Part shown: in pieces, positions 1 to 64,000 of the stretch
Position numbering within the stretch: position 1 is the first letter of the stretch
How the letters are laid out: the number at the start of each line of letters is the position of its first letter
Assembly (NCBI GenBank): GCA_002269645.1
Contig: NIVC01001095.1
Span: 186,001 to 250,000 of the forward strand
Reading direction: 5' to 3'
From: Macrostomum lignano
Lineage: Eukaryota
Length of the DNA: 64,000 bases
The notes under the pieces: generated by a model
Database searches by the model: none
The model's input: the letters and a program-made list of their open reading frames with translations, nothing else
What the model was told of the DNA's origin: nothing
Program-made: the position numbers and the translations under genes

Positions 1-1001
1 CTCCTTTTCTATTCAGATCCCCTCCTTTTCTATTCAGATCCCCCATTTTCTATTCAGATCCCCCATTTTCTATTCAGATCCCCCATTTTCTATTCAGATC
101 CCCCATTTTTCTATTCAGATCTCCTCCTTTTTTATTCAGATCCCCTCCTTTTCTATTCAGATCCCCTCCTTTTCTATTCAGATCCCCTCCTTTTCTATTC
201 AGATCCCCTCCTTTTCTATTCAGATCCCCTCCTTTTCTATTCAGATCCCCTCCTTTTCTATTCAGATCTCCTCCTTTTTTATTCAGATCCCCTCCTTTTC
301 TATTCAGATCTCCTCCTTTTCTATTCAGATCCCCTCCTTTTCTATTCAGATCCCCTCCTTTTCTATTCAGATCCCCTCCTTTTCTATTCAGATCTCCTCC
401 TTTTTTATTCAGATCCCCTCCTTTTCTATTCAGATCTCCTCCTTTTCTATTCAGATCCCCTCCTTTTCTATTCAGATCCCCTCCTTTTCTATTCAGATCC
501 CCTCCTTTTCTATTCAGATCCCCTCTTTTTCTATTCAGATCCCCTCCTTTTCTATTCAGATCCCCCATTTTCTATTCAGATCCCTCCTTTTCTATTCAGA
601 TCCCCCATTTTCTATTCAGATCCCCTCCTTTTCTATTCAGATCCCCTCCTTTTCTATTCAGATCCCTCCTTTTCTATTCAGATCCCCCATTTTCTATTCA
701 GATCCCCTCCTTTTCTATTCAGATCCCCCATTTTCTTTTCAGATCCCCTCCTTTTCTATTCAGATCCCCCATTTTCTATTCAGATTCCCTCGGTTTCTAT
801 TCAGATTCCCTCAGTTTCTATTCAGATCCCCTCAGTTTCTATTCAGATTCCCTCAGTTTCTATTCAGATCCCCTCAGTTTCTATTCAGATTCCCTCAGTT
901 TCTATTCAGATCCCCTCAGTTTCTATTTAGATCCCCTCACTTTCTATTCAGATCCTCTCGGTTTCTATTTAGATCCCCTCACTTTCTATTCAGATCCCCT
1001 C
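1..1001. repeat. 21-bp minisatellite (ctccttttctattcagatccc), runs off the window edge
   Basis: Unit read directly; about 47 copies, drifting to ctcagtttctattcagat(c/t)cc variants near 780-1000. The 74..568 ORF (GGDLNRK)n is a by-product. Confidence 0.97.
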
Positions 1002-2450
1002 ATTCAGCAACAAACTTTGCACTCGAATCAGATAGGGATGAAACTCGACCAGCTGTTCAGCGTAGCGATAAAGAATCCTCAATTGAGACACATTCCTGGA
1101 GTAAATTGGCCAATAAGTCGGCAGCTTTGCCGCCTTTTGATCAGTTAATTGAAGCAGTGAAATACCGTCTTGAATCAGCTTAAAATAGCTGCCATAATTG
1201 GGCAGAATGGTCGCCTTCAAACGCATATCGAGTATCGTTAAAAGTACAGCAACTGACGGCGATTCAGAAACGCTCAGTTGACCGTCGCACGATTCGTTTA
1301 ATTCGGTTGGAGACGGAGCGGCTTCGATCAGCTGATCGAGTCTTGACAAAGTCAGTTGTTGGTTGCAGAGTCTGTAGCGACCCGAGCCTGAGATGGTTGG
1401 GGATTATTTAAAAGGGGAAGTTTGGGAATTACTTACATGCGATAAGTAAGGGAAATTTTTATGCGTTCTTTGGAGGATAATTTGGGTGGGATCTCTCTAA
1501 GGGGATAATTTCGTTGGGATGTCTCTGAGGTAAAAATTTAGGTGGGATCTCTTTGTGGGATCATTTGAGTGGGATCTCTGTGTGGGATCATTTGGATGGG
1601 ATCTCTCTGTGGGATCTCTTTGTGGGGATCATTTGGGTGGATTCCTCTGTGGGATAATTTCGGTGGGATGTCTCGAAGGGGATAATTTAGGTGGGATCTC
1701 TGTGTGGGATCATTTGGATGGGATCTCTCTGTAAGATAACTTGGGTGGGATCTCTGGGTTGGGATAAGTTCGGTGAGATCTCTCTAAGGGGATAGCTTCG
1801 GTGGGATCTCTCCAAAGGGATAATTTGATTGGGATCTCTTTGGGGATATCTCAATGGAATTTCTGACTGGTGATAATTTCGGTGGGATCTCTGTGTGGGG
1901 ATAATTTAGTTGGACTCACTGTAGGGATAATTTTGTTGGGATCTCTGTGTGGGGATAATTTAGTTGAACTCACTGTAGGGATAATTTTGTTGGGATCTCT
2001 GTGGGGATAATTTGGGTGGGATCTTCCTATGGGATTGGTACAATTCTGATTGTACCAATAGCGATAGTTTAAGCTCTTCTTTCATAATTTCGATAGGACA
2101 TTTCGGACTCACAGACATGTTTCCAACTAACTCACGCCTATAGCAGACGAAGTCAACTTGAGCAGTGAAGTTCCCCTGAGGACACCCGCCGGCACCGCAA
2201 AAGTCCTGCAGAGCTAGTCGACAGCCGTTCAGTCCGCTGAGCCTGCCAAAATTGTCGATGTCCTCCTTACGGCAGGTGTCAGCCACCAGAGCCAGGCTTG
2301 GCCTAGAAATGGCAATCCGAGCTTTGCCTTCCGCTTGACAACCGAGCAGGACTTGGCGAATGAGTGGGCTGAAGCCAGGGCGACAGGTCAATGGGATGGC
2401 CTCAGCAAGCATGTGCTGCGCTGAACTGAGTGACAGCCTTTGAACATAGG
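990..2450 (-). CDS. Partial spliced gene of unknown identity (exons 2450-2136 and 1387-~990)
   Basis: ctacAG acceptor at 2451, GTGAGT donor at 2135, ctcAG acceptor at 1388. Both junctions are phase 1 and join in frame (..FVCYRR-SGRYRLCNQQLTLSRLDQL..). Faint resemblance from memory to the SMCR8/DENN-like C-terminus (..RILYRYAEQL); not confirmed. Confidence 0.6.
1475..2035. repeat. Degenerate ~28-30-bp intronic tandem repeat (gggataatttgggtgggatctctctgt-like)
   Basis: Recurrent gggataattt and gggatctct motifs fill the intron between the two exons above. Confidence 0.85.
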
Positions 2451-5031
2451 CTGTAGCTAATGCTGACTGTGATTTTTGACAACTGATGTCTTGCAAGTTG
2501 TTGAATTCAGTTTGTGGAATAGATCCAATTTTCTGATTAATAGACTCTTTTGCTGTAGATGTTGTAAAAGAAAGGCAGATATTTGATTATTCTTATATCT
2601 AATAAAGAAGCTTTTGAATATGAGAGAAATTAAGTTTAAAAACTTACCCAAAACCAAAAGCAGAGTCAATAACAACATTATTCAGCCGAAATCATGTGCA
2701 CCTAGAGTTAAAAGTTAAGTTAATTGAAATATTCTGTTTTTAAATGAATTGATAAAAACATTAAATATTCAGTTTTTCTACAATAAAATATTTTTTTAAG
2801 ACCCTGTGCATTAAGGTGTCCTAGGAATATTACATGGGGATAAATATGTATTTATACATTCGTAAGTGTATATTATGCATTTATATCTATACATATCTAG
2901 AATTAAGTTTCATGTACATGCATTAGAATTGTATTAATACTATGCCTGTATAAACCGCAGGCTTTTACACTTATATAATAAAGCCAGTGGTGCTATTTAA
3001 TTGTCTCGGATTTGATAAAATTTAATAATTTATTAACATTTTCCATTCTTACCTTACCCTCGGAATTCGTAACAATTATAGCCAATTTTATTTGAATCTG
3101 AAGTTTGTCAATAACTTCCTAACTCTGTTCGTTACATGTGCTTGGCTAAAAAATTTAAGCACACGATAATTCAAATACAGCAACAATTTAGCAATTTTAA
3201 TAACAATAAAGAAGGTTACAGCAAATAACAGTATAACTGTTAGCTAAGAAAACTATGTTGCAGTACTGTTGCAAGATCTTTAAGCACGAGCTCAATAAAC
3301 GCGACACGAGCGACACACGTGAGCGATAGCTTTTAAAAATGTTCGTAAATTTTATTTCTGTCAGAAAATATTTTAACAAACGTATCCTATAATATAGAAA
3401 AATAATTTTTACATATGAAGTTTATACTGTTCATTGGTTATGTGTTTATATTTAGCAGGGTAAAGCACATTTTTAATAATTTTATTTGATTTTTAAACGT
3501 CCGGGGAACTGCCTAGCATCTAATTTATGCAATATCTTATATTCATCGACAAAAGCCTGAAAAAGGCGGCTTGATAGTTATCATATAGTATCTCACAGGG
3601 CTTTGAAAACAATCACATTAAAATACTAAATAGTAATTTCAAGTACATTAAGAGCTTAGCGAGAAAAATCCTATCTATGAATTAGAAAATGGAAATTTAC
3701 ATGTATGTCTTGGATGCCATTTTAGTAGTGATGGCAACACAGTTCCTTCTGAAAGTCTGTTTGATTGTACATAACTTATTCTATTAACCCTCACTAAAAA
3801 TCGGGTTTAGACAAATCAATGTAGTAATTAGTAGTCGTAAGATACGCTCGTAAGATCATTATTGTATGCATGCACAGTCCTTACACCAGTATACTAAATA
3901 ATAGGCACTTTTTGTACGTGTATATGTACATGCAAATGGCATCACGAAGTATGTGATTTTATTTGCATATCCAATACGAGAAAAAGCATTTAATTAATTT
4001 TCGAAAAATGTACATGCATGTACACAACACAATATAATCTAATCTTTACTTGTACATATATCTACATTGATTGTATACTGTATGAACATTCCAGTAGCTT
4101 ACAACGTAAATGACGATATCCACACCAACGTGAATCAATGGAAACATCAACTTTTAACTTTATATTTTGCATTAACAATTAACTTCTCAGACTGATTACA
4201 TACTACGACTATTACAAATACTTATTTATATAAGTAAAAATGAACGTGAATTGAACGAGTGTGGATAAAATTTAAAAGCTATTTGAAGCAATCATTTGTT
4301 ATTATCCTAAAACAATTAATATAAGCAGCTTCGAACGGAGAATTAGTTTGCATCCATATAGGGTCATTCTTCAGAGAGGGAGTAACTCAGCGTCCTTGTA
4401 ATTTAAAATCCAGCAGCTTTTTCGAATTGCATCAAATATAATATAGATGCTGTGTACTTTTAAATAATACACAACTAAAAGAAACATTATAACGCAATTT
4501 TGTGTAGCTTCACAAGGCGACAAGAGAAAAATGAGTTAAATTATTATTAATAATGCTGCATGAAACAAAGAGTTCTAGAAATCAAACATGAGTATGGCTG
4601 ACTAGTGTCATTCCCGGCTTAATTAAAGATATGTTAACATAATTCAGCAAAGTAACTTAACTCAAAATTCAAAACATTTTATTAAACTCAAATAGCAGAC
4701 CATCGAACAAATTATATAGTTAATACTATTAACATTATAGGAGTATTGTCAAGCAGTTCTCTAGAACAGCCAATTTTCAATTTAAAATAATTGTTACTTA
4801 AGTTCATATGGTACTTTATATGCCCAGCACCAGAAAAACTAATTGTATTGCTTAGCAGAATAATACATGTTCAGCAGATTCCACTCTTGAACTATGTACT
4901 TGGAAGATTTCCAACTGTTTCTGTAAATTCCATTGAAAGAGCCACAGATTTGCACAGCTAAGGCAAGCTGCTAAGATCCCGCAAAAACAGACTGCAATGG
5001 TTCCATTAGAATGACTCCAAATCCCGGTAAA

Positions 5032-8000
5032 TTACAGAATGACGTCACGCAGCACCTCGTCGCTGTAGCGCCGGTCAGCCAGTTGGCAGGTGCACTTGGC
5101 GTTGGCCTCGCGAAGCTGATGGTCACCGTGCGGGCACAGCACTCTCACTGGCATCAGAGCTTTCTGCTCCTCAGTCAGGTCGTCCTCTTCGTACAGAAAC
5201 GCTTCGGCCCGTCTGACAAGCTCAAAAACGTGCCGATCCTTGTCCTGACCGTTGGGCACCTCTTCGAGCATGAAGACCGCCACCTTTTTCACGTATTCGA
5301 TGTTTCTGCCGCAGAAGCCCTCCGCTCGGGCGATTTGATAGGCCTTGATTGGATTAGGATAAAGATGGCAAATTGGAAACAAGTGAGAAGGCAGAGGGAG
5401 ATGGATGTATAATGAAGGGGAGACCCGATGCAAACGGTACCTAGGCCAAACAGCGTCGCCTCAGAGTGGTTGCAGGTAACACAGGTAAAATAGGAAAGAA
5501 GTGACTCTAGACGACTCTACAACGACGAGATGTCACGGTACAAGTCGATAAAAAGGTCGTCAAAGAGTCACCTAAAAATCAATTTGAGAGAATCGCACGT
5601 AGCATTTATAACAACTCGATTTTAGTCCACTAATGAGTCAGTAGAAGAGCGCTAAAACGACGACTCTTTTACTATTCTACAACAAGTCACGTGATGCGCT
5701 CGTGACTCGTGACAGTCGCCTCTCCATCGCATTGACGTCGTTTGAGTCGCTAGAGTAGTCACTAGTGAGGTGCTTACAAAGACTCTGTAGCGATTCTTGT
5801 CACGGTAACGTTTTCAACGGGAAAATCAAGGTAGGGACTGGGAGGGGAGGGGATAAAGGCGCAGCACACACCTGTATATCCAGAGGCGCAGAGCCCAGGT
5901 ACTGATCGTTGCCAGGCTCGGCAATGTAGACCTGCACGCTGTAGGCAGCGGCGGCCACGTCCTCGGGCTTGGCCCGCCTGCCCAGATACGGATAGAACTG
6001 CACGCAGTCGAACCGGTAGCCTCCGAGGATCATCTCTCGCTCGGCCAGATGAGCCAGTGCCGACCGGATGTCCGCTAAGCCGCGAAGTTCGTAGGCTACG
6101 CCCCAGACCAGAGGCGATGTGCAGCCCGAGGTGATGGCAATGTTGGACGGGTTTTCCTCGACTGTTCCCGGCTTGGCCTCAATCAGCGTGGCCACTCGGC
6201 CCGGCTGTAATTGTGCCAGCAGCAGTCAAGCTGATTTATTGAAGTTGAAATTTCATTAAGTTCAACCCAAAATCTCCTCAACAATTCGAAGTTTCATCAA
6301 GCTCGAAACTTCATATTGAACTCGAACTTCATCAAGCTCGAAACTTCATATTGAGCTCGAACTTCATCAAGCTCGAAACTTCATATTGAACTCGAACTTC
6401 ATCAAGCTCGAAACTTCATATTGAGCTCGAACTTCATCAAGCTCGAAACTTCATATTGAACTCGAACTTCATCAAGCTCGAAACTTCAGATTAAACTAAA
6501 ACTTCATCAAGCTCGAAACTTCATATTGAATTCGAACTTTATCAAGCTCGAAACTTCATATTGAACTCGAACTTCATCAAGCTCGAAACTTCAGATTAAA
6601 CTAAAACTTCATCAAGCTCGAAACTTCATATTGAATTCGAACTTTATCAAGCTCGAAACTTCATATTGAACTCGAACTTCATCAAGCTCGAAATTTCATC
6701 AAGCTCAAAACTTTATTGAACTTAAACTTCATCAAGCTTGAAACTTCATCAAGCTCGAAATTTCATCAAGCTCAAAACTTTATTGAACTTAAACTTCATC
6801 AAGCTTGAAACTTCATCAAGCTCGAAACTTCATATTGAACTCGAACTTCATCAAGCTCGAAATTTCATCAAGCTCAAAACTTTATTGAACTTAAACTTCA
6901 TCAAGCTTGAAACTTCATCAAGCTCGAAATTTCATCAAGCTCAAAACTTTATTGAACTTAAACTTCATCAAGCTTGAAACTTCATCAAGCTCGAAATTTC
7001 ATCAAGCTCAAAACTTTATTGAACTTAAACTTCATCAAGCTTGAAACTTCATCAAGCTCGAAATTTCATCAAGCTCAAAACTTTATTGAACTTAAACTTC
7101 ATCAAGCTTGAAACTTCATCAAACTCGAAACTTCATATTGAACTCGAACTTCATCAAGCTCGAAATTTCATCAAGCTCAAAACTTTATTGAACTTAAACT
7201 TCATCAAGCTTGAAACTTCATCAAGCTCGAAATTTCATCAAGCTCAAAACTTTATTGAACTTAAACTTCATCAAGCTTGAAACTTCATCAAGCTCGAAAC
7301 TTCAGATTGAACTCGAACTTCATCAAGCTCGAAACTTCATCAAGCTCGAAACTTCATCAAGCTCGAAACTTCATCAAGCTCGAAACTTCATATTGAACTC
7401 AAACTTCATCAAGCTTGAAACTTCATCAAGCTCGAAAATTCATCAAGCTGTAAACTTCATCAAGCTCAAAATTTCATTGAACTCAGAATTTAGATCAAGC
7501 TCAAAGTTTCACTAACCTCGAAAACTTGAGCGAAAACTTTTGAATAAGTGACTATAACAAAAACCTTAAATATTGAAGATAAAAATATCGAGCTTGTATA
7601 GTTGTGATATACTTCGTAATAGGAAACGCTCACATCCAAAAGTTATTAGACTTAAGCTTCAAAATAGCATTTCTTAATCTCTGCATACTACTTACATATA
7701 GTAGTTTTACTTAGTAGCGCTTATAAAAATAAGTCAGCTACGCCATTAAAAAGTCAATCTAGGACCAAAATTCTCTAGATCTGAGCGCACTGGTCTGAAT
7801 TAGAGTTTCTCTGAAAATCGCACTACCCATATAGCTCATTGTTCCCACACCTGTGACAGGTGCTAGAAAAAAAACATCACGACGCACTCGCGTGATTCAA
7901 GATAATCATTAACACTTGAGTCTCGAGATAGAACCAGACTAACAAAGTTACAATTCTATTTTACTAGCTGATTTAACGCTGAGTAAGGCACATAGCCGTG

Positions 8001-9400
8001 CATACGACATGGAGGGTCGTGGATTTTGGAGCTTGAACCCTTCATACAATATGCAATAAACATTGACTTGACTGACTGACAGGCTCCGCATATCCACTTT
8101 ATATTGTATTAATTTGGACCGCACTGATAAGATTGTTCAGGTTGAGTTAAGCCAAAAGCCTATAAGTAAGTATAAATCCAGGGGTCTTACGGAAGCAAAT
8201 AAAAATATTGCATTAACTTAATTAGCAAAGTGGATGCTGGATTACGGCGCTGTGATTAGTTAGCCTGCATGCTGTATGTTTGATTAGCCAAAGTAGTGGG
8301 CACAAAAACAGACTGATTGACTATCTGACGGCCACGAGATTGACTCTAAAAATGACTGATTGCACAGCCACTTTGCTAATTGATAATCCAATAAAAAGGT
8401 AAATATTGATATGGTAACCAATATGCTTTTGTCTCAGATTCTTAGTCATAACTGACACCCCATTTTGGCTCCGATGAGAATCTCAGTCATGACTGACACC
8501 CCATTTTGGCCTTGATGAGAATCTCAGTCATGACTGACACCCCATTTTGGCCTTGATGAGAATCTCAGTCATGACTGACACCCCATTTTGGCCTTGATGA
8601 GAATCTCAGTCATGACTGACACCCCATTTCGGCCTGGATGAGAATCTCAGTCATGACTGACACCCCATTTTGGCCTTGATGAGAATCTCAGTCATGACTG
8701 ACACCCCATTTTGGCCTTGATGAGAATCTCAGTCATGACTGACACCCCATTTCGGCCTGGATGAGAATCTCAGTCATGACTGACACCCCATTTTGGCCTT
8801 GATGAGAATCTCAGTCATGACTGACACCCCATTTTGGCCTTGATGAGAATCTCAGTCATGACTGACACCCCATTTTGGCCTTGATGAGAATCTCAGTCAT
8901 GACTGACACCCCATTTTGGCCTTGATGAGAATCTCAGTCATAACTGACACCCCATTTTGGCGCATTAGTCAGTAGTGACTTGATATACAGCCTAGAAGTA
9001 ACGGAATCCAAGCTACGGACTAAGAGGTCAAATAGAGGTCAATTGCATGTAGGCCTCTATATTAATTAGGGCACGGATTTCGAGTGGGGTGTTCCAGAGG
9101 AGTAACCATTCAGATATGAACGTTCTTGATAATTAATCTTAATTGGCCTACAATATTTAACAACTGAATTTGAAAAATGTCAATAAACATGGCCAAGTAC
9201 AAACTAACCCATTCTGGCGTGCCTCTGTGCGTTGTCGTGCCCTGATAAAACCGCCTCTCGTAGCCTTTGATGTAGCCGACTGTGCGACTTTTAAACGGGA
9301 AGTTCGGCTTCCAAATTAGCGAACCATAGCCGAATATGCGCAGCGAGCCGTCGACGGACACGAGGTCTTGGATGAGCTTCTCTAACTCGATTGGCGGCAT
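5032..9400 (-). CDS. CHAC: ChaC-family glutathione-specific gamma-glutamylcyclotransferase, 3 exons (9400-9209, 6204-5872, 5343-5032), 278 aa
   Basis: Motifs [46 protein letters not shown] and [14 protein letters not shown]. All junctions are GT-AG, phase 0, with an open frame from ATG to stop. Confidence 0.95.
6289..7515. repeat. 17-bp minisatellite (ttcatcaagctcgaaac) with 35- and ~68-bp composite units, in ChaC intron 1
   Basis: Read directly. Confidence 0.95.
8436..8959. repeat. 41-bp tandem array (~12.5 copies) containing the palindrome TCAGTCATGACTGA, in ChaC intron 1
   Basis: Period 41 (8481 to 8522); units are nearly identical. Confidence 0.97.
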
Positions 9401-9823
9401 GATTTTTCCAGTTTAGGTAAATTGACTGTTTAAACCTAGGCTAACTTGATGCGAACAAGACGAACTGAAATGCAAACTAAAAGTTTTCTTCTGCCGACTA
9501 TGGTTGCATAAAAATAAAATGCTTTCAACTTCACATGAACAACCGTAGAAGCGTAGAGCAGAAAGGAAGCAGGCCAATACAACACTATGGATATAGAGCG
9601 TAGTCAAAGCGATGAATAAAAACGCTTCTATTTTATATAGAGAGCGGAATTCCAAATGAATACGGCTCTAGCTTCACAAAGCTTTATTCTAGCCAGCCCG
9701 GGGGTCTAGTCGAATGAACTGACGAAACTGCTTTACAACTGAATGTACATTTAGGAGACTGAGAGGCTTGATGCTAAAAATAGACAGCAGCATTTTCCAC
9801 TATCCCCACTCATTCCTAAAGAC

Positions 9824-9845
9824 GAGCCGCCCGCTGATTGGCTGT
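9824..9845 (-). promoter_or_regulatory. Adjacent CCAAT box and GC box (cagCCAATcagcGGGCGGctc on the minus strand), ~430 bp upstream of the ChaC ATG
   Basis: Motif match only; orientation and position fit a ChaC proximal promoter. Confidence 0.35.
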
Positions 9846-10704
9846 CTTCAAGGTCAAATTTGTGTGGCTCATGAACGCTGGGTGTGCTTGCCAATGTACA
9901 CTACTCTAAATACGCTTAAATGAAACAACTGCCCTGCCGTTTTGCAAACCAAATAGCTAATGCTTCCGCCCTGCTCTCCTGGCTTCCCATTCCTATCCCT
10001 TACCAGTTCCGCCATATATAGCCATAGGAGAAAATCAATTTTAAGCAAACCAAAAACTATATGTCAGCTGTACAGTATAGGCAAAAGGGTTTGCCACATC
10101 CGGTACAGTAGAAGGCTCTTGTACAACAATCGAAGACTAGCAAAATTTGTTTGTTTTAAGTATTCCAAGTTTCAACTTTGTAGTCTGTTTGCAATGTACA
10201 TTTAAGTAATGTGAATAAGGGGATCGAGAATGCGCGCACTGCAAGTTAGTGTAGGAGGATCTGGCACGAGTCGCACGGACTCAATTTACGAAGACGGACA
10301 GACAAATCAGACGACGTCACGACATTATTTCTCTCTAGCGTTCGTTACTAAAAGTACAATATGCGTGGGTAGGGGTAGCAGGCTACGACTACAGCTGTAA
10401 AAGTTTCGCCTCCAGTTTTCCGTAGTTAACTGAAAGGAAAAGTCCTGTTTCACCAGATAGTTAAAATGCTTTGCGCTACTTCAATACTTGAAATAGATTT
10501 TTAATACTTTCGCATATGCAATAATGCGTTGGTCTAAGAGTTTATGTCAACTGCGCAAGGGTCCATCCATAGGAAGGGTCTTTAGAAAGAGGTCAGGGCC
10601 GGTAAAACGGCGTCAGGATCTCAAAATGGGTGTCATGATATCAAAAACGCTTTTAGCGTCGCAAGAAGGGTGTTAGTGTCAGGATTTCAAGAAAGATTTT
10701 AAGG

Positions 10705-11300
10705 TCCTAGAAGGGTGCCAGGATCTCAAGAAGGGTGTCAGGATCTCAAGAAAGGCTTCAGGGTCTCAAAAAGGGTATCAGGGTCTAAAAAAGGGTCTCA
10801 GGGTCTCAGAGACAGAGGATGAGAGCCGAGAGGGATACAGACAGGGTCTCAACAAGGGTATCGGGATCTCAAGAAGGGTGTCAGGGTCCCAAAAAGTGTC
10901 AGGGTCTCAAGAAGGGTGTCATGGTCTCAAGAAGGGTGTCAGGGTCCCAAGAAGGGTGTCAGGGTCTCAAGAAGGGTGTCAGGGTCCCAAAAAGGGTGTC
11001 AGGGTCCCAAGAAGGGTGTCAGGGTCTCAAGAAGGGTGTTAGGGTCCCAAAAAGGGTGTCAGGGTCCCAAGAAGGGTGTCAGGGTCTCAAGAAGGGTGTC
11101 AGGGTCCCAAAAAGGGTGTCAGGGTCCCAAGAAGGGTGTCAGGGTCTCAAGAATGGTGTTAGGGTCCCAAAAAGGGTGTCAGGGTCCCAAGAAGGGTGTC
11201 AGGGTCTCAAGAAGGGTGTTAGGGTCCCAAAAAGGGTGTCAGGGTCTCAAGAAGGGTGTCAGGGTCTCAAGAAGGGTGTTAGGGTCTCGAGAATGGTGTC
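10705..11300. repeat. 20-bp minisatellite (agggtc(t/c)caagaagggtgtc) with a 60-bp higher-order period
   Basis: Read directly; accounts for ORFs 10819..11304 and 10916..11335. Confidence 0.95.
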
Positions 11301-11548
11301 ATAGTGTTAGAGGTGTAATAGTTAGCGACCAATAAAATGAAAGACAAGTTCCAACAAAAGTAGTAAATTGCAAGTAGTAAGTTGATTTCGAAACTAGCAG
11401 TACCCGTGGCATAGCCAAATATATTTCAACTTAAAAAAACTATAAAAAAATGCTATTTCAACAAGCAGGCAAACACATGAAAATTCGAAACCAAAGAGCT
11501 GACAAAGACTTTTCTCTCGATTGTCAAGCAATTCAACTCCACTTAGAA

Positions 11549-14500
11549 TCAGGGAAACGCATCCGTGATCAAGTACGGCTTCCTAACAACCTTTCTTCTG
11601 CCGCGTTTAACAAATTCTCGTTTCAATCGCCAATTAGCTGCCCTGGCCTCGGCCGTCTCGGGCAGGCGAGGAAATCTGGGATGAGTGCCGGCTAGGGAGC
11701 GGTACAGGGTGTGCGGCTGCACGGGGTCAAGCAGGTACATGTGGTTAGGAGAGCGCGGCTTCTGCCTGATCTGGACTGACAGCGGCTCCACCGGGCGGTA
11801 CGCAGTCTCCTCAGCTGAGCCAATCCACCTGGTTCGCGAGCAGGGAGCCTCGCCATCTAGGAATGGCCGGCCCTCGGCAGCCTCCTCTCGGCTGCAGCGA
11901 GGCGAGCAGATCAGATCTGCCAGGCGGAGCACCTGCTCAGGATTGGCGTCCGTGACGCGGCCGGTGCGCGAGTCGCGTTGCCATAGCAACACAGGCTCCG
12001 GCTGAGTCCACATCTGGTTGGATAGGCGAGCTTGGCCGGCACTGTCGGACACCATTTGATAATCGCCTCCACCGGCCACTGTGGCCAACTGGAAGGCCGA
12101 CAGTTTCAAATAGTCGCCAACGAAGCTGCCAGACATGGTGACGAATGGACGGTCGCCGAGGCGCAAGTCCGTCACCCAGTTGAAGCCGCGATGGAAGGCT
12201 TGAGCAGCGGTGGACGCGTACAGCCTCAGCAGGGCGTCACAGGTGAGCGCGGGCCTGCAGATTTAGGTTGGTATATAAAATAAAATAAAATGCGTTGTTT
12301 TCTACTGATGTAAGTAGCAATCAAGGAGCACTAGAAATAAAAAGTAGAGCAGCTTTAAGGTTTCTAAGAAACGAAAACCCGAGCTTTTAAATTTTCTAGG
12401 AAACAGAAAAAGCTTCCAATTTTTTTGGGCAACATAGTCCCCCCACTAAATTCAATCGCTCACCAAAACTCAGGTCGTTGAAAATCGACAGGCGGCGACT
12501 GGTCCGGCTGCCTGTCCACCCCACCCGGATCGTCGCCGTTAATAGCCAGCAGCAAGCCGAACTCACACGGATCGCCCGGCAGTCTGGCATCGTCAGTCAC
12601 GTGACCGGGCACCGCTCGCAACACTTTATCTCCGTGGCGTTTGAGCAAAAATTTGGCAATCTCGCCAAAGCACCAATAGTCCTGCTCGGGTGTCAGGCCC
12701 AGCAGGTCGGGATTGTAGGGCCAGGCTGGCGGCGGCGGCCGCACGCTGAGAGATGAAGCCAGAGGACTGAGCGGCGTCCGAGAGCGCAGTTGCCAGGCCA
12801 GCGGGGCGCGGATAAGAAATCGGCCGGTGCGCATGGAGGCCAGGTCCGGCAGCAGCAGCCGCTTGCTGGCTGATGGGTGCAGGCCGGAGTACCTGGGGGA
12901 AGGGGGTTCAGGTTGGCAGGAGTGCTGGCGAGCGTGTGGGGATGATTTCCCATTGACAACACACGGTTTGGGGATAATTTCCCATTGGCATCACACGGTT
13001 TGGGGATAATTTCCCATTGGCATCACACGGTTTGGGGATAATTTCCCATTGGCATCACACGGTGTGGGGATAATTTCCCATTGACATCACACGGTGTGGG
13101 GATAATTTCCCAATGACATCACACGGTGTGGGGATAATTTCCCATTGACATCACACGGTGTGGGGATAATTTCCCATTGACATCACACGGTGTGGGGATA
13201 ATTTCCCATTGGCATCACACGGTGTGGGGATAATTTCCCATTGGCATCACACGGTGTGGGGATAATTTCCCATTGACACCACACGGTGTGAATCTCAGAG
13301 CTACCTGGCAAACATCTGCACAAACGGCGACTCGTCCGCTTGCAGATCATCTGGCGCGGTTAGCGCGCCAGTTCGAGCGCAGCCGATTAGCAGGGCCTCC
13401 ATGACGGCGCAGATTCGACGCTGCTGCACCCGCGCCTGGAGCCGAGGCCCCGGCTGTTCCGGCCAGCGGTGCTGGGCTTCCACGGCGCGGACGGCTTCGA
13501 TTGCGAGAGAGATCAAGCTGGACCGCTGATCCAGGGATAGGCGAGAGGTCGGCGACGCCACGACAATGGGAGGCGCCGAAACTGCTGAAGTCGGTGTCAA
13601 CCCGACGTCGCCTTTATCGGCCTCTTCGCTGTCGATCTTCGTTCCCGGCGGCGACGTCGACGATGGCGCCGATTCGGGAACTTTTGGGGCTGATGGGATC
13701 AGCCAGGGATCGATGTTGGCGTTGCAGATGGCCTGAGCAAGGGGATAAATTAGCACAATAGTCATGTTGGCCTACCTGGAATACCTGGTATTGGATGCTA
13801 GCCTAACTGACTCTTTAATGCCTGGCTTATAGACAATGGCGCCAGATGCTTAGAGACAATGGCGCCAGATCATAAAGAGACAATGGCGCCAGATCATAAA
13901 GAGACAATGGCGCCAGATCATAAAGAGACAATGGCGCCAGATCATAAAGAGACAATGGCACCAGATCATAAAGAGACAATGGCGCCAGATCATAAAAAGA
14001 CAATGGCGCCAGATCTTAAAGAGACAATGGCGCCAGATGCTTAGAGACAATGGCGCCAGATGCTTAGAGACAATGGCGCCAGATGCTTAGAGACAATGGC
14101 GCCAGATCATAGAGACAATGGCGCCAGATCATAAAGAGACAATGGCGCCAGATCATAAAGAGACAATGGCACCAGATCATAAAGAGACAATGGTGCCAGA
14201 TCTTAAAGAGACAATGGCGCCAGATCTTAAAGAGACAATGGCGCCAGATGCTTAGAGACAATGGCGCCAGATGCTTAGAGACAATGGCGCCAGATCATAG
14301 AGACAATGGCGCCAGATCATAAAGAGACAATGGCGCCAGATCATAAAGAGACAATGGCACCAGATCATAAAGAGACAATGGTGCCAGATCTTAAAGAGAC
14401 AATGGCGCCAGATCTTAAAGAGACAATGGCGCCAGATGCTTAGAGACAATGGCGCCAGATGCTTAGAGACAATGGCGCCAGATGCTTAGAGACAATGGCG

Positions 14501-15545
14501 CCAGATGCTTAGAGACAATGGCGCCAGATGCTTGGAGACAATGGCGCCAGATGCTTAGAGACAATGGCGCCAGATGCTTAGAGACAATGGCGCCAGATGC
14601 TTAGAGACAATGGCGCCAGATGCTTAGAGACAATGGCGCCAGATGCTTAGAGACAATGGCGCCAGATGCTTAGAGACAATGGCGCCAGATCATAAAGAGA
14701 CAATGGCGCCAGATCATAAAGAGACAATGGCACCAGATCATAAAGAGACAATGGTGCCAGATCTTAAAGAGACAATGGCGCCAGATCTTAAAGAGACAAT
14801 GGCGCCAGATGCTTAGAGACAATGGCGCCAGATGCTTAGAGACAATGGCGCCAGATGCTTAGAGACAATGGCGCCAGATGCTTAGAGACAATGGCGCCAG
14901 ATGCTTGGAGACAATGGCGCCAGATGCTTAGAGACAATGGCGCCAGATGCTTAGAGACAATGGCGCCAGATGCTTAGAGACAATGGCGCCAGATGCTTAG
15001 AGACAATGGCGCCAGATGCTTAGAGACAATGGCGCCAGATGCTTAGAGACAATGGCGCCAGATCATAAAGAGACAATGGCGCCAGATCTTAAAGAGACAA
15101 TGGCGCTAGATATAAAGTGAAACAATGAAATTCAAATATAAAAAACCCAAATCACGCCAATCACCTGAGCTAAAGGTAAACAGCAGGGATGCTCTAATGG
15201 CATATTGAGTTTCCGATACCACATATTCGATTCAGTTTCATTTAGTTCGTTCAATTTGCCGTAGATAGATCTCTGTTTGAGCATAGACTCGCGCCTCTCC
15301 TGCTCAGGAGATGGCCTAGTAGTGAACAGACTGCCATCCAAGGGCAGAGGCGGCTCCTCGCTAGCCGTCAGATCTTCATCGGCGTACCGGGCCTGATGGT
15401 AGGGCGGCACCAGGGTGCGCCGGTACCGCTTCCTGTGAAAGTGCGGTATGCGGCACAGGGCGGCCGAGACATGGATGCCGCGACTGCCGCTGGCCGAGGC
15501 GGCGCCAAGGACCGCTAGTTTCACTGACGAGTTGGCACGGTACAT
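11549..15545 (-). CDS. MRPS30: Mitochondrial ribosomal protein mL65/MRPS30 (PDCD9 family), 4 exons (15545-15165, 13732-13305, 12892-12464, 12254-11549), 647 aa
   Basis: Arg/Ser/Ala-rich mitochondrial presequence. Motifs PGDPCEFG, LYASTAAQAFHRGF, DRPFVT..FQLATV and NQMWTQ match MRPS30 (TGAQAMYQGF, RPFVSQ, YQLNTL, NICWGT). GT-AG junctions have phases 0, 2, 2, and the total of 1944 nt is in frame. Confidence 0.88.
12938..13290. repeat. 32-bp tandem array (gggataatttcccattggcatcacacggtgtg), ~11 copies, fills MRPS30 intron 2
   Basis: Period 32 measured at 12974 and 13006. Confidence 0.97.
13829..15110. repeat. 23/24-bp minisatellite (agagacaatggcgccagat-gctt/cataa), fills MRPS30 intron 1
   Basis: Read directly; contains a duplicated ~188-bp block (identical 65-aa ORFs at 14064 and 14252). 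Confidence 0.97.
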
Positions 15546-15595
15546 GCATTATAACACATTGAGTGAGTCTGCCTGACTAACTGGAGCTTTAGGGT

Positions 15596-16757
15596 GGCTA
15601 CCTGACAAATAGGATCTTCCGAGTAGGTACCTGAATAACTGGGATTTGAGTAGCTACCTGCATAATTGGGATTTGAGTAGCTACCTGCATAATTGGGATT
15701 TGAGTAGCTACCTGCATAATTGGGATTTGAGTAGCTACCTGCATAATTGGGATTTGAGTAGCTACCTGCATAATTGGGATTTGAGTAGCTACCTGCATAA
15801 CTGGGATTTGAGTAGCTACCTGCATAATTGGGATTTGAGTAGCTACCTGAATAACTGGGATTCCTGAGTAGCTACCTGAATAACTGGGATTTCTGAGTAG
15901 CTACCTGAATAACTGGGATTCCTGAGTAGCTACCTGAATAACTGGGATTTCTGAGTAGCTACCTGAATAACTGGGATTTCTGAGTAGCTACCTGAATAAC
16001 TGGGATTTCTGAGTAGCTACCTGAATAACTGGGATTCCTGAGTAGCTACCTGAATAACTCGGATTTCTGAGTAGCTACCTGAATAACTGGGATTTCTGAG
16101 TAGCTACCTGAATAACTGGGATTTGAGTAGCTACCTGAATAACTGGGATTTCTGAGTAGCTACCTGAATAACTGGGATTTCTGAGTAGCTACCTGAATAA
16201 CTGGGATTTCTGAGTAGCTACCTCAATAACTGGGATTTCTGAGTAGCTACCTGAATAACTGGGATTTCTGAGTAGCTACCTGAATAACTGGGATTTTGAG
16301 TAGCTACCTGAATAACTGGGATTTCTGAGTAGCTACCTGAATAACTGGGATTTCTGAGTAGCTACCTGAATAACTGGGATTTCTGAGTAGCTACCTGAAT
16401 AACTGGGATTTTGAGTAGCTACCTGAATAACTGGGATTTCTGAGTAGCTACCTGAATAACTGGGATTTCTGAGTAGCTACCTGAATAACTGGGATTCCTG
16501 AGTAGCTACCTGAATAACTGGGATTTCTGAGTAGCTACCTGAATAACTGGGATTTCTGAGTAGCTACCTGAATAACTGGGATTCCTGAGTAGCTACCTGA
16601 ATAACTGGGATTTCTGAGTAGCTACCTGAATAACTGGGATTTCTGAGTAGCTACCTGAATAACTGGGATTTTGAGTAGCTACCTGAATAACTGGGATTTC
16701 TGAGTAGCTACCTGAATAACTGGGATTTCTGAGTAGCTACCTGAATAACTGGGATAC
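15596..16757. repeat. 27/29-bp minisatellite (gagtagctacctg(c/a)ataa(t/c)tgggattt(ct))
   Basis: Read directly; begins about 50 bp upstream of the MRPS30 ATG. Confidence 0.97.
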
Positions 16758-17699
16758 CTAAGCAGCTGAGAATATACGCTTGTATCTATCTTACCATCTA
16801 TGGAAAAAGCAGCCAATCAAGCAAAATAGAAACAAGCAAAACCAGATTGACACCTAGATGGCAGATATTATTTTACTTCTACAATTCATAATTTAGTTTG
16901 ACGTTATGCACGGGTACTTCTTGTTTTGTCTATTCATAAATAAATTCAAATTTATCATGAAATTATTTCATAAGGATTTTATTAGCCAAAATTAATACAG
17001 AATACAATAATTAATAAAAACTTATAATAGCGAATTCCTCGCACAACTTAATTCATAATTTATAAATTAATTTTAGATTTTTAAATAGCACGCACTACTG
17101 TAAGTAATAGTTCAGCGAAAAAGCAAAATATTAAATTAATTTTCATAAAACAATTTTTTCCCTATTCAACAACAGAATAGAAACGCAAGGTGAGTAAAAA
17201 AATTATAAGATGTACACACTAGGATGTTGGCCAATTGTTCCATTAAACTATAAACAGACAGCTGAGACAAGCAATCAATTTTATTACATTTAGCAACTAC
17301 AGTATACAGTTGAATAAATAGACAATTGTATAACTGACACTTTAATGGGAATATTCAGCAAAATTAGCCAGGGTAGATAGGATAATTAAGGTCTCAGTTA
17401 GCTGCCTTTCTAATGCTTGCTAATCAAGTATGTATACATATATATGTAGCAATTACTAACATAAGTGACAGAACAGTTACTACCAGTAGTATAAGAGACG
17501 GTAAGTAGCGAAAGGACAGAAAATAATTTATAGTGTCAAGCAATATTATAAGCAAATAATTTATTGATAGCAAACTGATAGCATACGCGTTTGCAGTGCA
17601 AAAGAAACAAGTTTTATAAATGTTGCTAATATACCGGTAGTTACACTAACAACTGCAAACAAACCAACAACATCGATGATATAACTAATCAAACTGTTT

Positions 17700-19640
17700 A
17701 GTCAATCAATCAAACCAATCAATCAATCAGCCACCATCAATCAATCAAATAAACCAACCAATCAGCCACCATCAAGCAATCAGCCACAACCAATCAATCA
17801 AATAAACCAACCAATCAGCCACCATCAAGCAATCAGCCACAACCAATCAATCAAATAAACCAACCAATCAGCCACCATCAAGCAATCAGCCACAACCAAT
17901 CAATCAAATAAACCAACCAATCAGCCACCATCAAGCAATCAGCCACAACCAATCAATCAAATAAACCAACCAATCAGCCACCATCAAGCAATCAGCCACA
18001 ACCAATCAATCAAATAAACCAACCAATCAGCCACCATCAAGCAATCAGCCACAACCAATCAATCAAATAAACCAACCAATCAGCCACCATCAAGCAATCA
18101 GCCACAACCAATCAATCAAATAAACCAACCAATCAGCCACCATCAAGCAATCAGCCACAACCAATCAATCAAATAAACCAACCAATCAGCCACCATCAAG
18201 CAATCAGCCACAACCAATCAATCAAATAAACCAACCAATCAGCCACCATCAAGCAATCAGCCACAACCAATCAATCAAATAAACCAACCAATCAGCCACC
18301 ATCAAGCAATCAGCCACAACCAATCAATCAAATAAACCAACCAATCAGCCACCATCAAGCAATCAGCCACAACCAATCAATCAAATAAACCAACCAATCA
18401 GCCACCATCAAGCAATCAGCCACAACCAATCAATCAAATAAACCAACCAATCAGCCACCATCAAGCAATCAGCCACAACCAATCAATCAAATAAACCAAC
18501 CAATCAGCCACCATCAAGCAATCAGCCACAACCAATCAATCAAATAAACCAACCAATCAGCCACCATCAAGCAATCAGCCACAACCAATCAATCAAATAA
18601 ACCAACCAATCAGCCACCATCAAGCAATCAGCCACAACCAATCAATCAAACAAACCAACCAATCAGCCACCATCAAGCAATCAGCCACAACCAATCAATC
18701 AAACAAACCAACCAATCAGCCACCATCAAGCAATCAGCCACAACCAATCAATCAAATAAACCAACCAATCAGCCACCATCAAGCAATCAGCCACAACCAA
18801 TCAATCAAACAAACCAACCAATCAGCCACCATCAAGCAATCAGCCACAACCAATCAATCAAATAAACCAACCAATCAGCCACCATCAAGCAATCAGCCAC
18901 AACCAATCAATCAAATAAACCAACCAATCAGCCACCATCAAGCAATCAGCCACAACCAATCAATCAATCAGCCACAACCAACCAACCAATCAGCCACCAT
19001 CAAGCAATCAGCCACAACCAATCAATCAAATAAACCAACCAATCAGCCACCATCAAGCAATCAGCCACAACCAATCAATCAAATAAACCAACCAATCAGC
19101 CACAATCAATCAATCAGCCACAACCAATCAACCAATCAGCCACAACCAATCAATCAGCCACAACCAATCAATCAATCAGCCACAACCAATCAATCAATCA
19201 GCCACAACCAATCAATCAATCAGCCACAACCAATCAATCACTCAGACATAACCAATCAATCAATCAGCCACAACCAATCAATCAATCAGCCACAACCAAT
19301 CAATCAATCAGCCACAACCAATCAATCAGCCACAACCAATCAATCAGCCACAACCAATCAATCAGCCACAACCAATCAATCAATCAGCCACAACCAATCA
19401 ATCAATCAGCCACAATCAATCAATCAGCCACAACCAATCAATCAGCCACAACCAATCAATCAGCCACAACCAATCAATCAGCCACAACCAATCAATCAAT
19501 CAGCCACAACCAATCAATCAGCCACATTCAATCAATCAATCAATCAGCCGCGATCAACAAATCCGCCACAATTAAATCAATCCGTCAGCCATAATCAATC
19601 AATCAATCAATCAACCAATCCGCCACAATTAAATCAACCA
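17700..19640. repeat. 53-bp CCAAT-rich satellite (~25 copies) grading into (aatc)n / agccacaaccaatcaatc units
   Basis: Period 53 (17761 to 17814). Confidence 0.96.
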
Positions 19641-19752
19641 ATCACTAACCTACCGAATTATTATTAACCACAACGAATCCATCAGTCAACAATACAGTCA
19701 AAGCTTCATCATCTAACAACATTAAAACCAAACCAAACAGAACACACAGAAG

Positions 19753-21566
19753 TTAGTTTGAATCGCTCGAACCACTATCTGCGCTGGCCTTAGCGGTGCC
19801 AATCTCAGCCGGCTCCTTCGAGTCCTCGTCGGTGGCAGCGGCGGCGGCGGCGGATGATGATGCGCCTTCAGCAACAGACAGAGCGGCGAGTTTAGCAGGA
19901 GGCGGCCCCGAGGCGCTGTCGGCATTGGCCACCATGTCTGGCCGAGAGGACACCCGGCGGAGCACGTGACTCGGATTGAACAGGCTCGCCGTGGTGGCGT
20001 CTTCGTCTACGTCGCCGACTCCGTCGTCGTCAGCAGCGGCGACAGAGGCGGCAGCCGCGCTGGAGCCAACAGTTGAATTGGCTGTCGAAGCGGCCGACAC
20101 AGCTGGCGCTTTCCGCTTCCGTTTAGCCGTGGCGGCGGCCTTCTCCAGGCGGACTGTCTGCTTTCGCAGGTCAACAATCTGCGCGCGCAGCTGATCAGCC
20201 TCGGCCTGAGCGGCTCTCTGCTGCTGCTCCATGCTTCGGCTGAGCTCCTCGGTGCGCCGCCGGAGGTCGGCTCGAAGCTCCATGATCTGCCGGTCGCGTT
20301 CGGCCAGCTGCGAGTCGCGCTCGCCAAGTAGTCGGCGAAGCCGCCTGGCCTCCTCCTGGAGCTGCTGCTGCTGCTCGGGCTGCTGGCCAATCAGGGCGGC
20401 CGTGGCTGCCGCTTTGGCCGCTGCGGCTGCGGCAGCGGCGGCGGCGGTAGCCGACATTGGAGTGGCCGCAGATCCGCTTGTCGCTGTGGCGGGCGACAGA
20501 AGTTGAGGGGGCGGCGGGGTCGGCTGAGGAAATTGCTGCTGCTGCTGTTGTTGCTGGAGTGAGGTTCTCGGCGCGCTCACCTGGGATTTAGGGATAAATG
20601 GGATGACGCAATTTGATTGGATTAGATAGAATACCAGCAAGAATATTTAGGTACTAATAGTAATATTTCTTTAGTAAGTAGCATAATAGTAGTATTATTT
20701 AGCAGTAGCACTAGTGGGATAAATGGGATAGCAACAGTGGGATAAATGGGATAGCAACAATGGGATAAATGGGATAGCAACAATGAATAGCAACAATGGG
20801 ATAATTGGGATAGCCAGTGAGATAAATGGGATATTTAGTTGAATTAATGAGATAGCAACAGTAGGATAAATGGGATAGCAACAATCGGATAAATGGGATA
20901 GCAACAGTGGGATAAATGGGGATAGCAACAGTAGGATGAATGGGATATTCAGTGGGATAAATGGGATAGCAACAGTAGGATAAATGGGAGAGCAAGTTAA
21001 GGAAAAGAAAAATTCAATAAAAGAGCAAGTCAGAATGCCAGAATTCAGGGCCTCACCTTCTTTTCCAACAGGTAGTCAATATCCTCCTGCGACTCCACCC
21101 TGGCGTCATCTTTCTCAAGTCGCCTACGCCGCTTCTTATAAGAATAGGTGCATAGCCAGCACAGTGTCTGATTGTCAACCTTTGACCGACTCTGCGCGTC
21201 TTTAACAAAGGCGCACTTCTGCTGGCACATCTGGCACACAACTGGCTGGCCAAACTTGCCCCTATAGTGAAAACAGCGAACGCATTCGTCGCCTTTCCAT
21301 AGCATTTTTAGCCGACAGGTTGGACAATGGCGCGGCTCGCCGTGCTGCCGTTCCTGCTGCTGGCATTTGGCGCATTTCACGTCCGCGGCGCTGCCCGAAC
21401 GTTTGAAATCGTTTTTACAATACAGACACTGATAGGTCTGGCGCGTCTGTTGCTGGTGGGCGGACGGCTCGGGCAGTTTGCCGCGGTGATGGCGGTGATG
21501 CCTCGGGTGGCGATGGCTTCGGGAGCCTGACTGGGTGGTGTCCAGCAATTTTGCACAATATAGCAT
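19753..21566 (-). CDS. FAM76: FAM76-family protein (Cys-rich N-half, coiled coil); exons ~21526/21566-21057 and 20580-19753; first exon not located
   Basis: CLYCK..CAKC..CPTC..CVRC..CQMCQQKCAF..KVDNQTLCWLCTYSYKK matches FAM76A/B (CEQCKQQCAF..KVDGKLLCWLCTLSYK). The coiled coil LQEEARRLRRLLGERDSQLAERDRQIMELRAD matches the FAM76 C-terminus. Phase-0 GT-AG intron at 21056-20581. Confidence 0.9.
20714..20988. repeat. ~23-bp minisatellite (gggataaatgggatagcaacagt) in the FAM76 intron
   Basis: Read directly. Confidence 0.92.
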
Positions 21567-22521
21567 ATTCTAGTGTAAAACGGCCCTTTTTTGTGGCTCA
21601 CAATACTTTATAGTCACATTGCAGCCAATTATAATAAATGCTCCTGACGATAACTATGTTCTAATATTAAAGCATATACAAATGGCCAATATCTCTAATA
21701 GACAGAGTGGCCCATATGATACACCTGATTCATAGCATTAATAACTTTTGTCATTCAAAACCACCAATGTTGACAAAATTTTAACATAACTTTGTGCCAC
21801 AAGTATAGTATCATATGTATAAAGTTGTGTACCAACGCATCAGAAAATGGCAACTGATCATAAAGTAGAAAAGCACAGTGAAGCCAGGGTCCACATTGTG
21901 TAAATAGTATACACTGGAACAAGAATCCTATCTTAGCTAAATGTGCCAATGTATGCAAAAATGGAAAATCTCAATAAATCAAGCAACTCCTAAGCCAACT
22001 CCTAATTTCTCCTAAAAAGTTATTTGGTTTTTATAAGTTGAGTTTTTCAAGAATGGTTTTTGTAAGAAAAATCTTTTTTTAAATATTATAATTATTTTCA
22101 TTAATTTACTTTAAACAAAAATAAATTATAAAAGTTTTTAGCAATCATTTTATTAAATATTAATTGTAAAAAAAGCTAAAAGTTTATTTTCAACTTTCTA
22201 AAGTATATTAATTTTCCTTTGTTTTATAGAAACAATGTATTTACATTAATTTTCTTTAACTTGTTTACCAAAAAATTGGCATGAATTTATAAGCCAAAAT
22301 CAGTGTGCCAACTTTGAAGGGGATCATTTAGAGACCTTCTAGAGTCTAGCATTAAAGTTGAAGTGCATAGCTAAACTGATAATGAATTGACTTGTATTTG
22401 CATAAGTGTGTATATATATAACTTTTATATACATAATGCAATACTTATGGCAGCATGTTGATTTTGTCAACATTGATTGCAAAAAACAATTTATTAATAT
22501 AACAAAGCAAACAAATGGATA

Positions 22522-22807
22522 CATACATGCACAACAGTTGGCCAAGTCAGCCAATCTAGCCAACCAAAATAAGTCACAAAAATGCCCACCCAAATAAATA
22601 CCCAAGTAGTACTAAGTAGATAATGAGGCATTTTGCCTTAATAAGATAGTCATAGTTACTCCTGTCATTTACCCAAAGTTGCATTAATTTTGCTTTGGGG
22701 TTTCTTTTACATGTAAGATGTAAGTCACATTTTGGCCAAAAACTATCACATTTTTTGTTAAAACTAAGTCACATAGCTGACCAAATTTTGGAGGTTGCGC
22801 ATGTATG
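22522..22807 (-). mobile_element. hAT-type MITE, 286 bp, 8-bp TSD AATGGATA
   Basis: TIR catacatgc(a/g)caac...gttgcgcatgtatg. AATGGATA at 22514-22521 and 22808-22815. Inverted and diverged relative to the copies at 23600-24204. Confidence 0.85.
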
Positions 22808-23599
22808 AATGGATAGGTGGGCTACTCTATCTATGAACTGAAGTCAATATAAAACACAAATTCATTATAGCAAGCATATTATAAAAGCAAAAATATAATG
22901 GACATCAATATATAAAACATAGTTCTGCTTTTCTATTATACAATATATGTTTTTATATGTAAAAAAGCACTGTAATAACAAATGCTTAAGACAAAAACAA
23001 AAAGATGATTTTTTTATAATTTTACACTTAGGCTTAGGCCTATGGAAAAAAAGAACAACTTGTTTTAAAACAAGCTCAAAAAGGAAATAAGGAACAAACA
23101 TTATGAATGTTGTAATGTTTAACCTTGCCCTGTATCCATACTCTGTATGCTAAAAATGATTCCCTTTATTATAATTTCAAGTTTATATAAAAAAATTTAC
23201 TCGTGATGTATTCATCAAACTTATACCAACCTTTATTGCATTGAACACTAGGACCTTTTTTGCATTACAAAACTTTGGTTTTTGTATGCCAACTATGCTA
23301 TATATTGGCTATATGGCATAATTTTCTAGCAAATTGTTCTGTTTACCAAATATTTTATGCCAATCCTTTTTTTACATCCATTGTATACTAGAATTTTTTT
23401 TGACATTTATATAAGACTTGGAAATGGGGCCTTGTATCAAGTATTATAAGGTTGAAAAGGTTAGTTAATATACTTTTCTAATAGAGTAAATGTAGAAAAC
23501 CTAATCTAGAATCTAAATAGATAATATGCTTGACCATTCTATGATATATTTTTGTTATGCATTTCAATTTGCTATAGCAATATGCTAATGCTATAGCAA

Positions 23600-24204
23600 C
23601 ATACATGCGCAACCTCCGAAATTCAGTCGGCCATGCGACTTAGTTTTAACAAAAATGTGACATAGTTTTTGGCCAAAAATGCAACTTACATGTAAAAAAA
23701 CCCTAAAGCAAAATTAACGCAATTTGGGTAAATGGCAGGAGTAACTATGACTGTCTTATAAGGCAAAAATGTCTCATCAGCTACTTAGTACTACTACTTG
23801 GGTTTTTTCGGGTGGGCATTTTTGCGACTTCCTTGGTTGGCCACCAAATCGGTCGGCCGGATCGGCCGACTCGGCTAACTGTTGCACATGTATGTATAGC
23901 AACATACATGTGCAACCTCCAAAATTCGGTCAGCCGTGCGACTTAGTTTTAACAAAAATGCGACGTAGTTTTTGGCCAAAAATGCGACTTACATATAAAA
24001 AAACCCGAAAGCAAAATTAACGCAACTTTGGGTAAACGGCAGGAGTAACTATAACTATATGTTTTATTAAGCTAAAATGCCTCGTCAGCTACTTAGTACT
24101 ACTCTTTAGGTTATTTTTTGGGTGGGCATTTTTGCGACTTCCTTGATTGGCCGCCAAATCGGTCGGCCGGATCGGCCGACTCGGCCGACTGTTGCGCATG
24201 TATG
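23600..24204 (+). mobile_element. Head-to-tail dimer of the same hAT-type MITE (23600-23894, 23903-24204)
   Basis: The 8-mer TATAGCAA occurs at 23592-23599, 23895-23902 and 24205-24212. Each monomer has CATACATG(C/T)GCAAC TIRs. Confidence 0.88.
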
Positions 24205-25830
24205 TATAGCAATATAGAATAGCACAAACACAAAATGTAAAAAATAAAGATATACAGTACTATAGGACCTAATACCATATTGAGCTTTATAAAATTTGCA
24301 CAAATATTTAGTTGTGCTATGCTGTGTCTTTTGAGACATAGTAACTGTATCTATCATCTAAAAACTTATAAGAAATAATAGCCACATCTCTAATAGTGAC
24401 TAGGTCCATACTTATAGACATAGCCAGGTGCTATGCAATGCATGCATATAACATTAGAACATTTAGACATGGTGTCCATGTCTATACAATATAGAATGTA
24501 GCAAAAATCAACATTTTTTCAAGTAAACAATGTGTTTTTCATGATACTATACATTGTCAAGTTTATTTTGAACAGAAAATGAGTAGATTAGAAGTGAATA
24601 AAAACAATTTTTTTGAGGTATAAATTTAATAAATATTTTAAGTAATTTGTTAGTCTATAAATTGAGAGGCAAAGTCCAAGGATAGATTGATAGCAATATA
24701 GCTAACAATACAGAATTTATAGCCAGTGCCCCCTCCCTCAGAACACATGGAGAACATAGCTTTGGGTGCAACCTAGGGATTCACCTGGCTGTTTCTTTTG
24801 ACAACACACACATGTAAGTTGCTATTGGACAGAATAATAGTCACTTGACTACTCTCAGCCAATAGCAACTTACATGTATGTGTTGCCAATAGAAATGGCT
24901 GAGTGATTCCCAAGGTTGCGAACTTTGGAAAGCAAAATTCCTGCAAGCAAAGTTTGGCAGGCAAAATTCAGCAAGCATTCATGAATTGGGGTATGAAGGA
25001 TCGATCACCCTACTTACGACGGCCTTAGGGCCTACTAAAGTCTACTACTACAGCCCAGGCTATACGTATCGAAAAGCTCTAGTCCGATTGTCCCTGATTT
25101 GTCCTTATGAACTACGACCAAGCCTTGCTGGAATGAACTTTCGAAATATTATTATTCTTAAGGTCAGGTCAGGACATCAAAGGCTACTCTTTGAGTCGCC
25201 AAATTTTACCTCAAGATTTTAGTTAGCACTTGACAATCACAGCACTTTTCGTTCTGTTTTGATAAGATGTATTGGTTTCCCGACAGACATTCAGACAGAC
25301 ATTCAGAAATCGTTCATTAAATGTTTAACAAAATTGTCTATTTATTACGCAAGATACTGTGAATTTATAGAAACTTTTACGCATGTCTCTGCTTTAAAAA
25401 GACACCTCAGACACACACAAAGACGCTTCACAAGCTGAGATATTCCTTAGCAACTGTTGTTACGACGTTTCCCAATATACCGAATACTGTATATAGTAGT
25501 TTTTTGAGAAGCTGCTACATCGTCCCACTTTGATCTTTCTGCATGAAATTTGCACAGCTGTTGCCCCCAGGACCCCGGGTCCTGCACGTAATGGCGTGGT
25601 GAACTATCTGTGCAGTATGAGACTGGTATGGCCTTTATCCCAGCCAGCGATGCTCACACCTGCCTCCCCTGGCGGGCTGATAGCTCAAGAGACTCTGTCT
25701 CCTGATTTTCACCTTGCAAGGCGCACTTCGAAGGGTACTCGTCCCGTGGGTGTTAAGGCAGGCCCCCTTGGGCCCTGCCGAGCTGATTCGTTGGCGCCGG
25801 GTCCTGGTGTGACCATAAACGCACCCTCTA

Positions 25831-27546
25831 ATGTCCCAGTGTAACTCCGTGCTGATGGACGCTTGGCCAGGGAGTAGTCTGGTCGCTAACGGTTCCCCTT
25901 GCGCTTTTGGGCCCCCCGCAGGGTGGTATTTTGCTTTTTGGGGGCCTGCCGCTTGGTTTGGGGTTGCGGCCTTGCGGCTCTTTGCCTGTGTTCTGCAGGA
26001 AGTCCCACCTTTTTACTTCCAGCCAATGGCTTCTAACCGAAGTAACAAACCGGCTGTGGATGACACAGTGCCTCCGGCCTCGGCTGGGGCCGTGGACTCC
26101 TCGGCCATACCACCTGCTACCATCGGGGACGCCTCGGCGAGACCCGTGGAGCCAACTCTGAGCGGTGCCTCCGAGAAGACACCTGCTACTCCAGCTGCTA
26201 AGAAACGCAGCACCACCTCTGGAGCTGCCCGCCGTCGACTTAACAAGGCGAGGCGGGCCAAGGAGGGCGGAAGCCAAACCGGTGCCAGGGGCCAACGGCC
26301 CGCGGCAGCGGAAGCTTCCCAGTCTGGGGCGGTGGCGGAAGAGGGCCTCGAGCCCACGGAAGCCCCTGCCCAGGATAGGGAGGCCGATGCAGCCGGGAGG
26401 GTGGACAGCCCACCTGAAGAAAGCTCCACTGACCCCCGGGCCTCCTACGCTGATGCGGCAAAGAGGCAACCGGCGGTTGTCATCCTGGGAAAGGACGCGC
26501 GCCTGTCTCCCGATCAGCTGAAGCAGGTGAGAAGTGCCGTTGATGGCCTCCTGTGGAAGCAAACTCTGAAGGGCACGCCTCTGAACATTCATTCGAATGC
26601 GACGAGGGACTCGTGCCTTCTCATTTGGCCCAGTGATGCTGACTCGGGTCGGCGGCTCCTTGAGCTGCTGCCCGAGCAGAGCTGGGACCTCAACCTAGCC
26701 TTCTGCAGAGAGGACGAGCGCCCCCGGACCAAGAGGCATCGAATCTGGGTCCCGGCCAGGAGCGTTGTTACCTCTGCTGACGAGCTCCGGAAAGGACTGC
26801 TAGCAGTCAACCGGGAGCTTCCCGCCGCGGGCCTAGTGGTGCATGACACCCTTAAGCGCACCGACGGCACTGGCTTCACAGCCATCCTGGGGCTGTCGGA
26901 CGCCTGGATGAGGCGTTATCCACACGGCAGCTTCATCAACGTCGGCCTTTGGAAGCTGCGCATCCGCTCCTACGAGGCCGACCCTCCCCGTGGCAGTGAG
27001 CAGGGCGGGCGGGATGCGGAGGCGGCCGGGGCCGAGGCGCAAGCCTCTGCTCAGACTGCCAAAGCAAACCGCCCTGCCCGGCAGCACGGCCGCGCGGGCA
27101 AAGCTGAGCGCGCTGCTGAGGGCGGAGGCGACCGACGCCCGGCGCGTAGCACCAAGCGGCGCGGCCTGTACCAGCGTGCAGCTGAGGCAGTCCGTACCGC
27201 CAAAATCTCCCAGCTGAGGCGAGAGGTCGCCGGGACGCCTAGGCGCACCAGTTCGTCCAGGGAGGGTGGGGACGTCCCAGCTGGGCCCAACCCCTCGGGG
27301 CAGGGCCGACTGGAGACGGACCCGCCTGCCCAGGCGGCTGGCTGCTCCAGGGCATTGGGCCAATCTGAGGCGGAGGACCCCATGGATGGTGGGCAAAGGG
27401 CGGCGAACGCTGCCTACTGCCTTCCGGCCAATCGGGGGCCTTTTGCTGAAGAAGAGCCCATGGACACCGGCGACCCCGACCCGAAGCCGGTGAGCGCCGA
27501 GGAGGAGGAGGAACTCCTGGCGGCTGCAACATCCGATCTGCAATGA
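25831..27546 (+). CDS. ORF1 (gag-like) of the non-LTR element; likely start MASNRSNK at 26027
   Basis: SYADAAKR motif and a RHRIWVP..RKGLLAVN segment resembling LOA/Lian ORF1. Its stop overlaps the ORF2 ATG (ATGA). Confidence 0.8.
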   Translation: MSQCNSVLMDAWPGSSLVANGSPCAFGPPAGWYFAFWGPAAWFGVAALRLFACVLQEVPPFYFQPMASNRSNKPAVDDTVPPASAGAVDSSAIPPATIGDASARPVEPTLSGASEKTPATPAAKKRSTTSGAARRRLNKARRAKEGGSQTGARGQRPAAAEASQSGAVAEEGLEPTEAPAQDREADAAGRVDSPPEESSTDPRASYADAAKRQPAVVILGKDARLSPDQLKQVRSAVDGLLWKQTLKGTPLNIHSNATRDSCLLIWPSDADSGRRLLELLPEQSWDLNLAFCREDERPRTKRHRIWVPARSVVTSADELRKGLLAVNRELPAAGLVVHDTLKRTDGTGFTAILGLSDAWMRRYPHGSFINVGLWKLRIRSYEADPPRGSEQGGRDAEAAGAEAQASAQTAKANRPARQHGRAGKAERAAEGGGDRRPARSTKRRGLYQRAAEAVRTAKISQLRREVAGTPRRTSSSREGGDVPAGPNPSGQGRLETDPPAQAAGCSRALGQSEAEDPMDGGQRAANAAYCLPANRGPFAEEEPMDTGDPDPKPVSAEEEEELLAAATSDLQ

Positions 27547-30500
27547 TGCCAACGACTACCTGGTGTCTGCAGATCAACACCCAGCACTGCGTGGCGGCGT
27601 CGGTCAACCTGATGCGCACGGCAGAGCAACAGCTTCCGGGCCTGGTCTTCGTACAGGAGCCCTGGATGACTAAAGGTAAGCCAAATAATGTGCCATCTGG
27701 CTACCACTGTTTTTGCATGGCGGGCTCTCAGCCTCGCCCAAGATCTCTGGTCTTTGCTGCAAAAGCTTTTGAGGCATGGATGAGACCTGATCTCTCGACT
27801 GGGGACATCTGTGTTGTTCAAATCAATAACCTCATTCCCAATAAACCTGTGCTGGTAGCTTCTGCCTATTTCCCGGGCGATGCCCCAGTTGTCTGCGACG
27901 CGTTAGTCAACCTTACTGACTATGCTGCGTCCCATCGGTTCGAGCTGCTCATTGCAGGGGATGTGAACGCACACCACCTGCATTGGGGCAGCAAGAACAT
28001 CAATAGCAGAGGCGAGGAGCTGCTGGCCTATGTCAGCAGCACTAACCTCAACTTCTGTAACGTGGGCAATGCACCAACGTTCAATAATGGGCGGTGGGCC
28101 GAAGTCATCGACACCACCATCGCCTCACCCGGACTGCTTTCCGCAGTTACGGGCTGGCGAGTGTGGGACGAGGACTCGCTCTCGGACCACCGCTTTATCC
28201 GCTTTTGCATTGGGCCGACCAAGCAAAAGCCTAAGGTCACTTGGAGTCGGAACGTCAGAAACACCGATTGGGCCGCCTTTGGCTCGAAGCTGAGCCGCGG
28301 CCTTCGGGATCTTGACCCCCCCAGTGACCTCTCTGACTGCCAGGTGGTGGACGATCTCGCCTCCTCCCTGGGCGGGGCGATCACCACTGCCTTTGAAGCA
28401 GCCTGCCCCCTAAAGGCCTATAAAGGCAAGAAATCTGCTCCCTGGTGGAACCCAGAGCTCGGGGCCCTTCGGCGCCGAGCCAGGACCCTCCAAAGGCGAG
28501 CGCTCAAAACCAAAGACCCATCTGACAGAGAGGCCTATACCCGTGCGATCCACGAGTTTAAGGGCCAAGTCAGAAGGGCCAAGACGGCCAAGTGGCGCCA
28601 ATATTGCGAAGGGCTTGAGGGCTCTCGCCCCGTAGCCCGCGTGGTTAAGGCACTCACTAATGACCGTTTTTCTAAACTCTCTGTTGTGAAGAGACCTGAC
28701 GGCTCGGTCACAGAGAGTTCGGAAGAGACTCTAGAGCTCATGCTCAACAGTTTTTTCCCTAAATCTCCGACTCAGCAGGGCCCGCCCGACCACACAGTGG
28801 GAGGGCAAGGCCTAGCAAAGTCTATGATCACCAAAGACCGCATTATTAGAGCGGCAAGGTCCTTTAACCCGTTCAAGGCGCCTGGGCCCGACGGCATCTA
28901 CCCAGCGTTCTTGCACGAGGCGGTGAAAAACCACCGCTTCCTGGACCTGCTCTGTCGTCTCCTTCGAGCTTGTATGGAGCTGGGCTATGTACCAGTTGCA
29001 TGGAGAGAGGCCCGGGTGGTCTTTATCCCCAAGCCTGGAAAGAGCGACTACCAATCGGTGAAGGCCTTCAGGCCTATCAGCCTCACTTCTTTCTGCCTCA
29101 AGCTCCTCGAGAGACTGGTGCTTTGGCGCCTACTTTCGGTCGAGCTGAAGCGCTTCCCACTCTCGCAGAACCAGCACGCCTTCCGCGCGGGCAGGTCAAC
29201 CGAGAGTGCTCTCCATGTCATTGTTGACTTCCTGGAGAGGGCCGTTCTTGGCAGCGGCTTTGCCCTCTCGCTTTTCCTGGACATTGAGGGGGCCTTCGAC
29301 AACGTCATCTTCGAGGCCTTTTGCAGAGCCCTGGAATCCAGGGCCACGCACCCTCACCTTGTCCGGTGGATCATGTTCATGATCCGAAACCGCACTGTTG
29401 TGGCCCACCTGAGCGGCAGCTCTCTTTCGGTGCCTGTCCTGAAAGGGGGCCCCCAGGGCGGCGTTCTCACCCCCGTTCTCTGGAACATGGTCATGGATGA
29501 GTTGCTTTGCAGTGATCTCCACGACCCCATTCTCAAGGTGGGCTATGCCGATGATGTGACCGCGATATGCGCGGGCCCCTCGGTTGATACCATCAGAGAC
29601 CTTCTGCAGGGCTTTCTGGGACGAGCGGAGCGTTGGGCAGACCAATGTGGCCTTAGACTCTCAGAGTCGAAAACCACAGCAGTCATGTTTACCAACAAAC
29701 TGCTCTGGACCATTAAGCCCCTCACCCTCTATGGAAAGAATATTTCCATGGAGAAGCAGGTCCGCTGCCTGGGCCTCACTCTGGACCACAGGCTTAACTG
29801 GACTCCGCACATTCAAACTAAAGCCAAAAAAGCCCTGGCTGTACTGGCTCAGATCAGGCGCGCCGTGGGCACCACCTGGGGGCTCACCCCCAGGAAGCTG
29901 TGGTGGATTTACACTGCCATCATCCGCCCCTCGATCAGTTACGCCAGCCTCGTGTGGGCTAGCGGCCTGAGCGTCAAGAGCAACCTCGACGCTCTCTACA
30001 AAATCCAGGGCAGAGCCTGCCGCATGACTATGGGCGCTCCACCCTCTACTCCTTTTGAAGGCATGAATGCCTTCCTCTGCGCCCCTCCTTTGGATATTTA
30101 TATCAAAGGAGAGGCGGCGAAGAGCACCCGGCGTCTTCTGGATGCTGGGTGGCCTTCAAGAAAGTGCGGGCCTTTAAGAAGCGGTCGCTTATCCCGCACT
30201 CTGACCTCTGCCTCAAGGCTCTCGAGGAGTGTGGCGGGCTCAACATCCTCACGGACTCGATCCCAGCCACCCTTCTCCTGAGCCAAAGGTATAAGGTCAC
30301 CATTCAGCCTCGACACGAGGCGAGTGACAGCTGGAGCGACTCTGAAGTCCACTGTTACACTGACGGCTCTATGAGGCATGGTCTTTCAGGCTTCGGAGCT
30401 TGCGTCTTCTTCAAGGGAGAAGTGGTGTGGAGCTACTCCCAGCACACTGGGCTCAACTCCAGTGTTTTTCAGAGCGAGGTGCTTGCCATCAGCTCCTGCG

Positions 30501-31246
30501 CGGCAGAGCTGCGCCGAAGGCAGCTTAGCGGCCGGAAATTTATTTTTCACTCTGACAGCCAAGCAGCCCTTCGGGCCCTCTGCCGCAGCACCGCCAGCTC
30601 CAGGTCCGTCCTGGACTGCAACACCCAGCTCAACGGGCTTGCGCTAGGCAACCAGGTGGAGCTCAGATGGATCCCGGGCCACGCCGGCTTCCTCGGCAAC
30701 GAGCGCGCTGACCTGCTGGCCAAGGCTGGCTCCGCCGGCGCGCTATTGGGGCCGGGCCCGGGTGCCCCCATCCCCGCCTCGGTGATCAATTCCCGCGTTA
30801 AGCGCTGGGCTGACTCCGAGCATCTCCGCAGGTGGCACGACACCCGGAATTGTAGGCAATCCCGTGCTGCCGTCCCCTGTCCCTCTCCTCTCCTGCGTAG
30901 AGCCCTCCTCAGGCTCAACCGCAGAGACCTCAGAGCAGTTAGCATGGCCCTCTCCGGGCATGGCTGCTTCTCTCGCCACCGCTTCCTTCAGGGCCAAGTA
31001 GCCGAGGAGCGGTGCCCCTTCTGCCGCTCAGGCAGTGAAAACGCCGAGCATTTTATCTGCCACTGCCCGGTTTTCACCAGGGCCAGGCTTACTCACCTCG
31101 GGCCAAACCCGGTTCTCTCCGACGTTTGCAGGCCCGAGAGCATCCCACTGCTCGCCCGGTACCTCAGGGACACCGGACGAGCTGATTTCTTCCCCACCGT
31201 CGGTGAGGAGGACCGCGCTGCAGGCGAGACCGACGGGTCCCCCTGA
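27543..31246 (+). CDS. ORF2: APE endonuclease, reverse transcriptase, RNase H, CCHC finger; one frameshift near 30150
   Basis: APE: LQINTQH, VQEPW, GDVNAHH, SLSDH. RT: KAPGPDG, GGPQGGVLTPVLWN, GYADD. RNase H: CYTDGS, SEVLAI, HSDSQAAL, WIPGHAG..GNERAD. Finger: CPFC..EHFICHC. Confidence 0.95.
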
Positions 31247-32392
31247 GCGACACCACTTCAACGGAAGTCGTTGGTCGCCAGGGGCTAGCGGAATGGGCGG
31301 TCTCCTCCGCCTCCTCGCTGCATCCGCCGGACGCCCCCTGCAGCTAAGTCAAGTAAGTCAAGTCAATTTGCACAGCTGTTTTACGCATGTCTATGCTTTA
31401 AAAAGACACCTCAGACACACACAAAGACGCTTCACAAGCTGAGATATTCCCTAGCAACTGTTGTTACGACGTTTCCCAATATACCGAATACTGTATATAG
31501 TAGTTTCTTGAGAAGCTGCTACATCGTCCCACTTTGATCTTTCTGCATGAAATTTGCACAGCTGTTTTACGCATGTCTCTGCTTTAAAAAGACACCTCAG
31601 ACACACACAAAGACGCTTCACAAGCTGAGATATTCCATAGCAACTGTTGTTACGACGTTTCCCAATATACCGAATACTGTATATAGTAGTTTTTTGAGAA
31701 GCTGCTACATCGTCCCACTTTGATCTTTCTGCATGAAATTTGCACAGCTGTTTTACGCATGTCTATGCTTTAAAAAGACACCTCAGACACACACAAAGAC
31801 GCTTCACAAGCTGAGATATTCCCTAGCAACTGTTGTTACGACGTTTCCCAATATACCGAATACTGTATATAGTAGTTTCTTGAGAAGCTGCTACATCGTC
31901 CCACTTTGATCTTTCTGTATGAAATTTGCACAGCTGTTTTACGCATGTCTCTGCTTTAAAAAGACACCTCAGACACACACAAAGATGCTTCACAAGCTGA
32001 GATATTCCCTAGCAACGGTTGCCTGAAGGCATGCTCATATCTAACTTGCATTTGGACACCGGCATGGAATGTACGTTATACTTGTATTTGCCTTCTACCG
32101 ATCTGAAGCACTTTACTTTAGGCAGATCTATCAGCAATATTAACACTGTACAGGAGGCAGTTTTTCTTTATGTACATTCGTTGTCATTTTGCCATGTACA
32201 TTACGCAAGAGGCCTAACACAGAATATGCCTGCACCCTGTTTTGGTATATAATCTTTCTCACTAACAAGCTCATTTTGACAATATGGATGAATTGTCTCT
32301 GCTGACTACAATATCTCTATCTTATATTGGCAAGAGTACAATAAGCACTAGCATATTTTGGTACTTAATTCATCTGACAGTTTTTTTTCGGC

Positions 32393-35300
32393 ATGAGGTT
32401 GTCAATATGCATTTTGGCTTTGTTCCTGGTCACCATCTCAATGAGTTTCCCTACCAAGGAAGAAGTAAGCATTTTTTTGGCTTTGTGAGAGACTGACGTC
32501 TACGAATGGCTATATAGGCAAGGACCACTGTAGTGCGAGAAGAAGGACTCGGCACTCACAAACTACGGAAAAATTTTTGAAGGCTGATTTTCCACAGGCT
32601 TCGTGTCTGACTACCAGTGCGCCATTTTTGTGCAACCACATAAATTTGTGCTTTATTCATGCTTATTGCTCTGCTCATTTTTGATGCATGTTGTGCACGT
32701 AATTACATGCATACATGTAATTTTTTCTATTAATTTTTTTCAATAAATGGCTACAAGCACTAGACTTTCAAGATTTTCAAGTACGAGACACCTCGTGCAA
32801 TATGCCATAATTGCCATAAATTAATTGCCATAATTGCTTACTGAGAACCTCTCATCACAATGTATCACAGAAGAAATCAGCCGGCAGAAGTGAGCTGCAG
32901 AGATGCAAACTGATACAATATACAAAAAGCATTAGCCGTATCACTGCACTATCAGAGGACAGTACAAAAATCTTTGTAAGTGGCAAGCATCACTAAACTG
33001 GGTGGTAAGGTCAGCCAATGGCCAATGTTCTTTAAAAATTCAGCTGCTAATGTAGTAAAAAAATCATCTTAATGTCTGTATCTGAAGAGGCAGCATCAAA
33101 CTGAAAATCAGCCTTCAAAAATTTTTACGTGGTTTGTGAGTGTCGAGTCCTTTTTCTACAGTGGTCCTTGTATGTACATGTAGGTTTTGCAATGTAATTT
33201 GGAGTGCTAAATTATGGCTTATGAAGTACAGGTGTCTTGCCTGTGGTTGTCTAGAGGCCTTCAATAGGAACGCTGCCCCGGTGAAGTACAGTTGCTTGAG
33301 CTCCTCTGGGAAGTCTCCGGGTTGATCTAGTAGCGTTGGTAGTGCTGCCACCAGCTTCGCAGAGTCGCAGCCTTCGTGAGGTGCTGAGCTCGTAGAAGCA
33401 AATAACTAAGACGAGAGAAAGAGACTCGCACTTCGTGCAGATTTAGCAGTTCTCGCGCAGAGGTGCCCACCGTCAGCAGTCCCTGCCGGGCTGGTGCGGG
33501 GTGAGAGCGAAAGTGCTAGCTTCGGGCGATCTGAGCTGGCCTGCTAGCTGATAGCAGGAACAATCAGAGCCAGAGGCAGTCACGCGCAAAGTCGGGAGTC
33601 TTGGAGTTCAACTTAAGCGTCAACTTGGCACAAACTTAGAGTTCGCTAGAAACGAAACGGAAGGAACGCTAGGAAAGCTTGGAAAGCTAGGAACGCGAGG
33701 AACGGTAGGAACGCTGAAAACGCAGAAACGAGAGGCTGAAACGGAAGGGCCGGTTAACGGAAGGAAAGAAAGGCTTGTCTGAGCCAAGCCAGGAGAGGGG
33801 CTGCATTTATAGGGAGGATCGATTGCACCATAGCACGAAAGGCCCCCGCTGAGAGTCATAAGTGACTCTGTTGCTATTTTTAGCAACAAACAAGCGGGCC
33901 CTGCCTCAGAGGAGGCAAGGGGGGGTCCGGGCGCACGTGATCTCCCCATAAACACGAGCCCAGCGTACAATGATGAAATCATTGCACTTTGGACTAAAGA
34001 AGGAAGAGGGCCTTGTCATGTGACTGACTCACATGACAAGGGGAAAAGGCCCACAAGTGAAGGCACTCGTGACCGTGGGACCGGAAAACAGGAAGGCACT
34101 CCAAATTTGGAGATGCCTGACAGAGAACGAAACAGAGGCAGGCCAGACCAAGCTGTCTGGGCACTGCAAAAAGGGAAAGCGAGACAAAAGGGGCAAACGA
34201 GGACAAACAGACAGACAGACAAACGGGCAGAGGACAGGCCAGGGACAGGCGGGAGGGACAGGCAACTGCCCAGCGGCAGACAGAAACCTGGGGAGAAGGC
34301 GAGGGCAACAGCTGACTAGTGCGGCGCCTAACTAAACTAGCGACTCACTACACTCTCCCCGTTCAAATAAAGAGGCGGAGTGAAGCGGCGCGCGCTTTAT
34401 TTAAAACAAAGTAAACGTGAATTTACTGACAAAAGAAAACACACAAAATTTCAAATGCGCTCGTGAAATTGCGCGACTGGCCAGGTCGTAAAGATAGTGG
34501 CCTGATACCGCGGGGGCGCCAACCCGCTAATAGCCTGCGCCTAACTATTCCTCGTGCTCCAGCCCGCAAAATTAGTGCTCGAATTTGGTGTGGGGGCGCC
34601 GGCCCACCCTAGAAATGGCGCCTAAATATTGCGCGGGCGATACCTGAATACACAAGCCAACCGGCTTAAAATTCCTGCATAAGGGCGCTTAACTAGCGCG
34701 GCAAACGGGGCAACTTCATTGTCAACAGGGCGTACATCAGCGTACGGCCGCCAATCAGTCAAAATAGCACAGACGCGGAGTCATCAAGAGCATCGGCAGG
34801 TCTTCTTCCCCGCCGCCCATGAATCGGGCAACGCGGACGGCCGCCAGGTGGAGAGCGTACGGCCGGTTCGGCCGCTCCAGGTCGGGGCCGGCCAGGCCGA
34901 CCGCCTCCGCGAATAACCGGCTCCTCTCCTCGGCCGTGGTTTGACGGAGCTCCGCCCAGATCGGGCCACCGAGGTCAACGATTTCTCCGCCTTGCCGAGC
35001 CGCTCTGACGAGTACAGCGCTTATCAGGTTGGCGCCGGCAGCGATGACGGTAGCTCGGTATTCCGGTATTGGCGACTCCGTTTGAGTGCCGGTATCGAGC
35101 GTTTCCGCCGGACGTTCGGGCGATGGTGGCGGGGCCCTGGGCAGGGTGCGGCGCAGCGACGCGGCCAGGTCGGTCCAAACAGCTGAGGAGCATGCGGCCG
35201 CTCCCTGAGTGTCATCGGTCCAAGACATCGGAGACGGGGCCGCGTCGGGATGCCTGGCGTCGTCGAGATCCCCTCCGCGTTCATCTGTTCCGCCGGGCCT

Positions 35301-38300
35301 GCCGTGGTGCTCCGACCCGACTCGCTCACGGGCCGCCGGCCGAGCCCCGTCGATGTCTGGAAGGGAATTGCGGACTTGGAGGCGGATGTCCGCCAAGCCC
35401 CGCATCACCTGCTGTTCCAGCTGCACGTAAGCCAAAGCGGCCGCGATCCGGTCGACCATGAGTGTCCGCGCAGTCGCGTCTGGCGATGGCGAGTCGCGCG
35501 TGAGGTCGATGACTTCGGGCGAGTGTCGTTGACCCCGAGCGGGGTGTTGAGCTGCATGGCTCTCCAGAACGGGCGAAGGGCTTCGCCTGGGTGCCGATGT
35601 TCGGAGTGGCCTCCCATTCCGCCTCTGGGGCTCGGGAGACGGCGTGCGACGGTGAGGGCGCCGATCAACCTGGCGCGTCGGCCTCGCCGAGCCGTTGCCT
35701 TCAGCCCTGAGTCTCCGGTTAATTGTCTCCAGCGGGCGCCGCGGGATCCCCATGGTCTCTGGCGAGACCGGGGTACCAGGTCGGCGCCGGCTACGGCTAG
35801 GCCGCCCTTGCTCCGCATCGGACGAGGAGCTTGAGCTCACGTGGAGCGGACGCTTGTGCATTTCTGCGCTGCAAGGTTTTAATTTGTGCACACGCATGCG
35901 GGCGGTGCGACTAACGTACGTTTTGGCCCTAGGATCGCTAATCAGAAGCCTCTCCGGCGGCCTCCGATCCCTAACTGGCCTACCTACCACTACTGGTATG
36001 GGAGACGCTTCCACCTGAGTGGTGCAAGGAGGTGGCGCAGGAGACTGCACCGCCGAAAAAGGTTCGGGAAGGGGGACGCATGGACAGGTGAAAAAGAAGC
36101 AGCAGGTGCAGACGCATTCAAACCAGGCACACCATCATGGCGATCACCATACGGCAGTGGCTCACGCCGAAATGCACTTGCCTGGTTCGCTGGTGTCGTG
36201 ACCGGTCCACCTCCTGGCTGCACATCCGGGATCGCCAACGGCCGGAAGCGCCACCGGAAGGCCGGCCATGCGTCATCATCATCATCGTCCTCGTCCGGAT
36301 CGTCCTCCGGAATCGGTGTCAGAGTCGCGGGTCCTGCACCGTCCGGGGCATCAGTCAACCTGCAGCGCTTCTTGGCCTGGTCGACTTCTGGATCCGAAGT
36401 CAGCTGGTAGTCGGCATCAGGGACGAGTAGCAGATTCCGGCGATGGACTACTAGCTCGTCGCGCCTGGCCCGCGGGTTTGGCACTCTACGGCGAATCTTG
36501 TAGACGACCTCGCCCTTGGGTTCGACTACCTCGTACAGCGCTTTGCGAGGTCGATGGAACTTCGCCGCTTCATCCGGTTCGAGCACCGGGTTGTTGAGGA
36601 AAACCAGGTCACCAGGTTGGAGCTTCTTGGCAGCGGGCAGGTTCGAATAGTGCTCGTCGCGCAGTTGCTGATGCAGATGCAGGCGTTCTTTGGCTAGCTC
36701 AGTCGCTTCGTCCAAACGGCGCTGGAAGTCCTTGACATAGTCAGGCAGATTGGCATACTCCGGCAGCTTCTTGATCGCGTTGTCGATTGGTAGTCGAAAG
36801 TCTCGACCAAACACCAGGTAGTGAGGCGTGAAACCTGTCACCGGGTGTACACTAGAGCGGAGCGCCATCAAGCAGGCTGGGAGGAAGGTGTCCCAGTCGT
36901 TATGGTTGCGCTCGAGGAGGCAGGTGAGGACACTCTTCAGCTGCTTGTTGAGGTTCTCGACTTGCCCATTAGAAGCTGGGTTGTACGGTGTTGTCGTCGT
37001 ATGCCGGATGCCAAACAGGTCGCAGAACTTCTTGAAAGCTGAGCCAGTGAAATTGGTTCCTTGATCAGTGTGTATCCAGCATGGTACACCAAAGTCAGGG
37101 ATCAAGCGCTCCTGCAGGATCTTGATGACCGTCTTGGCTTTCTGGTTCCTCATCGGATAGGCGAACGGGTACTTCGACGTCGCGTCGCATAGCGTCAAGA
37201 TGTAGCGGTTCCCGCTCTTGCTCTTCTGGGCGATAGGGCCTACTACATCGCAATGTACTCTTCCCAGGACTTCGCACACAGGGAAGCTCTGTACAGGTAC
37301 TCGGTCTCGTCTTCGGGATTTACTTTCAAGACAGGCGCGGCACTTACTGATAAAGTTCTCGGTGACACGGGCTAGTCCGGGCCTCCAGAATCGTTCACGT
37401 AGCCGCTTCAACGTCTTCGTCTGGCCGAGGTGTCCACACAGTGGCGAACTGTGGAGCTCCTGGAGCACCTGGGCATCTAGAGCTTCGGCAGGACAACCTT
37501 CGGGGCTGCTGGCCATCAGTCAGATCGATCATCAGCAGGCCGTTGTCCTCTCGCAGATTATCATAATATCCGAGCAGATTCCGCTGCTCCTTCGTCAGTC
37601 GCAACCGGGCGTCGAACTCAGGCTTCAGGGCTTTGTTCTCGACCAAGTTGAGCACGTAGCTGATTGCTCGGTCGGCGCGCTGCGCGTCGACAAACTGTTG
37701 CCGCGTCATCGGCATCCTCAGAAAATCAGTGAGCACGGCGCGGCATGGCTGAGGGTTCCGGATTTCCTCAGTCTCCGCTTCTGTGGCTCGCAGTTGATCA
37801 CGCGACTCCGTCTTGTCGGCGTCAGGATTAGGTCGCTCCGAGGGACTTTGTCTCACAACGTCGGCGTACGATCGCTGATCTCGTTTCGAAGTTCTCATCG
37901 TCGCTCTCTTGACAGGAATTTCCGCAGCTGGAGCAGTGCACTTGCCTCCACTGCACAGCCCAGGCGACTCTTGGCTGTAGGGCGAGACGCAACACGTGAA
38001 GCACGCCTCGTCGCAGGCAGCCGTAGCCGTCGGCTCGATCATCGTCGTCATTGGGTGAGTCTTCTCCAGCACTGGGCGGTGTCGCAAAGGGGGACTCGAC
38101 TTTCCGCACAGGCGATGAGCAGCTGTCTGTCGGCTCGGGGGACAGAGCGTTGACCTTGCAGCCGTCGCGAGAGTCTGGCCTCTGTCAACACGGCGAGAAC
38201 TCTCAGCGCAAAACTCCGGGGAGTTGAACTTACATTGCTGGTCTGGATTCGCGTTGTGGGCTGTCATCAGAAGGGCTGCTTGTTCAGTGGCCTCTGAGTC

Positions 38301-41300
38301 GTGGTCCATGGGCGTCTCCAGATTCCGAGACCCGCAGTCTTGGACATCATCAAGGAGGTCTACGTCAGCAGTGGCCTCCGAGGTTTTGTCCGGGCGAATC
38401 TCCAAGTAACGGCAGTCGGCGTGGGCGTCGCTGCGGAGGGCTGAGGTGTCAGTGGCCTCCGGGTTGGTGTCCAAACCGGTCTCCAGGCGTTGACTGCAGC
38501 GATGGTCGTCGTGCTGAAGGACTGCTGGCGCAGTGGCCTCCAGGTCTTCGGCCAGGGCAGTTTCGGCCTCCTTGTTGCGAGTGTGGACCTTCTTCGTGCG
38601 GGCTGCTCTCGCAGTGGCCTCACGTGTGGTGTCCAATTCCGGCTCCAGGCTGGTGTCATCACCGGGTCGGGCTGCAGAACCGGGGTGCTCCAGCAGTCGG
38701 CCATGTTCGAAGTCAACCGGTGGTGTCTCCGGGCGTCTTGACAGGGCGTCAGCGTTGGCGTGGTCCTTGCCTTTGCGATGGTGAAGCTGGAAGCGGAACT
38801 CGCTTAATCGCTCAATCCAACGGCCCAAGATGCCTGTGACCTGCGTCTGGTTCAGCAGCCACAGCAAGGCCCGATGGTCAGAACGAACTTCAAACTTCTT
38901 GCCGATTAAATAATGACGGAAATGTCGCATCGCGTCCACGATTGCAAGCAGCTCTTTCTTCGTGACCGTGTAGCGCTTCTCAGGATCACGAAGCTTCCGG
39001 CTAAAGAATGCAATTGGGCGCTCGACGCCGTCGGATTGCCGTTGTCCAAGACAAGCGCCTATGCGAATGTCTGAGGCATCCGTGTCTAGGACAAACTTCA
39101 CATTAGGATCTGAGTTAAACTCAGGCAGAGCGAGAACTTCAGTCGAACACAACTTCTTCTTCAACGTGTCGAACGCTACCTGGTGCTCATCAGTCCAATG
39201 CTGCCGCAGGCTGCCGATGTCCTTTCGAGTCAGGGCATGTAGCGGCGCAGCAAATCCAGCGTAGCCGTTGACAAACTTGTGGTAGTAATTGGCGAGGCCT
39301 AGGAATTGTCTCAGTTGAGTAACGGACTGTGGCACGGGCCAATCACGGATCTGCGCAATCTTGTCCTCACAGGTCTTCAGGCCGTCGGGAGTCACGACGT
39401 GGCCTAGATAATGCAGCTCCTTGAGGAACAAATGGCACTTCTTCGGCTTGACCTTGAGGTTGGCTGCGATAATCCGCTGGAGTACAGTCCGCAGGTTGTC
39501 CAGCTGCTCCTCGAAGGTCACAGAGTGCACCACGATGTCATCCATGTAGCCAAGCGCAGTCTTTGGCGTCAGGCCGTCCAGGAGCTTATTGATGCAACGC
39601 TGAAAGCTGCCTGGACTATCGTGGAGACCCATCGGTAGAACATTGAAACAGAATTGTCCGCGGTCAATCACAGAGAACGCCGTCAGGTGCTGATCGCAGT
39701 CGCGCAGCGGGATCTGCCAGAATCCTTGAGCGAGATCCAAGCTAGAGTACCACTGGGCACCACGCAGCTTCGCGAAGGTCTCCTGAATGTGCGGCAGCGG
39801 GTACGGGTGGTACACACACTTGTCGTTGAGAGCTCTGAAGTCATGCACCAGCCTGATGTTGCCGTCCTTCTTGGGCACTATCAGCATTGGCGAGTTGTAG
39901 CTAGAATAAGCCGGGCGAATGATGTGCTTCGCCAGCATCTCGTCTAGCAGGGCGTCTAGCTTGTCCTTCAGATGAGGCGGGATCCTGCGCGGTGGTAGCG
40001 CAACTGGTGTCCGATCCTTCAGGATGATCTCGTGGGTCACCAAGTGTGTCAGGCCAGCGTCTAGCAGATGCTTCGAGAAGGCTGCTTGACACTCAACTAG
40101 TAGATCTCGCACTCTCTGTCGTTGATCTTCGGACAGCTCGCTGTTGATCTCGACTTCCTCTAGCCAAGCTGTGCTGGACTCTTCAGGGCTCCTTGGCAAA
40201 TGTCGCACTTCAGGTTCCGGCGTCTCTTCCAGGTACATCAGGTCGGCAGTTCTAAGTGGTGTCGCAACCCAACGCGGATGCCCGACTGCAGGAACACCTC
40301 GCAGTCAGCAGTGTTGACGACCTCGATGTAGCCTCGACCTTCAGGCATCGTCATCAGAGCTGGAGCTGCTTCCAGAGTGTTGCAGCTGGGGTGCAGTCTC
40401 GACTTCACCAGCTCGACGATTGATGGCGATCCTCGGTTCTCGGGGTGGCCGACATCCAACTGGACGGCCAACAGCGCTGAGCTTCTCGGCGGCAGAGTGC
40501 ACTTCTCGGAGGTGTACACCCGGCATGATTGAAGCTCACGGCGCGAATAGCGAACGGGAATGCACGCGCCATTGTTGAACTTTAACATTCCTTGCGCAAA
40601 GTCCAAGTTTGGCAGTGTTCACGCATGAAATTAATACCAAGCAAATTTTCACAATCGGTGACCGTGACCAGGAATTCGGTGTCCGCGACGACATCACCAA
40701 CTCCACCGGGATGATCACCTTACACGCAAGGGGTAGCTGCGTACCGTCGTACATGGTCACGCAATCCGGGATAGCATGCGATATGATACAACGAGGCATC
40801 CGACGTCTAACATTGGCCCAGGTCGACGCTCCAAGAAAGTTTTTCCGACTGCCGCTGTCTAGTAGGAAAGGGACTTCTCGGCCCGCCAATCGGCCGGTGA
40901 CGTACGGATCAGCCTCACGCGCATGGATTTTTTGATCATCGGAGGTGTCCACGAAACCTCCGCACTCAGCCTCACTTACTGATGAGCGACTGTCGGACTG
41001 GGCATTGGCGTCTGCGCAGCCGACATCCTCTTCTTCTGGTGAGCGTTCGGAGTCTGCCAAGTAGCCGGGGCTTGGGCTCTGCGGAGGGCGTTGCCGTGGG
41101 CGCTCTCCGTCTCGCCGTTTCCCTGGTTCTGGCGTAACGGGCACTGTGCATTGCGATGACCAGGCTGACCACAGCCATAGCAGATCATGGCTTTCGCCGG
41201 CGGACTCGTTTTCTGCTGCTGGTCACGCTGCACCAGGTTGTCTAGCAGTCGCTGCTGTTTCTCTAGCAGATCAGTCAGAGCTAGGAGAGCTTGAGCGGTG

Positions 41301-43987
41301 GCGTCGGGCGTCGGGTCACCGTCGCGCTCCCCGTTCAGCATGCGAACCGGGGGTTGAGCAGAGCGCTGCGCCAGTTCCTTGGCGCCTTCCAGACGATGGA
41401 GTTCTCGAATAGCGGCCAGCAGATTGTTCGGGCGGACCCAATAGAGCCGCTCGCGCAGATCTGGTGTCGTCCTGATGCCAGCTAGGAACTGATCAGCCAG
41501 CTCCCGCTCTCGATCCTCAGGGTGCATTCGAGGGTACGCTCGCTCTCCCAAGGTGCGCAGGGCATCAGCGTACTCTTCTGCTGACTCATTCTTGCCTTGC
41601 TGACGGCGCCTCAGCAGCTCTCGATATTCATCCGCGCCACCGTGGCGGGCGAATCTCTCGATCAGTCGCTGCCTGACCTCCTCGTAGCCAGCATAGCGTG
41701 GGAGGTGCATACTGAGCAGAGCCGGGTAAGCGGTTGCCAGATCTAGACTCGCAACGAGGTGCTGCTTCATCTCGATCGGGTCTTCGATACGCTCCATCTC
41801 GCAGCGCTGCTCGAACGCGGCGAGCCAGACGTGGATGTCCTGGCTGGGCGTGTACTTTACAATCTTAACAGATTTGCTTACCGGCCGCTCCATCTGCTGC
41901 TGCAGAGCTGCCATCATCGTTCTCACATCCTGGGGCCTGATGTTCTGGCCGAGGTCGTCCAAACCTGGCAGAAGCTCGTCTGGCGGGTCTTCGGACACTT
42001 CGCTTCTCGCACTTCGCCGCGGCATCTGCTGACCAAGGTCGTTGACCGCTGCTGCTGCGGCAGCCGATGCTGCTGCAGGTCTCGAACTGCTGATGTGCTG
42101 ATCCAGCCGGCTGCTGCACCGGCTCTCTTCTCTCTCGTTAAACATTTCAAATTAGTAGAATAGCCGAATTCTTACTCGAAAGAGCGGTTGTCTTGGGTGT
42201 AGTAGTAGTCGAATCTTGACTTGTCGGATCCCAGATAGTCGTGTCGTTGACTCGTCGAATCCCACCGCTGCCACCAGTGAAGTACAGGTGTCTTGCCTGT
42301 GGTTGTCTAGAGGCCTTCAATAGGAACGCTGCCCCGGTGAAGTACAGTTGCTTGAGCTCCTCTGGGAAGTCTCCGGGTTGATCTAGTAGCGTTGGTAGTG
42401 CTGCCACCAGCTTCGCAGAGTCGCAGCCTTCGTGAGGTGCTGAGCTCGTAGAAGCAAATAACTAAGACGAGAGAAAGAGACTCGCACTTCGTGCAGATTT
42501 AGCAGTTCTCGCGCAGAGGTGCCCACCGTCAGCAGTCCCTGCCGGGCTGGTGCGGGGTGAGAGCGAAAGTGCTAGCTTCGGGCGATCTGAGCTGGCCTGC
42601 TAGCTGATAGCAGGAACAATCAGAGCCAGAGGCAGTCACGCGCAAAGTCGGGAGTCTTGGAGTTCAACTTAAGCGTCAACTTGGCACACAACTTAGAGTT
42701 CGCTAGAAACGAAACGGAAGGAACGCTAGGAAAGCTTGGAAAGCTAGGAACGCGAGGAACGGTAGGAACGCTGAAAACGCAGAAACGAGAGGCTGAAACG
42801 GAAGGGCCGGTTAACGGAAGGAAAGAAAGGCTTGTCTGAGCCAAGCCAGGAGAGGGGCTGCATTTATAGGGAGGATCGATTGCACCATAGCACGAAAGGC
42901 CCCCGCTGAGAGTCATAAGTGACTCTGTTGCTATTTTTAGCAACAAACAAGCGGGCCCTGCCTCAGAGGAGGCAAGGGGGGGTCCGGGCGCACGTGATCT
43001 CCCCATAAACACGAGCCCAGCGTACAATGATGAAATCATTGCACTTTGGACTAAAGAAGGAAGAGGGCCTTGTCATGTGACTGACTCACATGACAAGGGG
43101 AAAAGGCCCACAAGTGAAGGCACTCGTGACCGTGGGACCGGAAAACAGGAAGGCACTCCAAATTTGGAGATGCCTGACAGAGAACGAAACAGAGGCAGGC
43201 CAGACCAAGCTGTCTGGGCACTGCAAAAAGGGAAAGCGAGACAAAAGGGGCAAACGAGGACAAACAGACAGACAGACAAACGGGCAGAGGACAGGCCAGG
43301 GACAGGCGGGAGGGACAGGCAACTGCCCAGCGGCAGACAGAAACCTGGGGAGAAGGCGAGGGCAACAGCTGACTAGTGCGGCGCCTAACTAAACTAGCGA
43401 CTCACTACACTTACTACTGTTGACTTACTTCCCAGATCGACGATGCCGTCTCTCGGGCAAGGAAGGCGCACTCCATTCCTAAAGATTACCGAAATCGAGA
43501 TCCTATTTTCTCGTTTTTATGCTCGCGACTGGGAATGAGAAATAACTTAAGAAATCGTATGACTATGTGGAATTGGCTTCGGAAAGCCACATCTACATGT
43601 AGTACCCGATGTTCGCCCGGACAACCTCCTCATGAAGATGAGTCTTGTTTCCAACAGAACAGCAATTCTTTTAGACCTCATAGCTCCACTGAATATCAGC
43701 CAACCAGTGGCCATGCTGAAGCCCAGCCAGCAGCTGGCCAGGCGACCAACAATGAGAGAGCCGGAAGTCCTGAAGGGACTCCTGAAGGGACTCCTGAAGG
43801 GACTCCTGAAGGGACTCTTGAAGGGACTCCTGAAGGGCAACTTGTTATGGACTGCTCCTCAAGGAATGAAGTGACAGCGACAGTGACAATATCGATTAAC
43901 GCTATAAGGAAGATTAATTTACGAATCAATAATTCCAAGTATGTTTTTTCGAAGCCAGCACTAAATGAAGCTCTCTGCAAATCATAA
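32393..43987 (+). CDS. Predicted 3-exon gene for a ~242-aa secreted protein inside the foldback element (32393-32464, 32871-32975, 43436-43987)
   Basis: Exon 1 encodes MRLSICILALFLVTISMSFPTKEE (signal-peptide-like) followed by GTAAGC. Exon 2 (cacAG..GTAAGT, 105 nt) is open only in frame 0. Exon 3 follows tgacttacttcccAG in phase 0 and runs into ORF 43535..43987. AATAAA at 44004. No recognised homology. Confidence 0.62.
33222..34352 (-). repeat. 3' LTR (1131 bp)
   Basis: Near-identical to 42278-43409; TATAAA on the minus strand at 33806-33811; preceded by PPT GAACGGGGAGAG. Confidence 0.97.
34755..36050 (-). CDS. Post-integrase ORF (431 aa), probably a frameshifted C-terminal extension of Pol
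   Basis: Overlaps the end of the integrase ORF and begins with RPVRDRRPPERL, a typical Gypsy integrase tail motif. No signal peptide or TM segment. Confidence 0.65.
   Translation of the reverse strand: MQSPAPPPCTTQVEASPIPVVVGRPVRDRRPPERLLISDPRAKTYVSRTARMRVHKLKPCSAEMHKRPLHVSSSSSSDAEQGRPSRSRRRPGTPVSPETMGIPRRPLETINRRLRAEGNGSARPTRQVDRRPHRRTPSPEPQRRNGRPLRTSAPRRSPSPVLESHAAQHPARGQRHSPEVIDLTRDSPSPDATARTLMVDRIAAALAYVQLEQQVMRGLADIRLQVRNSLPDIDGARPAARERVGSEHHGRPGGTDERGGDLDDARHPDAAPSPMSWTDDTQGAAACSSAVWTDLAASLRRTLPRAPPPSPERPAETLDTGTQTESPIPEYRATVIAAGANLISAVLVRAARQGGEIVDLGGPIWAELRQTTAEERSRLFAEAVGLAGPDLERPNRPYALHLAAVRVARFMGGGEEDLPMLLMTPRLCYFD
35990..37516 (-). CDS. Integrase portion of Pol
   Basis: HHCC (HSSPLCGH..CRAC); DDE (VHCDVVGP, HTDQGTNF, NGQVENLN). 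Confidence 0.95.
   Translation of the reverse strand: MASSPEGCPAEALDAQVLQELHSSPLCGHLGQTKTLKRLRERFWRPGLARVTENFISKCRACLESKSRRRDRVPVQSFPVCEVLGRVHCDVVGPIAQKSKSGNRYILTLCDATSKYPFAYPMRNQKAKTVIKILQERLIPDFGVPCWIHTDQGTNFTGSAFKKFCDLFGIRHTTTTPYNPASNGQVENLNKQLKSVLTCLLERNHNDWDTFLPACLMALRSSVHPVTGFTPHYLVFGRDFRLPIDNAIKKLPEYANLPDYVKDFQRRLDEATELAKERLHLHQQLRDEHYSNLPAAKKLQPGDLVFLNNPVLEPDEAAKFHRPRKALYEVVEPKGEVVYKIRRRVPNPRARRDELVVHRRNLLLVPDADYQLTSDPEVDQAKKRCRLTDAPDGAGPATLTPIPEDDPDEDDDDDDAWPAFRWRFRPLAIPDVQPGGGPVTTPANQASAFRREPLPYGDRHDGVPGLNASAPAASFSPVHASPFPNLFRRCSLLRHLLAPLRWKRLPYQ
37395..40238 (-). CDS. Reverse transcriptase-RNase H portion of Pol with a long acidic spacer
   Basis: PYPLPHI, LDLAQGFWQI, LPMGL, YMDDIVV, LDTDASD, TKKELLAI, RSDHRAL, NADALSR. 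Confidence 0.95.
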   Translation of the reverse strand: MYLEETPEPEVRHLPRSPEESSTAWLEEVEINSELSEDQRQRVRDLLVECQAAFSKHLLDAGLTHLVTHEIILKDRTPVALPPRRIPPHLKDKLDALLDEMLAKHIIRPAYSSYNSPMLIVPKKDGNIRLVHDFRALNDKCVYHPYPLPHIQETFAKLRGAQWYSSLDLAQGFWQIPLRDCDQHLTAFSVIDRGQFCFNVLPMGLHDSPGSFQRCINKLLDGLTPKTALGYMDDIVVHSVTFEEQLDNLRTVLQRIIAANLKVKPKKCHLFLKELHYLGHVVTPDGLKTCEDKIAQIRDWPVPQSVTQLRQFLGLANYYHKFVNGYAGFAAPLHALTRKDIGSLRQHWTDEHQVAFDTLKKKLCSTEVLALPEFNSDPNVKFVLDTDASDIRIGACLGQRQSDGVERPIAFFSRKLRDPEKRYTVTKKELLAIVDAMRHFRHYLIGKKFEVRSDHRALLWLLNQTQVTGILGRWIERLSEFRFQLHHRKGKDHANADALSRRPETPPVDFEHGRLLEHPGSAARPGDDTSLEPELDTTREATARAARTKKVHTRNKEAETALAEDLEATAPAVLQHDDHRCSQRLETGLDTNPEATDTSALRSDAHADCRYLEIRPDKTSEATADVDLLDDVQDCGSRNLETPMDHDSEATEQAALLMTAHNANPDQQCKFNSPEFCAESSRRVDRGQTLATAARSTLCPPSRQTAAHRLCGKSSPPLRHRPVLEKTHPMTTMIEPTATAACDEACFTCCVSPYSQESPGLCSGGKCTAPAAEIPVKRATMRTSKRDQRSYADVVRQSPSERPNPDADKTESRDQLRATEAETEEIRNPQPCRAVLTDFLRMPMTRQQFVDAQRADRAISYVLNLVENKALKPEFDARLRLTKEQRNLLGYYDNLREDNGLLMIDLTDGQQPRRLSCRSSRCPGAPGAPQFATVWTPRPDEDVEAAT
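40238..41144 (-). CDS. Aspartic protease and linker of Pol, split by frame breaks (ORFs 40536..41144 and 40238..40606)
   Basis: VPFLLDSGS catalytic motif; ENLLGINFM flap-like motif in the intervening frame. Confidence 0.85.
40976..42145 (-). CDS. Gag (389 aa) with CCHC zinc knuckle
   Basis: CYGCGQPGHRNAQC; retrotransposon capsid-like region (RRQQGKNESAEEYADALR). Confidence 0.92.
   Translation of the reverse strand: MFNEREESRCSSRLDQHISSSRPAAASAAAAAAVNDLGQQMPRRSARSEVSEDPPDELLPGLDDLGQNIRPQDVRTMMAALQQQMERPVSKSVKIVKYTPSQDIHVWLAAFEQRCEMERIEDPIEMKQHLVASLDLATAYPALLSMHLPRYAGYEEVRQRLIERFARHGGADEYRELLRRRQQGKNESAEEYADALRTLGERAYPRMHPEDRERELADQFLAGIRTTPDLRERLYWVRPNNLLAAIRELHRLEGAKELAQRSAQPPVRMLNGERDGDPTPDATAQALLALTDLLEKQQRLLDNLVQRDQQQKTSPPAKAMICYGCGQPGHRNAQCPLRQNQGNGETESAHGNALRRAQAPATWQTPNAHQKKRMSAAQTPMPSPTVAHQ
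42255..42276 (-). other. Primer-binding site complementary to the 3' end of tRNA-Leu
   Basis: The plus strand reads tcgaatcccaccgctgccacca, the conserved 3' end of metazoan tRNA-Leu(AAG/TAG) plus CCA, 1 nt from the 5' LTR. Confidence 0.9.
42278..43409 (-). repeat. 5' LTR (1132 bp)
   Basis: The only difference from the 3' LTR seen by eye is a 1-bp indel (ggcacacaac vs ggcacaaac). Confidence 0.97.
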
Positions 43988-44184
43988 AATGCTGACTGTG
44001 TTGAATAAAGACAGGGACAATGCAGTTATCGCGGATCAAGTCGGACGTGATATTTATGGGGTGTTTTATGTTTCGTTGCACGAAATGTTTTGATGCTTAT
44101 TTTCTGTAGTTTGATTCTCAGTTGCTGACGGGATTACCCCATCCTGAGTCGATAACATTAATTCTGTTCGATTTTACTAATGTG

Positions 44185-44743
44185 CACTGTGCACTAATTT
44201 CATGCAGAAAGACCAAAGTGGGACGATGTAGCGGCTTCTCAAAAAACTACTATATACAGTATTCGGTATATTGGGAAACGTCGTAACAACAGTTGCTAGG
44301 GAATATCTCAGCTTGTGAAGCGTCTTTGTGTGTGTCTGAGGTGTCTTTTTAAAGCAGAGACATGCGTAAAACAGCTGTGCAAATTTCATGCAGAAAGATC
44401 AAAGTGGGACGATGTAGCAGCTTCTCAAAAAACTACTATATACAGTATTCGGTATATTGGGAAACGTCGTAACAACAGTTGCTATGGAATATCTCAGCTT
44501 GTGAAGCGTCTTTGTGTGTGTCTGAGGTGTCTTTTTAAAGCAGAGACATGCGTAAAACAGCTGTGCAAATTTCATGCAGAAAGATCAAAGTGGGACGATG
44601 TAGCAGCTTCTCAAAAAACTACTATATACAGTATTCGGTATATTGGGAAACGTCGTAACAACAGTTGCTAGGGAATATCTCAGCTTGTGAAGCGTCTTTG
44701 TGTGTGTCTGAGGTGTCTTTTTAAAGCAGAGACATGCGTAAAA
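44185..44743 (-). repeat. Right TIR 186-bp subrepeat array (3 copies, inverted)
   Basis: Unit ends at 44371, 44557 and 44743; reverse complement of the left array. Confidence 0.95.
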
Positions 44744-46280
44744 GTTTCTATAAATTCACAGTATCTTGCGTAATAAATAGACAATTTTGTTAAACATTTA
44801 ATGAACGATTTCTGAATGTCTGTCTGAATGTCTGTCGGGAAACCAATACATTTTGATAAGACACGTTTTGATAAGCAACATGCCGCGACTGCACTGCAAG
44901 TAACAGAGGCTACGGCAATGAATTTGATGAATTTCTTCTTTCGATGAAAGAAAGAAAGAAAAAAGTTTTTGAAAGTTATAACACAGTTAGTTGTTATACT
45001 ATAAGTTAACTATGTAAAAAATAAAAATTTGGTTGTCAAAATAAGTCATTTTGTTTTATAATATAATTTTTAGCTAAAAACTAAATATTATTATTATTTA
45101 CAGCGACATGATTTGGTTTCTTCATTTTTATGCATTTTAAATAATTAATGCTTTTATATACCGTGCATGCTACAGCGTAAAGTATGTAACTTGTAGTTAC
45201 ACAATATTAAGTTTATAAACTTCTACAGTTCTACTGTAGTACATGTAACGAGAAGCAATAAACTTTCTGAAATATATAATCTTACTATATGTGCCCTAAT
45301 CCTATTCAACAAAACTTGCTTTGCTTCACTGAGTACTGAGTAGCTGAGTAGCTATAATTTACAGGGGCGGCCCCAAAAATAGCTTGATAAAACATATTGC
45401 GACCCACTAAAACCTAAGTTTGCACACTTTAAGACTTTAAGCTTGATTTTTCGCCCCCCCCCTCCTACACGCATTTTTGCACCCTAGCTTAAAAATTGGC
45501 GCCCCTCATACTTATGTTGGCGCCCCAAACTATGACCGCCTTTCCCCAATTGAAATTCTAGATCCGCGTGTTCCGCCACTGGCTAGAATGACGAAGTGCA
45601 AAGGGCCTAACTCAGCTCATTAAGTACAGTTTATTTAGATTTATTTTAATCATTTTCAACCGCTATGGAAACGTTATAAAGACATTTTTATTTACAGTCT
45701 GTTAAACAGGTTTGATGTGTTGAAATGTACAACTGTTAGCTTTTTTCAGCTCTATACAAAATTCGCTTTATTTAGTTAGTACTTTTTATAATTTTTATGT
45801 ACATGTTTCACTTTGCAATAACTCAATTCAAAATTCAAAAATTCAATTCAATTCTAAAATTTTTTTTAAAAATCGCACGAAGGGCTATTGCAGTTCCAAA
45901 GTTAATTTTGTAAGCCATAAAATTTAAACTATACAATAGTTATATCACAGATTTTGGTGCAATTGTCCTTGTTGTCTGATATGAATTAAAAATGGAAAGA
46001 AGCAAAGTCGTGTAAGTTGAAATTAAAGTGTGCAAGGTTAAAAGAGTTTGAAAGGAGCATTAAGTGAGTGAAAATTTGATTCCTTATTTCTTTATGGGGT
46101 TTAAAATTTTATATTGTTATCATAGCTAGATTTCTCAAAAATTTGGAAATATAACTTATTGAAATACGAGTACTTTGTACTTTCAAAATAAAAAGAAACT
46201 CTTTAATGAGATATTCACTGCCCTCTGTCTGGCATGTTTTTATTCTTCAGTTATAAATTTTTCGACAGGCTGGCCTAGCT

Positions 46281-47725
46281 ATGAGTGGTGATCAGAAACC
46301 GCTGACTGGTGCCACAGCAACTGGCGCCACCCCGGTAGGCGCCACAACTCGCGGCGGCAGTGGCCTCACGCTGCGCTCAAAAGACGACGCGAGATCGTTG
46401 GCTGTTCTGGAGGTTCTGCTTTATTTTAATAAGTAAGAATCTTTAGTCTTAGTTAAATATTTGTGTTGATTTTCATACCGTCCAGTGTAGAACGTAAGAA
46501 GCCTTTGTCTAACAAGAGACACCCCTGCCTAACAAGAGATACCCCTGTCTAACAAGAGACACTCCTGTCTAACAAGAGACACCGCTGTCTAACAAGAGAC
46601 ACCACTGTCTAACAAGAGACACCGCTGTCTAACAAGAGACACCCCTGTCTAACAAGAGACACCCTTGTCTAACAAGAGACACCCCTGTTTAAAAAGAGAC
46701 ACCCCTATCCAACAAGAGATACCCCTGTCTAACAAGAGACACCCTTGTCTAACAAGAGACACCCCTGTCTAACAAGAGACACCCCTGTCTAACAAGAGAC
46801 ACCCCTGTCTAACAAGAGACACCGCTGTCTAACAAGAGACACCCCTGTCTAACAAGAGATACCCCTGTCTAACAAGAGACACTCCTGTCTAACAAGAGAC
46901 ACCGCTGTCTAACAAGAGACACCCCTATCTAACAAGAAACAGTCTTGTCTAACAAGAGACACCACTGTCTAACAAGAGACACCGCTGTCTAACAAGAGAC
47001 ACCCTCGTCTAACAAGAGACACCCCTGTCTAACAAGAGACACCCTTGTCTAACAAGAGACACCCCTGTTTAAAAAGAGACACCCCTATCCAACAAGAGAT
47101 ACCCCTGTCTAACAAGAGACACCCTTGTCTAACAAGAGACACCCCTGTCTAACAAGAGACACCCCTGTCTAACAAGAGACACCGCTGTCTAACAAGAGAC
47201 ACCCCTGTCTAACAAGAGACACCCCTGTCTAACAAGAGACACCGCTGTCTAACAAGAGACACCCCTGTCTAACAAGAGACACCCCTGTCTAACAAGAGAC
47301 ACCCCTGTCTAACAAGAGACACCCTAATTTAACAACGAACTTATCTTAAAACTTGCGCAAACATGCTCCAACCCAGGTTCTACATCGCACTTTTCTGGCT
47401 GTGCCAAATCCTGATGTTCATCTACAAAGGCGAAAATCTGCCCTATGCAACCGGCATTCTGGCTGGCGAAGTCATACTGCAGTTCGCCCTAACCGCAGTG
47501 GACTTATTGAGAGTCTACCTGTTCAGCTACGGAAATTTGGCCGGCAGCCGGGTAGCCGCGATTCTCGGCATCATTCTCACTTTTCTGGCCATTCTCGGTG
47601 TCATTTACCTGCTCCTGTTTCAGACTTACACGCTAAGGCCGGAGTTGATCACCTGCAGTTTAGCGTTGGTCTTCTATCTATTGGGCGTCATTCTGGCTAT
47701 TGGAGCGTTGATCTACATGACCTGA
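46281..47725 (+). CDS. TMEM216: TMEM216/TMEM80-like ciliary transition-zone membrane protein, 2 exons (46281-46432, 47377-47725), 166 aa
   Basis: LEVLLYFN, FIYKGENLPY, GNL and LLFQTYTLRPE match the TMEM216 family (LEILFFLN, FLYKG..LPY, LLLQTYVLRLE). Phase-2 GTAAG..ccAG intron. Family-level call; could be TMEM80. Confidence 0.85.
46503..47324. repeat. 20-bp minisatellite (acacccctgtctaacaagag), ~41 copies, fills the intron
   Basis: Read directly. Confidence 0.97.
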
Positions 47726-47779
47726 TGGGGCTTTGTTTATTTAGAGACAGCTGGATCTGTTGACACTGGTTCCTAAGCA

Positions 47780-47975
<196 letters not shown>

Positions 47976-48367
47976 AGATAGTAACCAGCCCGTTCCTCAG
48001 TCCCTCCATGTATCTATTCATTTTGCTATCGTCTGGCACGATAAATTTATTAGTTATGATTTCGTTATTTAAAACTTTAGTGCTACTGCCCTCTGTAACG
48101 TTAGGAACTAGAGCTGTAACTAAACTTGATAGGAACATTAAGGAACAGTTTAGTCCCAGAGTAATAAATGCTTCAGCATTGTATAATTCGTCAGTAGTTA
48201 CACGTAGAGAGCTCTAAGAGATTACTTTACTTTCTTAGAGCCCTTAGAGATGCCTTCGGTTGTGATATTGTAAATGCTGCATAGATCATAATTTTTAGTA
48301 TATGGATTGATTTTGTGATGATTATAAGAGCGGATATTATGTACCAGCGCTTACTTATTTTTCAGAC

Positions 48368-48640
48368 AACTCTAGGTCAGCCCTTTTTATGTTACGTCAG
48401 TTTAGGTCAACTGCAGTCCTTCTAGGTCAGCCTCAGTAGTTTTAGATCAGCTCCATTTAGTTTAGCTGAGCTCCAAGTCACTCTAGGTCAGCTCCAAGTC
48501 ACTCTAGGTCAGCTCCTGTCACTCTAGGTCAGCTCCAGTCACTCTAGGTCAGTTCCATTCAGTCTAGGTCAACTCCTGTCACTCTAGGTCAGCTCCAACA
48601 ACTCTAGGTCAGCTCCAGCAATTCTTAGGTCAGCTCCAGT
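48368..48640. repeat. Degenerate 20-21-bp repeat (cagctccagtcactctaggt)
   Basis: Read directly. Confidence 0.85.
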
Positions 48641-48698
48641 TTATGTTGGATAAGTTAATAAACAGTATTAATAACATTTATTTCCGCAGCTCTGAACA

Positions 48699-49136
48699 AT
48701 GACCCTGAAAGTGGTGACCCGCGGCAAGAGCCGCCTTGTGAAAAGTGTCCAGTTAGCCCAGCGAGCGATATTCCTGAACGCCTACTACCTGGCCTTCTTC
48801 ATGGTGATCGAAGTTGGCCTGTTCGTGTGGAAAGGCGAAAATCTGCCATTTGTAACCGGCATCCTACCTCAAGAAGTTTGCCTACTATTTATATTAGCAT
48901 TCATGGAGATATTCAGACTGCGGATTGCCAATCTTGGCAACATACTCGAGGCCAAGGGTGCGGCAATCTCCGTTATAGTCTACAGCCTGTTTAGCGGCGT
49001 TGGGATTGCCTTCTTTGCTGTCTGGCAGACCTACGTTCTCCGCTTGGAGTTCATTCTCTGTATCGTCTATCTGGTCTTCCTGTTATTGGAATTGGTGTTA
49101 TTTATTGTCGGCGTTGTCGTCTATCAGCCGCAATAA
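48699..49136 (+). CDS. TMEM216: Second TMEM216/TMEM80-like paralog, single coding exon, 145 aa
   Basis: FLNAYY, FVWKGENLPF, LGN, WQTYVLRLE; four hydrophobic segments. Family-level call. Confidence 0.85.
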   Translation: MTLKVVTRGKSRLVKSVQLAQRAIFLNAYYLAFFMVIEVGLFVWKGENLPFVTGILPQEVCLLFILAFMEIFRLRIANLGNILEAKGAAISVIVYSLFSGVGIAFFAVWQTYVLRLEFILCIVYLVFLLLELVLFIVGVVVYQPQ

Positions 49137-49964
49137 ACTAATTAATAATTTAATCTAACCGTCCAAGACTTCCTATGTACATTCCCGTTATCAAATGTAC
49201 AGTAACGGTCCGACCAGAGACAGAAACCTACGTGCATGTAGCACTGGTCTATATGGGTACACGGTGAACTGGGCTGGACCTAGTTCGGGAAGCCTCGGCA
49301 GTCTGCAGTCTAAAAATAGAATACCTCCGGGTTTTCCTTCTAGAATTCTGATTATAGATTATTCTAGAATAAATTTGAATCCCATTTCCTCTTGCCCAAC
49401 GGCAGCGTCCTAAGAGGCCTCCAGAAAAACCTCAATCCTGTGCCCGGACTGACTAATTTTGTCCAGCGTGGGTCCACCCGACTAGATGGGTAATTTTCCA
49501 TTTTTCCTTTAGTGGAATCCCTATCTAGTCTAGCTAGGTTGCTGGGTAAATCTCTGTTTCTTTCGTCACTGAAACTTCCAATGTACATTCTGGCTAAAAA
49601 TAGAACGACATGTACGTTTAGAACGCTTCAGGGGACGAAATTATATGTACATTTGTTTTATTTTAATTGTTCCCTCCATCCGTCCCAGCTAGGAGGCCCA
49701 TCCAAGCTAATCTGTAATATTTATCTATCGTTACAACAAAGTTCAACGTAAACTATAACTTTTATTAGCATATATTAGCATATATGAAATATGAGAGTTT
49801 CTTTGTAAATTATATTTGTTACAAAGACACAAACGGCTGCTGGTTTGGCTGTGTTGTAGCGATTTTGTATTGGATTTCCTCATATTAATGTACTACATAT
49901 TTGGTTGTTCCAATGAAATACAAGATAAAATAGTTTTTTGTTGACAAAACAGCACTGCTTAAAC

Positions 49965-50388
49965 TATAGTATTTGTCATGCTGTCTCGGCCTGGAGACAT
50001 CCAAACTCAGCCAGTCCCATTCCGCAATGCGTTTTTTTTGGCTCGAGCTAGTCGACTTTTACCATAGACATGCTTCTTAGGGCCATGCTATCTCAGCCTG
50101 GGACATGCAATCTCAGCCAATATAGATTTCAATTGCAAACAGATCTCAATGCTATCATTTCTATAACGTGACATGAAATGGCAACAAACAGCAATGAATG
50201 AACGCAGCAAGAAAAGTCAGTAAGGGTACGCAACAACGCTGAGATTGCATGTCCCAGGCTGAGATGGCATGGCCTTAAGAGGCATGTCTATGGTAAAACT
50301 TGACTGGCTTACGTAAAAAATCGCACTGTCGGGATGGGCTGGCTGAGTTTGGATGTCTCTGGGCTGGGATGGCATGACAAATACTATA
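49965..50388. mobile_element. MITE with ~180-bp imperfect TIRs, probable TA TSD
   Basis: tatagtatttgtcatg...catgacaaatactata. The inner arms (ctcagcctgggacatgcaatctcagc / gctgagattgcatgtcccaggctgag) are reverse complements. Confidence 0.8.
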
Positions 50389-50977
50389 CTTGTACACCGG
50401 AACTGAACTTTGCAACTATTTATTTGTTAATTCATATTGTTAAGCTAAAAAATCGCGAAACTAAGGTTTCTATTGCAAGTAGGTAAGCTCAGACATTGTA
50501 GGAAGAAGGAAAGTATTGATTATAATAATCAATTAGGTTCAGGTCTTGAACTGGAGTTCTCAATCTTACTGTAACAGCCAGCGTAAGTGAATTATTGATT
50601 CCAAGCGACCCAGCATCAAACTAGTGAGCAGTTGCTTCTCATCTCAAAATTATTCTTCGACTCACTAATCTTCTCGGAGCCTGGATCTTGGAGAATTAAA
50701 TGAGCTAAGGGGAAATTGGAGCCTAAAAAGAAATTGCCATCATTTAAACTTTTAAAGTAGGAGTCACGCGCCTCCTTTATGCGGCCAAGCTCAAAGCTGC
50801 TACAGTCTTATATGCGCTTTTTTCTGTTTCTAGGAGGATCTTTGGAACTTTCAAATATAATCGATGCAATAAAAGTTTTGCAAAAAATATGCATTGCCAT
50901 TTTTTCTGACTATGCAGAGTTTCACACATGGAATATGGAGTGGTAGCTTTGTCTCTGCGCGTGTTATAGTGGATGTA

Positions 50978-51410
50978 TTAGGGTGAACCAAAAGTTCGTG
51001 CGTTTTTCTGACTTAAAATAGACAGAATAGGTCGGTAGGTCGACCAGAACGTGGCCGAACTTCGAGGCTCGTGTCGCCACTCGAAAAGCGCTGGTACCAC
51101 TTCTGTGCTGTTCTGTCCTGAAGGGCATCCTGCCCTTCAGTTTCGCGAATCTTTTGAGCTGCGTCCGTTGCTGTGAAGCCGAGCTTCCAGTAATGTCGCA
51201 GAATAGCGAGATTATCGCGACTGGTAGCACTCATTTCAGTAGAGCTGACAGTGGCTGGAAATATTTACCAGAATTAAAACATGCGTGGTTTGGTTCGGCA
51301 AAATATGCTCTTTCGAATGAGACGTCACTTGATTATGTATGTTGTTCATGAGAGAAATAATAAGCGCCTAAAAATGTGCATACAAAAAGCGCACGGACTT
51401 TGGTCACCAG
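50978..51410 (-). mobile_element. Internally deleted mariner element retaining the transposase N-terminal HTH
   Basis: ORF 51234..51013 (..GFTATDAAQKIRETEG..RTAQKWYQRFSSGDTSLEVRPRSGRP) matches the mariner HTH. Diverged ~28-bp TIRs with flanking TA. Confidence 0.85.
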
Positions 51411-51506
51411 TACGAGATGTAAATATAGTATGTAGAACATGTCTTGTACCAGAGCATGAGCTACGTGTATATAGTGAGCTCTGCACCAGCTACGAGATGT
51501 ACTGCA

Positions 51507-52146
51507 GCCTGCGACCTGTCACTACAGCATCTCCACCCCCCTGTCACTACAGCATCTCCGCCCCTCTCACTACATCAGCATCTCCGCCCCTGTCACTACA
51601 GCATCTCCGCCCCTGTCTACAGCATCTCCGCCCCTGTCACTACAGCATCTCCGCCCCTGTCACTACAGCATCTCCGCCCCTGTCTACAGCATCTCCGCCC
51701 CTGTCACTACAGCATCTCCGCCCCTGTCTACAGCATCTCCGCCCCTGTCACTACAGCATCTCCGCCCCTGTCACTACAGCATCTCCGCCCCTGTCACTAC
51801 AGCATCTCCGCCCCTGTCTACAGCATCTCTGCCCCTGTCACTACAGCATCTCCGCCCCTGTCACTACAGCATCTCCACCCCTGTCACTACAGCATCTCCA
51901 CCCCTTTCACTACAGCATCTCCGCCCCTGTCACTACAGCATCACCACTCCTGTCACTACAGCATCTCCGCCCCTGTCACTACAGCATCACCACTCCTGTC
52001 ACTACAGCATCACCACTCTGTCACTACAGCATCACCACTCTGTCACTACAGCATCTCCGCCCCTGTCACTACAGCATCTCCACTCCTGTCACTACAGCAT
52101 CTCCACCCCTGTCACTACAGCATCTCCACCCCTGTCACTACAGCAT
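51507..52146. repeat. 23-bp minisatellite (cactacagcatctccgcccctgt) with 20-bp variants
   Basis: Read directly. Confidence 0.95.
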
Positions 52147-52795
52147 GTCCAATCAAACTTCCACTCAAAAATGCAAAATTCCTGGATTCCCTTCCAAGAA
52201 TTTAGTTGCTGGGCAAGTGAGCAAGCGTATCCAGCCCAAATATATGATTGGACTATAACAGTACCTGCAGTACTTGTACGGACACGGTGCCAGTTCGGAG
52301 GGCGATAATTCAATAATCGATAGAGCAACCAAGCGAATGAACAAATCATTAACAAAACTTCTATAGTAATCATATACTAGTAACTATGCTATTGGTATGA
52401 CACTGACAATAGCCAAATTAAGCGCTAATATTACACAGCAAATGAGTAACTAACCAGCTCAGTCAGTAATTGGACAGCTGTATGGAAATTATTATATGAG
52501 ATGAGATGGTAGATTTATATATAGAGAGCAATGTAAAATTAGACACACGTTTCGAGGGGTGAGAGATTCGCCTAGCAACACCCCGCAGTCTCCTGCATCA
52601 TATCTTTTTTCGCTAATTATTCCCAGAAACAGCAAAGGGATGCTAGAAAGCATATGATACATGCAGTAAGGTTTCGCCTTCCCCAATAGTCGGCTGAGCT
52701 CTAATCTCTGGCACGAGGAGGCTAAGGAACTTAAAAATGATCATCTAGATTAGTAGAGCAGCTCTTTTTCAAGCTGATACGGCTGACGCAAGGGG

Positions 52796-52921
52796 CTAGG
52801 GTTAGGGTTAGGGTTAGAGTAGGGTTATAGGGTTAGGGTTAGGGTTAGGGTTAGGGTTATAGGGTTAGGGTAGTGTTATAGGGTTTGGTTGAGGGTTAGG
52901 GTTAGGTTAGGCTAGGGTTAG
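52796..52921 (+). repeat. Degenerate interstitial telomeric (TTAGGG)n tract
   Basis: About 20 hexamers with variants (TTATAGGG, TTAGAG, CTAGGG). Confidence 0.92.
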
Positions 52922-53136
52922 AAAGTAGACAGATTTTTTAAGATTTCAAGGCTTATGGGGGCATCGCTGAGATGTCAAGGGGGGAGTTGATATTTTAAGG
53001 CTTGTGGGGGAATTGCTGACATGTCAAGGCTTACAAGGGACTGCTGGGGTAAAATGCAAAGAGACGCTACATGTAGTTTATTAAAACAACTTGTACTGCA
53101 TTTTTTAGGCTCCCCAACGGGGGGCGCTGATTGCTA

Positions 53137-53810
53137 TCAGTGCCTAAATCTCACCTGAGCCACCTAATCAGTGCCTAAATCTCACCTGAGCCACCTAATC
53201 AGTGCCTAAATCTCACCTGAGCCACCTAATCAGTGCCTAAATCAGTGCCTAAATCTCACCTGGGTCGCCTAATCAGTGCCTAAATCTCACCTGGGTCGCC
53301 TAATCAGTGCCTAAATCTCACCTGGGTCGCCTAATCAGTGCCTAAATCTCACCTGGGTCGCCTAATCAGTGCCTAAATCTCACCTGGGCCACCTAATCAG
53401 TGCCTAAATCTCACCTGGGTCGCCTAATCAGTGCCTAAATCTCACCTGAGCCACCTAATCAGTGCCTAAATCTCACCCAGGCCACCCAGTTAGTTCCTAA
53501 ATCTCACCTGGGCCACCTAATCAGTGCCTAAGTCTCACCTGGGCCACCTAATCAGTGCCTAAATCAGTGCCTAAATCTCACCTGGGTCACCTAATCAGTG
53601 CCTAAATCTCACCTGGGTCACCTAATCAGTGCCTAAATCTCACCTGAGCCACCTAATCAGTGCCTAAATCAGTGCCTAAATCTCACCTGGGTCGCCTAAT
53701 CAGTGCCTAAATCTCACCTGGGTCGCCTAATCAGTGCCTAAATCTCACCTGGGTCGCCTAATCAGTGCCTAAATCTCACCTGGGCCACCTAATTAGTGCC
53801 TAAATCTCAC
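53137..53810. repeat. 31-bp minisatellite (tcagtgcctaaatctcacctgggtcgcctaa)
   Basis: Read directly. Confidence 0.95.
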
Positions 53811-54454
53811 ATGGGGACTTCAAGCTAAATAGTTTCTAGAATCTATGTTACCTCAAGCAGAAAATCTTAGAAAAAACCTAAAAAAACTGAAAACCCAGGT
53901 TTTCACACTTGCATCCGCCTCATTGCGCGTTTTGAAAAACGAGTGCCCTGCTGATGAGCAAAGTTATAGAATCACAGCTCGATGATGGAGGAAAATAACT
54001 CGAGAGATTTGCTGAGGAAACTCTCCAACCCCGTCGCTACCTTCTTCCATGAAATTAATTATCCGGCTTTGCATGGAGGTGAAGCTGGAGGGACACTCGC
54101 CTTCATCAGAAAGTTCGAACGTTGCAATCCATAACATACGAGTTCGATAGCTTCTATAGATTTACAATTTTTTTCCCAGAGAAAAAATCATCACCTCTCG
54201 CGCTTATACTATTCCAGTGCTTTAGTTGGGGTGAATTATGACTGTGAATGGATCCGGGCCGCCGCTAATGGCTTGGGCAGGCCCTACATTTCTGAGATAC
54301 CCTATTAATCAATATGCTCACCTATCCGTTCCCGGGAATCATCTTCAATGGCTGGCTTGGCTGAGCCAGGATACAGGAATCGTGCCAAAAACCATCACCA
54401 CCCACTTTCTAGGAAATGCAATCTTTTCCGAGAATCGTCCTTATTCCAATCATC

Positions 54455-57400
54455 ACGCTTATTCCAATCATCACGCTTATTCCAAGAATTGCCATCATTC
54501 CAAGAATCGCATCATTCTAAGAATCGCATCATTCTAAGAATCGCCATCATTCCAAGAATTGCCATCATTCGAAAAATCGCCATCATTCCAAGAATTGCCA
54601 TCATTCCAAGAATTGCCATCATTCCAAGAATCGCATCATTTCAAGAATCGCCATCATTCCAAGAATTGCCATCATTCCAAGAATCGCTATCATTCCAAGA
54701 ATCGCCATCATTCCAAGAATCGCCATCATTCCAAGAATCGCCATCATTCCAAGAATCGCCATCATTCCAAGAATCGCCATCATTCCAAGAATCGCCATCA
54801 TTCCAAGAATCGCTATCGTTCCAAGAATCGCTATCATGCCAAGAATCGCCATCATGCCAAGAATCGCCATCATTTCAAGAATCACCATCATTTCAAGAAT
54901 CGCCATCATTTCAAGAATCGCCATCACTTCAAGAATCGCCATCATTTCAAGAATCGCCATCATTTCAAGAATTTCCATCATTCCAAGAATTGCCATCATT
55001 CCAAGAATCGCAATCATTTCAAGAATCGCCATCATTCCAAGAATCGCTATCATTCCAAAAATCGCCATCATTCCAAGAATCGCCATCATTCCAAGAATCG
55101 CTATCATTCCAAGAATCGCCATAATTCCAAGAATCGCCATCATTCCAAGAATCGCCATCATTCCAAGAATCGCCATCATTCCAAGAATCGCTATCATTCC
55201 AAGAATCGCCATCATTCCAAGAATTGCCTTCATTCTAAGAATCGCCATCATTCCAAGAATCGCCATCATTCCAAGAATCGCCATCATTCCAAGAATCGCC
55301 ATCATTCCAAGAATCGCCATCATTCCAAGAATCGCCATCATTCCAAGAATCGCCATCATTCCAAGAATCGCTATCATTCCAATAATCGCCATCATTCCAA
55401 GAATTGCCATCATTCCAAGAATCGCATCATTTCAAGAATCGCCATCATTCCAAGAATTGCCATCATTCCAAGAATCGCCATCATACCAAGAATCGCCATC
55501 ATTCCAAGAATCGCTATCGTTCCAAGAATCGCTATCATTCCAAGAAGCGCCATCATTCCAAGAATCGCCATCATACCAAGAATCGCCATCATTCCAAGAA
55601 TCGCTATCGTTCCAAGAATCGCTATCATGCCAAGAATCGCCATCATGCCAAGAATCGCCATCATTTCAAGAATCACCATCATTTCAAGAATCGCCATCAT
55701 TTCAAGAATCGCCATCACTTCAAGAATCGCCATCATTTCAAGAATCGCCATCATTTCAAGAATTTCCATCATTCCAAGAATTGCCATCATTCCAAGAATC
55801 GCCATCATTTCAAGAATCGCTATCATTCCAAAAATCGCCATCATTCCAAGAATCGCCATCATTCCAAGAATCGCTATCATTCCAAGAATCGCCATAATTC
55901 CAAGAATCGCCATCATTCCAAGAATCGCCATCATTCCAAGAATCGCCATCATTCCAAGAATCGCCATCATTCCAAGAATTGCCTTCATTCTAAGAATCGC
56001 CATCATTCCAAGAATCGCCATCATTTCAAGAATCGCCATCATTCCAAGAATCGCTATCATTCCAAGAATCGCCATCATTCCAAGAATCGCCATCATTCCA
56101 AGAATCGCCATCATTCCAAGAATCGCCATCATTCCAAGAATCGCCATCATTCCAAGAATCGCCATCATTCCAAGAATCGCCATCATTCCAAGAATCGCCA
56201 TCATTCCAAGAATCGCCATCATTCCAAGAATCGCCATCATTCCAATAATCGCCATCATTCCAAGAATCGCCATCATTCCAAGAATCGCCATCATTCCAAG
56301 AATCGCCATCATTCCAAGAATCGCCATCATTCCAAGAATCGCCATCATTCCAAGAATCGCCATCATTCCAAGAATCGCCATCATTCCAAGAATCGCCATC
56401 ATTCCAAGAATCGCCATCATTCCAAGAATCGCCATCATTCCAAGAATCGCCATCATTCCAAGAATCGCCATCATTCCAAGAATCGCCATCATTCCAAGAA
56501 TCGCCATCATTCCAAGAATCGCCATCATTCCAAGAATCGCCATCATTCCAAGAATCGCCATCATTCCAAGAATCGCCATCATTCCAAGAATCGCCATCAT
56601 TCCAAGAATCGCCATCATTCCAAGAATCGCCATCATTCCAAGAATCGCCATCATTCCAAGAATCGCCATCATTCCAAGAATCGCTATCATTCCAAGAATC
56701 GCCATCATTCCAAGAATTGCCTTCATTCTAAGAATCGCCATCATTCCAAGAATCGCCATCATTTCAAGAATCGCCATCATTCCAAGAATCGCTATCATTC
56801 CAAGAAGCGCCATCATTCCAAGAATCGCCATCATTCCAAGAATCGCCATCATTCCAAGAATCGCTATCGTTCCAAGAATCGCTATCATGCCAAGAATCGC
56901 CATCATGCCAAGAATCGCCATCATTTCAAGAATCACCATCGTTTCAAGAATCGCCATCATTTCAAGAATCGCCATCACTTCAAGAATCGCCATCATTTCA
57001 AGAATCGCCATCATTTCAAGAATTTCCATCATTCCAAGAATTGCCATCATTCCAAGAATCGCAATCATTTCAAGAATCGCCATCATTTCAAGAATCGCTA
57101 TCATTCCAAAAATCGCCATCATTCCAAGAATCGCCATCATTCCAAGAATCGCTATCATTCCAAGAATCGCCATAATTCCAAGAATCGCCATCATTCCAAG
57201 AATCGCCATCATTCCAAGAATCGCCATCATTCCAAGAATCGCTATCATTCCAAGAATCGCCATCATTCCAAGAATTGCCTTCATTCTAAGAATCGCCATC
57301 ATTCCAAGAATCGCCATCATTTCAAGAATCGCCATCATTCCAAGAATCGCCATCATTTCAAGAATCGCCATCACTTCAAGAATCGCCATCATTTCAAGAA

Positions 57401-58213
57401 TCGCCATCATTTCAAGAATTTCCATCATTCCAAGAATTGCCATCATTCCAAGAATCGCAATCATTTCAAGAATCGCCATCATTTCAAGAATCGCTATCAT
57501 TCCAAGAATCGCCATCATTCCAAGAATCGCCATCATTCCAAGAATCGCCATCATTCCAAGAATCGCCATCATTCCAAGAATCGCCATCATTCCAAGAATC
57601 GCCATCATTCCAAGAATCGCCATCATTCCAAGAATCGCCATCATTCCAAGAATCGCCATCATTCCAAGAATCGCCATCATTCCAATAATCGCCATCATTC
57701 CAAGAATCGCCATCATTCCAAGAATCGCCATCATTCCAAGAATCGCCATCATTCCAAGAATCGCCATCATTCCAAGAATCGCCATCATTCCAAGAATCGC
57801 CATCATTCCAAGAATCGCCATCATTCCAAGAATCGCCATCATTCCAAGAATCGCCATCATTCCAATAATCGCCATCATTCCAAGAATCGCCATCATTCCA
57901 AGAATCGCCATCATTCCAAGAATCGCCATCATTCCAAGAATCGCCATCATTCCAAGAATCGCCATCATTTCAAGAATCGCCATCATTTCAAGAATTTCCA
58001 TCATTCCAAGAATCGCCATCATTCCAAGAATCGCCATCATTTCAAGAATCGCCATCATTCCAAGAATCGCATCATTTCAAGAATCGCCATCATTCCAAGA
58101 ATCGCTATCATTCCAATAATCGCCATCATTCCAAGAATCGCCATCATTCCAAGAATCGCCATCATTCCAAGAATCGCTATCATTCCAATAATCGCCATCA
58201 TTCCAAGAATCGA
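54455..58213. repeat. 18-bp satellite (attccaagaatcgccatc), ~200 copies with higher-order duplications
   Basis: Read directly; a diagnostic variant block recurs near 54812, 55602 and 56862. Confidence 0.98.
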
Positions 58214-58713
58214 CCATGTATAAAGAATCCTCTTTGCTTCCAAGAATCTCTATAGCTATTTCAAGAAACGCAGTATCATATTCAATCGAATGACTTTGAT
58301 AGAAATGAAACCGAAGCACTTGAGCATGAAACTCAAAGAGCTTTCAACCCTCCAGTGCAGTCATGGATGAAGAATCTATCAGTTTCTGAAGCGCCATTAC
58401 AGAAGCTGGGCTGATCAAAATCACACAGCAATGCTAGTTCCTGAATTATTCTTTGTCTACTTTAAAGGAAGTTCAGATTATGGGATTTGGGATCACAGGC
58501 AATCCGGTGCAGCTGGCTTGTGTCGTTCTAACCCCTTTCCCCTTCCTCTAAAAATTTATCCCATTTTTCCCATTTATAGCAGCAGAGCATGCAGGCGAAA
58601 GGTAATGTTTGATGAGCAATCTGCTGTATGCATGACCAACATGCAGCAGCAGGCAGGTTTTGGGGCGTCCGGTGTTGTCGAGTAGTTTCTTTTAGAAGCT
58701 AAAGAGGACCTGC

Positions 58714-59032
58714 GTGACAGTCGCGCCAACCCGTGTTACACTGGCGCCAACCTGTGTGACAGTGGCGCCAACCTGTGTGACAGTGGCGCCAACCTGTGCG
58801 ACATTGGCGCCAACCTGTGTGACATTGGCGCCAACCTGTGCGACAGTGGCGCCAACCCGTGTGACAGTGGCGCCAAACCTGTGTGACATTGGCGCCAACC
58901 CGTTTGACACTGGAGCCAACCCGTGTGACACTGGCGCCAACCTGTGTAGCACTGGCGTCAACCCGTGTGACACTGGAGCCTACCCGTGTGACATTGGCGC
59001 CAACCTGTGTGACACTGGCGCCAACCTGTGTG
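58714..59032. repeat. 21-bp minisatellite (gtgacagtggcgccaacctgt)
   Basis: Read directly. Confidence 0.92.
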
Positions 59033-59488
59033 ATGACCACAAGGCGCTGAGAATGTAAATGTACATGCCGGACGAAGGAGATATTCATGCCTGCTGTACA
59101 CCCTGTGTGAGAGTGTGACTGCTCAGGGGATCAAAGGAGTGAAGCCGTTATACTTTAAGCTATAGCCTATAGTCGTACTTAAAGTACATTTTGTACTGCA
59201 CCTCTGAACCTAGAAAATTTGGGAAGTAATTTCGGTGGTAATCCCCAAACAGCTTAGGCTTAGTTAATTAGGTGCTGCTTCGTTATTGCCAAAGTGAAGA
59301 GCAGTGCTTCACTTATGGTGTCCCAATCAAGCAGACAAAAACAGCATTCTGCTGATTATCTGCTCTTGTCTGTCATTTGATTCGCAAGATAGAGTGCACA
59401 TTGACATGTGTAAATTGATGCGATCATTCACGCGAACATATTGACTGCATGGGTAGAGTACCGACTAAGTCTGTTAAATTATGAGTTC

Positions 59489-60270
59489 TTGGTAGCTGAG
59501 CTGGTTGGTAACTGCATGTATTGGTAGCTGAGTGTGTTGGTAGCTGAGTGTGTTGGTAGCTGAGTGTGTTGGTAGCTGAGTGTGTTGGCAGCTGAGTGTG
59601 TTGGTAGCTGAGTGTGTTGGTAGCTGAGCTGGTTGGTAGCTGAGCTGGTTGGTAGCTGAGCTGGTTGGTAGCTGAGTGTGTTGGTAGCTGAGCTGGTTGG
59701 TAGCTGAGCTGGTTGGTAGCTGAGCTGGTTGATAACTGAGCTGGTTGGTAGCTGAGCTGGTTGGTAGCTGAGCTGGTTGGTAGCTGAGCTGGTTGGTAGC
59801 TGAGCTGGTTGATAACTGAGCTGGTTGGTAGCTGAGCTGGTTGATAGCTGAGCTGGTTGGTAGCTGAGCTGGTTGGTTGCTGAGCTGGTTGGTAGCTGAG
59901 CTGGTTGGTAGCTGAGTGTGTTGGTAGCTGAGCTGGTTGGTAGCTGAGCTGGTTGGTAGCTGAGCTGGTTGATAGCTGAGCTGGTTGGTAGCTGAGTGTT
60001 GGTAGCTGAGCTGGTTGATAGCTGAGCTGGTTGATAGCTGAGCTGGTTGGTAGCTGAGCTGGTTGGTTGCTGAGCTGGTTGGTAGCTGAGCTGGTTGGTA
60101 GCTGAGTGTGTTGGTAGCTGAGCTGGTTGATAGCTGAGCTGGTTGATAGCTGAGCTGGTTGGTAGCTGAGCTGGTTGGTAGCTGAGCTGGTTGATAGCTG
60201 AGCTGGTTGGTAGCTGAGCTGGTTGGTAGCTGAGCTGGTTGAAAGCTGAGCTGGTTGGTTGCTGAGCTAG
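59489..60270. repeat. 15/16-bp minisatellite (ggtagctgagctggtt / ggtagctgagtgtgtt)
   Basis: Read directly. Confidence 0.95.
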
Positions 60271-60659
60271 TTGGTGGGAGTATTAAATGCAATTCAGTCA
60301 GTTTCACGAGTTATGACATAGGGAAAATGAAAAAGCTCTAATATCATTAGCCGCGGCATAAATTGCCTCCAGGCCAGACGCCGGGGGCCATTTCCATCTG
60401 ACCTCGCCGCGGGTATCAGGCGTGATTCCCAGCGCTTTTTAATAATTGAAGAGGCGTTTTGGCCCGTGAGCTTCTGGATTCTGTCTCCCTGTCTATCTGT
60501 GAGTCGGATGCATTCATTATGCAAGCACAGCACGTCCAGTGTCGCCTGCTGCGTGGGATGCTACAGAAATTGCTCTCGCATCTCTGCATCCGTGGAGCTC
60601 TGAATAAAAACATCTGTAGCGGCTGAGATCTGTAGCTGAGGTGGAAATTTGTAGCTTAA

Positions 60660-61097
60660 GTGAAACCCGGTGCCTGAAGTGGAAACCGGTGTCTGAAGTG
60701 AAAACCGGTGACTGAAGTGGAAACCGGTGCCTGAAGTGGAAACAAGTGCCTGAAGTGGAAACCGGTGCCTGAAGTGGAAACAAGTGCCTGAAGTGGAAAC
60801 CGGTGCCTGAAGTGGAAACCGGTGCCTGAAGTGGAAACCGGTGTCTGAAGTGGAAACCGGTGCCTGAAGTGGAAACAAGTGCCTGAAGTGGAAACCGGTG
60901 CCTGAAGTGGAAACAAGTGCCTGAAGTGGAAACCGGTGCCTGAAGTGGAAACCGGTGCCTGAAGTGGAAACCGGTGCCTGAAGTGGAAACCGGTGCCTGA
61001 AGTGGAAACAAGTGCCTGAAGTGGAAACCGGTGCCTGAAGTGGAAACCGGTGCCTGAAGTGGAAACAAGTGCCTGAAGTGGAAACCGGTGCCTGAAG
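60660..61097. repeat. 19-bp minisatellite (cctgaagtggaaaccggtg / ..aacaagtg)
   Basis: Read directly. Confidence 0.95.
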
Positions 61098-61505
61098 GTC
61101 GAACTCATATTAAAAAGTCACTCTTCAATTCCAGATTCCTTTTTTTTCTATAGAAGTGCCCCCGCCCAATAACCGGTTGTGTAGCCTCATCCCATCTATC
61201 TGCAGTCTTCCCCTACTACACACGGACTCTCAACCAATCAGAGACACCTAAGAGAAGGGAGGAAACATGCAGGGGAGAAAAACTACAGACAGTCCTTATA
61301 ACACAGGGCCGGCCCAGCAGTGCAGGGAGTCCACTAGCTTGACAACAGCTGCTCAGGATTGTCGCATCATAAAAAAAAGAAGAAGATCAAACAGACCGCC
61401 CAAGTGCTATCGGATAAGCTGCAATAAGTCTGCAACAGCTGTGTAGGCCATGAGCGCGGGGTTGTCGGCGGCAGCTCTGGCGCCGTCTTCACCGACGAGG
61501 GCCTC

Positions 61506-62672
61506 GTGCCGCTGCCCATCATCAGCCTGGCGGTGTCGCTGATCGCCCTGGGCATTCACTGGGGCCTGGCAGCCTGCATCCCGGAGATGCGGGCTCTGTA
61601 TGGCCGCTACGTGATGACCCTGCTGACTGTGCACCTGGTTGGCAACTTCCTGCAGCTTCTGGCCGGAGGCATCGAGCGGCTGCGAGATCAGTCTGCGTCG
61701 CCCATCGCTCTGGGGCTGAGTGGCGCCGGCGCGCACCTGTGCCAGCTGTTCGCAGCCGCCTTCAGCCTGGCCTCTGCGCTCACTCTGTGGCGCGAGGAGC
61801 GGCGCCAGGCGAGGCGCCAGGCTCTCATCCGGGTGTTGAGCTGTCGGAGATTCGTCCGCTGTCTGGCGCTGTGCGGCCTGCTCGCCGGCCTGCTGGTGGG
61901 GCTCGGCCTGTTCGCCACGGTGTACAGCAGCGGCCAGTCCGCTCGGAGCCATGGAAACTGGAGCGCTCGAGTCAGCAACGCCACGATCGCTTCTTCCCGA
62001 GTCTGGTCGCTGCTGAGCAGCCTGGATCCCGGCTATGCTCGGGTCAGCCTGATCTTCGTGTACCGCGACAGGAACTGCTCGTCTAAATCCGGCCCGGTGA
62101 TCGGCGCGTACACCTGCCTGCTGGCCAGCCCGGCGCTACTGCTGTACGCCCTGCACCTGTGGCCGCTGCTGCAGCTCAGTCGAATAGTCGACTCAATGGT
62201 TGAAGAGCGTCGACTGTCGAATCGAACCCGGGCCTCAATTAATAGTTTTCTACTGTTGAGCAAATTCGCCGTCTCAAGCGGAATTGTATGGCTGAGCGCT
62301 CTGCTGGGCCTGCTGCTCAACCCCGCCTGCGACGGGCTCAGCCTGTGGTACGCGCACTACATGCTGCACGCGCTGCAGTCGATCTTCCTCTGCATCAGCT
62401 GCCTGTTCGCCAGGGCGCCAATCGAGATTCTGATGCGCCGGTTTGCTAGAAAGCGCGACGAAGCCAAGCTGGAGTCGGGCCTGAGCCTGCTGGCCGCCGT
62501 GATGCACTCGAAGCGGAAGAACAAGTCCATAAGGCGGGGCGGCGGGTCTGCTTCTAGCCGGTGGCAGTCGCAGCAGCAGCGGCGACAGACCGATGAGTCA
62601 CCGGGGGCGGGGGCAGCAGGGGATGATGCTTCGATGGCTGAGATCGACGAAAACTTGACCTCAGCGGTTTAA
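61506..62672 (+). CDS. Methuselah-like / class B-type 7TM receptor, transmembrane exon (frame open from 61428)
   Basis: SLIALGIHW..IPEMRALYGRYVM resembles Mth-like TM1-ICL1 (PELRNLHGK). GIVWLS..LWYAHYMLHALQSIFL resembles TM6-TM7 (GITW..LNSLQGVFIF). Basic C-terminal tail. Confidence 0.78.
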   Translation: MPLPIISLAVSLIALGIHWGLAACIPEMRALYGRYVMTLLTVHLVGNFLQLLAGGIERLRDQSASPIALGLSGAGAHLCQLFAAAFSLASALTLWREERRQARRQALIRVLSCRRFVRCLALCGLLAGLLVGLGLFATVYSSGQSARSHGNWSARVSNATIASSRVWSLLSSLDPGYARVSLIFVYRDRNCSSKSGPVIGAYTCLLASPALLLYALHLWPLLQLSRIVDSMVEERRLSNRTRASINSFLLLSKFAVSSGIVWLSALLGLLLNPACDGLSLWYAHYMLHALQSIFLCISCLFARAPIEILMRRFARKRDEAKLESGLSLLAAVMHSKRKNKSIRRGGGSASSRWQSQQQRRQTDESPGAGAAGDDASMAEIDENLTSAV

Positions 62673-63267
62673 AAGGAGTTTTTGACTACAAATCTTTACC
62701 CAAAACAGTCAACCCGGGAAAAATGTACATTTATTGGAGTTCCAGCTTGTAAGGTTGTTAGACTGCAAGAAAGCTCCAGATAACCAACCCATGTTGTGTA
62801 CACAGTAGAATTCCAGGAAAATGTTCATTAAAAATGTAAGAAGAGGTTGGCTTATTATTCTACTTCTCAAAGGTATTTTCACAAAGATCGATTGTTTCAC
62901 TTCCACAGCTTGTCATAAAGCTTGTCCGGTCATTTCTCTGGGAGAACCCAGTTTCTAATTATAGATACATGTACACAGTGGTATTTCCGGCCAATGTACA
63001 TAGAGGGAGAGAAGTTTAACTAAAGAAAACCCTCCTTGATTTTTAGTTTTCTAATTATAGACTCATGTACACACGGGGAATCTGGTCAATGTACACTGAA
63101 GGAAGAGGATTTAGAATCAAAACAAGGAAAAACAACTTTTTTCATCACACGATCATTGCTCGTAGTAGACTACTGATATAAATCGATAAGCACATTAGTA
63201 GCAGTAAAAAGGCTGAATAGCTAGCTAATAGCACAATTTATTCTCATTCGCGTGCCAACAGATATGA

Positions 63268-63485
<218 letters not shown>

Positions 63486-64000
63486 TTAACTATGTAATAT
63501 CTTCAAGCACCAGTGCTCTGCCCCGTACTTACATAATACTAATTTTGTCTCCCGGCATTGCCCATCCCGGATGTATGAAGCCACTACTCTTTCCTCATCT
63601 CCTCCCACCCCGGCCTCAGTGGCAGTGCCAGCCCCCAGCGCTCAGGTGCACGGAACCCAGCAGTGCTGTCTCTGTCTCACCCAGTTACTTCCGCGTCTTT
63701 TCTCTCTTCGCGTCTCAAGCGGCAGGCGGAGTCACTCAGCCGGGAGAATGGATGATGCGGGAAAGTTACAGACGGAGGTAAAACATGCCTAGCTGTATCT
63801 TGGCTTCAGTGTCTTCTATAGTAGCAGCAACTGAGCCCGAGGCCCTCACTAGTTTTCATCTCTATTCAGCGCTGCAGCTAAGAGCTTCTCAAGTCCAGAG
63901 CAGAGCGTTCTTTGAGAATCATTTTCTGTCCTTAAAAAGTATTCGTTCGAGTAGACTCAGAATTGCATTAGCTGACGAAAAAAAAACTGCTCAAGGTGTC

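What the first reader, a model, noticed from the sequence alone, without database searches (positions are those of the whole stretch)
25267..44851. Foldback/Mutator-like element with modular TIRs that carries a gene rather than a transposase (Pack-type element in an animal)
What looks like two separate satellites 12 kb apart is one element. Its ~110-bp termini are exact inverted copies, followed by inverted 186-bp subrepeats in unequal number (4.4 vs 3). The same 9-bp (or 11-bp) sequence flanks both ends. Long subrepeat-built asymmetric TIRs with 9-11-bp TSDs are characteristic of Foldback/MULE elements. With the nested retroelements removed it is ~3.6 kb with a ~2-kb loop holding a spliced gene. 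Gene-carrying Pack-MULEs are established in plants; an intact secreted-protein cargo in an invertebrate would be unusual.
Basis: partly seen in the sequence, partly recalled or inferred. Interest (0 to 1): 0.85.

Follow-up and report, generated by a model that had tools for sequence, protein, structure and literature searches.

The report
Foldback-type DNA transposon in a flatworm
The two inverted 186-bp repeat arrays are the arms of one Foldback-type DNA transposon in the flatworm Macrostomum lignano, later invaded by two retroelements. It is a neat but ordinary example of a known kind, and its "cargo gene" is an unverified orphan reading frame.

Summary
Positions 25267-44851 are one inverted-repeat element. 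Each end has a 108-bp unique terminus, and the two ends are 100% identical over the outer 180 bp. Inverted 186-bp units follow, 4.46 on the left and 2.95 on the right. TTTGATAAG flanks both ends (9 bp, readable as up to 11).

Two insertions, each with its own target-site duplication, explain the 19.6-kb size:
- a LINE at 25563-31364 with a 16-bp duplication;
- a Ty3/gypsy element at 33222-43409 with a 4-bp duplication.

Without them the element is 3,575 bp with a 1,982-bp loop. LINE proteins 99-100% identical to a UniProt entry place the window in Macrostomum lignano.

The best reading is a non-autonomous Foldback-type class II element. The duplication length points to the Mutator/MULE superfamily. 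No transposase and no second copy could be examined, because the host genome is in none of the searchable collections.

The "cargo" is a 187-codon open frame (p≈0.003 against shuffles) with a plausible signal-peptide exon and GT-AG intron. It has no homologue, no domain and no identifiable parent gene, so gene capture is not shown.

Gene-carrying Foldback/MULE elements in invertebrates are already published (Ssk-FB4 in Drosophila, Tm1/Cg-1 in Meloidogyne, and 370 Pack-TIRs, transposons carrying captured host sequence, in 55 animal species). This is a new member of a known kind, of modest interest.

The parts
25258..25266 (.). Left copy of the putative target-site duplication TTTGATAAG (9 bp; 25257-25267 if read as 11 bp)
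   Evidence: an exact direct repeat abuts both termini. The 10-mer occurs only 3 times in the window, against 0.26 expected.
25267..25374 (+). Left unique terminal domain (108 bp). It includes the 12-bp subterminal direct repeat GACAGACATTCA x2.2 at 25282-25307.
   Evidence: a perfect inverted copy of 44744-44851. The terminal 31-mer is found only at these two places in the window.
25375..25562 (+). Left-arm 186-bp unit 1, up to the LINE insertion point
25563..31364 (+). Nested non-LTR retrotransposon (LINE). It has ORF1 (571 aa), ORF2 with endonuclease and reverse transcriptase (912 aa), an RNase H ORF in another frame, and a (TAAGTCAAG)n tail. It is flanked by the 16-bp duplication AATTTGCACAGCTGTT (25547-25562 and 31365-31380).
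   Evidence: It is 99-100% identical to Macrostomum lignano UniProt A0A1I8IXZ7.
31381..32021 (+). The rest of the left arm: 186-bp units 2-4 plus a partial unit of about 85 bp
32022..33221 (+). Loop, first part. It holds TATATAA at 32246-32252 and putative exon 1 at 32393-32464 (MRLSICILALFLVTISMSFPTKEE), followed by a GT donor at 32465. An inverted-repeat structure resembling a miniature transposon (MITE) lies at 32519-33170, inside the putative intron.
   Evidence: There is no Pfam hit in any frame.
33222..43409 (-). Nested Ty3/gypsy LTR retrotransposon. LTRs are at 33222-34352 and 42278-43409, with one gap in 1,134 aligned positions. TSD (target-site duplication) CTTA lies at 33218-33221 and 43410-43413. 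ORFs carry a gag zinc knuckle, RT/RNase H and integrase domains, plus an unassigned 431-aa ORF.
43414..44195 (+). Loop, second part. The acceptor AG is at 43434-43435 and putative exon 2 at 43436-43987, with the stop at 43985-43987. A 12-bp repeat (x5.8) encoding (PEGT)n lies at 43768-43837. AATAAA is at 44004-44009.
   Evidence: The open frame is 187 codons; 0.3% of 2,000 Markov shuffles reach that length. No homologues were found.
44196..44743 (-). Right arm: 2.95 inverted 186-bp units
44744..44851 (-). Right unique terminal domain (108 bp), with the mirrored 12-bp subterminal repeats at 44811-44836
44852..44860 (.). Right copy of the putative target-site duplication TTTGATAAG. A third TTTTGATAAG lies 5 bp further on, at 44866-44875.

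Best explanation
This is a single insertion of a non-autonomous Foldback-type class II (cut-and-paste) transposon in the Macrostomum lignano genome. It was originally about 3.6 kb.

**Shown.** Each end has a 108-bp unique terminal domain carrying two 12-bp subterminal direct repeats. A tandem array of 186-bp units follows, with a different unit count in each arm. A 9-11-bp direct repeat flanks the ends. No transposase lies inside. After insertion, a LINE landed in the left arm and a Ty3/gypsy element in the loop, each making its own target-site duplication.

**Inferred.**
- The element was mobilised in trans by a DDE (acidic catalytic triad) transposase encoded elsewhere. The duplication length points to the Mutator/MULE superfamily, which includes the Phantom and Foldback lineages.
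- That enzyme would bind the terminal and subterminal repeats and make 9-bp staggered cuts at the target.
- Unequal exchange or replication slippage changed the number of units. The shared variants of left units 2 and 4 suggest a two-unit duplication.
- The near-identity of the arms reflects youth, intra-element conversion, or both.

**The loop.** It carries a small two-exon open reading frame for a signal-peptide-bearing orphan protein. Whether this is a functional gene, a captured host gene or an element-borne or de novo ORF is not known. The gypsy insertion sits 22 nt upstream of its putative 3' splice site.
For: - Arm structure and identity.
- Flanking direct repeat and its rarity in the window. 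A 9-mer match at the two boundaries would arise by chance about 5e-6 of the time (own estimate from base composition, no tool call).
- The inner ends of the two arrays stop at different unit phases and have no matching flanks. This argues for one element rather than two.
- The nested elements have their own 16-bp and 4-bp duplications, so the arms and loop were once contiguous.
- No transposase domain lies in the loop or elsewhere in the window.
- Published properties match. MULE duplications are 8-11 bp and MULEs occur in Platyhelminthes (PMC6446971). FB4 has 9-10-bp duplications and about 700-bp inverted repeats (PMC8277862). Tm1 has variable tandem-repeat arms and 9-bp duplications (PMC3169594). 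Subterminal repeats raise transposase binding and excision in the foldback MULE Muta1 (PMC5499845).
- The ORF is longer than chance. Exon 2 is 46% GC, against 38% in the intron and 33-36% in the flanks.
Against: - Only one copy could be examined. No second copy lies in the window, and the host genome is in none of the searchable DNA collections. The metagenome scan gave only 19-20-bp matches that do not extend, read as chance. The viral and prokaryote scans found nothing.
- No autonomous partner or MULE transposase was seen, so the superfamily call rests on duplication length alone.
- An 8-bp duplication with one extra matching base cannot be excluded.
- A third TTTTGATAAG lies 5 bp downstream, so the target was locally repetitive. 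That slightly weakens the duplication argument.
- Foldback architecture is polyphyletic: it occurs in the P, MULE and Tc1 superfamilies (PMC3169594).
- The ORF has no homologue, no domain and no confident fold. Its third-position GC is 39%, against 66% in the neighbouring FAM76-like ORF.
Confidence: 0.68

Rival explanations
1. This is a Pack-type Foldback/MULE that captured an intact host gene for a secreted protein, and that gene is functional cargo moved by the element.
For: - The loop is flanked by arms plus a duplication and holds no transposase.
- It has a complete gene-like layout: TATATAA, an ATG with a hydrophobic signal-like exon, an in-phase GT...AG intron, a 184-codon exon and AATAAA 17 nt after the stop.
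- The ORF is longer than chance, p about 0.003.
- There is precedent for capture of a near-complete gene by a Foldback element: Ssk-FB4 (PMC8277862).
Against: - No parental gene or paralogue was found in the window, in 5.8 billion protein clusters that include M. lignano UniProt entries, or in 1.84 billion representatives searched with full HMMER. All hits fall on the PEGT repeat.
- There is no Pfam domain, and the structure model is useless at pLDDT (AlphaFold confidence) 42.
- Codon third-position GC is unlike the neighbouring host ORF.
- T-rich DNA readily yields hydrophobic 'signal peptides', and phase compatibility is a 1-in-3 event.
- A 10.2-kb antisense gypsy element now sits 22 nt from the acceptor.
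- No transcript data were available.
Confidence: 0.15
2. This is a Foldback-like non-autonomous transposon of a superfamily other than MULE. Candidates are the P/Galileo-like, hAT and Merlin superfamilies, or an undescribed one, that evolved long subrepeat arms independently.
For: - Foldback architecture has arisen independently in the P (Galileo), MULE (FARE, Tm1, Muta1) and Tc1/mariner (Mcmar) superfamilies (PMC3169594, PMC5499845).
- The true duplication could be 8 bp plus one chance match.
- No MULE transposase was seen.
- The terminal sequence ATGTATTGG resembles no MULE terminus I know (from memory, not tested).
Against: - The direct repeat is at least 9 bp as it stands and reads up to 11 bp.
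- Family duplication lengths below are from my own knowledge of the superfamilies.
- P/Galileo elements make 7-8 bp and hAT elements 8 bp.
- Tc1/mariner elements duplicate TA, and no TA, TTAA or 3-4-bp duplication is present at the ends.
- MULEs are documented in flatworms (Curupira, MuDR-4_SM; PMC6446971).
Confidence: 0.13
3. This is not a transposon. It is either a local inverted duplication of a satellite block, or two independent satellite-bearing insertions that happen to face each other around a host gene. On this view the flanking repeat comes from a pre-existing TTTTGATAAG microrepeat.
For: - A third TTTTGATAAG copy lies 5 bp beyond the right one, so the locus is locally repetitive.
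- The window is packed with more than 20 minisatellite arrays. Simple and tandem repeats make up 15% of this genome (PMC5730564).
- No second copy of the element was seen.
Against: - The identity ends sharply and at exactly the same base on both sides, and the direct repeat abuts both ends with zero spacing. The two downstream copies are 5 bp apart.
- An inverted duplication would not create direct flanking repeats.
- Two independent insertions would each need their own ends and duplications. The inner array ends have neither, and they stop at different unit phases.
- The terminus has subterminal direct repeats typical of transposase-binding ends.
- An assembly palindrome artefact is excluded by the unique 2-kb loop and the properly nested insertions.
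Confidence: 0.04

Closest known systems
Tm1 Mutator/Foldback family of root-knot nematodes, Tm1-HH elements carrying Cg-1 (Gross & Williamson 2011, PMC3169594)
   Same: Both are invertebrate non-autonomous elements. Both have composite inverted repeats made of a short terminal motif plus tandem repeats, with copy number differing between the arms of one element. Both have 9-bp duplications. Both loops give a spliced transcript or ORF without a transposase, and both carry nested insertions of other elements.
   Different: Tm1 subrepeats are about 14 bp, against 186 bp here. Tm1 has asymmetric 7-bp outer motifs. Tm1 has a known autonomous member with a Phantom-type MULE transposase and several copies with empty sites; none of this is available here. 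There is no sequence similarity.
Drosophila Foldback element FB4 and its gene-carrying derivative Ssk-FB4 (Tan et al. 2021, PMC8277862)
   Same: Both have long arms of about 700 bp built of subrepeats and 9-10-bp duplications. Both are non-autonomous. Ssk-FB4 carries a nearly complete host gene, including upstream sequence, between the arms.
   Different: Ssk-FB4 has an identified parent gene (Ssk), four insertion sites with distinct duplications, and evidence from RNA, protein and population data. Here there is one copy, no parent and no expression data. FB subrepeats are tens of bp long (from memory), not 186 bp.
Muta1 of Aedes aegypti, a 'type 2 foldback' MULE (Liu & Wessler 2017, PMC5499845)
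   Same: Muta1 has a terminal motif followed by subterminal tandem repeats, and those repeats increase transposase binding, cleavage and excision. This gives a tested mechanism for why such arms exist.
   Different: Muta1 is autonomous, has short subterminal repeats and a palindromic terminal motif (GGGTCTACCC). No such motif is present here.
Plant Pack-MULEs and animal Pack-TIRs (PMC8277862, PMC5861414)
   Same: All have inverted repeats plus a duplication around non-transposase sequence with gene-like features.
   Different: Pack elements are defined by an identifiable parental host sequence, and none was found here. Most carry gene fragments rather than a complete small gene.
Rehavkus group and flatworm MULEs (Curupira, MuDR-4_SM) (Dupeyron et al. 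2019, PMC6446971)
   Same: Rehavkus elements have 9-bp duplications, inverted repeats up to 400 bp and an associated minisatellite. MULE transposases are documented in Platyhelminthes.
   Different: Those groups are defined by their transposases. Curupira has no inverted repeats. No protein is available here for comparison.

Membership tests
Foldback-type elements (structural class) | Long terminal inverted repeats built of tandem subrepeats, often unequal in number between the two arms | tested here: met
   The left arm has 108 bp plus 4.46 units of 186 bp. The right arm has 108 bp plus 2.95 units. Identity is 98-100%.
Foldback-type elements (structural class) | Sharp ends flanked by a target-site duplication | tested here: met
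   TTTGATAAG abuts both termini. Caveat: a third copy lies 5 bp downstream.
Foldback-type elements (structural class) | Dispersed copies with different flanking duplications, or an empty site (mobility) | not testable with these tools
   No other copy lies in the window. The M. lignano genome is in none of the searchable DNA collections.
Mutator/MULE superfamily (including Phantom/FB) | Target-site duplication of 8-11 bp, typically 9 (PMC6446971) | tested here: met
   The direct repeat is 9 bp and reads as up to 11 bp.
Mutator/MULE superfamily (including Phantom/FB) | Termini shared with an autonomous element that encodes a MULE DDE transposase | not testable with these tools
   No MULE, SWIM or FLYWCH domain was found in the loop or in the window ORFs scanned. 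A genome-wide search was impossible.
Pack-MULE / Pack-TIR | Internal sequence derived from a host gene with a parental copy elsewhere | tested here: not met
   Only the PEGT low-complexity stretch finds matches in 5.8 billion clusters and 1.84 billion representatives, although M. lignano UniProt proteins are in the database. Nothing was found in the window. Limit: unannotated genomic copies could not be searched.
Pack-MULE / Pack-TIR | Inverted repeats plus duplication, with no transposase inside | tested here: met
P-superfamily foldback elements (Galileo type) | 7-8-bp target-site duplication (from my own knowledge) | tested here: not met
   The direct repeat is at least 9 bp. An 8-bp duplication plus one chance match cannot be strictly excluded.
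Tc1/mariner elements with long inverted repeats | TA target-site duplication | tested here: not met
   The flanks read ...GATAAG|ATG and CAT|TTTGAT..., with no TA duplication.
hAT superfamily | 8-bp duplication and YARNG termini (from memory) | tested here: not met
   The duplication is 9-11 bp and the terminus is ATGTATTGG.

The most novel reading that the evidence does not exclude
An active Foldback/MULE family in the regenerating flatworm Macrostomum lignano may have captured, or given birth to, a lineage-specific secreted-protein gene and be spreading it. If so, transposon-borne orphan genes, and satellite arrays seeded by Foldback arms, would contribute to this genome's unusual load of tandem repeats and orphan genes.
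Probability: 0.12. Interest if true: 0.55.

Novelty: new member of a known kind. Interest (0 to 1): 0.3.

Why it matters
If confirmed genome-wide, this would be the first Foldback-type family I could find described for Macrostomum lignano. No paper in the searchable library links the genus with MULE or Foldback elements.

It would also offer one concrete route by which this genome acquires dispersed blocks of satellite-like repeats. Simple and tandem repeats make up 15% of it (PMC5730564).

A recently inserted element with intact termini could hint at a live DNA transposase in a model organism where transgenesis tools are in demand.

The gene-carrying aspect would add one more case to a documented phenomenon (PMC8277862, PMC3169594). 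It would not open a new one.

Tried and rejected
- **Exact-protein look-ups.** I looked up the cargo ORF, LINE ORF2 and gypsy Pol in public assemblies to reach other genomic copies. None is on record.
- **Terminus in metagenomes.** A scan with the 19-nt terminus gave four hits that match only 19-20 nt. These are chance matches.
- **Other DNA collections.** Scans of viral contigs with part of the 186-bp unit, and of prokaryote genomes with the 27-nt terminus, found nothing.
- **Cargo homology.** The word-indexed search and the full HMMER search both hit only the PEGT repeat. Pfam found nothing. The single-sequence AlphaFold model had pLDDT 42, so no fold search was run.
- **Species from a host gene.** A search with the FAM76-like ORF returned nothing. 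The species came instead from the LINE proteins.
- **Terminus as a diverged unit.** I tested whether the 108-bp terminus is a diverged 186-bp unit. The alignment score is no better than shuffles.
- **RNA-gene origin of the unit.** Rfam and tRNA scans of the window found no hits, so an RNA-gene origin of the 186-bp unit has no support.
- **Rejected readings.**
  - Assembly palindrome artefact: rejected because of the unique loop and the nested insertions with their own duplications.
  - Two independent insertions: rejected because the inner ends lack termini and duplications.
  - DIRS or Polinton-type elements: rejected because the only coding capacity inside belongs to the two nested retroelements.
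- **Speculation only.** The pair TTTTGATAAG-ACACG-TTTTGATAAG on the right flank could be an old excision footprint at a reused site.

Full report
**1.

Tandem Repeats Finder reports two arrays of a 186-bp unit, at 31365-32021 (3.5 copies) and 44187-44743 (3.0 copies). The repeat finder shows they are inverted copies of each other at 98-99% identity. It also shows that a further piece of the same arm lies at 25255-25562, opposite 44556-44863.

Read base by base, the outer 180 bp of the two ends are identical. The first 108 bp (25267-25374 and 44744-44851) are unique sequence, and the units follow. The left arm has four full units plus about 85 bp. The right arm has two full units plus one of about 176 bp. 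Units are 98-100% alike.

Left units 2 and 4 share three variants. This suggests the left arm grew by a two-unit duplication (inference).

The terminal domain carries a 12-bp direct repeat, GACAGACATTCA x2.2, starting 15 bp from the tip, and it is mirrored at the other end.

**2. The flanks**

TTTGATAAG abuts both termini, at 25258-25266 and 44852-44860. One base on each side can be assigned either to the inverted repeat or to the flank.

The 10-mer TTTTGATAAG occurs only three times in 64 kb, against 0.26 expected, and none of 100 shuffles reached three. All three copies are at this element; the third is at 44866-44875.

The first two copies touch the termini with no spacer, while the second and third are 5 bp apart. 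The simplest pre-insertion sequence is ...TTCTG-TTTTGATAAG-ACACG-TTTTGATAAG-CAAC..., with the first copy duplicated on insertion. This is inference; an empty site was not available.

**3. Why the element is 19.6 kb**

The left arm is interrupted at 25563-31364 by a full-length LINE on the + strand.
- It has ORF1, and an ORF2 with endonuclease and reverse-transcriptase domains.
- An RNase H domain lies in a different frame.
- It ends in a (TAAGTCAAG)n tail.
- It is bounded by a 16-bp duplication of the unit sequence AATTTGCACAGCTGTT.

The loop contains a Ty3/gypsy element on the - strand at 33222-43409.
- Its 1,133-bp LTRs differ by a single gap.
- It is flanked by a CTTA duplication.
- Its ORFs carry a gag zinc knuckle, RT/RNase H and integrase domains.

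Removing both insertions and one copy of each duplication gives a 3,575-bp element with a 1,982-bp loop.

**4. Organism**

Pieces of the LINE ORFs are 99-100% identical to UniProt A0A1I8IXZ7 of Macrostomum lignano. The window's load of more than 20 minisatellite arrays and young LTR elements fits that genome, which is 21% LTR elements and 15% simple and tandem repeats (PMC5730564).

The element lies between a FAM76-like ORF pair (19.7-21.6 kb, - strand) and TMEM17-like ORFs (47.3-49.1 kb, + strand).

**5. What is in the loop**

No frame of the de-nested loop matches a transposase or any other Pfam family, even at E<=1. The element is therefore non-autonomous. The other window ORFs scanned gave ChaC, TMEM17, FAM76 and a mariner HTH remnant, but no MULE domain.

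The loop does hold a 187-codon open frame. Only 0.3% of 2,000 first-order Markov shuffles of the loop reach that length.

A gene model can be written:
- TATATAA at 32246;
- ATG at 32393, followed by 24 codons (MRLSICILALFLVTISMSFPTKEE) that look like a signal peptide;
- GTAAGC donor at 32465;
- a pyrimidine-rich acceptor ending in AG at 43435, in phase;
- 183 codons to a TAA at 43985;
- AATAAA at 44004.

Exon 2 is 46% GC, against 38% for the intron and 33-36% for the flanks. Its third-position GC is 39%, unlike the 66% of the neighbouring FAM76-like ORF.

The protein has no detectable relative. The word-indexed search of 5.8 billion clusters and the full HMMER search of 1.84 billion representatives return only matches to its (PEGT)n repeat. 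The first database does contain M. lignano UniProt proteins. There is no paralogue in the window. A single-sequence structure model is uninformative at pLDDT 42.

The frame is therefore probably coding, or was recently. That it is a functional gene is unproven, and that it was captured from the host is unsupported. The gypsy element sits 22 nt upstream of the putative acceptor and turns a 779-nt intron into one of about 11 kb.

**6. Mechanism**

The anatomy is that of a Foldback-type cut-and-paste element: unique ends with subterminal repeats, long arms of tandem units that differ in number, a duplication, and no transposase.

Foldback architecture has evolved in several superfamilies, namely P (Galileo), MULE (FARE, Tm1, Muta1) and Tc1/mariner (Mcmar) (PMC3169594, PMC5499845). 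Architecture alone therefore does not assign the family; the duplication length is the only discriminating feature available.
- MULE duplications are 8-11 bp (PMC6446971). Those of FB4 are 9-10 bp (PMC8277862) and those of Tm1 are 9 bp (PMC3169594).
- From my own knowledge, P and hAT elements make 7-8 bp and Tc1/mariner elements duplicate TA.
- MULE transposases exist in flatworms (Curupira, MuDR-4_SM; PMC6446971).

I therefore favour mobilisation in trans by a MULE-family DDE transposase that makes 9-bp staggered target cuts. The subterminal repeats, and perhaps the 186-bp repeats, would help transposase binding, as shown for Muta1 (PMC5499845). Every step after 'Foldback-type architecture with a 9-11-bp flanking repeat' is inference.

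**7. Rivals**

- **Another superfamily.** This remains possible if the true duplication is 8 bp.
- **A non-transposon origin.** An inverted duplication, or two facing insertions, fits poorly. Both ends are sharp at the same base. The flanking repeats are direct and abut the ends. The inner array ends have no termini or duplications of their own.
- **An assembly palindrome.** The unique loop and the properly nested insertions exclude this.

**8. What could not be tested**

The host genome is in none of the DNA collections available. Exact-protein look-ups found no record. A metagenome scan with the terminus gave four 19-20-nt chance matches with no extension. Viral and prokaryote scans found nothing.

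Copy number, other duplications, empty sites, the autonomous partner and transcription all remain open.

**9. Comparison with what is known, and novelty**

The closest published analogues are these:
- Tm1 in Meloidogyne has tandem-repeat arms of variable length and 9-bp duplications. The spliced Cg-1 transcript lies inside a non-autonomous member (PMC3169594).
- Ssk-FB4 in Drosophila is a Foldback element carrying an almost complete host gene. It was reported together with 370 Pack-TIRs in 55 animal species (PMC8277862).

Two things differ here. The subrepeat is 186 bp rather than 10-30 bp. The host is one for which I found no published Foldback or MULE description.

**10. Verdict**

The feature is real and accurately described. 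Its classification as a Foldback-type, probably MULE-mobilised, non-autonomous element is reasonable but rests on one copy. The Pack-type claim is not supported by present evidence. It is a new member of a known kind, of modest interest.

Noticed in passing
window 22519-24207: A second, older inverted arrangement about 1 kb upstream. One unit of about 290 bp (22519-22807) faces two tandem inverted units (23600-23897 and 23903-24207) at 78-80% identity, around an AT-rich spacer of about 800 bp. The unit itself has inverted ends (ATACATACATGCACAAC...). No clear duplication is visible. It is either a MITE cluster or a decayed foldback-like element.
   Followed up: partly
window 32519-33170: A MITE-like inverted repeat lies inside the putative intron of the loop ORF. 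Its arms are about 74 nt at 86% identity, about 510 bp apart. No clear duplication is visible.
   Followed up: partly
window 49962-50391 and 24768-24919: Two further small palindromic structures. The first has nested arm pairs of 83 nt (87%) and 77 nt (79%) across about 430 bp. The second has 61-nt arms at 84% identity with a 30-nt spacer.
   Followed up: no
window 19753-21566 (- strand): Two intronless ORFs match the N- and C-terminal parts of Pfam FAM76. They are separated by a 23-bp minisatellite (20706-20995), and the C-terminal ORF has polyQ and polyA tracts. The word-indexed protein search with the N-terminal part found no relative at all. This may be a fast-evolving copy or a retrocopy.
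   Followed up: partly
window 5035-9412 (- strand): Three ORFs match consecutive parts of the ChaC-like family (gamma-glutamylcyclotransferase). This looks like a host gene whose introns hold large minisatellites (6286-7501 and 8436-8961).
   Followed up: no
window 47333-47722 and 48696-49133 (+ strand): Two ORFs each match nearly the whole Transmemb_17 (TMEM17) profile. This is an apparent tandem duplication, separated by a (TCTG)n tract and a 20-bp minisatellite.
   Followed up: no
window 51016-51264 (- strand): An ORF matches the Mos1-type transposase HTH_48 domain. This is a mariner remnant next to a 23-bp minisatellite (51515-52150).
   Followed up: no
window 52793-52921: An interstitial tract of degenerate GGGTTA (TTAGGG-type telomeric) repeats, about 21 copies.
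   Followed up: no
window 54479-58217: An 18-bp unit is repeated about 208 times at 94% matches. It creates ORFs of up to 1,186 codons in several frames on both strands, which are artefacts of the repeat. Overall the window holds more than 20 distinct minisatellite arrays.
   Followed up: no
window 30149-30281: In the nested LINE, the RT ORF (27543-30281) and the RNase H ORF (30149-31246) overlap in different frames. Relatives encode a single protein of about 1,220 aa, and UniProt A0A1I8IXZ7 reads straight through the junction. This copy therefore has a frameshift or a sequencing error there.
   Followed up: partly
window 34755-36050 (- strand): The nested Ty3/gypsy element has an extra 431-aa ORF downstream of integrase with no Pfam match. 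It could be an env-like third ORF. The gag, RT/RNase H and integrase parts lie in separate overlapping frames.
   Followed up: no
UniProt A0A1I8IXZ7 (P0009): This M. lignano database protein is a chimeric gene model. It has a signal-peptide and repeat-containing N-terminus (FGKRGYAR repeats, neuropeptide-precursor-like) joined to pieces of the LINE ORF2 and RNase H.
   Followed up: no

What the first reader, a model, noticed from the sequence alone, without database searches (positions are those of the whole stretch)
32393..44009. Hidden three-exon gene for an orphan secreted protein, split by a 10-kb retrotransposon
It does not appear as a whole in the ORF track. The predicted product is MRLSICILALFLVTISMSFPTKEE / KKSAGRSELQRCKLIQYTKSISRITALSEDSTKIF / IDDAVSRARKAHSIPKDYRNRDPIFSFLCSRLGMRNNLRNRMTMWNWLRKATSTC..(PEGT)5..CKS. 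Support: a signal-peptide-like start, consensus GTAAG donors, all phase-0 junctions, exon 2 open in only the required frame, several Cys, dibasic sites, and AATAAA just after the stop. A secreted factor spreading through a DNA transposon would be a new route to gene-family expansion (for example mucus, reproductive or signalling proteins).
Basis: partly seen in the sequence, partly recalled or inferred. Interest (0 to 1): 0.82.

Follow-up and report, generated by a model that had tools for sequence, protein, structure and literature searches.

The report
Foldback-like transposon carrying gene-like cargo
In the flatworm Macrostomum lignano, a 3.6-kb non-autonomous DNA transposon carries a small unit that looks like a secreted-protein gene and has since been hit by two retrotransposons; the anatomy is solid, but the gene is unproven and transposon-borne genes of this kind are already known in animals.

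Summary
The window is Macrostomum lignano contig NIVC01001095.1.

The putative gene lies inside a cut-and-paste DNA transposon at 25267-44851. It has a perfect 9-bp target duplication (TTTGATAAG) and 665-937-nt inverted ends built from 186-nt tandem units. The homeologous locus has an empty site, so this is a real insertion.

The element encodes no transposase. It holds two young nested insertions:
- a LINE (25563-31364) in the left inverted end
- a complete Ty3/Gypsy element (33222-43409, LTRs identical apart from a 1-nt indel) in the proposed intron 2, 22 nt upstream of the exon 3 acceptor

For the gene:
- The 187-codon exon 3 ORF is longer than chance predicts (p about 0.002).
- Exon 1 is the only strict signal-peptide-plus-donor ORF in 128 kb.
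- The splice motifs fit the species.
- AATAAA follows the stop.

Against the gene:
- It has no homolog among 1.84 billion protein representatives.
- GC3 is 0.39, against 0.64-0.80 for every known coding region in the window.
- No confident fold is predicted.
- Exon 2 is not significant and sits inside an inverted-repeat unit.

Expression and sibling copies could not be tested here. The closest precedent is Drosophila Ssk-FB4, so this is a new member of a known kind.

The parts
25258..25266 (.). Left copy of the 9-bp target-site duplication TTTGATAAG of the DNA transposon
   Evidence: The homeolog L003 has one copy at the empty site.
25267..25562 (+). Outer part of the left terminal inverted repeat: a 108-nt unique terminus (ATGTATTGGTTTCCC...) plus the first 186-nt unit
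   Evidence: One mismatch in 296 nt against the reverse complement of 44556-44851. The terminal 24-mer occurs only at the two ends.
25563..31364 (+). Nested full-length LINE. ORF1 is 25831-27546, ORF2 with endonuclease and RT is 27543-30281, and an RNase H ORF is 30149-31246. The 3' tail is (AAGTC)n. The 16-bp TSD AATTTGCACAGCTGTT lies at 25547-25562 and 31365-31380.
31365..32021 (+). Inner part of the left inverted repeat: 3.5 tandem units of 186 nt
   Evidence: 97-99% identical to the right arm
32246..32251 (+). TATATA motif 147 nt upstream of the proposed ATG. Upstream ATGs at 32284 and 32288 lie between it and the start.
32393..32464 (+). Proposed exon 1: 24 codons, signal-peptide-like, donor GTAAGC
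32500..33183 (.). MITE-like unit bounded by inverted repeats that encloses exon 2. The arms are about 32500-32600 and 33095-33183, with a core 74-nt match at 86%. No clear target duplication.
   Evidence: (I7)
32871..32975 (+). Proposed exon 2: 35 codons, acceptor CACAG, donor GTAAGT. Weakly supported.
33222..43409 (-). Nested complete Ty3/Gypsy LTR retrotransposon. The LTRs are 33222-34352 and 42278-43409, identical except for one 1-nt indel. Ends are TG..CA and the TSD CTTA lies at 33218-33221 and 43410-43413. It has a tRNA-complementary primer binding site and a polypurine tract. ORFs: gag 40976-42145, protease-like 40536-41144, RT/RNase H 37395-40238, integrase 35990-37516, and an unassigned 431-aa ORF at 34755-36050.
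43436..43987 (+). Proposed exon 3: 183 codons plus stop, acceptor TTCCCAG, with a 12-nt PEGT repeat at 43768-43837. It is the largest ORF of the cleaned element.
44004..44009 (+). AATAAA, 17 nt after the stop codon
44187..44851 (-). Right terminal inverted repeat: 3.0 units of 186 nt plus the 108-nt terminus
44852..44860 (.). Right copy of the 9-bp target-site duplication TTTGATAAG

Best explanation
The locus is a nested pile of mobile elements in an intergenic region of Macrostomum lignano, between a FAM76 gene and two TMEM17-family genes.

The base element is a roughly 3.6-kb non-autonomous cut-and-paste DNA transposon of Foldback/Mutator-like build. It has a 9-bp target duplication and 665-937-nt inverted ends, each made of a 108-nt terminus plus 186-nt tandem units. 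It has no transposase of its own. It must have been moved in trans by a transposase encoded elsewhere (inferred), after the homeologous chromosome copies diverged (shown by the empty site).

Its 2-kb unique core is laid out as one compact transcription unit:
- a TATA-like motif
- a signal-peptide exon
- one intron of 779 nt before the Gypsy insertion, which may or may not contain a 105-nt cassette exon
- a 183-codon terminal exon
- AATAAA

I read this core as a genuine gene-derived cargo, that is, a Pack-TIR-like element. If expressed, it would give a 207- or 242-aa secreted, Cys-containing, largely disordered orphan protein.

Later a LINE landed in the left inverted end. A Gypsy element landed antisense in the intron, 22 nt upstream of the exon 3 acceptor, stretching that intron to 10.5 kb. 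In this particular copy the cargo is therefore probably poorly expressed or not expressed at all (inferred).

Shown: element boundaries, target duplications, empty site, nesting order, ORF statistics and orphan status. Inferred: transcription, splicing, secretion and spread of the cargo with the element.
For: Source and context:
- The window is M. lignano Mlig_3_7 contig NIVC01001095.1.
- The flanking genes are FAM76 and TMEM17-family genes.

Transposon:
- Inverted ends and 186-nt arrays.
- Exact ends and 9-bp duplication.
- The homeolog L003 matches the flanks at 89-93% and carries a single TTTGATAAG with no element.
- The cleaned element has no transposase, and the exon 3 ORF is its largest ORF.

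Nested elements:
- LINE domains and 16-bp TSD.
- Gypsy domains, identical LTRs, CTTA TSD, primer binding site and polypurine tract.

Gene-likeness:
- ORF length p about 0.002.
- Exon 1 is the unique strict signal-peptide-plus-donor ORF in 128 kb.
- Both donors fit the species donor motif GT[GA]AG and both acceptors fit CAG (PMC8629364).
- The acceptor sits 4 codons after the last in-frame stop and lies outside the LTR and its TSD.
- AATAAA is 17 nt after the stop.
- The whole unit fits between the inner edges of the inverted ends.

Precedent: FB4 has 9-10-bp TSDs and about 700-bp TIRs, is non-autonomous, and carries the expressed Ssk gene (PMC8277862).
Against: - No homolog outside the PEGT low-complexity stretch in 5.8 billion clustered proteins or 1.84 billion representatives read exhaustively. 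Both collections include GenBank and UniProt M. lignano proteins.
- No Pfam or PDB match.
- No parent gene was found, so capture is not demonstrated.
- Exon 3 has GC3 0.39. The four host and four TE coding regions in the window have 0.64-0.80. Its codon log-odds under a small host model is the worst of its six frames.
- AlphaFold2 without an alignment gives mean pLDDT 39.
- Three other frames across exon 3 are open for about 100 codons.
- A 70-codon upstream ORF starting at 32284 overlaps the proposed start.
- Exon 2 is not significant and lies inside an inverted-repeat unit.
- No gene is called here in the public annotation. That annotation deliberately dropped transcripts overlapping repeats (PMC5730564), so this absence says little.
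Confidence: 0.55

Rival explanations
1. The transposon anatomy is as described, but the core is plain non-coding filler. On this reading the 187-codon ORF, the signal-like ATG ORF and the splice-like motifs are coincidences, picked out by a reader searching 64 kb for gene-like patterns.
For: - Orphan status at every depth searched.
- GC3 and codon usage unlike all real coding sequence in the window.
- Several other frames open across the same stretch.
- No confident fold.
- An upstream overlapping ORF.
- Exon 2 is explainable by chance.
- GTRAG occurs 6 times in the intron, so donor-like motifs are common there.
Against: The coincidences would have to coincide: ORF p about 0.002, the only strict signal-peptide/donor ORF in 128 kb lying 1 kb upstream on the same strand and in phase, an acceptor at the very start of the ORF, and AATAAA 17 nt after the stop.
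Confidence: 0.25
2. The cargo is a decayed, transduplicated fragment of a host gene, a Pack-MULE-style pseudogene. It keeps gene-like signals only because the capture and this insertion are young.
For: - Most Pack-TIRs and Pack-MULEs are fragments (PMC8277862).
- The two inverted ends differ by 1 in 296 nt and the TSD is perfect, so an intact ORF need not imply selection.
- The mature protein has an odd number of Cys (7).
Against: - No parent or paralog is detectable among annotated M. lignano proteins in the databases.
- The unit looks complete from start codon to poly(A) signal, not truncated.
Confidence: 0.12
3. Only the exon 3 ORF is used. The M. lignano spliced leader, which ends in ATG, is trans-spliced onto the 43435/43436 acceptor and supplies an in-frame start. 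That would give a 184-aa non-secreted protein, and exons 1 and 2 would be irrelevant.
For: - The spliced leader is CGGTCTCTTACTGCGAAGACTCAATTTATTGCATG, and about 30% of genes are trans-spliced (PMC8629364).
- The acceptor is phase 0, so ATG|ATC GAC reads in frame.
Against: - The acceptor TCCCAG does not match the enriched trans-splice motif [T/C]TNCAG exactly.
- An upstream cis donor in phase exists, and such a donor normally favours cis-splicing (text).
- This model does not explain the signal-peptide exon.
Confidence: 0.06

Closest known systems
Drosophila FB4 / Ssk-FB4 (Foldback element acting as a Pack-MULE/Pack-TIR; Tan et al. 2021, PMC8277862)
   Same: - Non-autonomous element with 9-10-bp target duplications and roughly 700-bp inverted ends.
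- Carries an intron-containing gene between the ends.
- The insertion is polymorphic or young.
- The idea that the cargo spreads with the element.
   Different: - For Ssk-FB4 the parent gene (Ssk) is known, and transcription, translation and positive selection were demonstrated. Here no parent or paralog was found and nothing is known about expression.
- The subrepeat unit here is 186 nt.
- The host is a flatworm, and no flatworm is mentioned in that survey's text.
- This copy is broken up by a LINE and a Gypsy element.
Tm1 Mutator/Foldback family of root-knot nematodes, with the Cg-1 gene inside an element (Gross and Williamson 2011, PMC3169594)
   Same: - The family is defined by composite inverted ends of variable length, like Foldback elements, and by 9-bp target duplications.
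- Non-autonomous members exist.
- A gene lies within a member.
   Different: - Tm1 has an identified Phantom/Mutator-type transposase partner. No partner could be searched for here.
- No sequence similarity was tested or claimed.
Plant Pack-MULEs
   Same: Long inverted ends, a 9-bp target duplication, and a non-transposase sequence carried between the ends.
   Different: - Pack-MULEs are defined by cargo with an identifiable host parent, usually fragments. Here the cargo has no detectable parent.
- The cargo here looks like one complete small gene.
Galileo and other P-superfamily foldback-like elements
   Same: Very long inverted ends containing tandem repeats.
   Different: To my knowledge Galileo makes 7-bp target duplications. 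Here the duplication is 9 bp.

Membership tests
Class II TIR (cut-and-paste) DNA transposon | Terminal inverted repeats | tested here: met
   The outer 296 nt of the two ends differ at 1 position. The arrays are 97-99% identical.
Class II TIR (cut-and-paste) DNA transposon | Target-site duplication and an empty site at an orthologous or homeologous locus | tested here: met
   TTTGATAAG flanks both ends. There is a single copy and no element in L003.
Class II TIR (cut-and-paste) DNA transposon | Encoded transposase (autonomous member) | tested here: not met
   The cleaned 3.6-kb element has no ORF with a transposase match. It is therefore non-autonomous.
Foldback / Mutator-like (MULE) superfamily | 9-10-bp target duplication | tested here: met
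   Exactly 9 bp. FB4 has 9-10 bp (PMC8277862) and Tm1 has 9 bp (PMC3169594).
Foldback / Mutator-like (MULE) superfamily | Long composite inverted ends built of tandem subrepeats | tested here: met
   665 and 937 nt, made of 186-nt units, with unequal copy number in the two arms.
Foldback / Mutator-like (MULE) superfamily | Mobilised by a Mutator/Phantom-type transposase; termini shared with an autonomous partner | not testable with these tools
   The rest of the M. lignano genome cannot be searched by DNA here. Merlin (8-9-bp TSD) is not excluded.
Pack-MULE / Pack-TIR (gene capture) | Internal sequence derived from an identifiable host parental locus | tested here: not met
   There is no protein-level parent in the databases, which include annotated M. 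lignano proteins. A DNA-level search of the genome was not possible.
Protein-coding gene for a secreted protein | N-terminal signal peptide | tested here: inconclusive
   A heuristic passes: n-region MR, 13-residue hydrophobic core, and a small-residue cleavage site SMS|FP. SignalP is not available.
Protein-coding gene for a secreted protein | Spliced, polyadenylated transcript | not testable with these tools
   No RNA-seq access. The splice motifs fit the species consensus. The exact products are not in the protein collection.
Protein-coding gene for a secreted protein | Host-like codon usage or coding periodicity | tested here: not met
   GC3 is 0.39 against 0.64-0.80. The codon log-odds is -0.28 per codon, the worst of six frames. 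The training set is small, at 826 codons.
Protein-coding gene for a secreted protein | Conservation or purifying selection among copies or species | not testable with these tools
   No sibling copy could be retrieved.
Ty3/Gypsy LTR retrotransposon (the interrupting element) | LTRs with TG..CA ends, a short TSD, primer binding site and polypurine tract, and domain order RT - RNase H - integrase | tested here: met
Non-LTR (LINE) retrotransposon (in the left inverted end) | Endonuclease plus RT ORF2, no LTRs, variable TSD, 3' simple-repeat tail | tested here: met
   It also has an RNase H domain.

The most novel reading that the evidence does not exclude
An orphan secreted-protein gene that exists only as transposon cargo. 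On this reading it arose inside a Foldback-like element, or was adopted whole by one. It is then carried complete with its own promoter, intron and poly(A) signal, and is being amplified as a young gene family in Macrostomum lignano with no static parental locus.
Probability: 0.12. Interest if true: 0.6.

Novelty: new member of a known kind. Interest (0 to 1): 0.33.

Why it matters
If the cargo proves to be expressed and present in many copies, it would be a second animal example, after Drosophila Ssk-FB4, of a Foldback-type transposon multiplying a complete protein-coding gene. It would also be the first in a flatworm and the first with an orphan secreted product, which bears on how lineage-specific secreted proteins arise.

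As it stands, the practical value is in annotation:
- It defines a previously unclassified M. lignano DNA transposon family by exact ends, TSD and empty site.
- It shows that the public annotation's rule of dropping transcripts that overlap repeats can hide such units.

Tried and rejected
1. Does the LTR supply the exon 3 acceptor? No. The LTR ends at 43409, the TSD is 43410-43413, and the acceptor AG is at 43434-43435.

2. Is exon 3 a remnant of a transposase or other TE protein? No Pfam hit even at E <= 10, and no non-repeat hit in 1.84 billion representatives.

3. I tried to fish sibling copies by searching the protein collection with the ORF that runs through the 186-nt arrays. Nothing was found.

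4. An exact-word scan of metagenome contigs with the 24-nt terminus found nothing. This was expected for a flatworm.

5. A second Mlig_3_7 contig carries TMEM17a/b proteins identical to those in the window (two accessions). It could show an allele without the retrotransposons. The look-up tool collapses it with the window's own contig. Reconstructed FAM76 products are not on record. A protein search with the FAM76 exon returned nothing (unexplained).

6. AlphaFold2 on the single sequence gave pLDDT 39. I did not run a fold search because it would be meaningless at that confidence.

7. Rfam found no RNA family anywhere in the window.

8. Exact products of 242, 207 and 150 aa are not in the 15-billion-protein collection.

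9. The inverted-repeat unit around exon 2 could not be shown to be a mobile MITE. It has no clear TSD and no second copy in the window or in L003.

Full report
**Source.** A single-exon ORF in the window (48699-49136) is on record in GenBank assembly GCA_002269645.1, contig NIVC01001095.1. That accession series is the Macrostomum lignano Mlig_3_7 genome (PMC5730564). Contig position equals window position plus 186000.

- Both donors are GTAAG. The acceptors are CACAG and CCCAG. These fit the species' enriched cis-splice motifs GT[G/A]AG and CAG (PMC8629364).
- The product is 242 aa with 8 Cys. It carries a PEGT-type repeat encoded by a 12-nt tandem repeat.
- AATAAA lies 17 nt after the stop.

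**The interruption is a complete Ty3/Gypsy retrotransposon on the minus strand, at 33222-43409.**
- Its LTRs (1131 nt after trimming 2 chance-matching bases) show no mismatch over the 1133 aligned positions and differ by a single 1-nt indel. They begin with TG and end with CA.
- It is flanked by a 4-bp duplication, CTTA.
- It has a tRNA-complementary primer binding site and a polypurine tract.
- It has a gag ORF with a weak zinc-knuckle match (E 0.0014, below Pfam's cutoff), a weak protease match, and RT/RNase H and integrase ORFs in that order.
- It also has a 431-aa ORF with no family match.
- The insertion point is 22 nt upstream of the exon 3 acceptor, so the acceptor is not LTR sequence. 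Before the insertion, intron 2 would have been 268 nt.

**The larger structure.**
- The proposed gene sits between two long inverted arms made of 186-nt tandem units.
- Self-comparison showed that the right arm continues to 44851 and that its outer 296 nt reappear inverted at 25267-25562. The left arm has therefore been split by another insertion.
- That insertion (25563-31364) is a full-length LINE with endonuclease, RT and RNase H domains, an (AAGTC)n tail and a perfect 16-bp target duplication.
- The base element thus runs from 25267 to 44851 and is flanked by a perfect 9-bp duplication, TTTGATAAG.
- With both retrotransposons removed it is about 3.6 kb. It consists of inverted ends of 937 and 665 nt and a 1973-nt unique core.
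- It contains no transposase. Its longest ORF is the 187-codon ORF that holds exon 3.

**Proof of insertion.**
- A paralogous TMEM17-family protein led to the homeologous locus L003 on contig NIVC01001585.1.
- L003 aligns to the window on both sides of the element at 89-93% identity. It contains a single TTTGATAAG followed directly by the right-flank sequence, with no element.
- The element is therefore a true transposon insertion, younger than the homeolog split. It is older than the LINE and Gypsy insertions, both of which look very recent.
- It lies in the intergenic region between a FAM76 gene on the minus strand and TMEM17a on the plus strand.

**Is the cargo a gene? Points in favour.**
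- The exon 3 ORF is reached by only 0.1-0.3% of dinucleotide shuffles of its own region.
- Under strict rules, exon 1 is the only ATG-started signal-peptide-like ORF in 128 kb of both strands that ends in phase at a GTRAG donor. Under relaxed rules it is one of five.
- The exon 3 acceptor sits 4 codons after the last in-frame stop.
- A TATA-like motif, the exons and the poly(A) signal all fit within the core.
- I judge the conjunction of these features very unlikely to be pure chance.

**Is the cargo a gene? Points against.**
- The product matches nothing outside its PEGT repeat in a word-indexed search of 5.8 billion proteins or in an exhaustive HMMER search of 1.84 billion representatives. 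It also has no Pfam or PDB match.
- Those collections contain both GenBank and UniProt M. lignano proteins, so no annotated paralog or parent exists.
- Exon 3 has GC3 of 0.39. All eight known coding regions in the window, four host and four TE, have 0.64-0.80. A small host codon model scores the proposed frame worst of the six.
- AlphaFold2 without an alignment gives pLDDT 39.
- A 70-codon upstream ORF overlaps the proposed start.
- No gene is called over exon 3 in the public annotation. The GenBank annotation excluded transcripts overlapping repeats, so this absence is uninformative.

**Exon 2 is the weakest part.**
- An in-frame open CAG..GTRAG cassette turns up in 12% of shuffled introns, and the real intron offers several alternatives.
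- Exon 2 lies inside a roughly 680-nt unit bounded by 75-100-nt inverted repeats.
- Exon 1 joined directly to exon 3 is also in frame.
- If the inverted-repeat unit is a nested MITE, the original gene would have had two exons and an intron of about 100-130 nt.
- A further reading is that the M. lignano spliced leader, which ends in ATG, is trans-spliced onto the exon 3 acceptor. That would also be in frame.

**Comparison with what is known.**
- The build matches Foldback-type elements: a 9-bp duplication, long composite inverted ends made of tandem subrepeats with unequal copy number, and no transposase.
- Drosophila FB4 has 9-10-bp duplications and roughly 700-bp ends, and is non-autonomous. 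As Ssk-FB4 it carries an intron-containing gene that is transcribed, translated and under positive selection. The same study reports 370 Pack-TIRs in 100 animal genomes (PMC8277862).
- The nematode Tm1 Mutator/Foldback family is defined by the same two features and has a gene, Cg-1, inside a member (PMC3169594).
- Gene carriage by a DNA transposon is therefore not a new route.
- Membership in the Mutator superfamily cannot be shown without the transposase partner. Merlin, with 8-9-bp duplications, is not excluded.
- The Pack-TIR definition requires a known parental locus, and that is not met at the protein level.

**Verdict.**
- The gene reading is plausible. I put about 0.55 on the core being a genuine gene-derived unit, and less on this interrupted copy still being expressed.
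- Expression, copy number and selection could not be tested with the tools available.
- This is a new member of a known kind, of moderate interest.

Noticed in passing
L003:4286-4650 (homeolog, NIVC01001585.1); corresponds to window ~25126: The homeologous locus has its own insertion of about 360 nt, AT-rich with internal inverted symmetry and MITE-like. It is absent from the window, so each homeolog has gained different small elements near the same spot.
   Followed up: no
window 46257-47725 and 48699-49136: Two tandem TMEM17-family (Pfam Transmemb_17) genes lie just right of the element. Identical proteins occur on a second Mlig_3_7 contig (two GenBank accessions for one sequence), and diverged copies occur on the homeolog. 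This is consistent with the known redundancy and hidden polyploidy of this assembly.
   Followed up: partly
window 54348-58223 (also 51281-52258, 59474-60307, 60517-61108, 10819-11335, 74-568): Large minisatellite arrays are open in several frames on both strands, giving ORFs of up to 1186 codons of pure repeat. GC skew is strong (-0.37 to -0.58) in 54-58 kb and 18-20 kb. These are mechanical ORFs, not genes.
   Followed up: no
window 34755-36050 (minus strand): The Gypsy element has a 431-aa ORF downstream of integrase with no Pfam match even at E <= 10. It could be an env-like or accessory ORF.
   Followed up: partly
window 27543-31246: The LINE's RNase H domain is in a separate 365-aa ORF overlapping the end of the 912-aa endonuclease/RT ORF (30149-30281). 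This is either a frameshift or a programmed overlap. The element ends in an (AAGTC)n tail rather than poly(A).
   Followed up: no
window 19753-21566 (minus strand): A two-exon FAM76 gene model gives 445 aa with donor at 21056 and acceptor at 20580. A protein search with its first exon returned nothing and the reconstructed products are not on record, although a 439-aa gene is called at the homeologous position. This is unexplained.
   Followed up: partly
window 61506-62672 and 5800-6195: There is a 388-codon multi-pass membrane-protein-like ORF with no Pfam hit, and a ChaC-like exon (Pfam ChaC, E 9e-11). Both are probably host genes.
   Followed up: no
window 32465-33221: GTRAG donor-like motifs occur 6 times in the 779-nt pre-insertion intron, against 1.3 expected from shuffles.
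   Followed up: no
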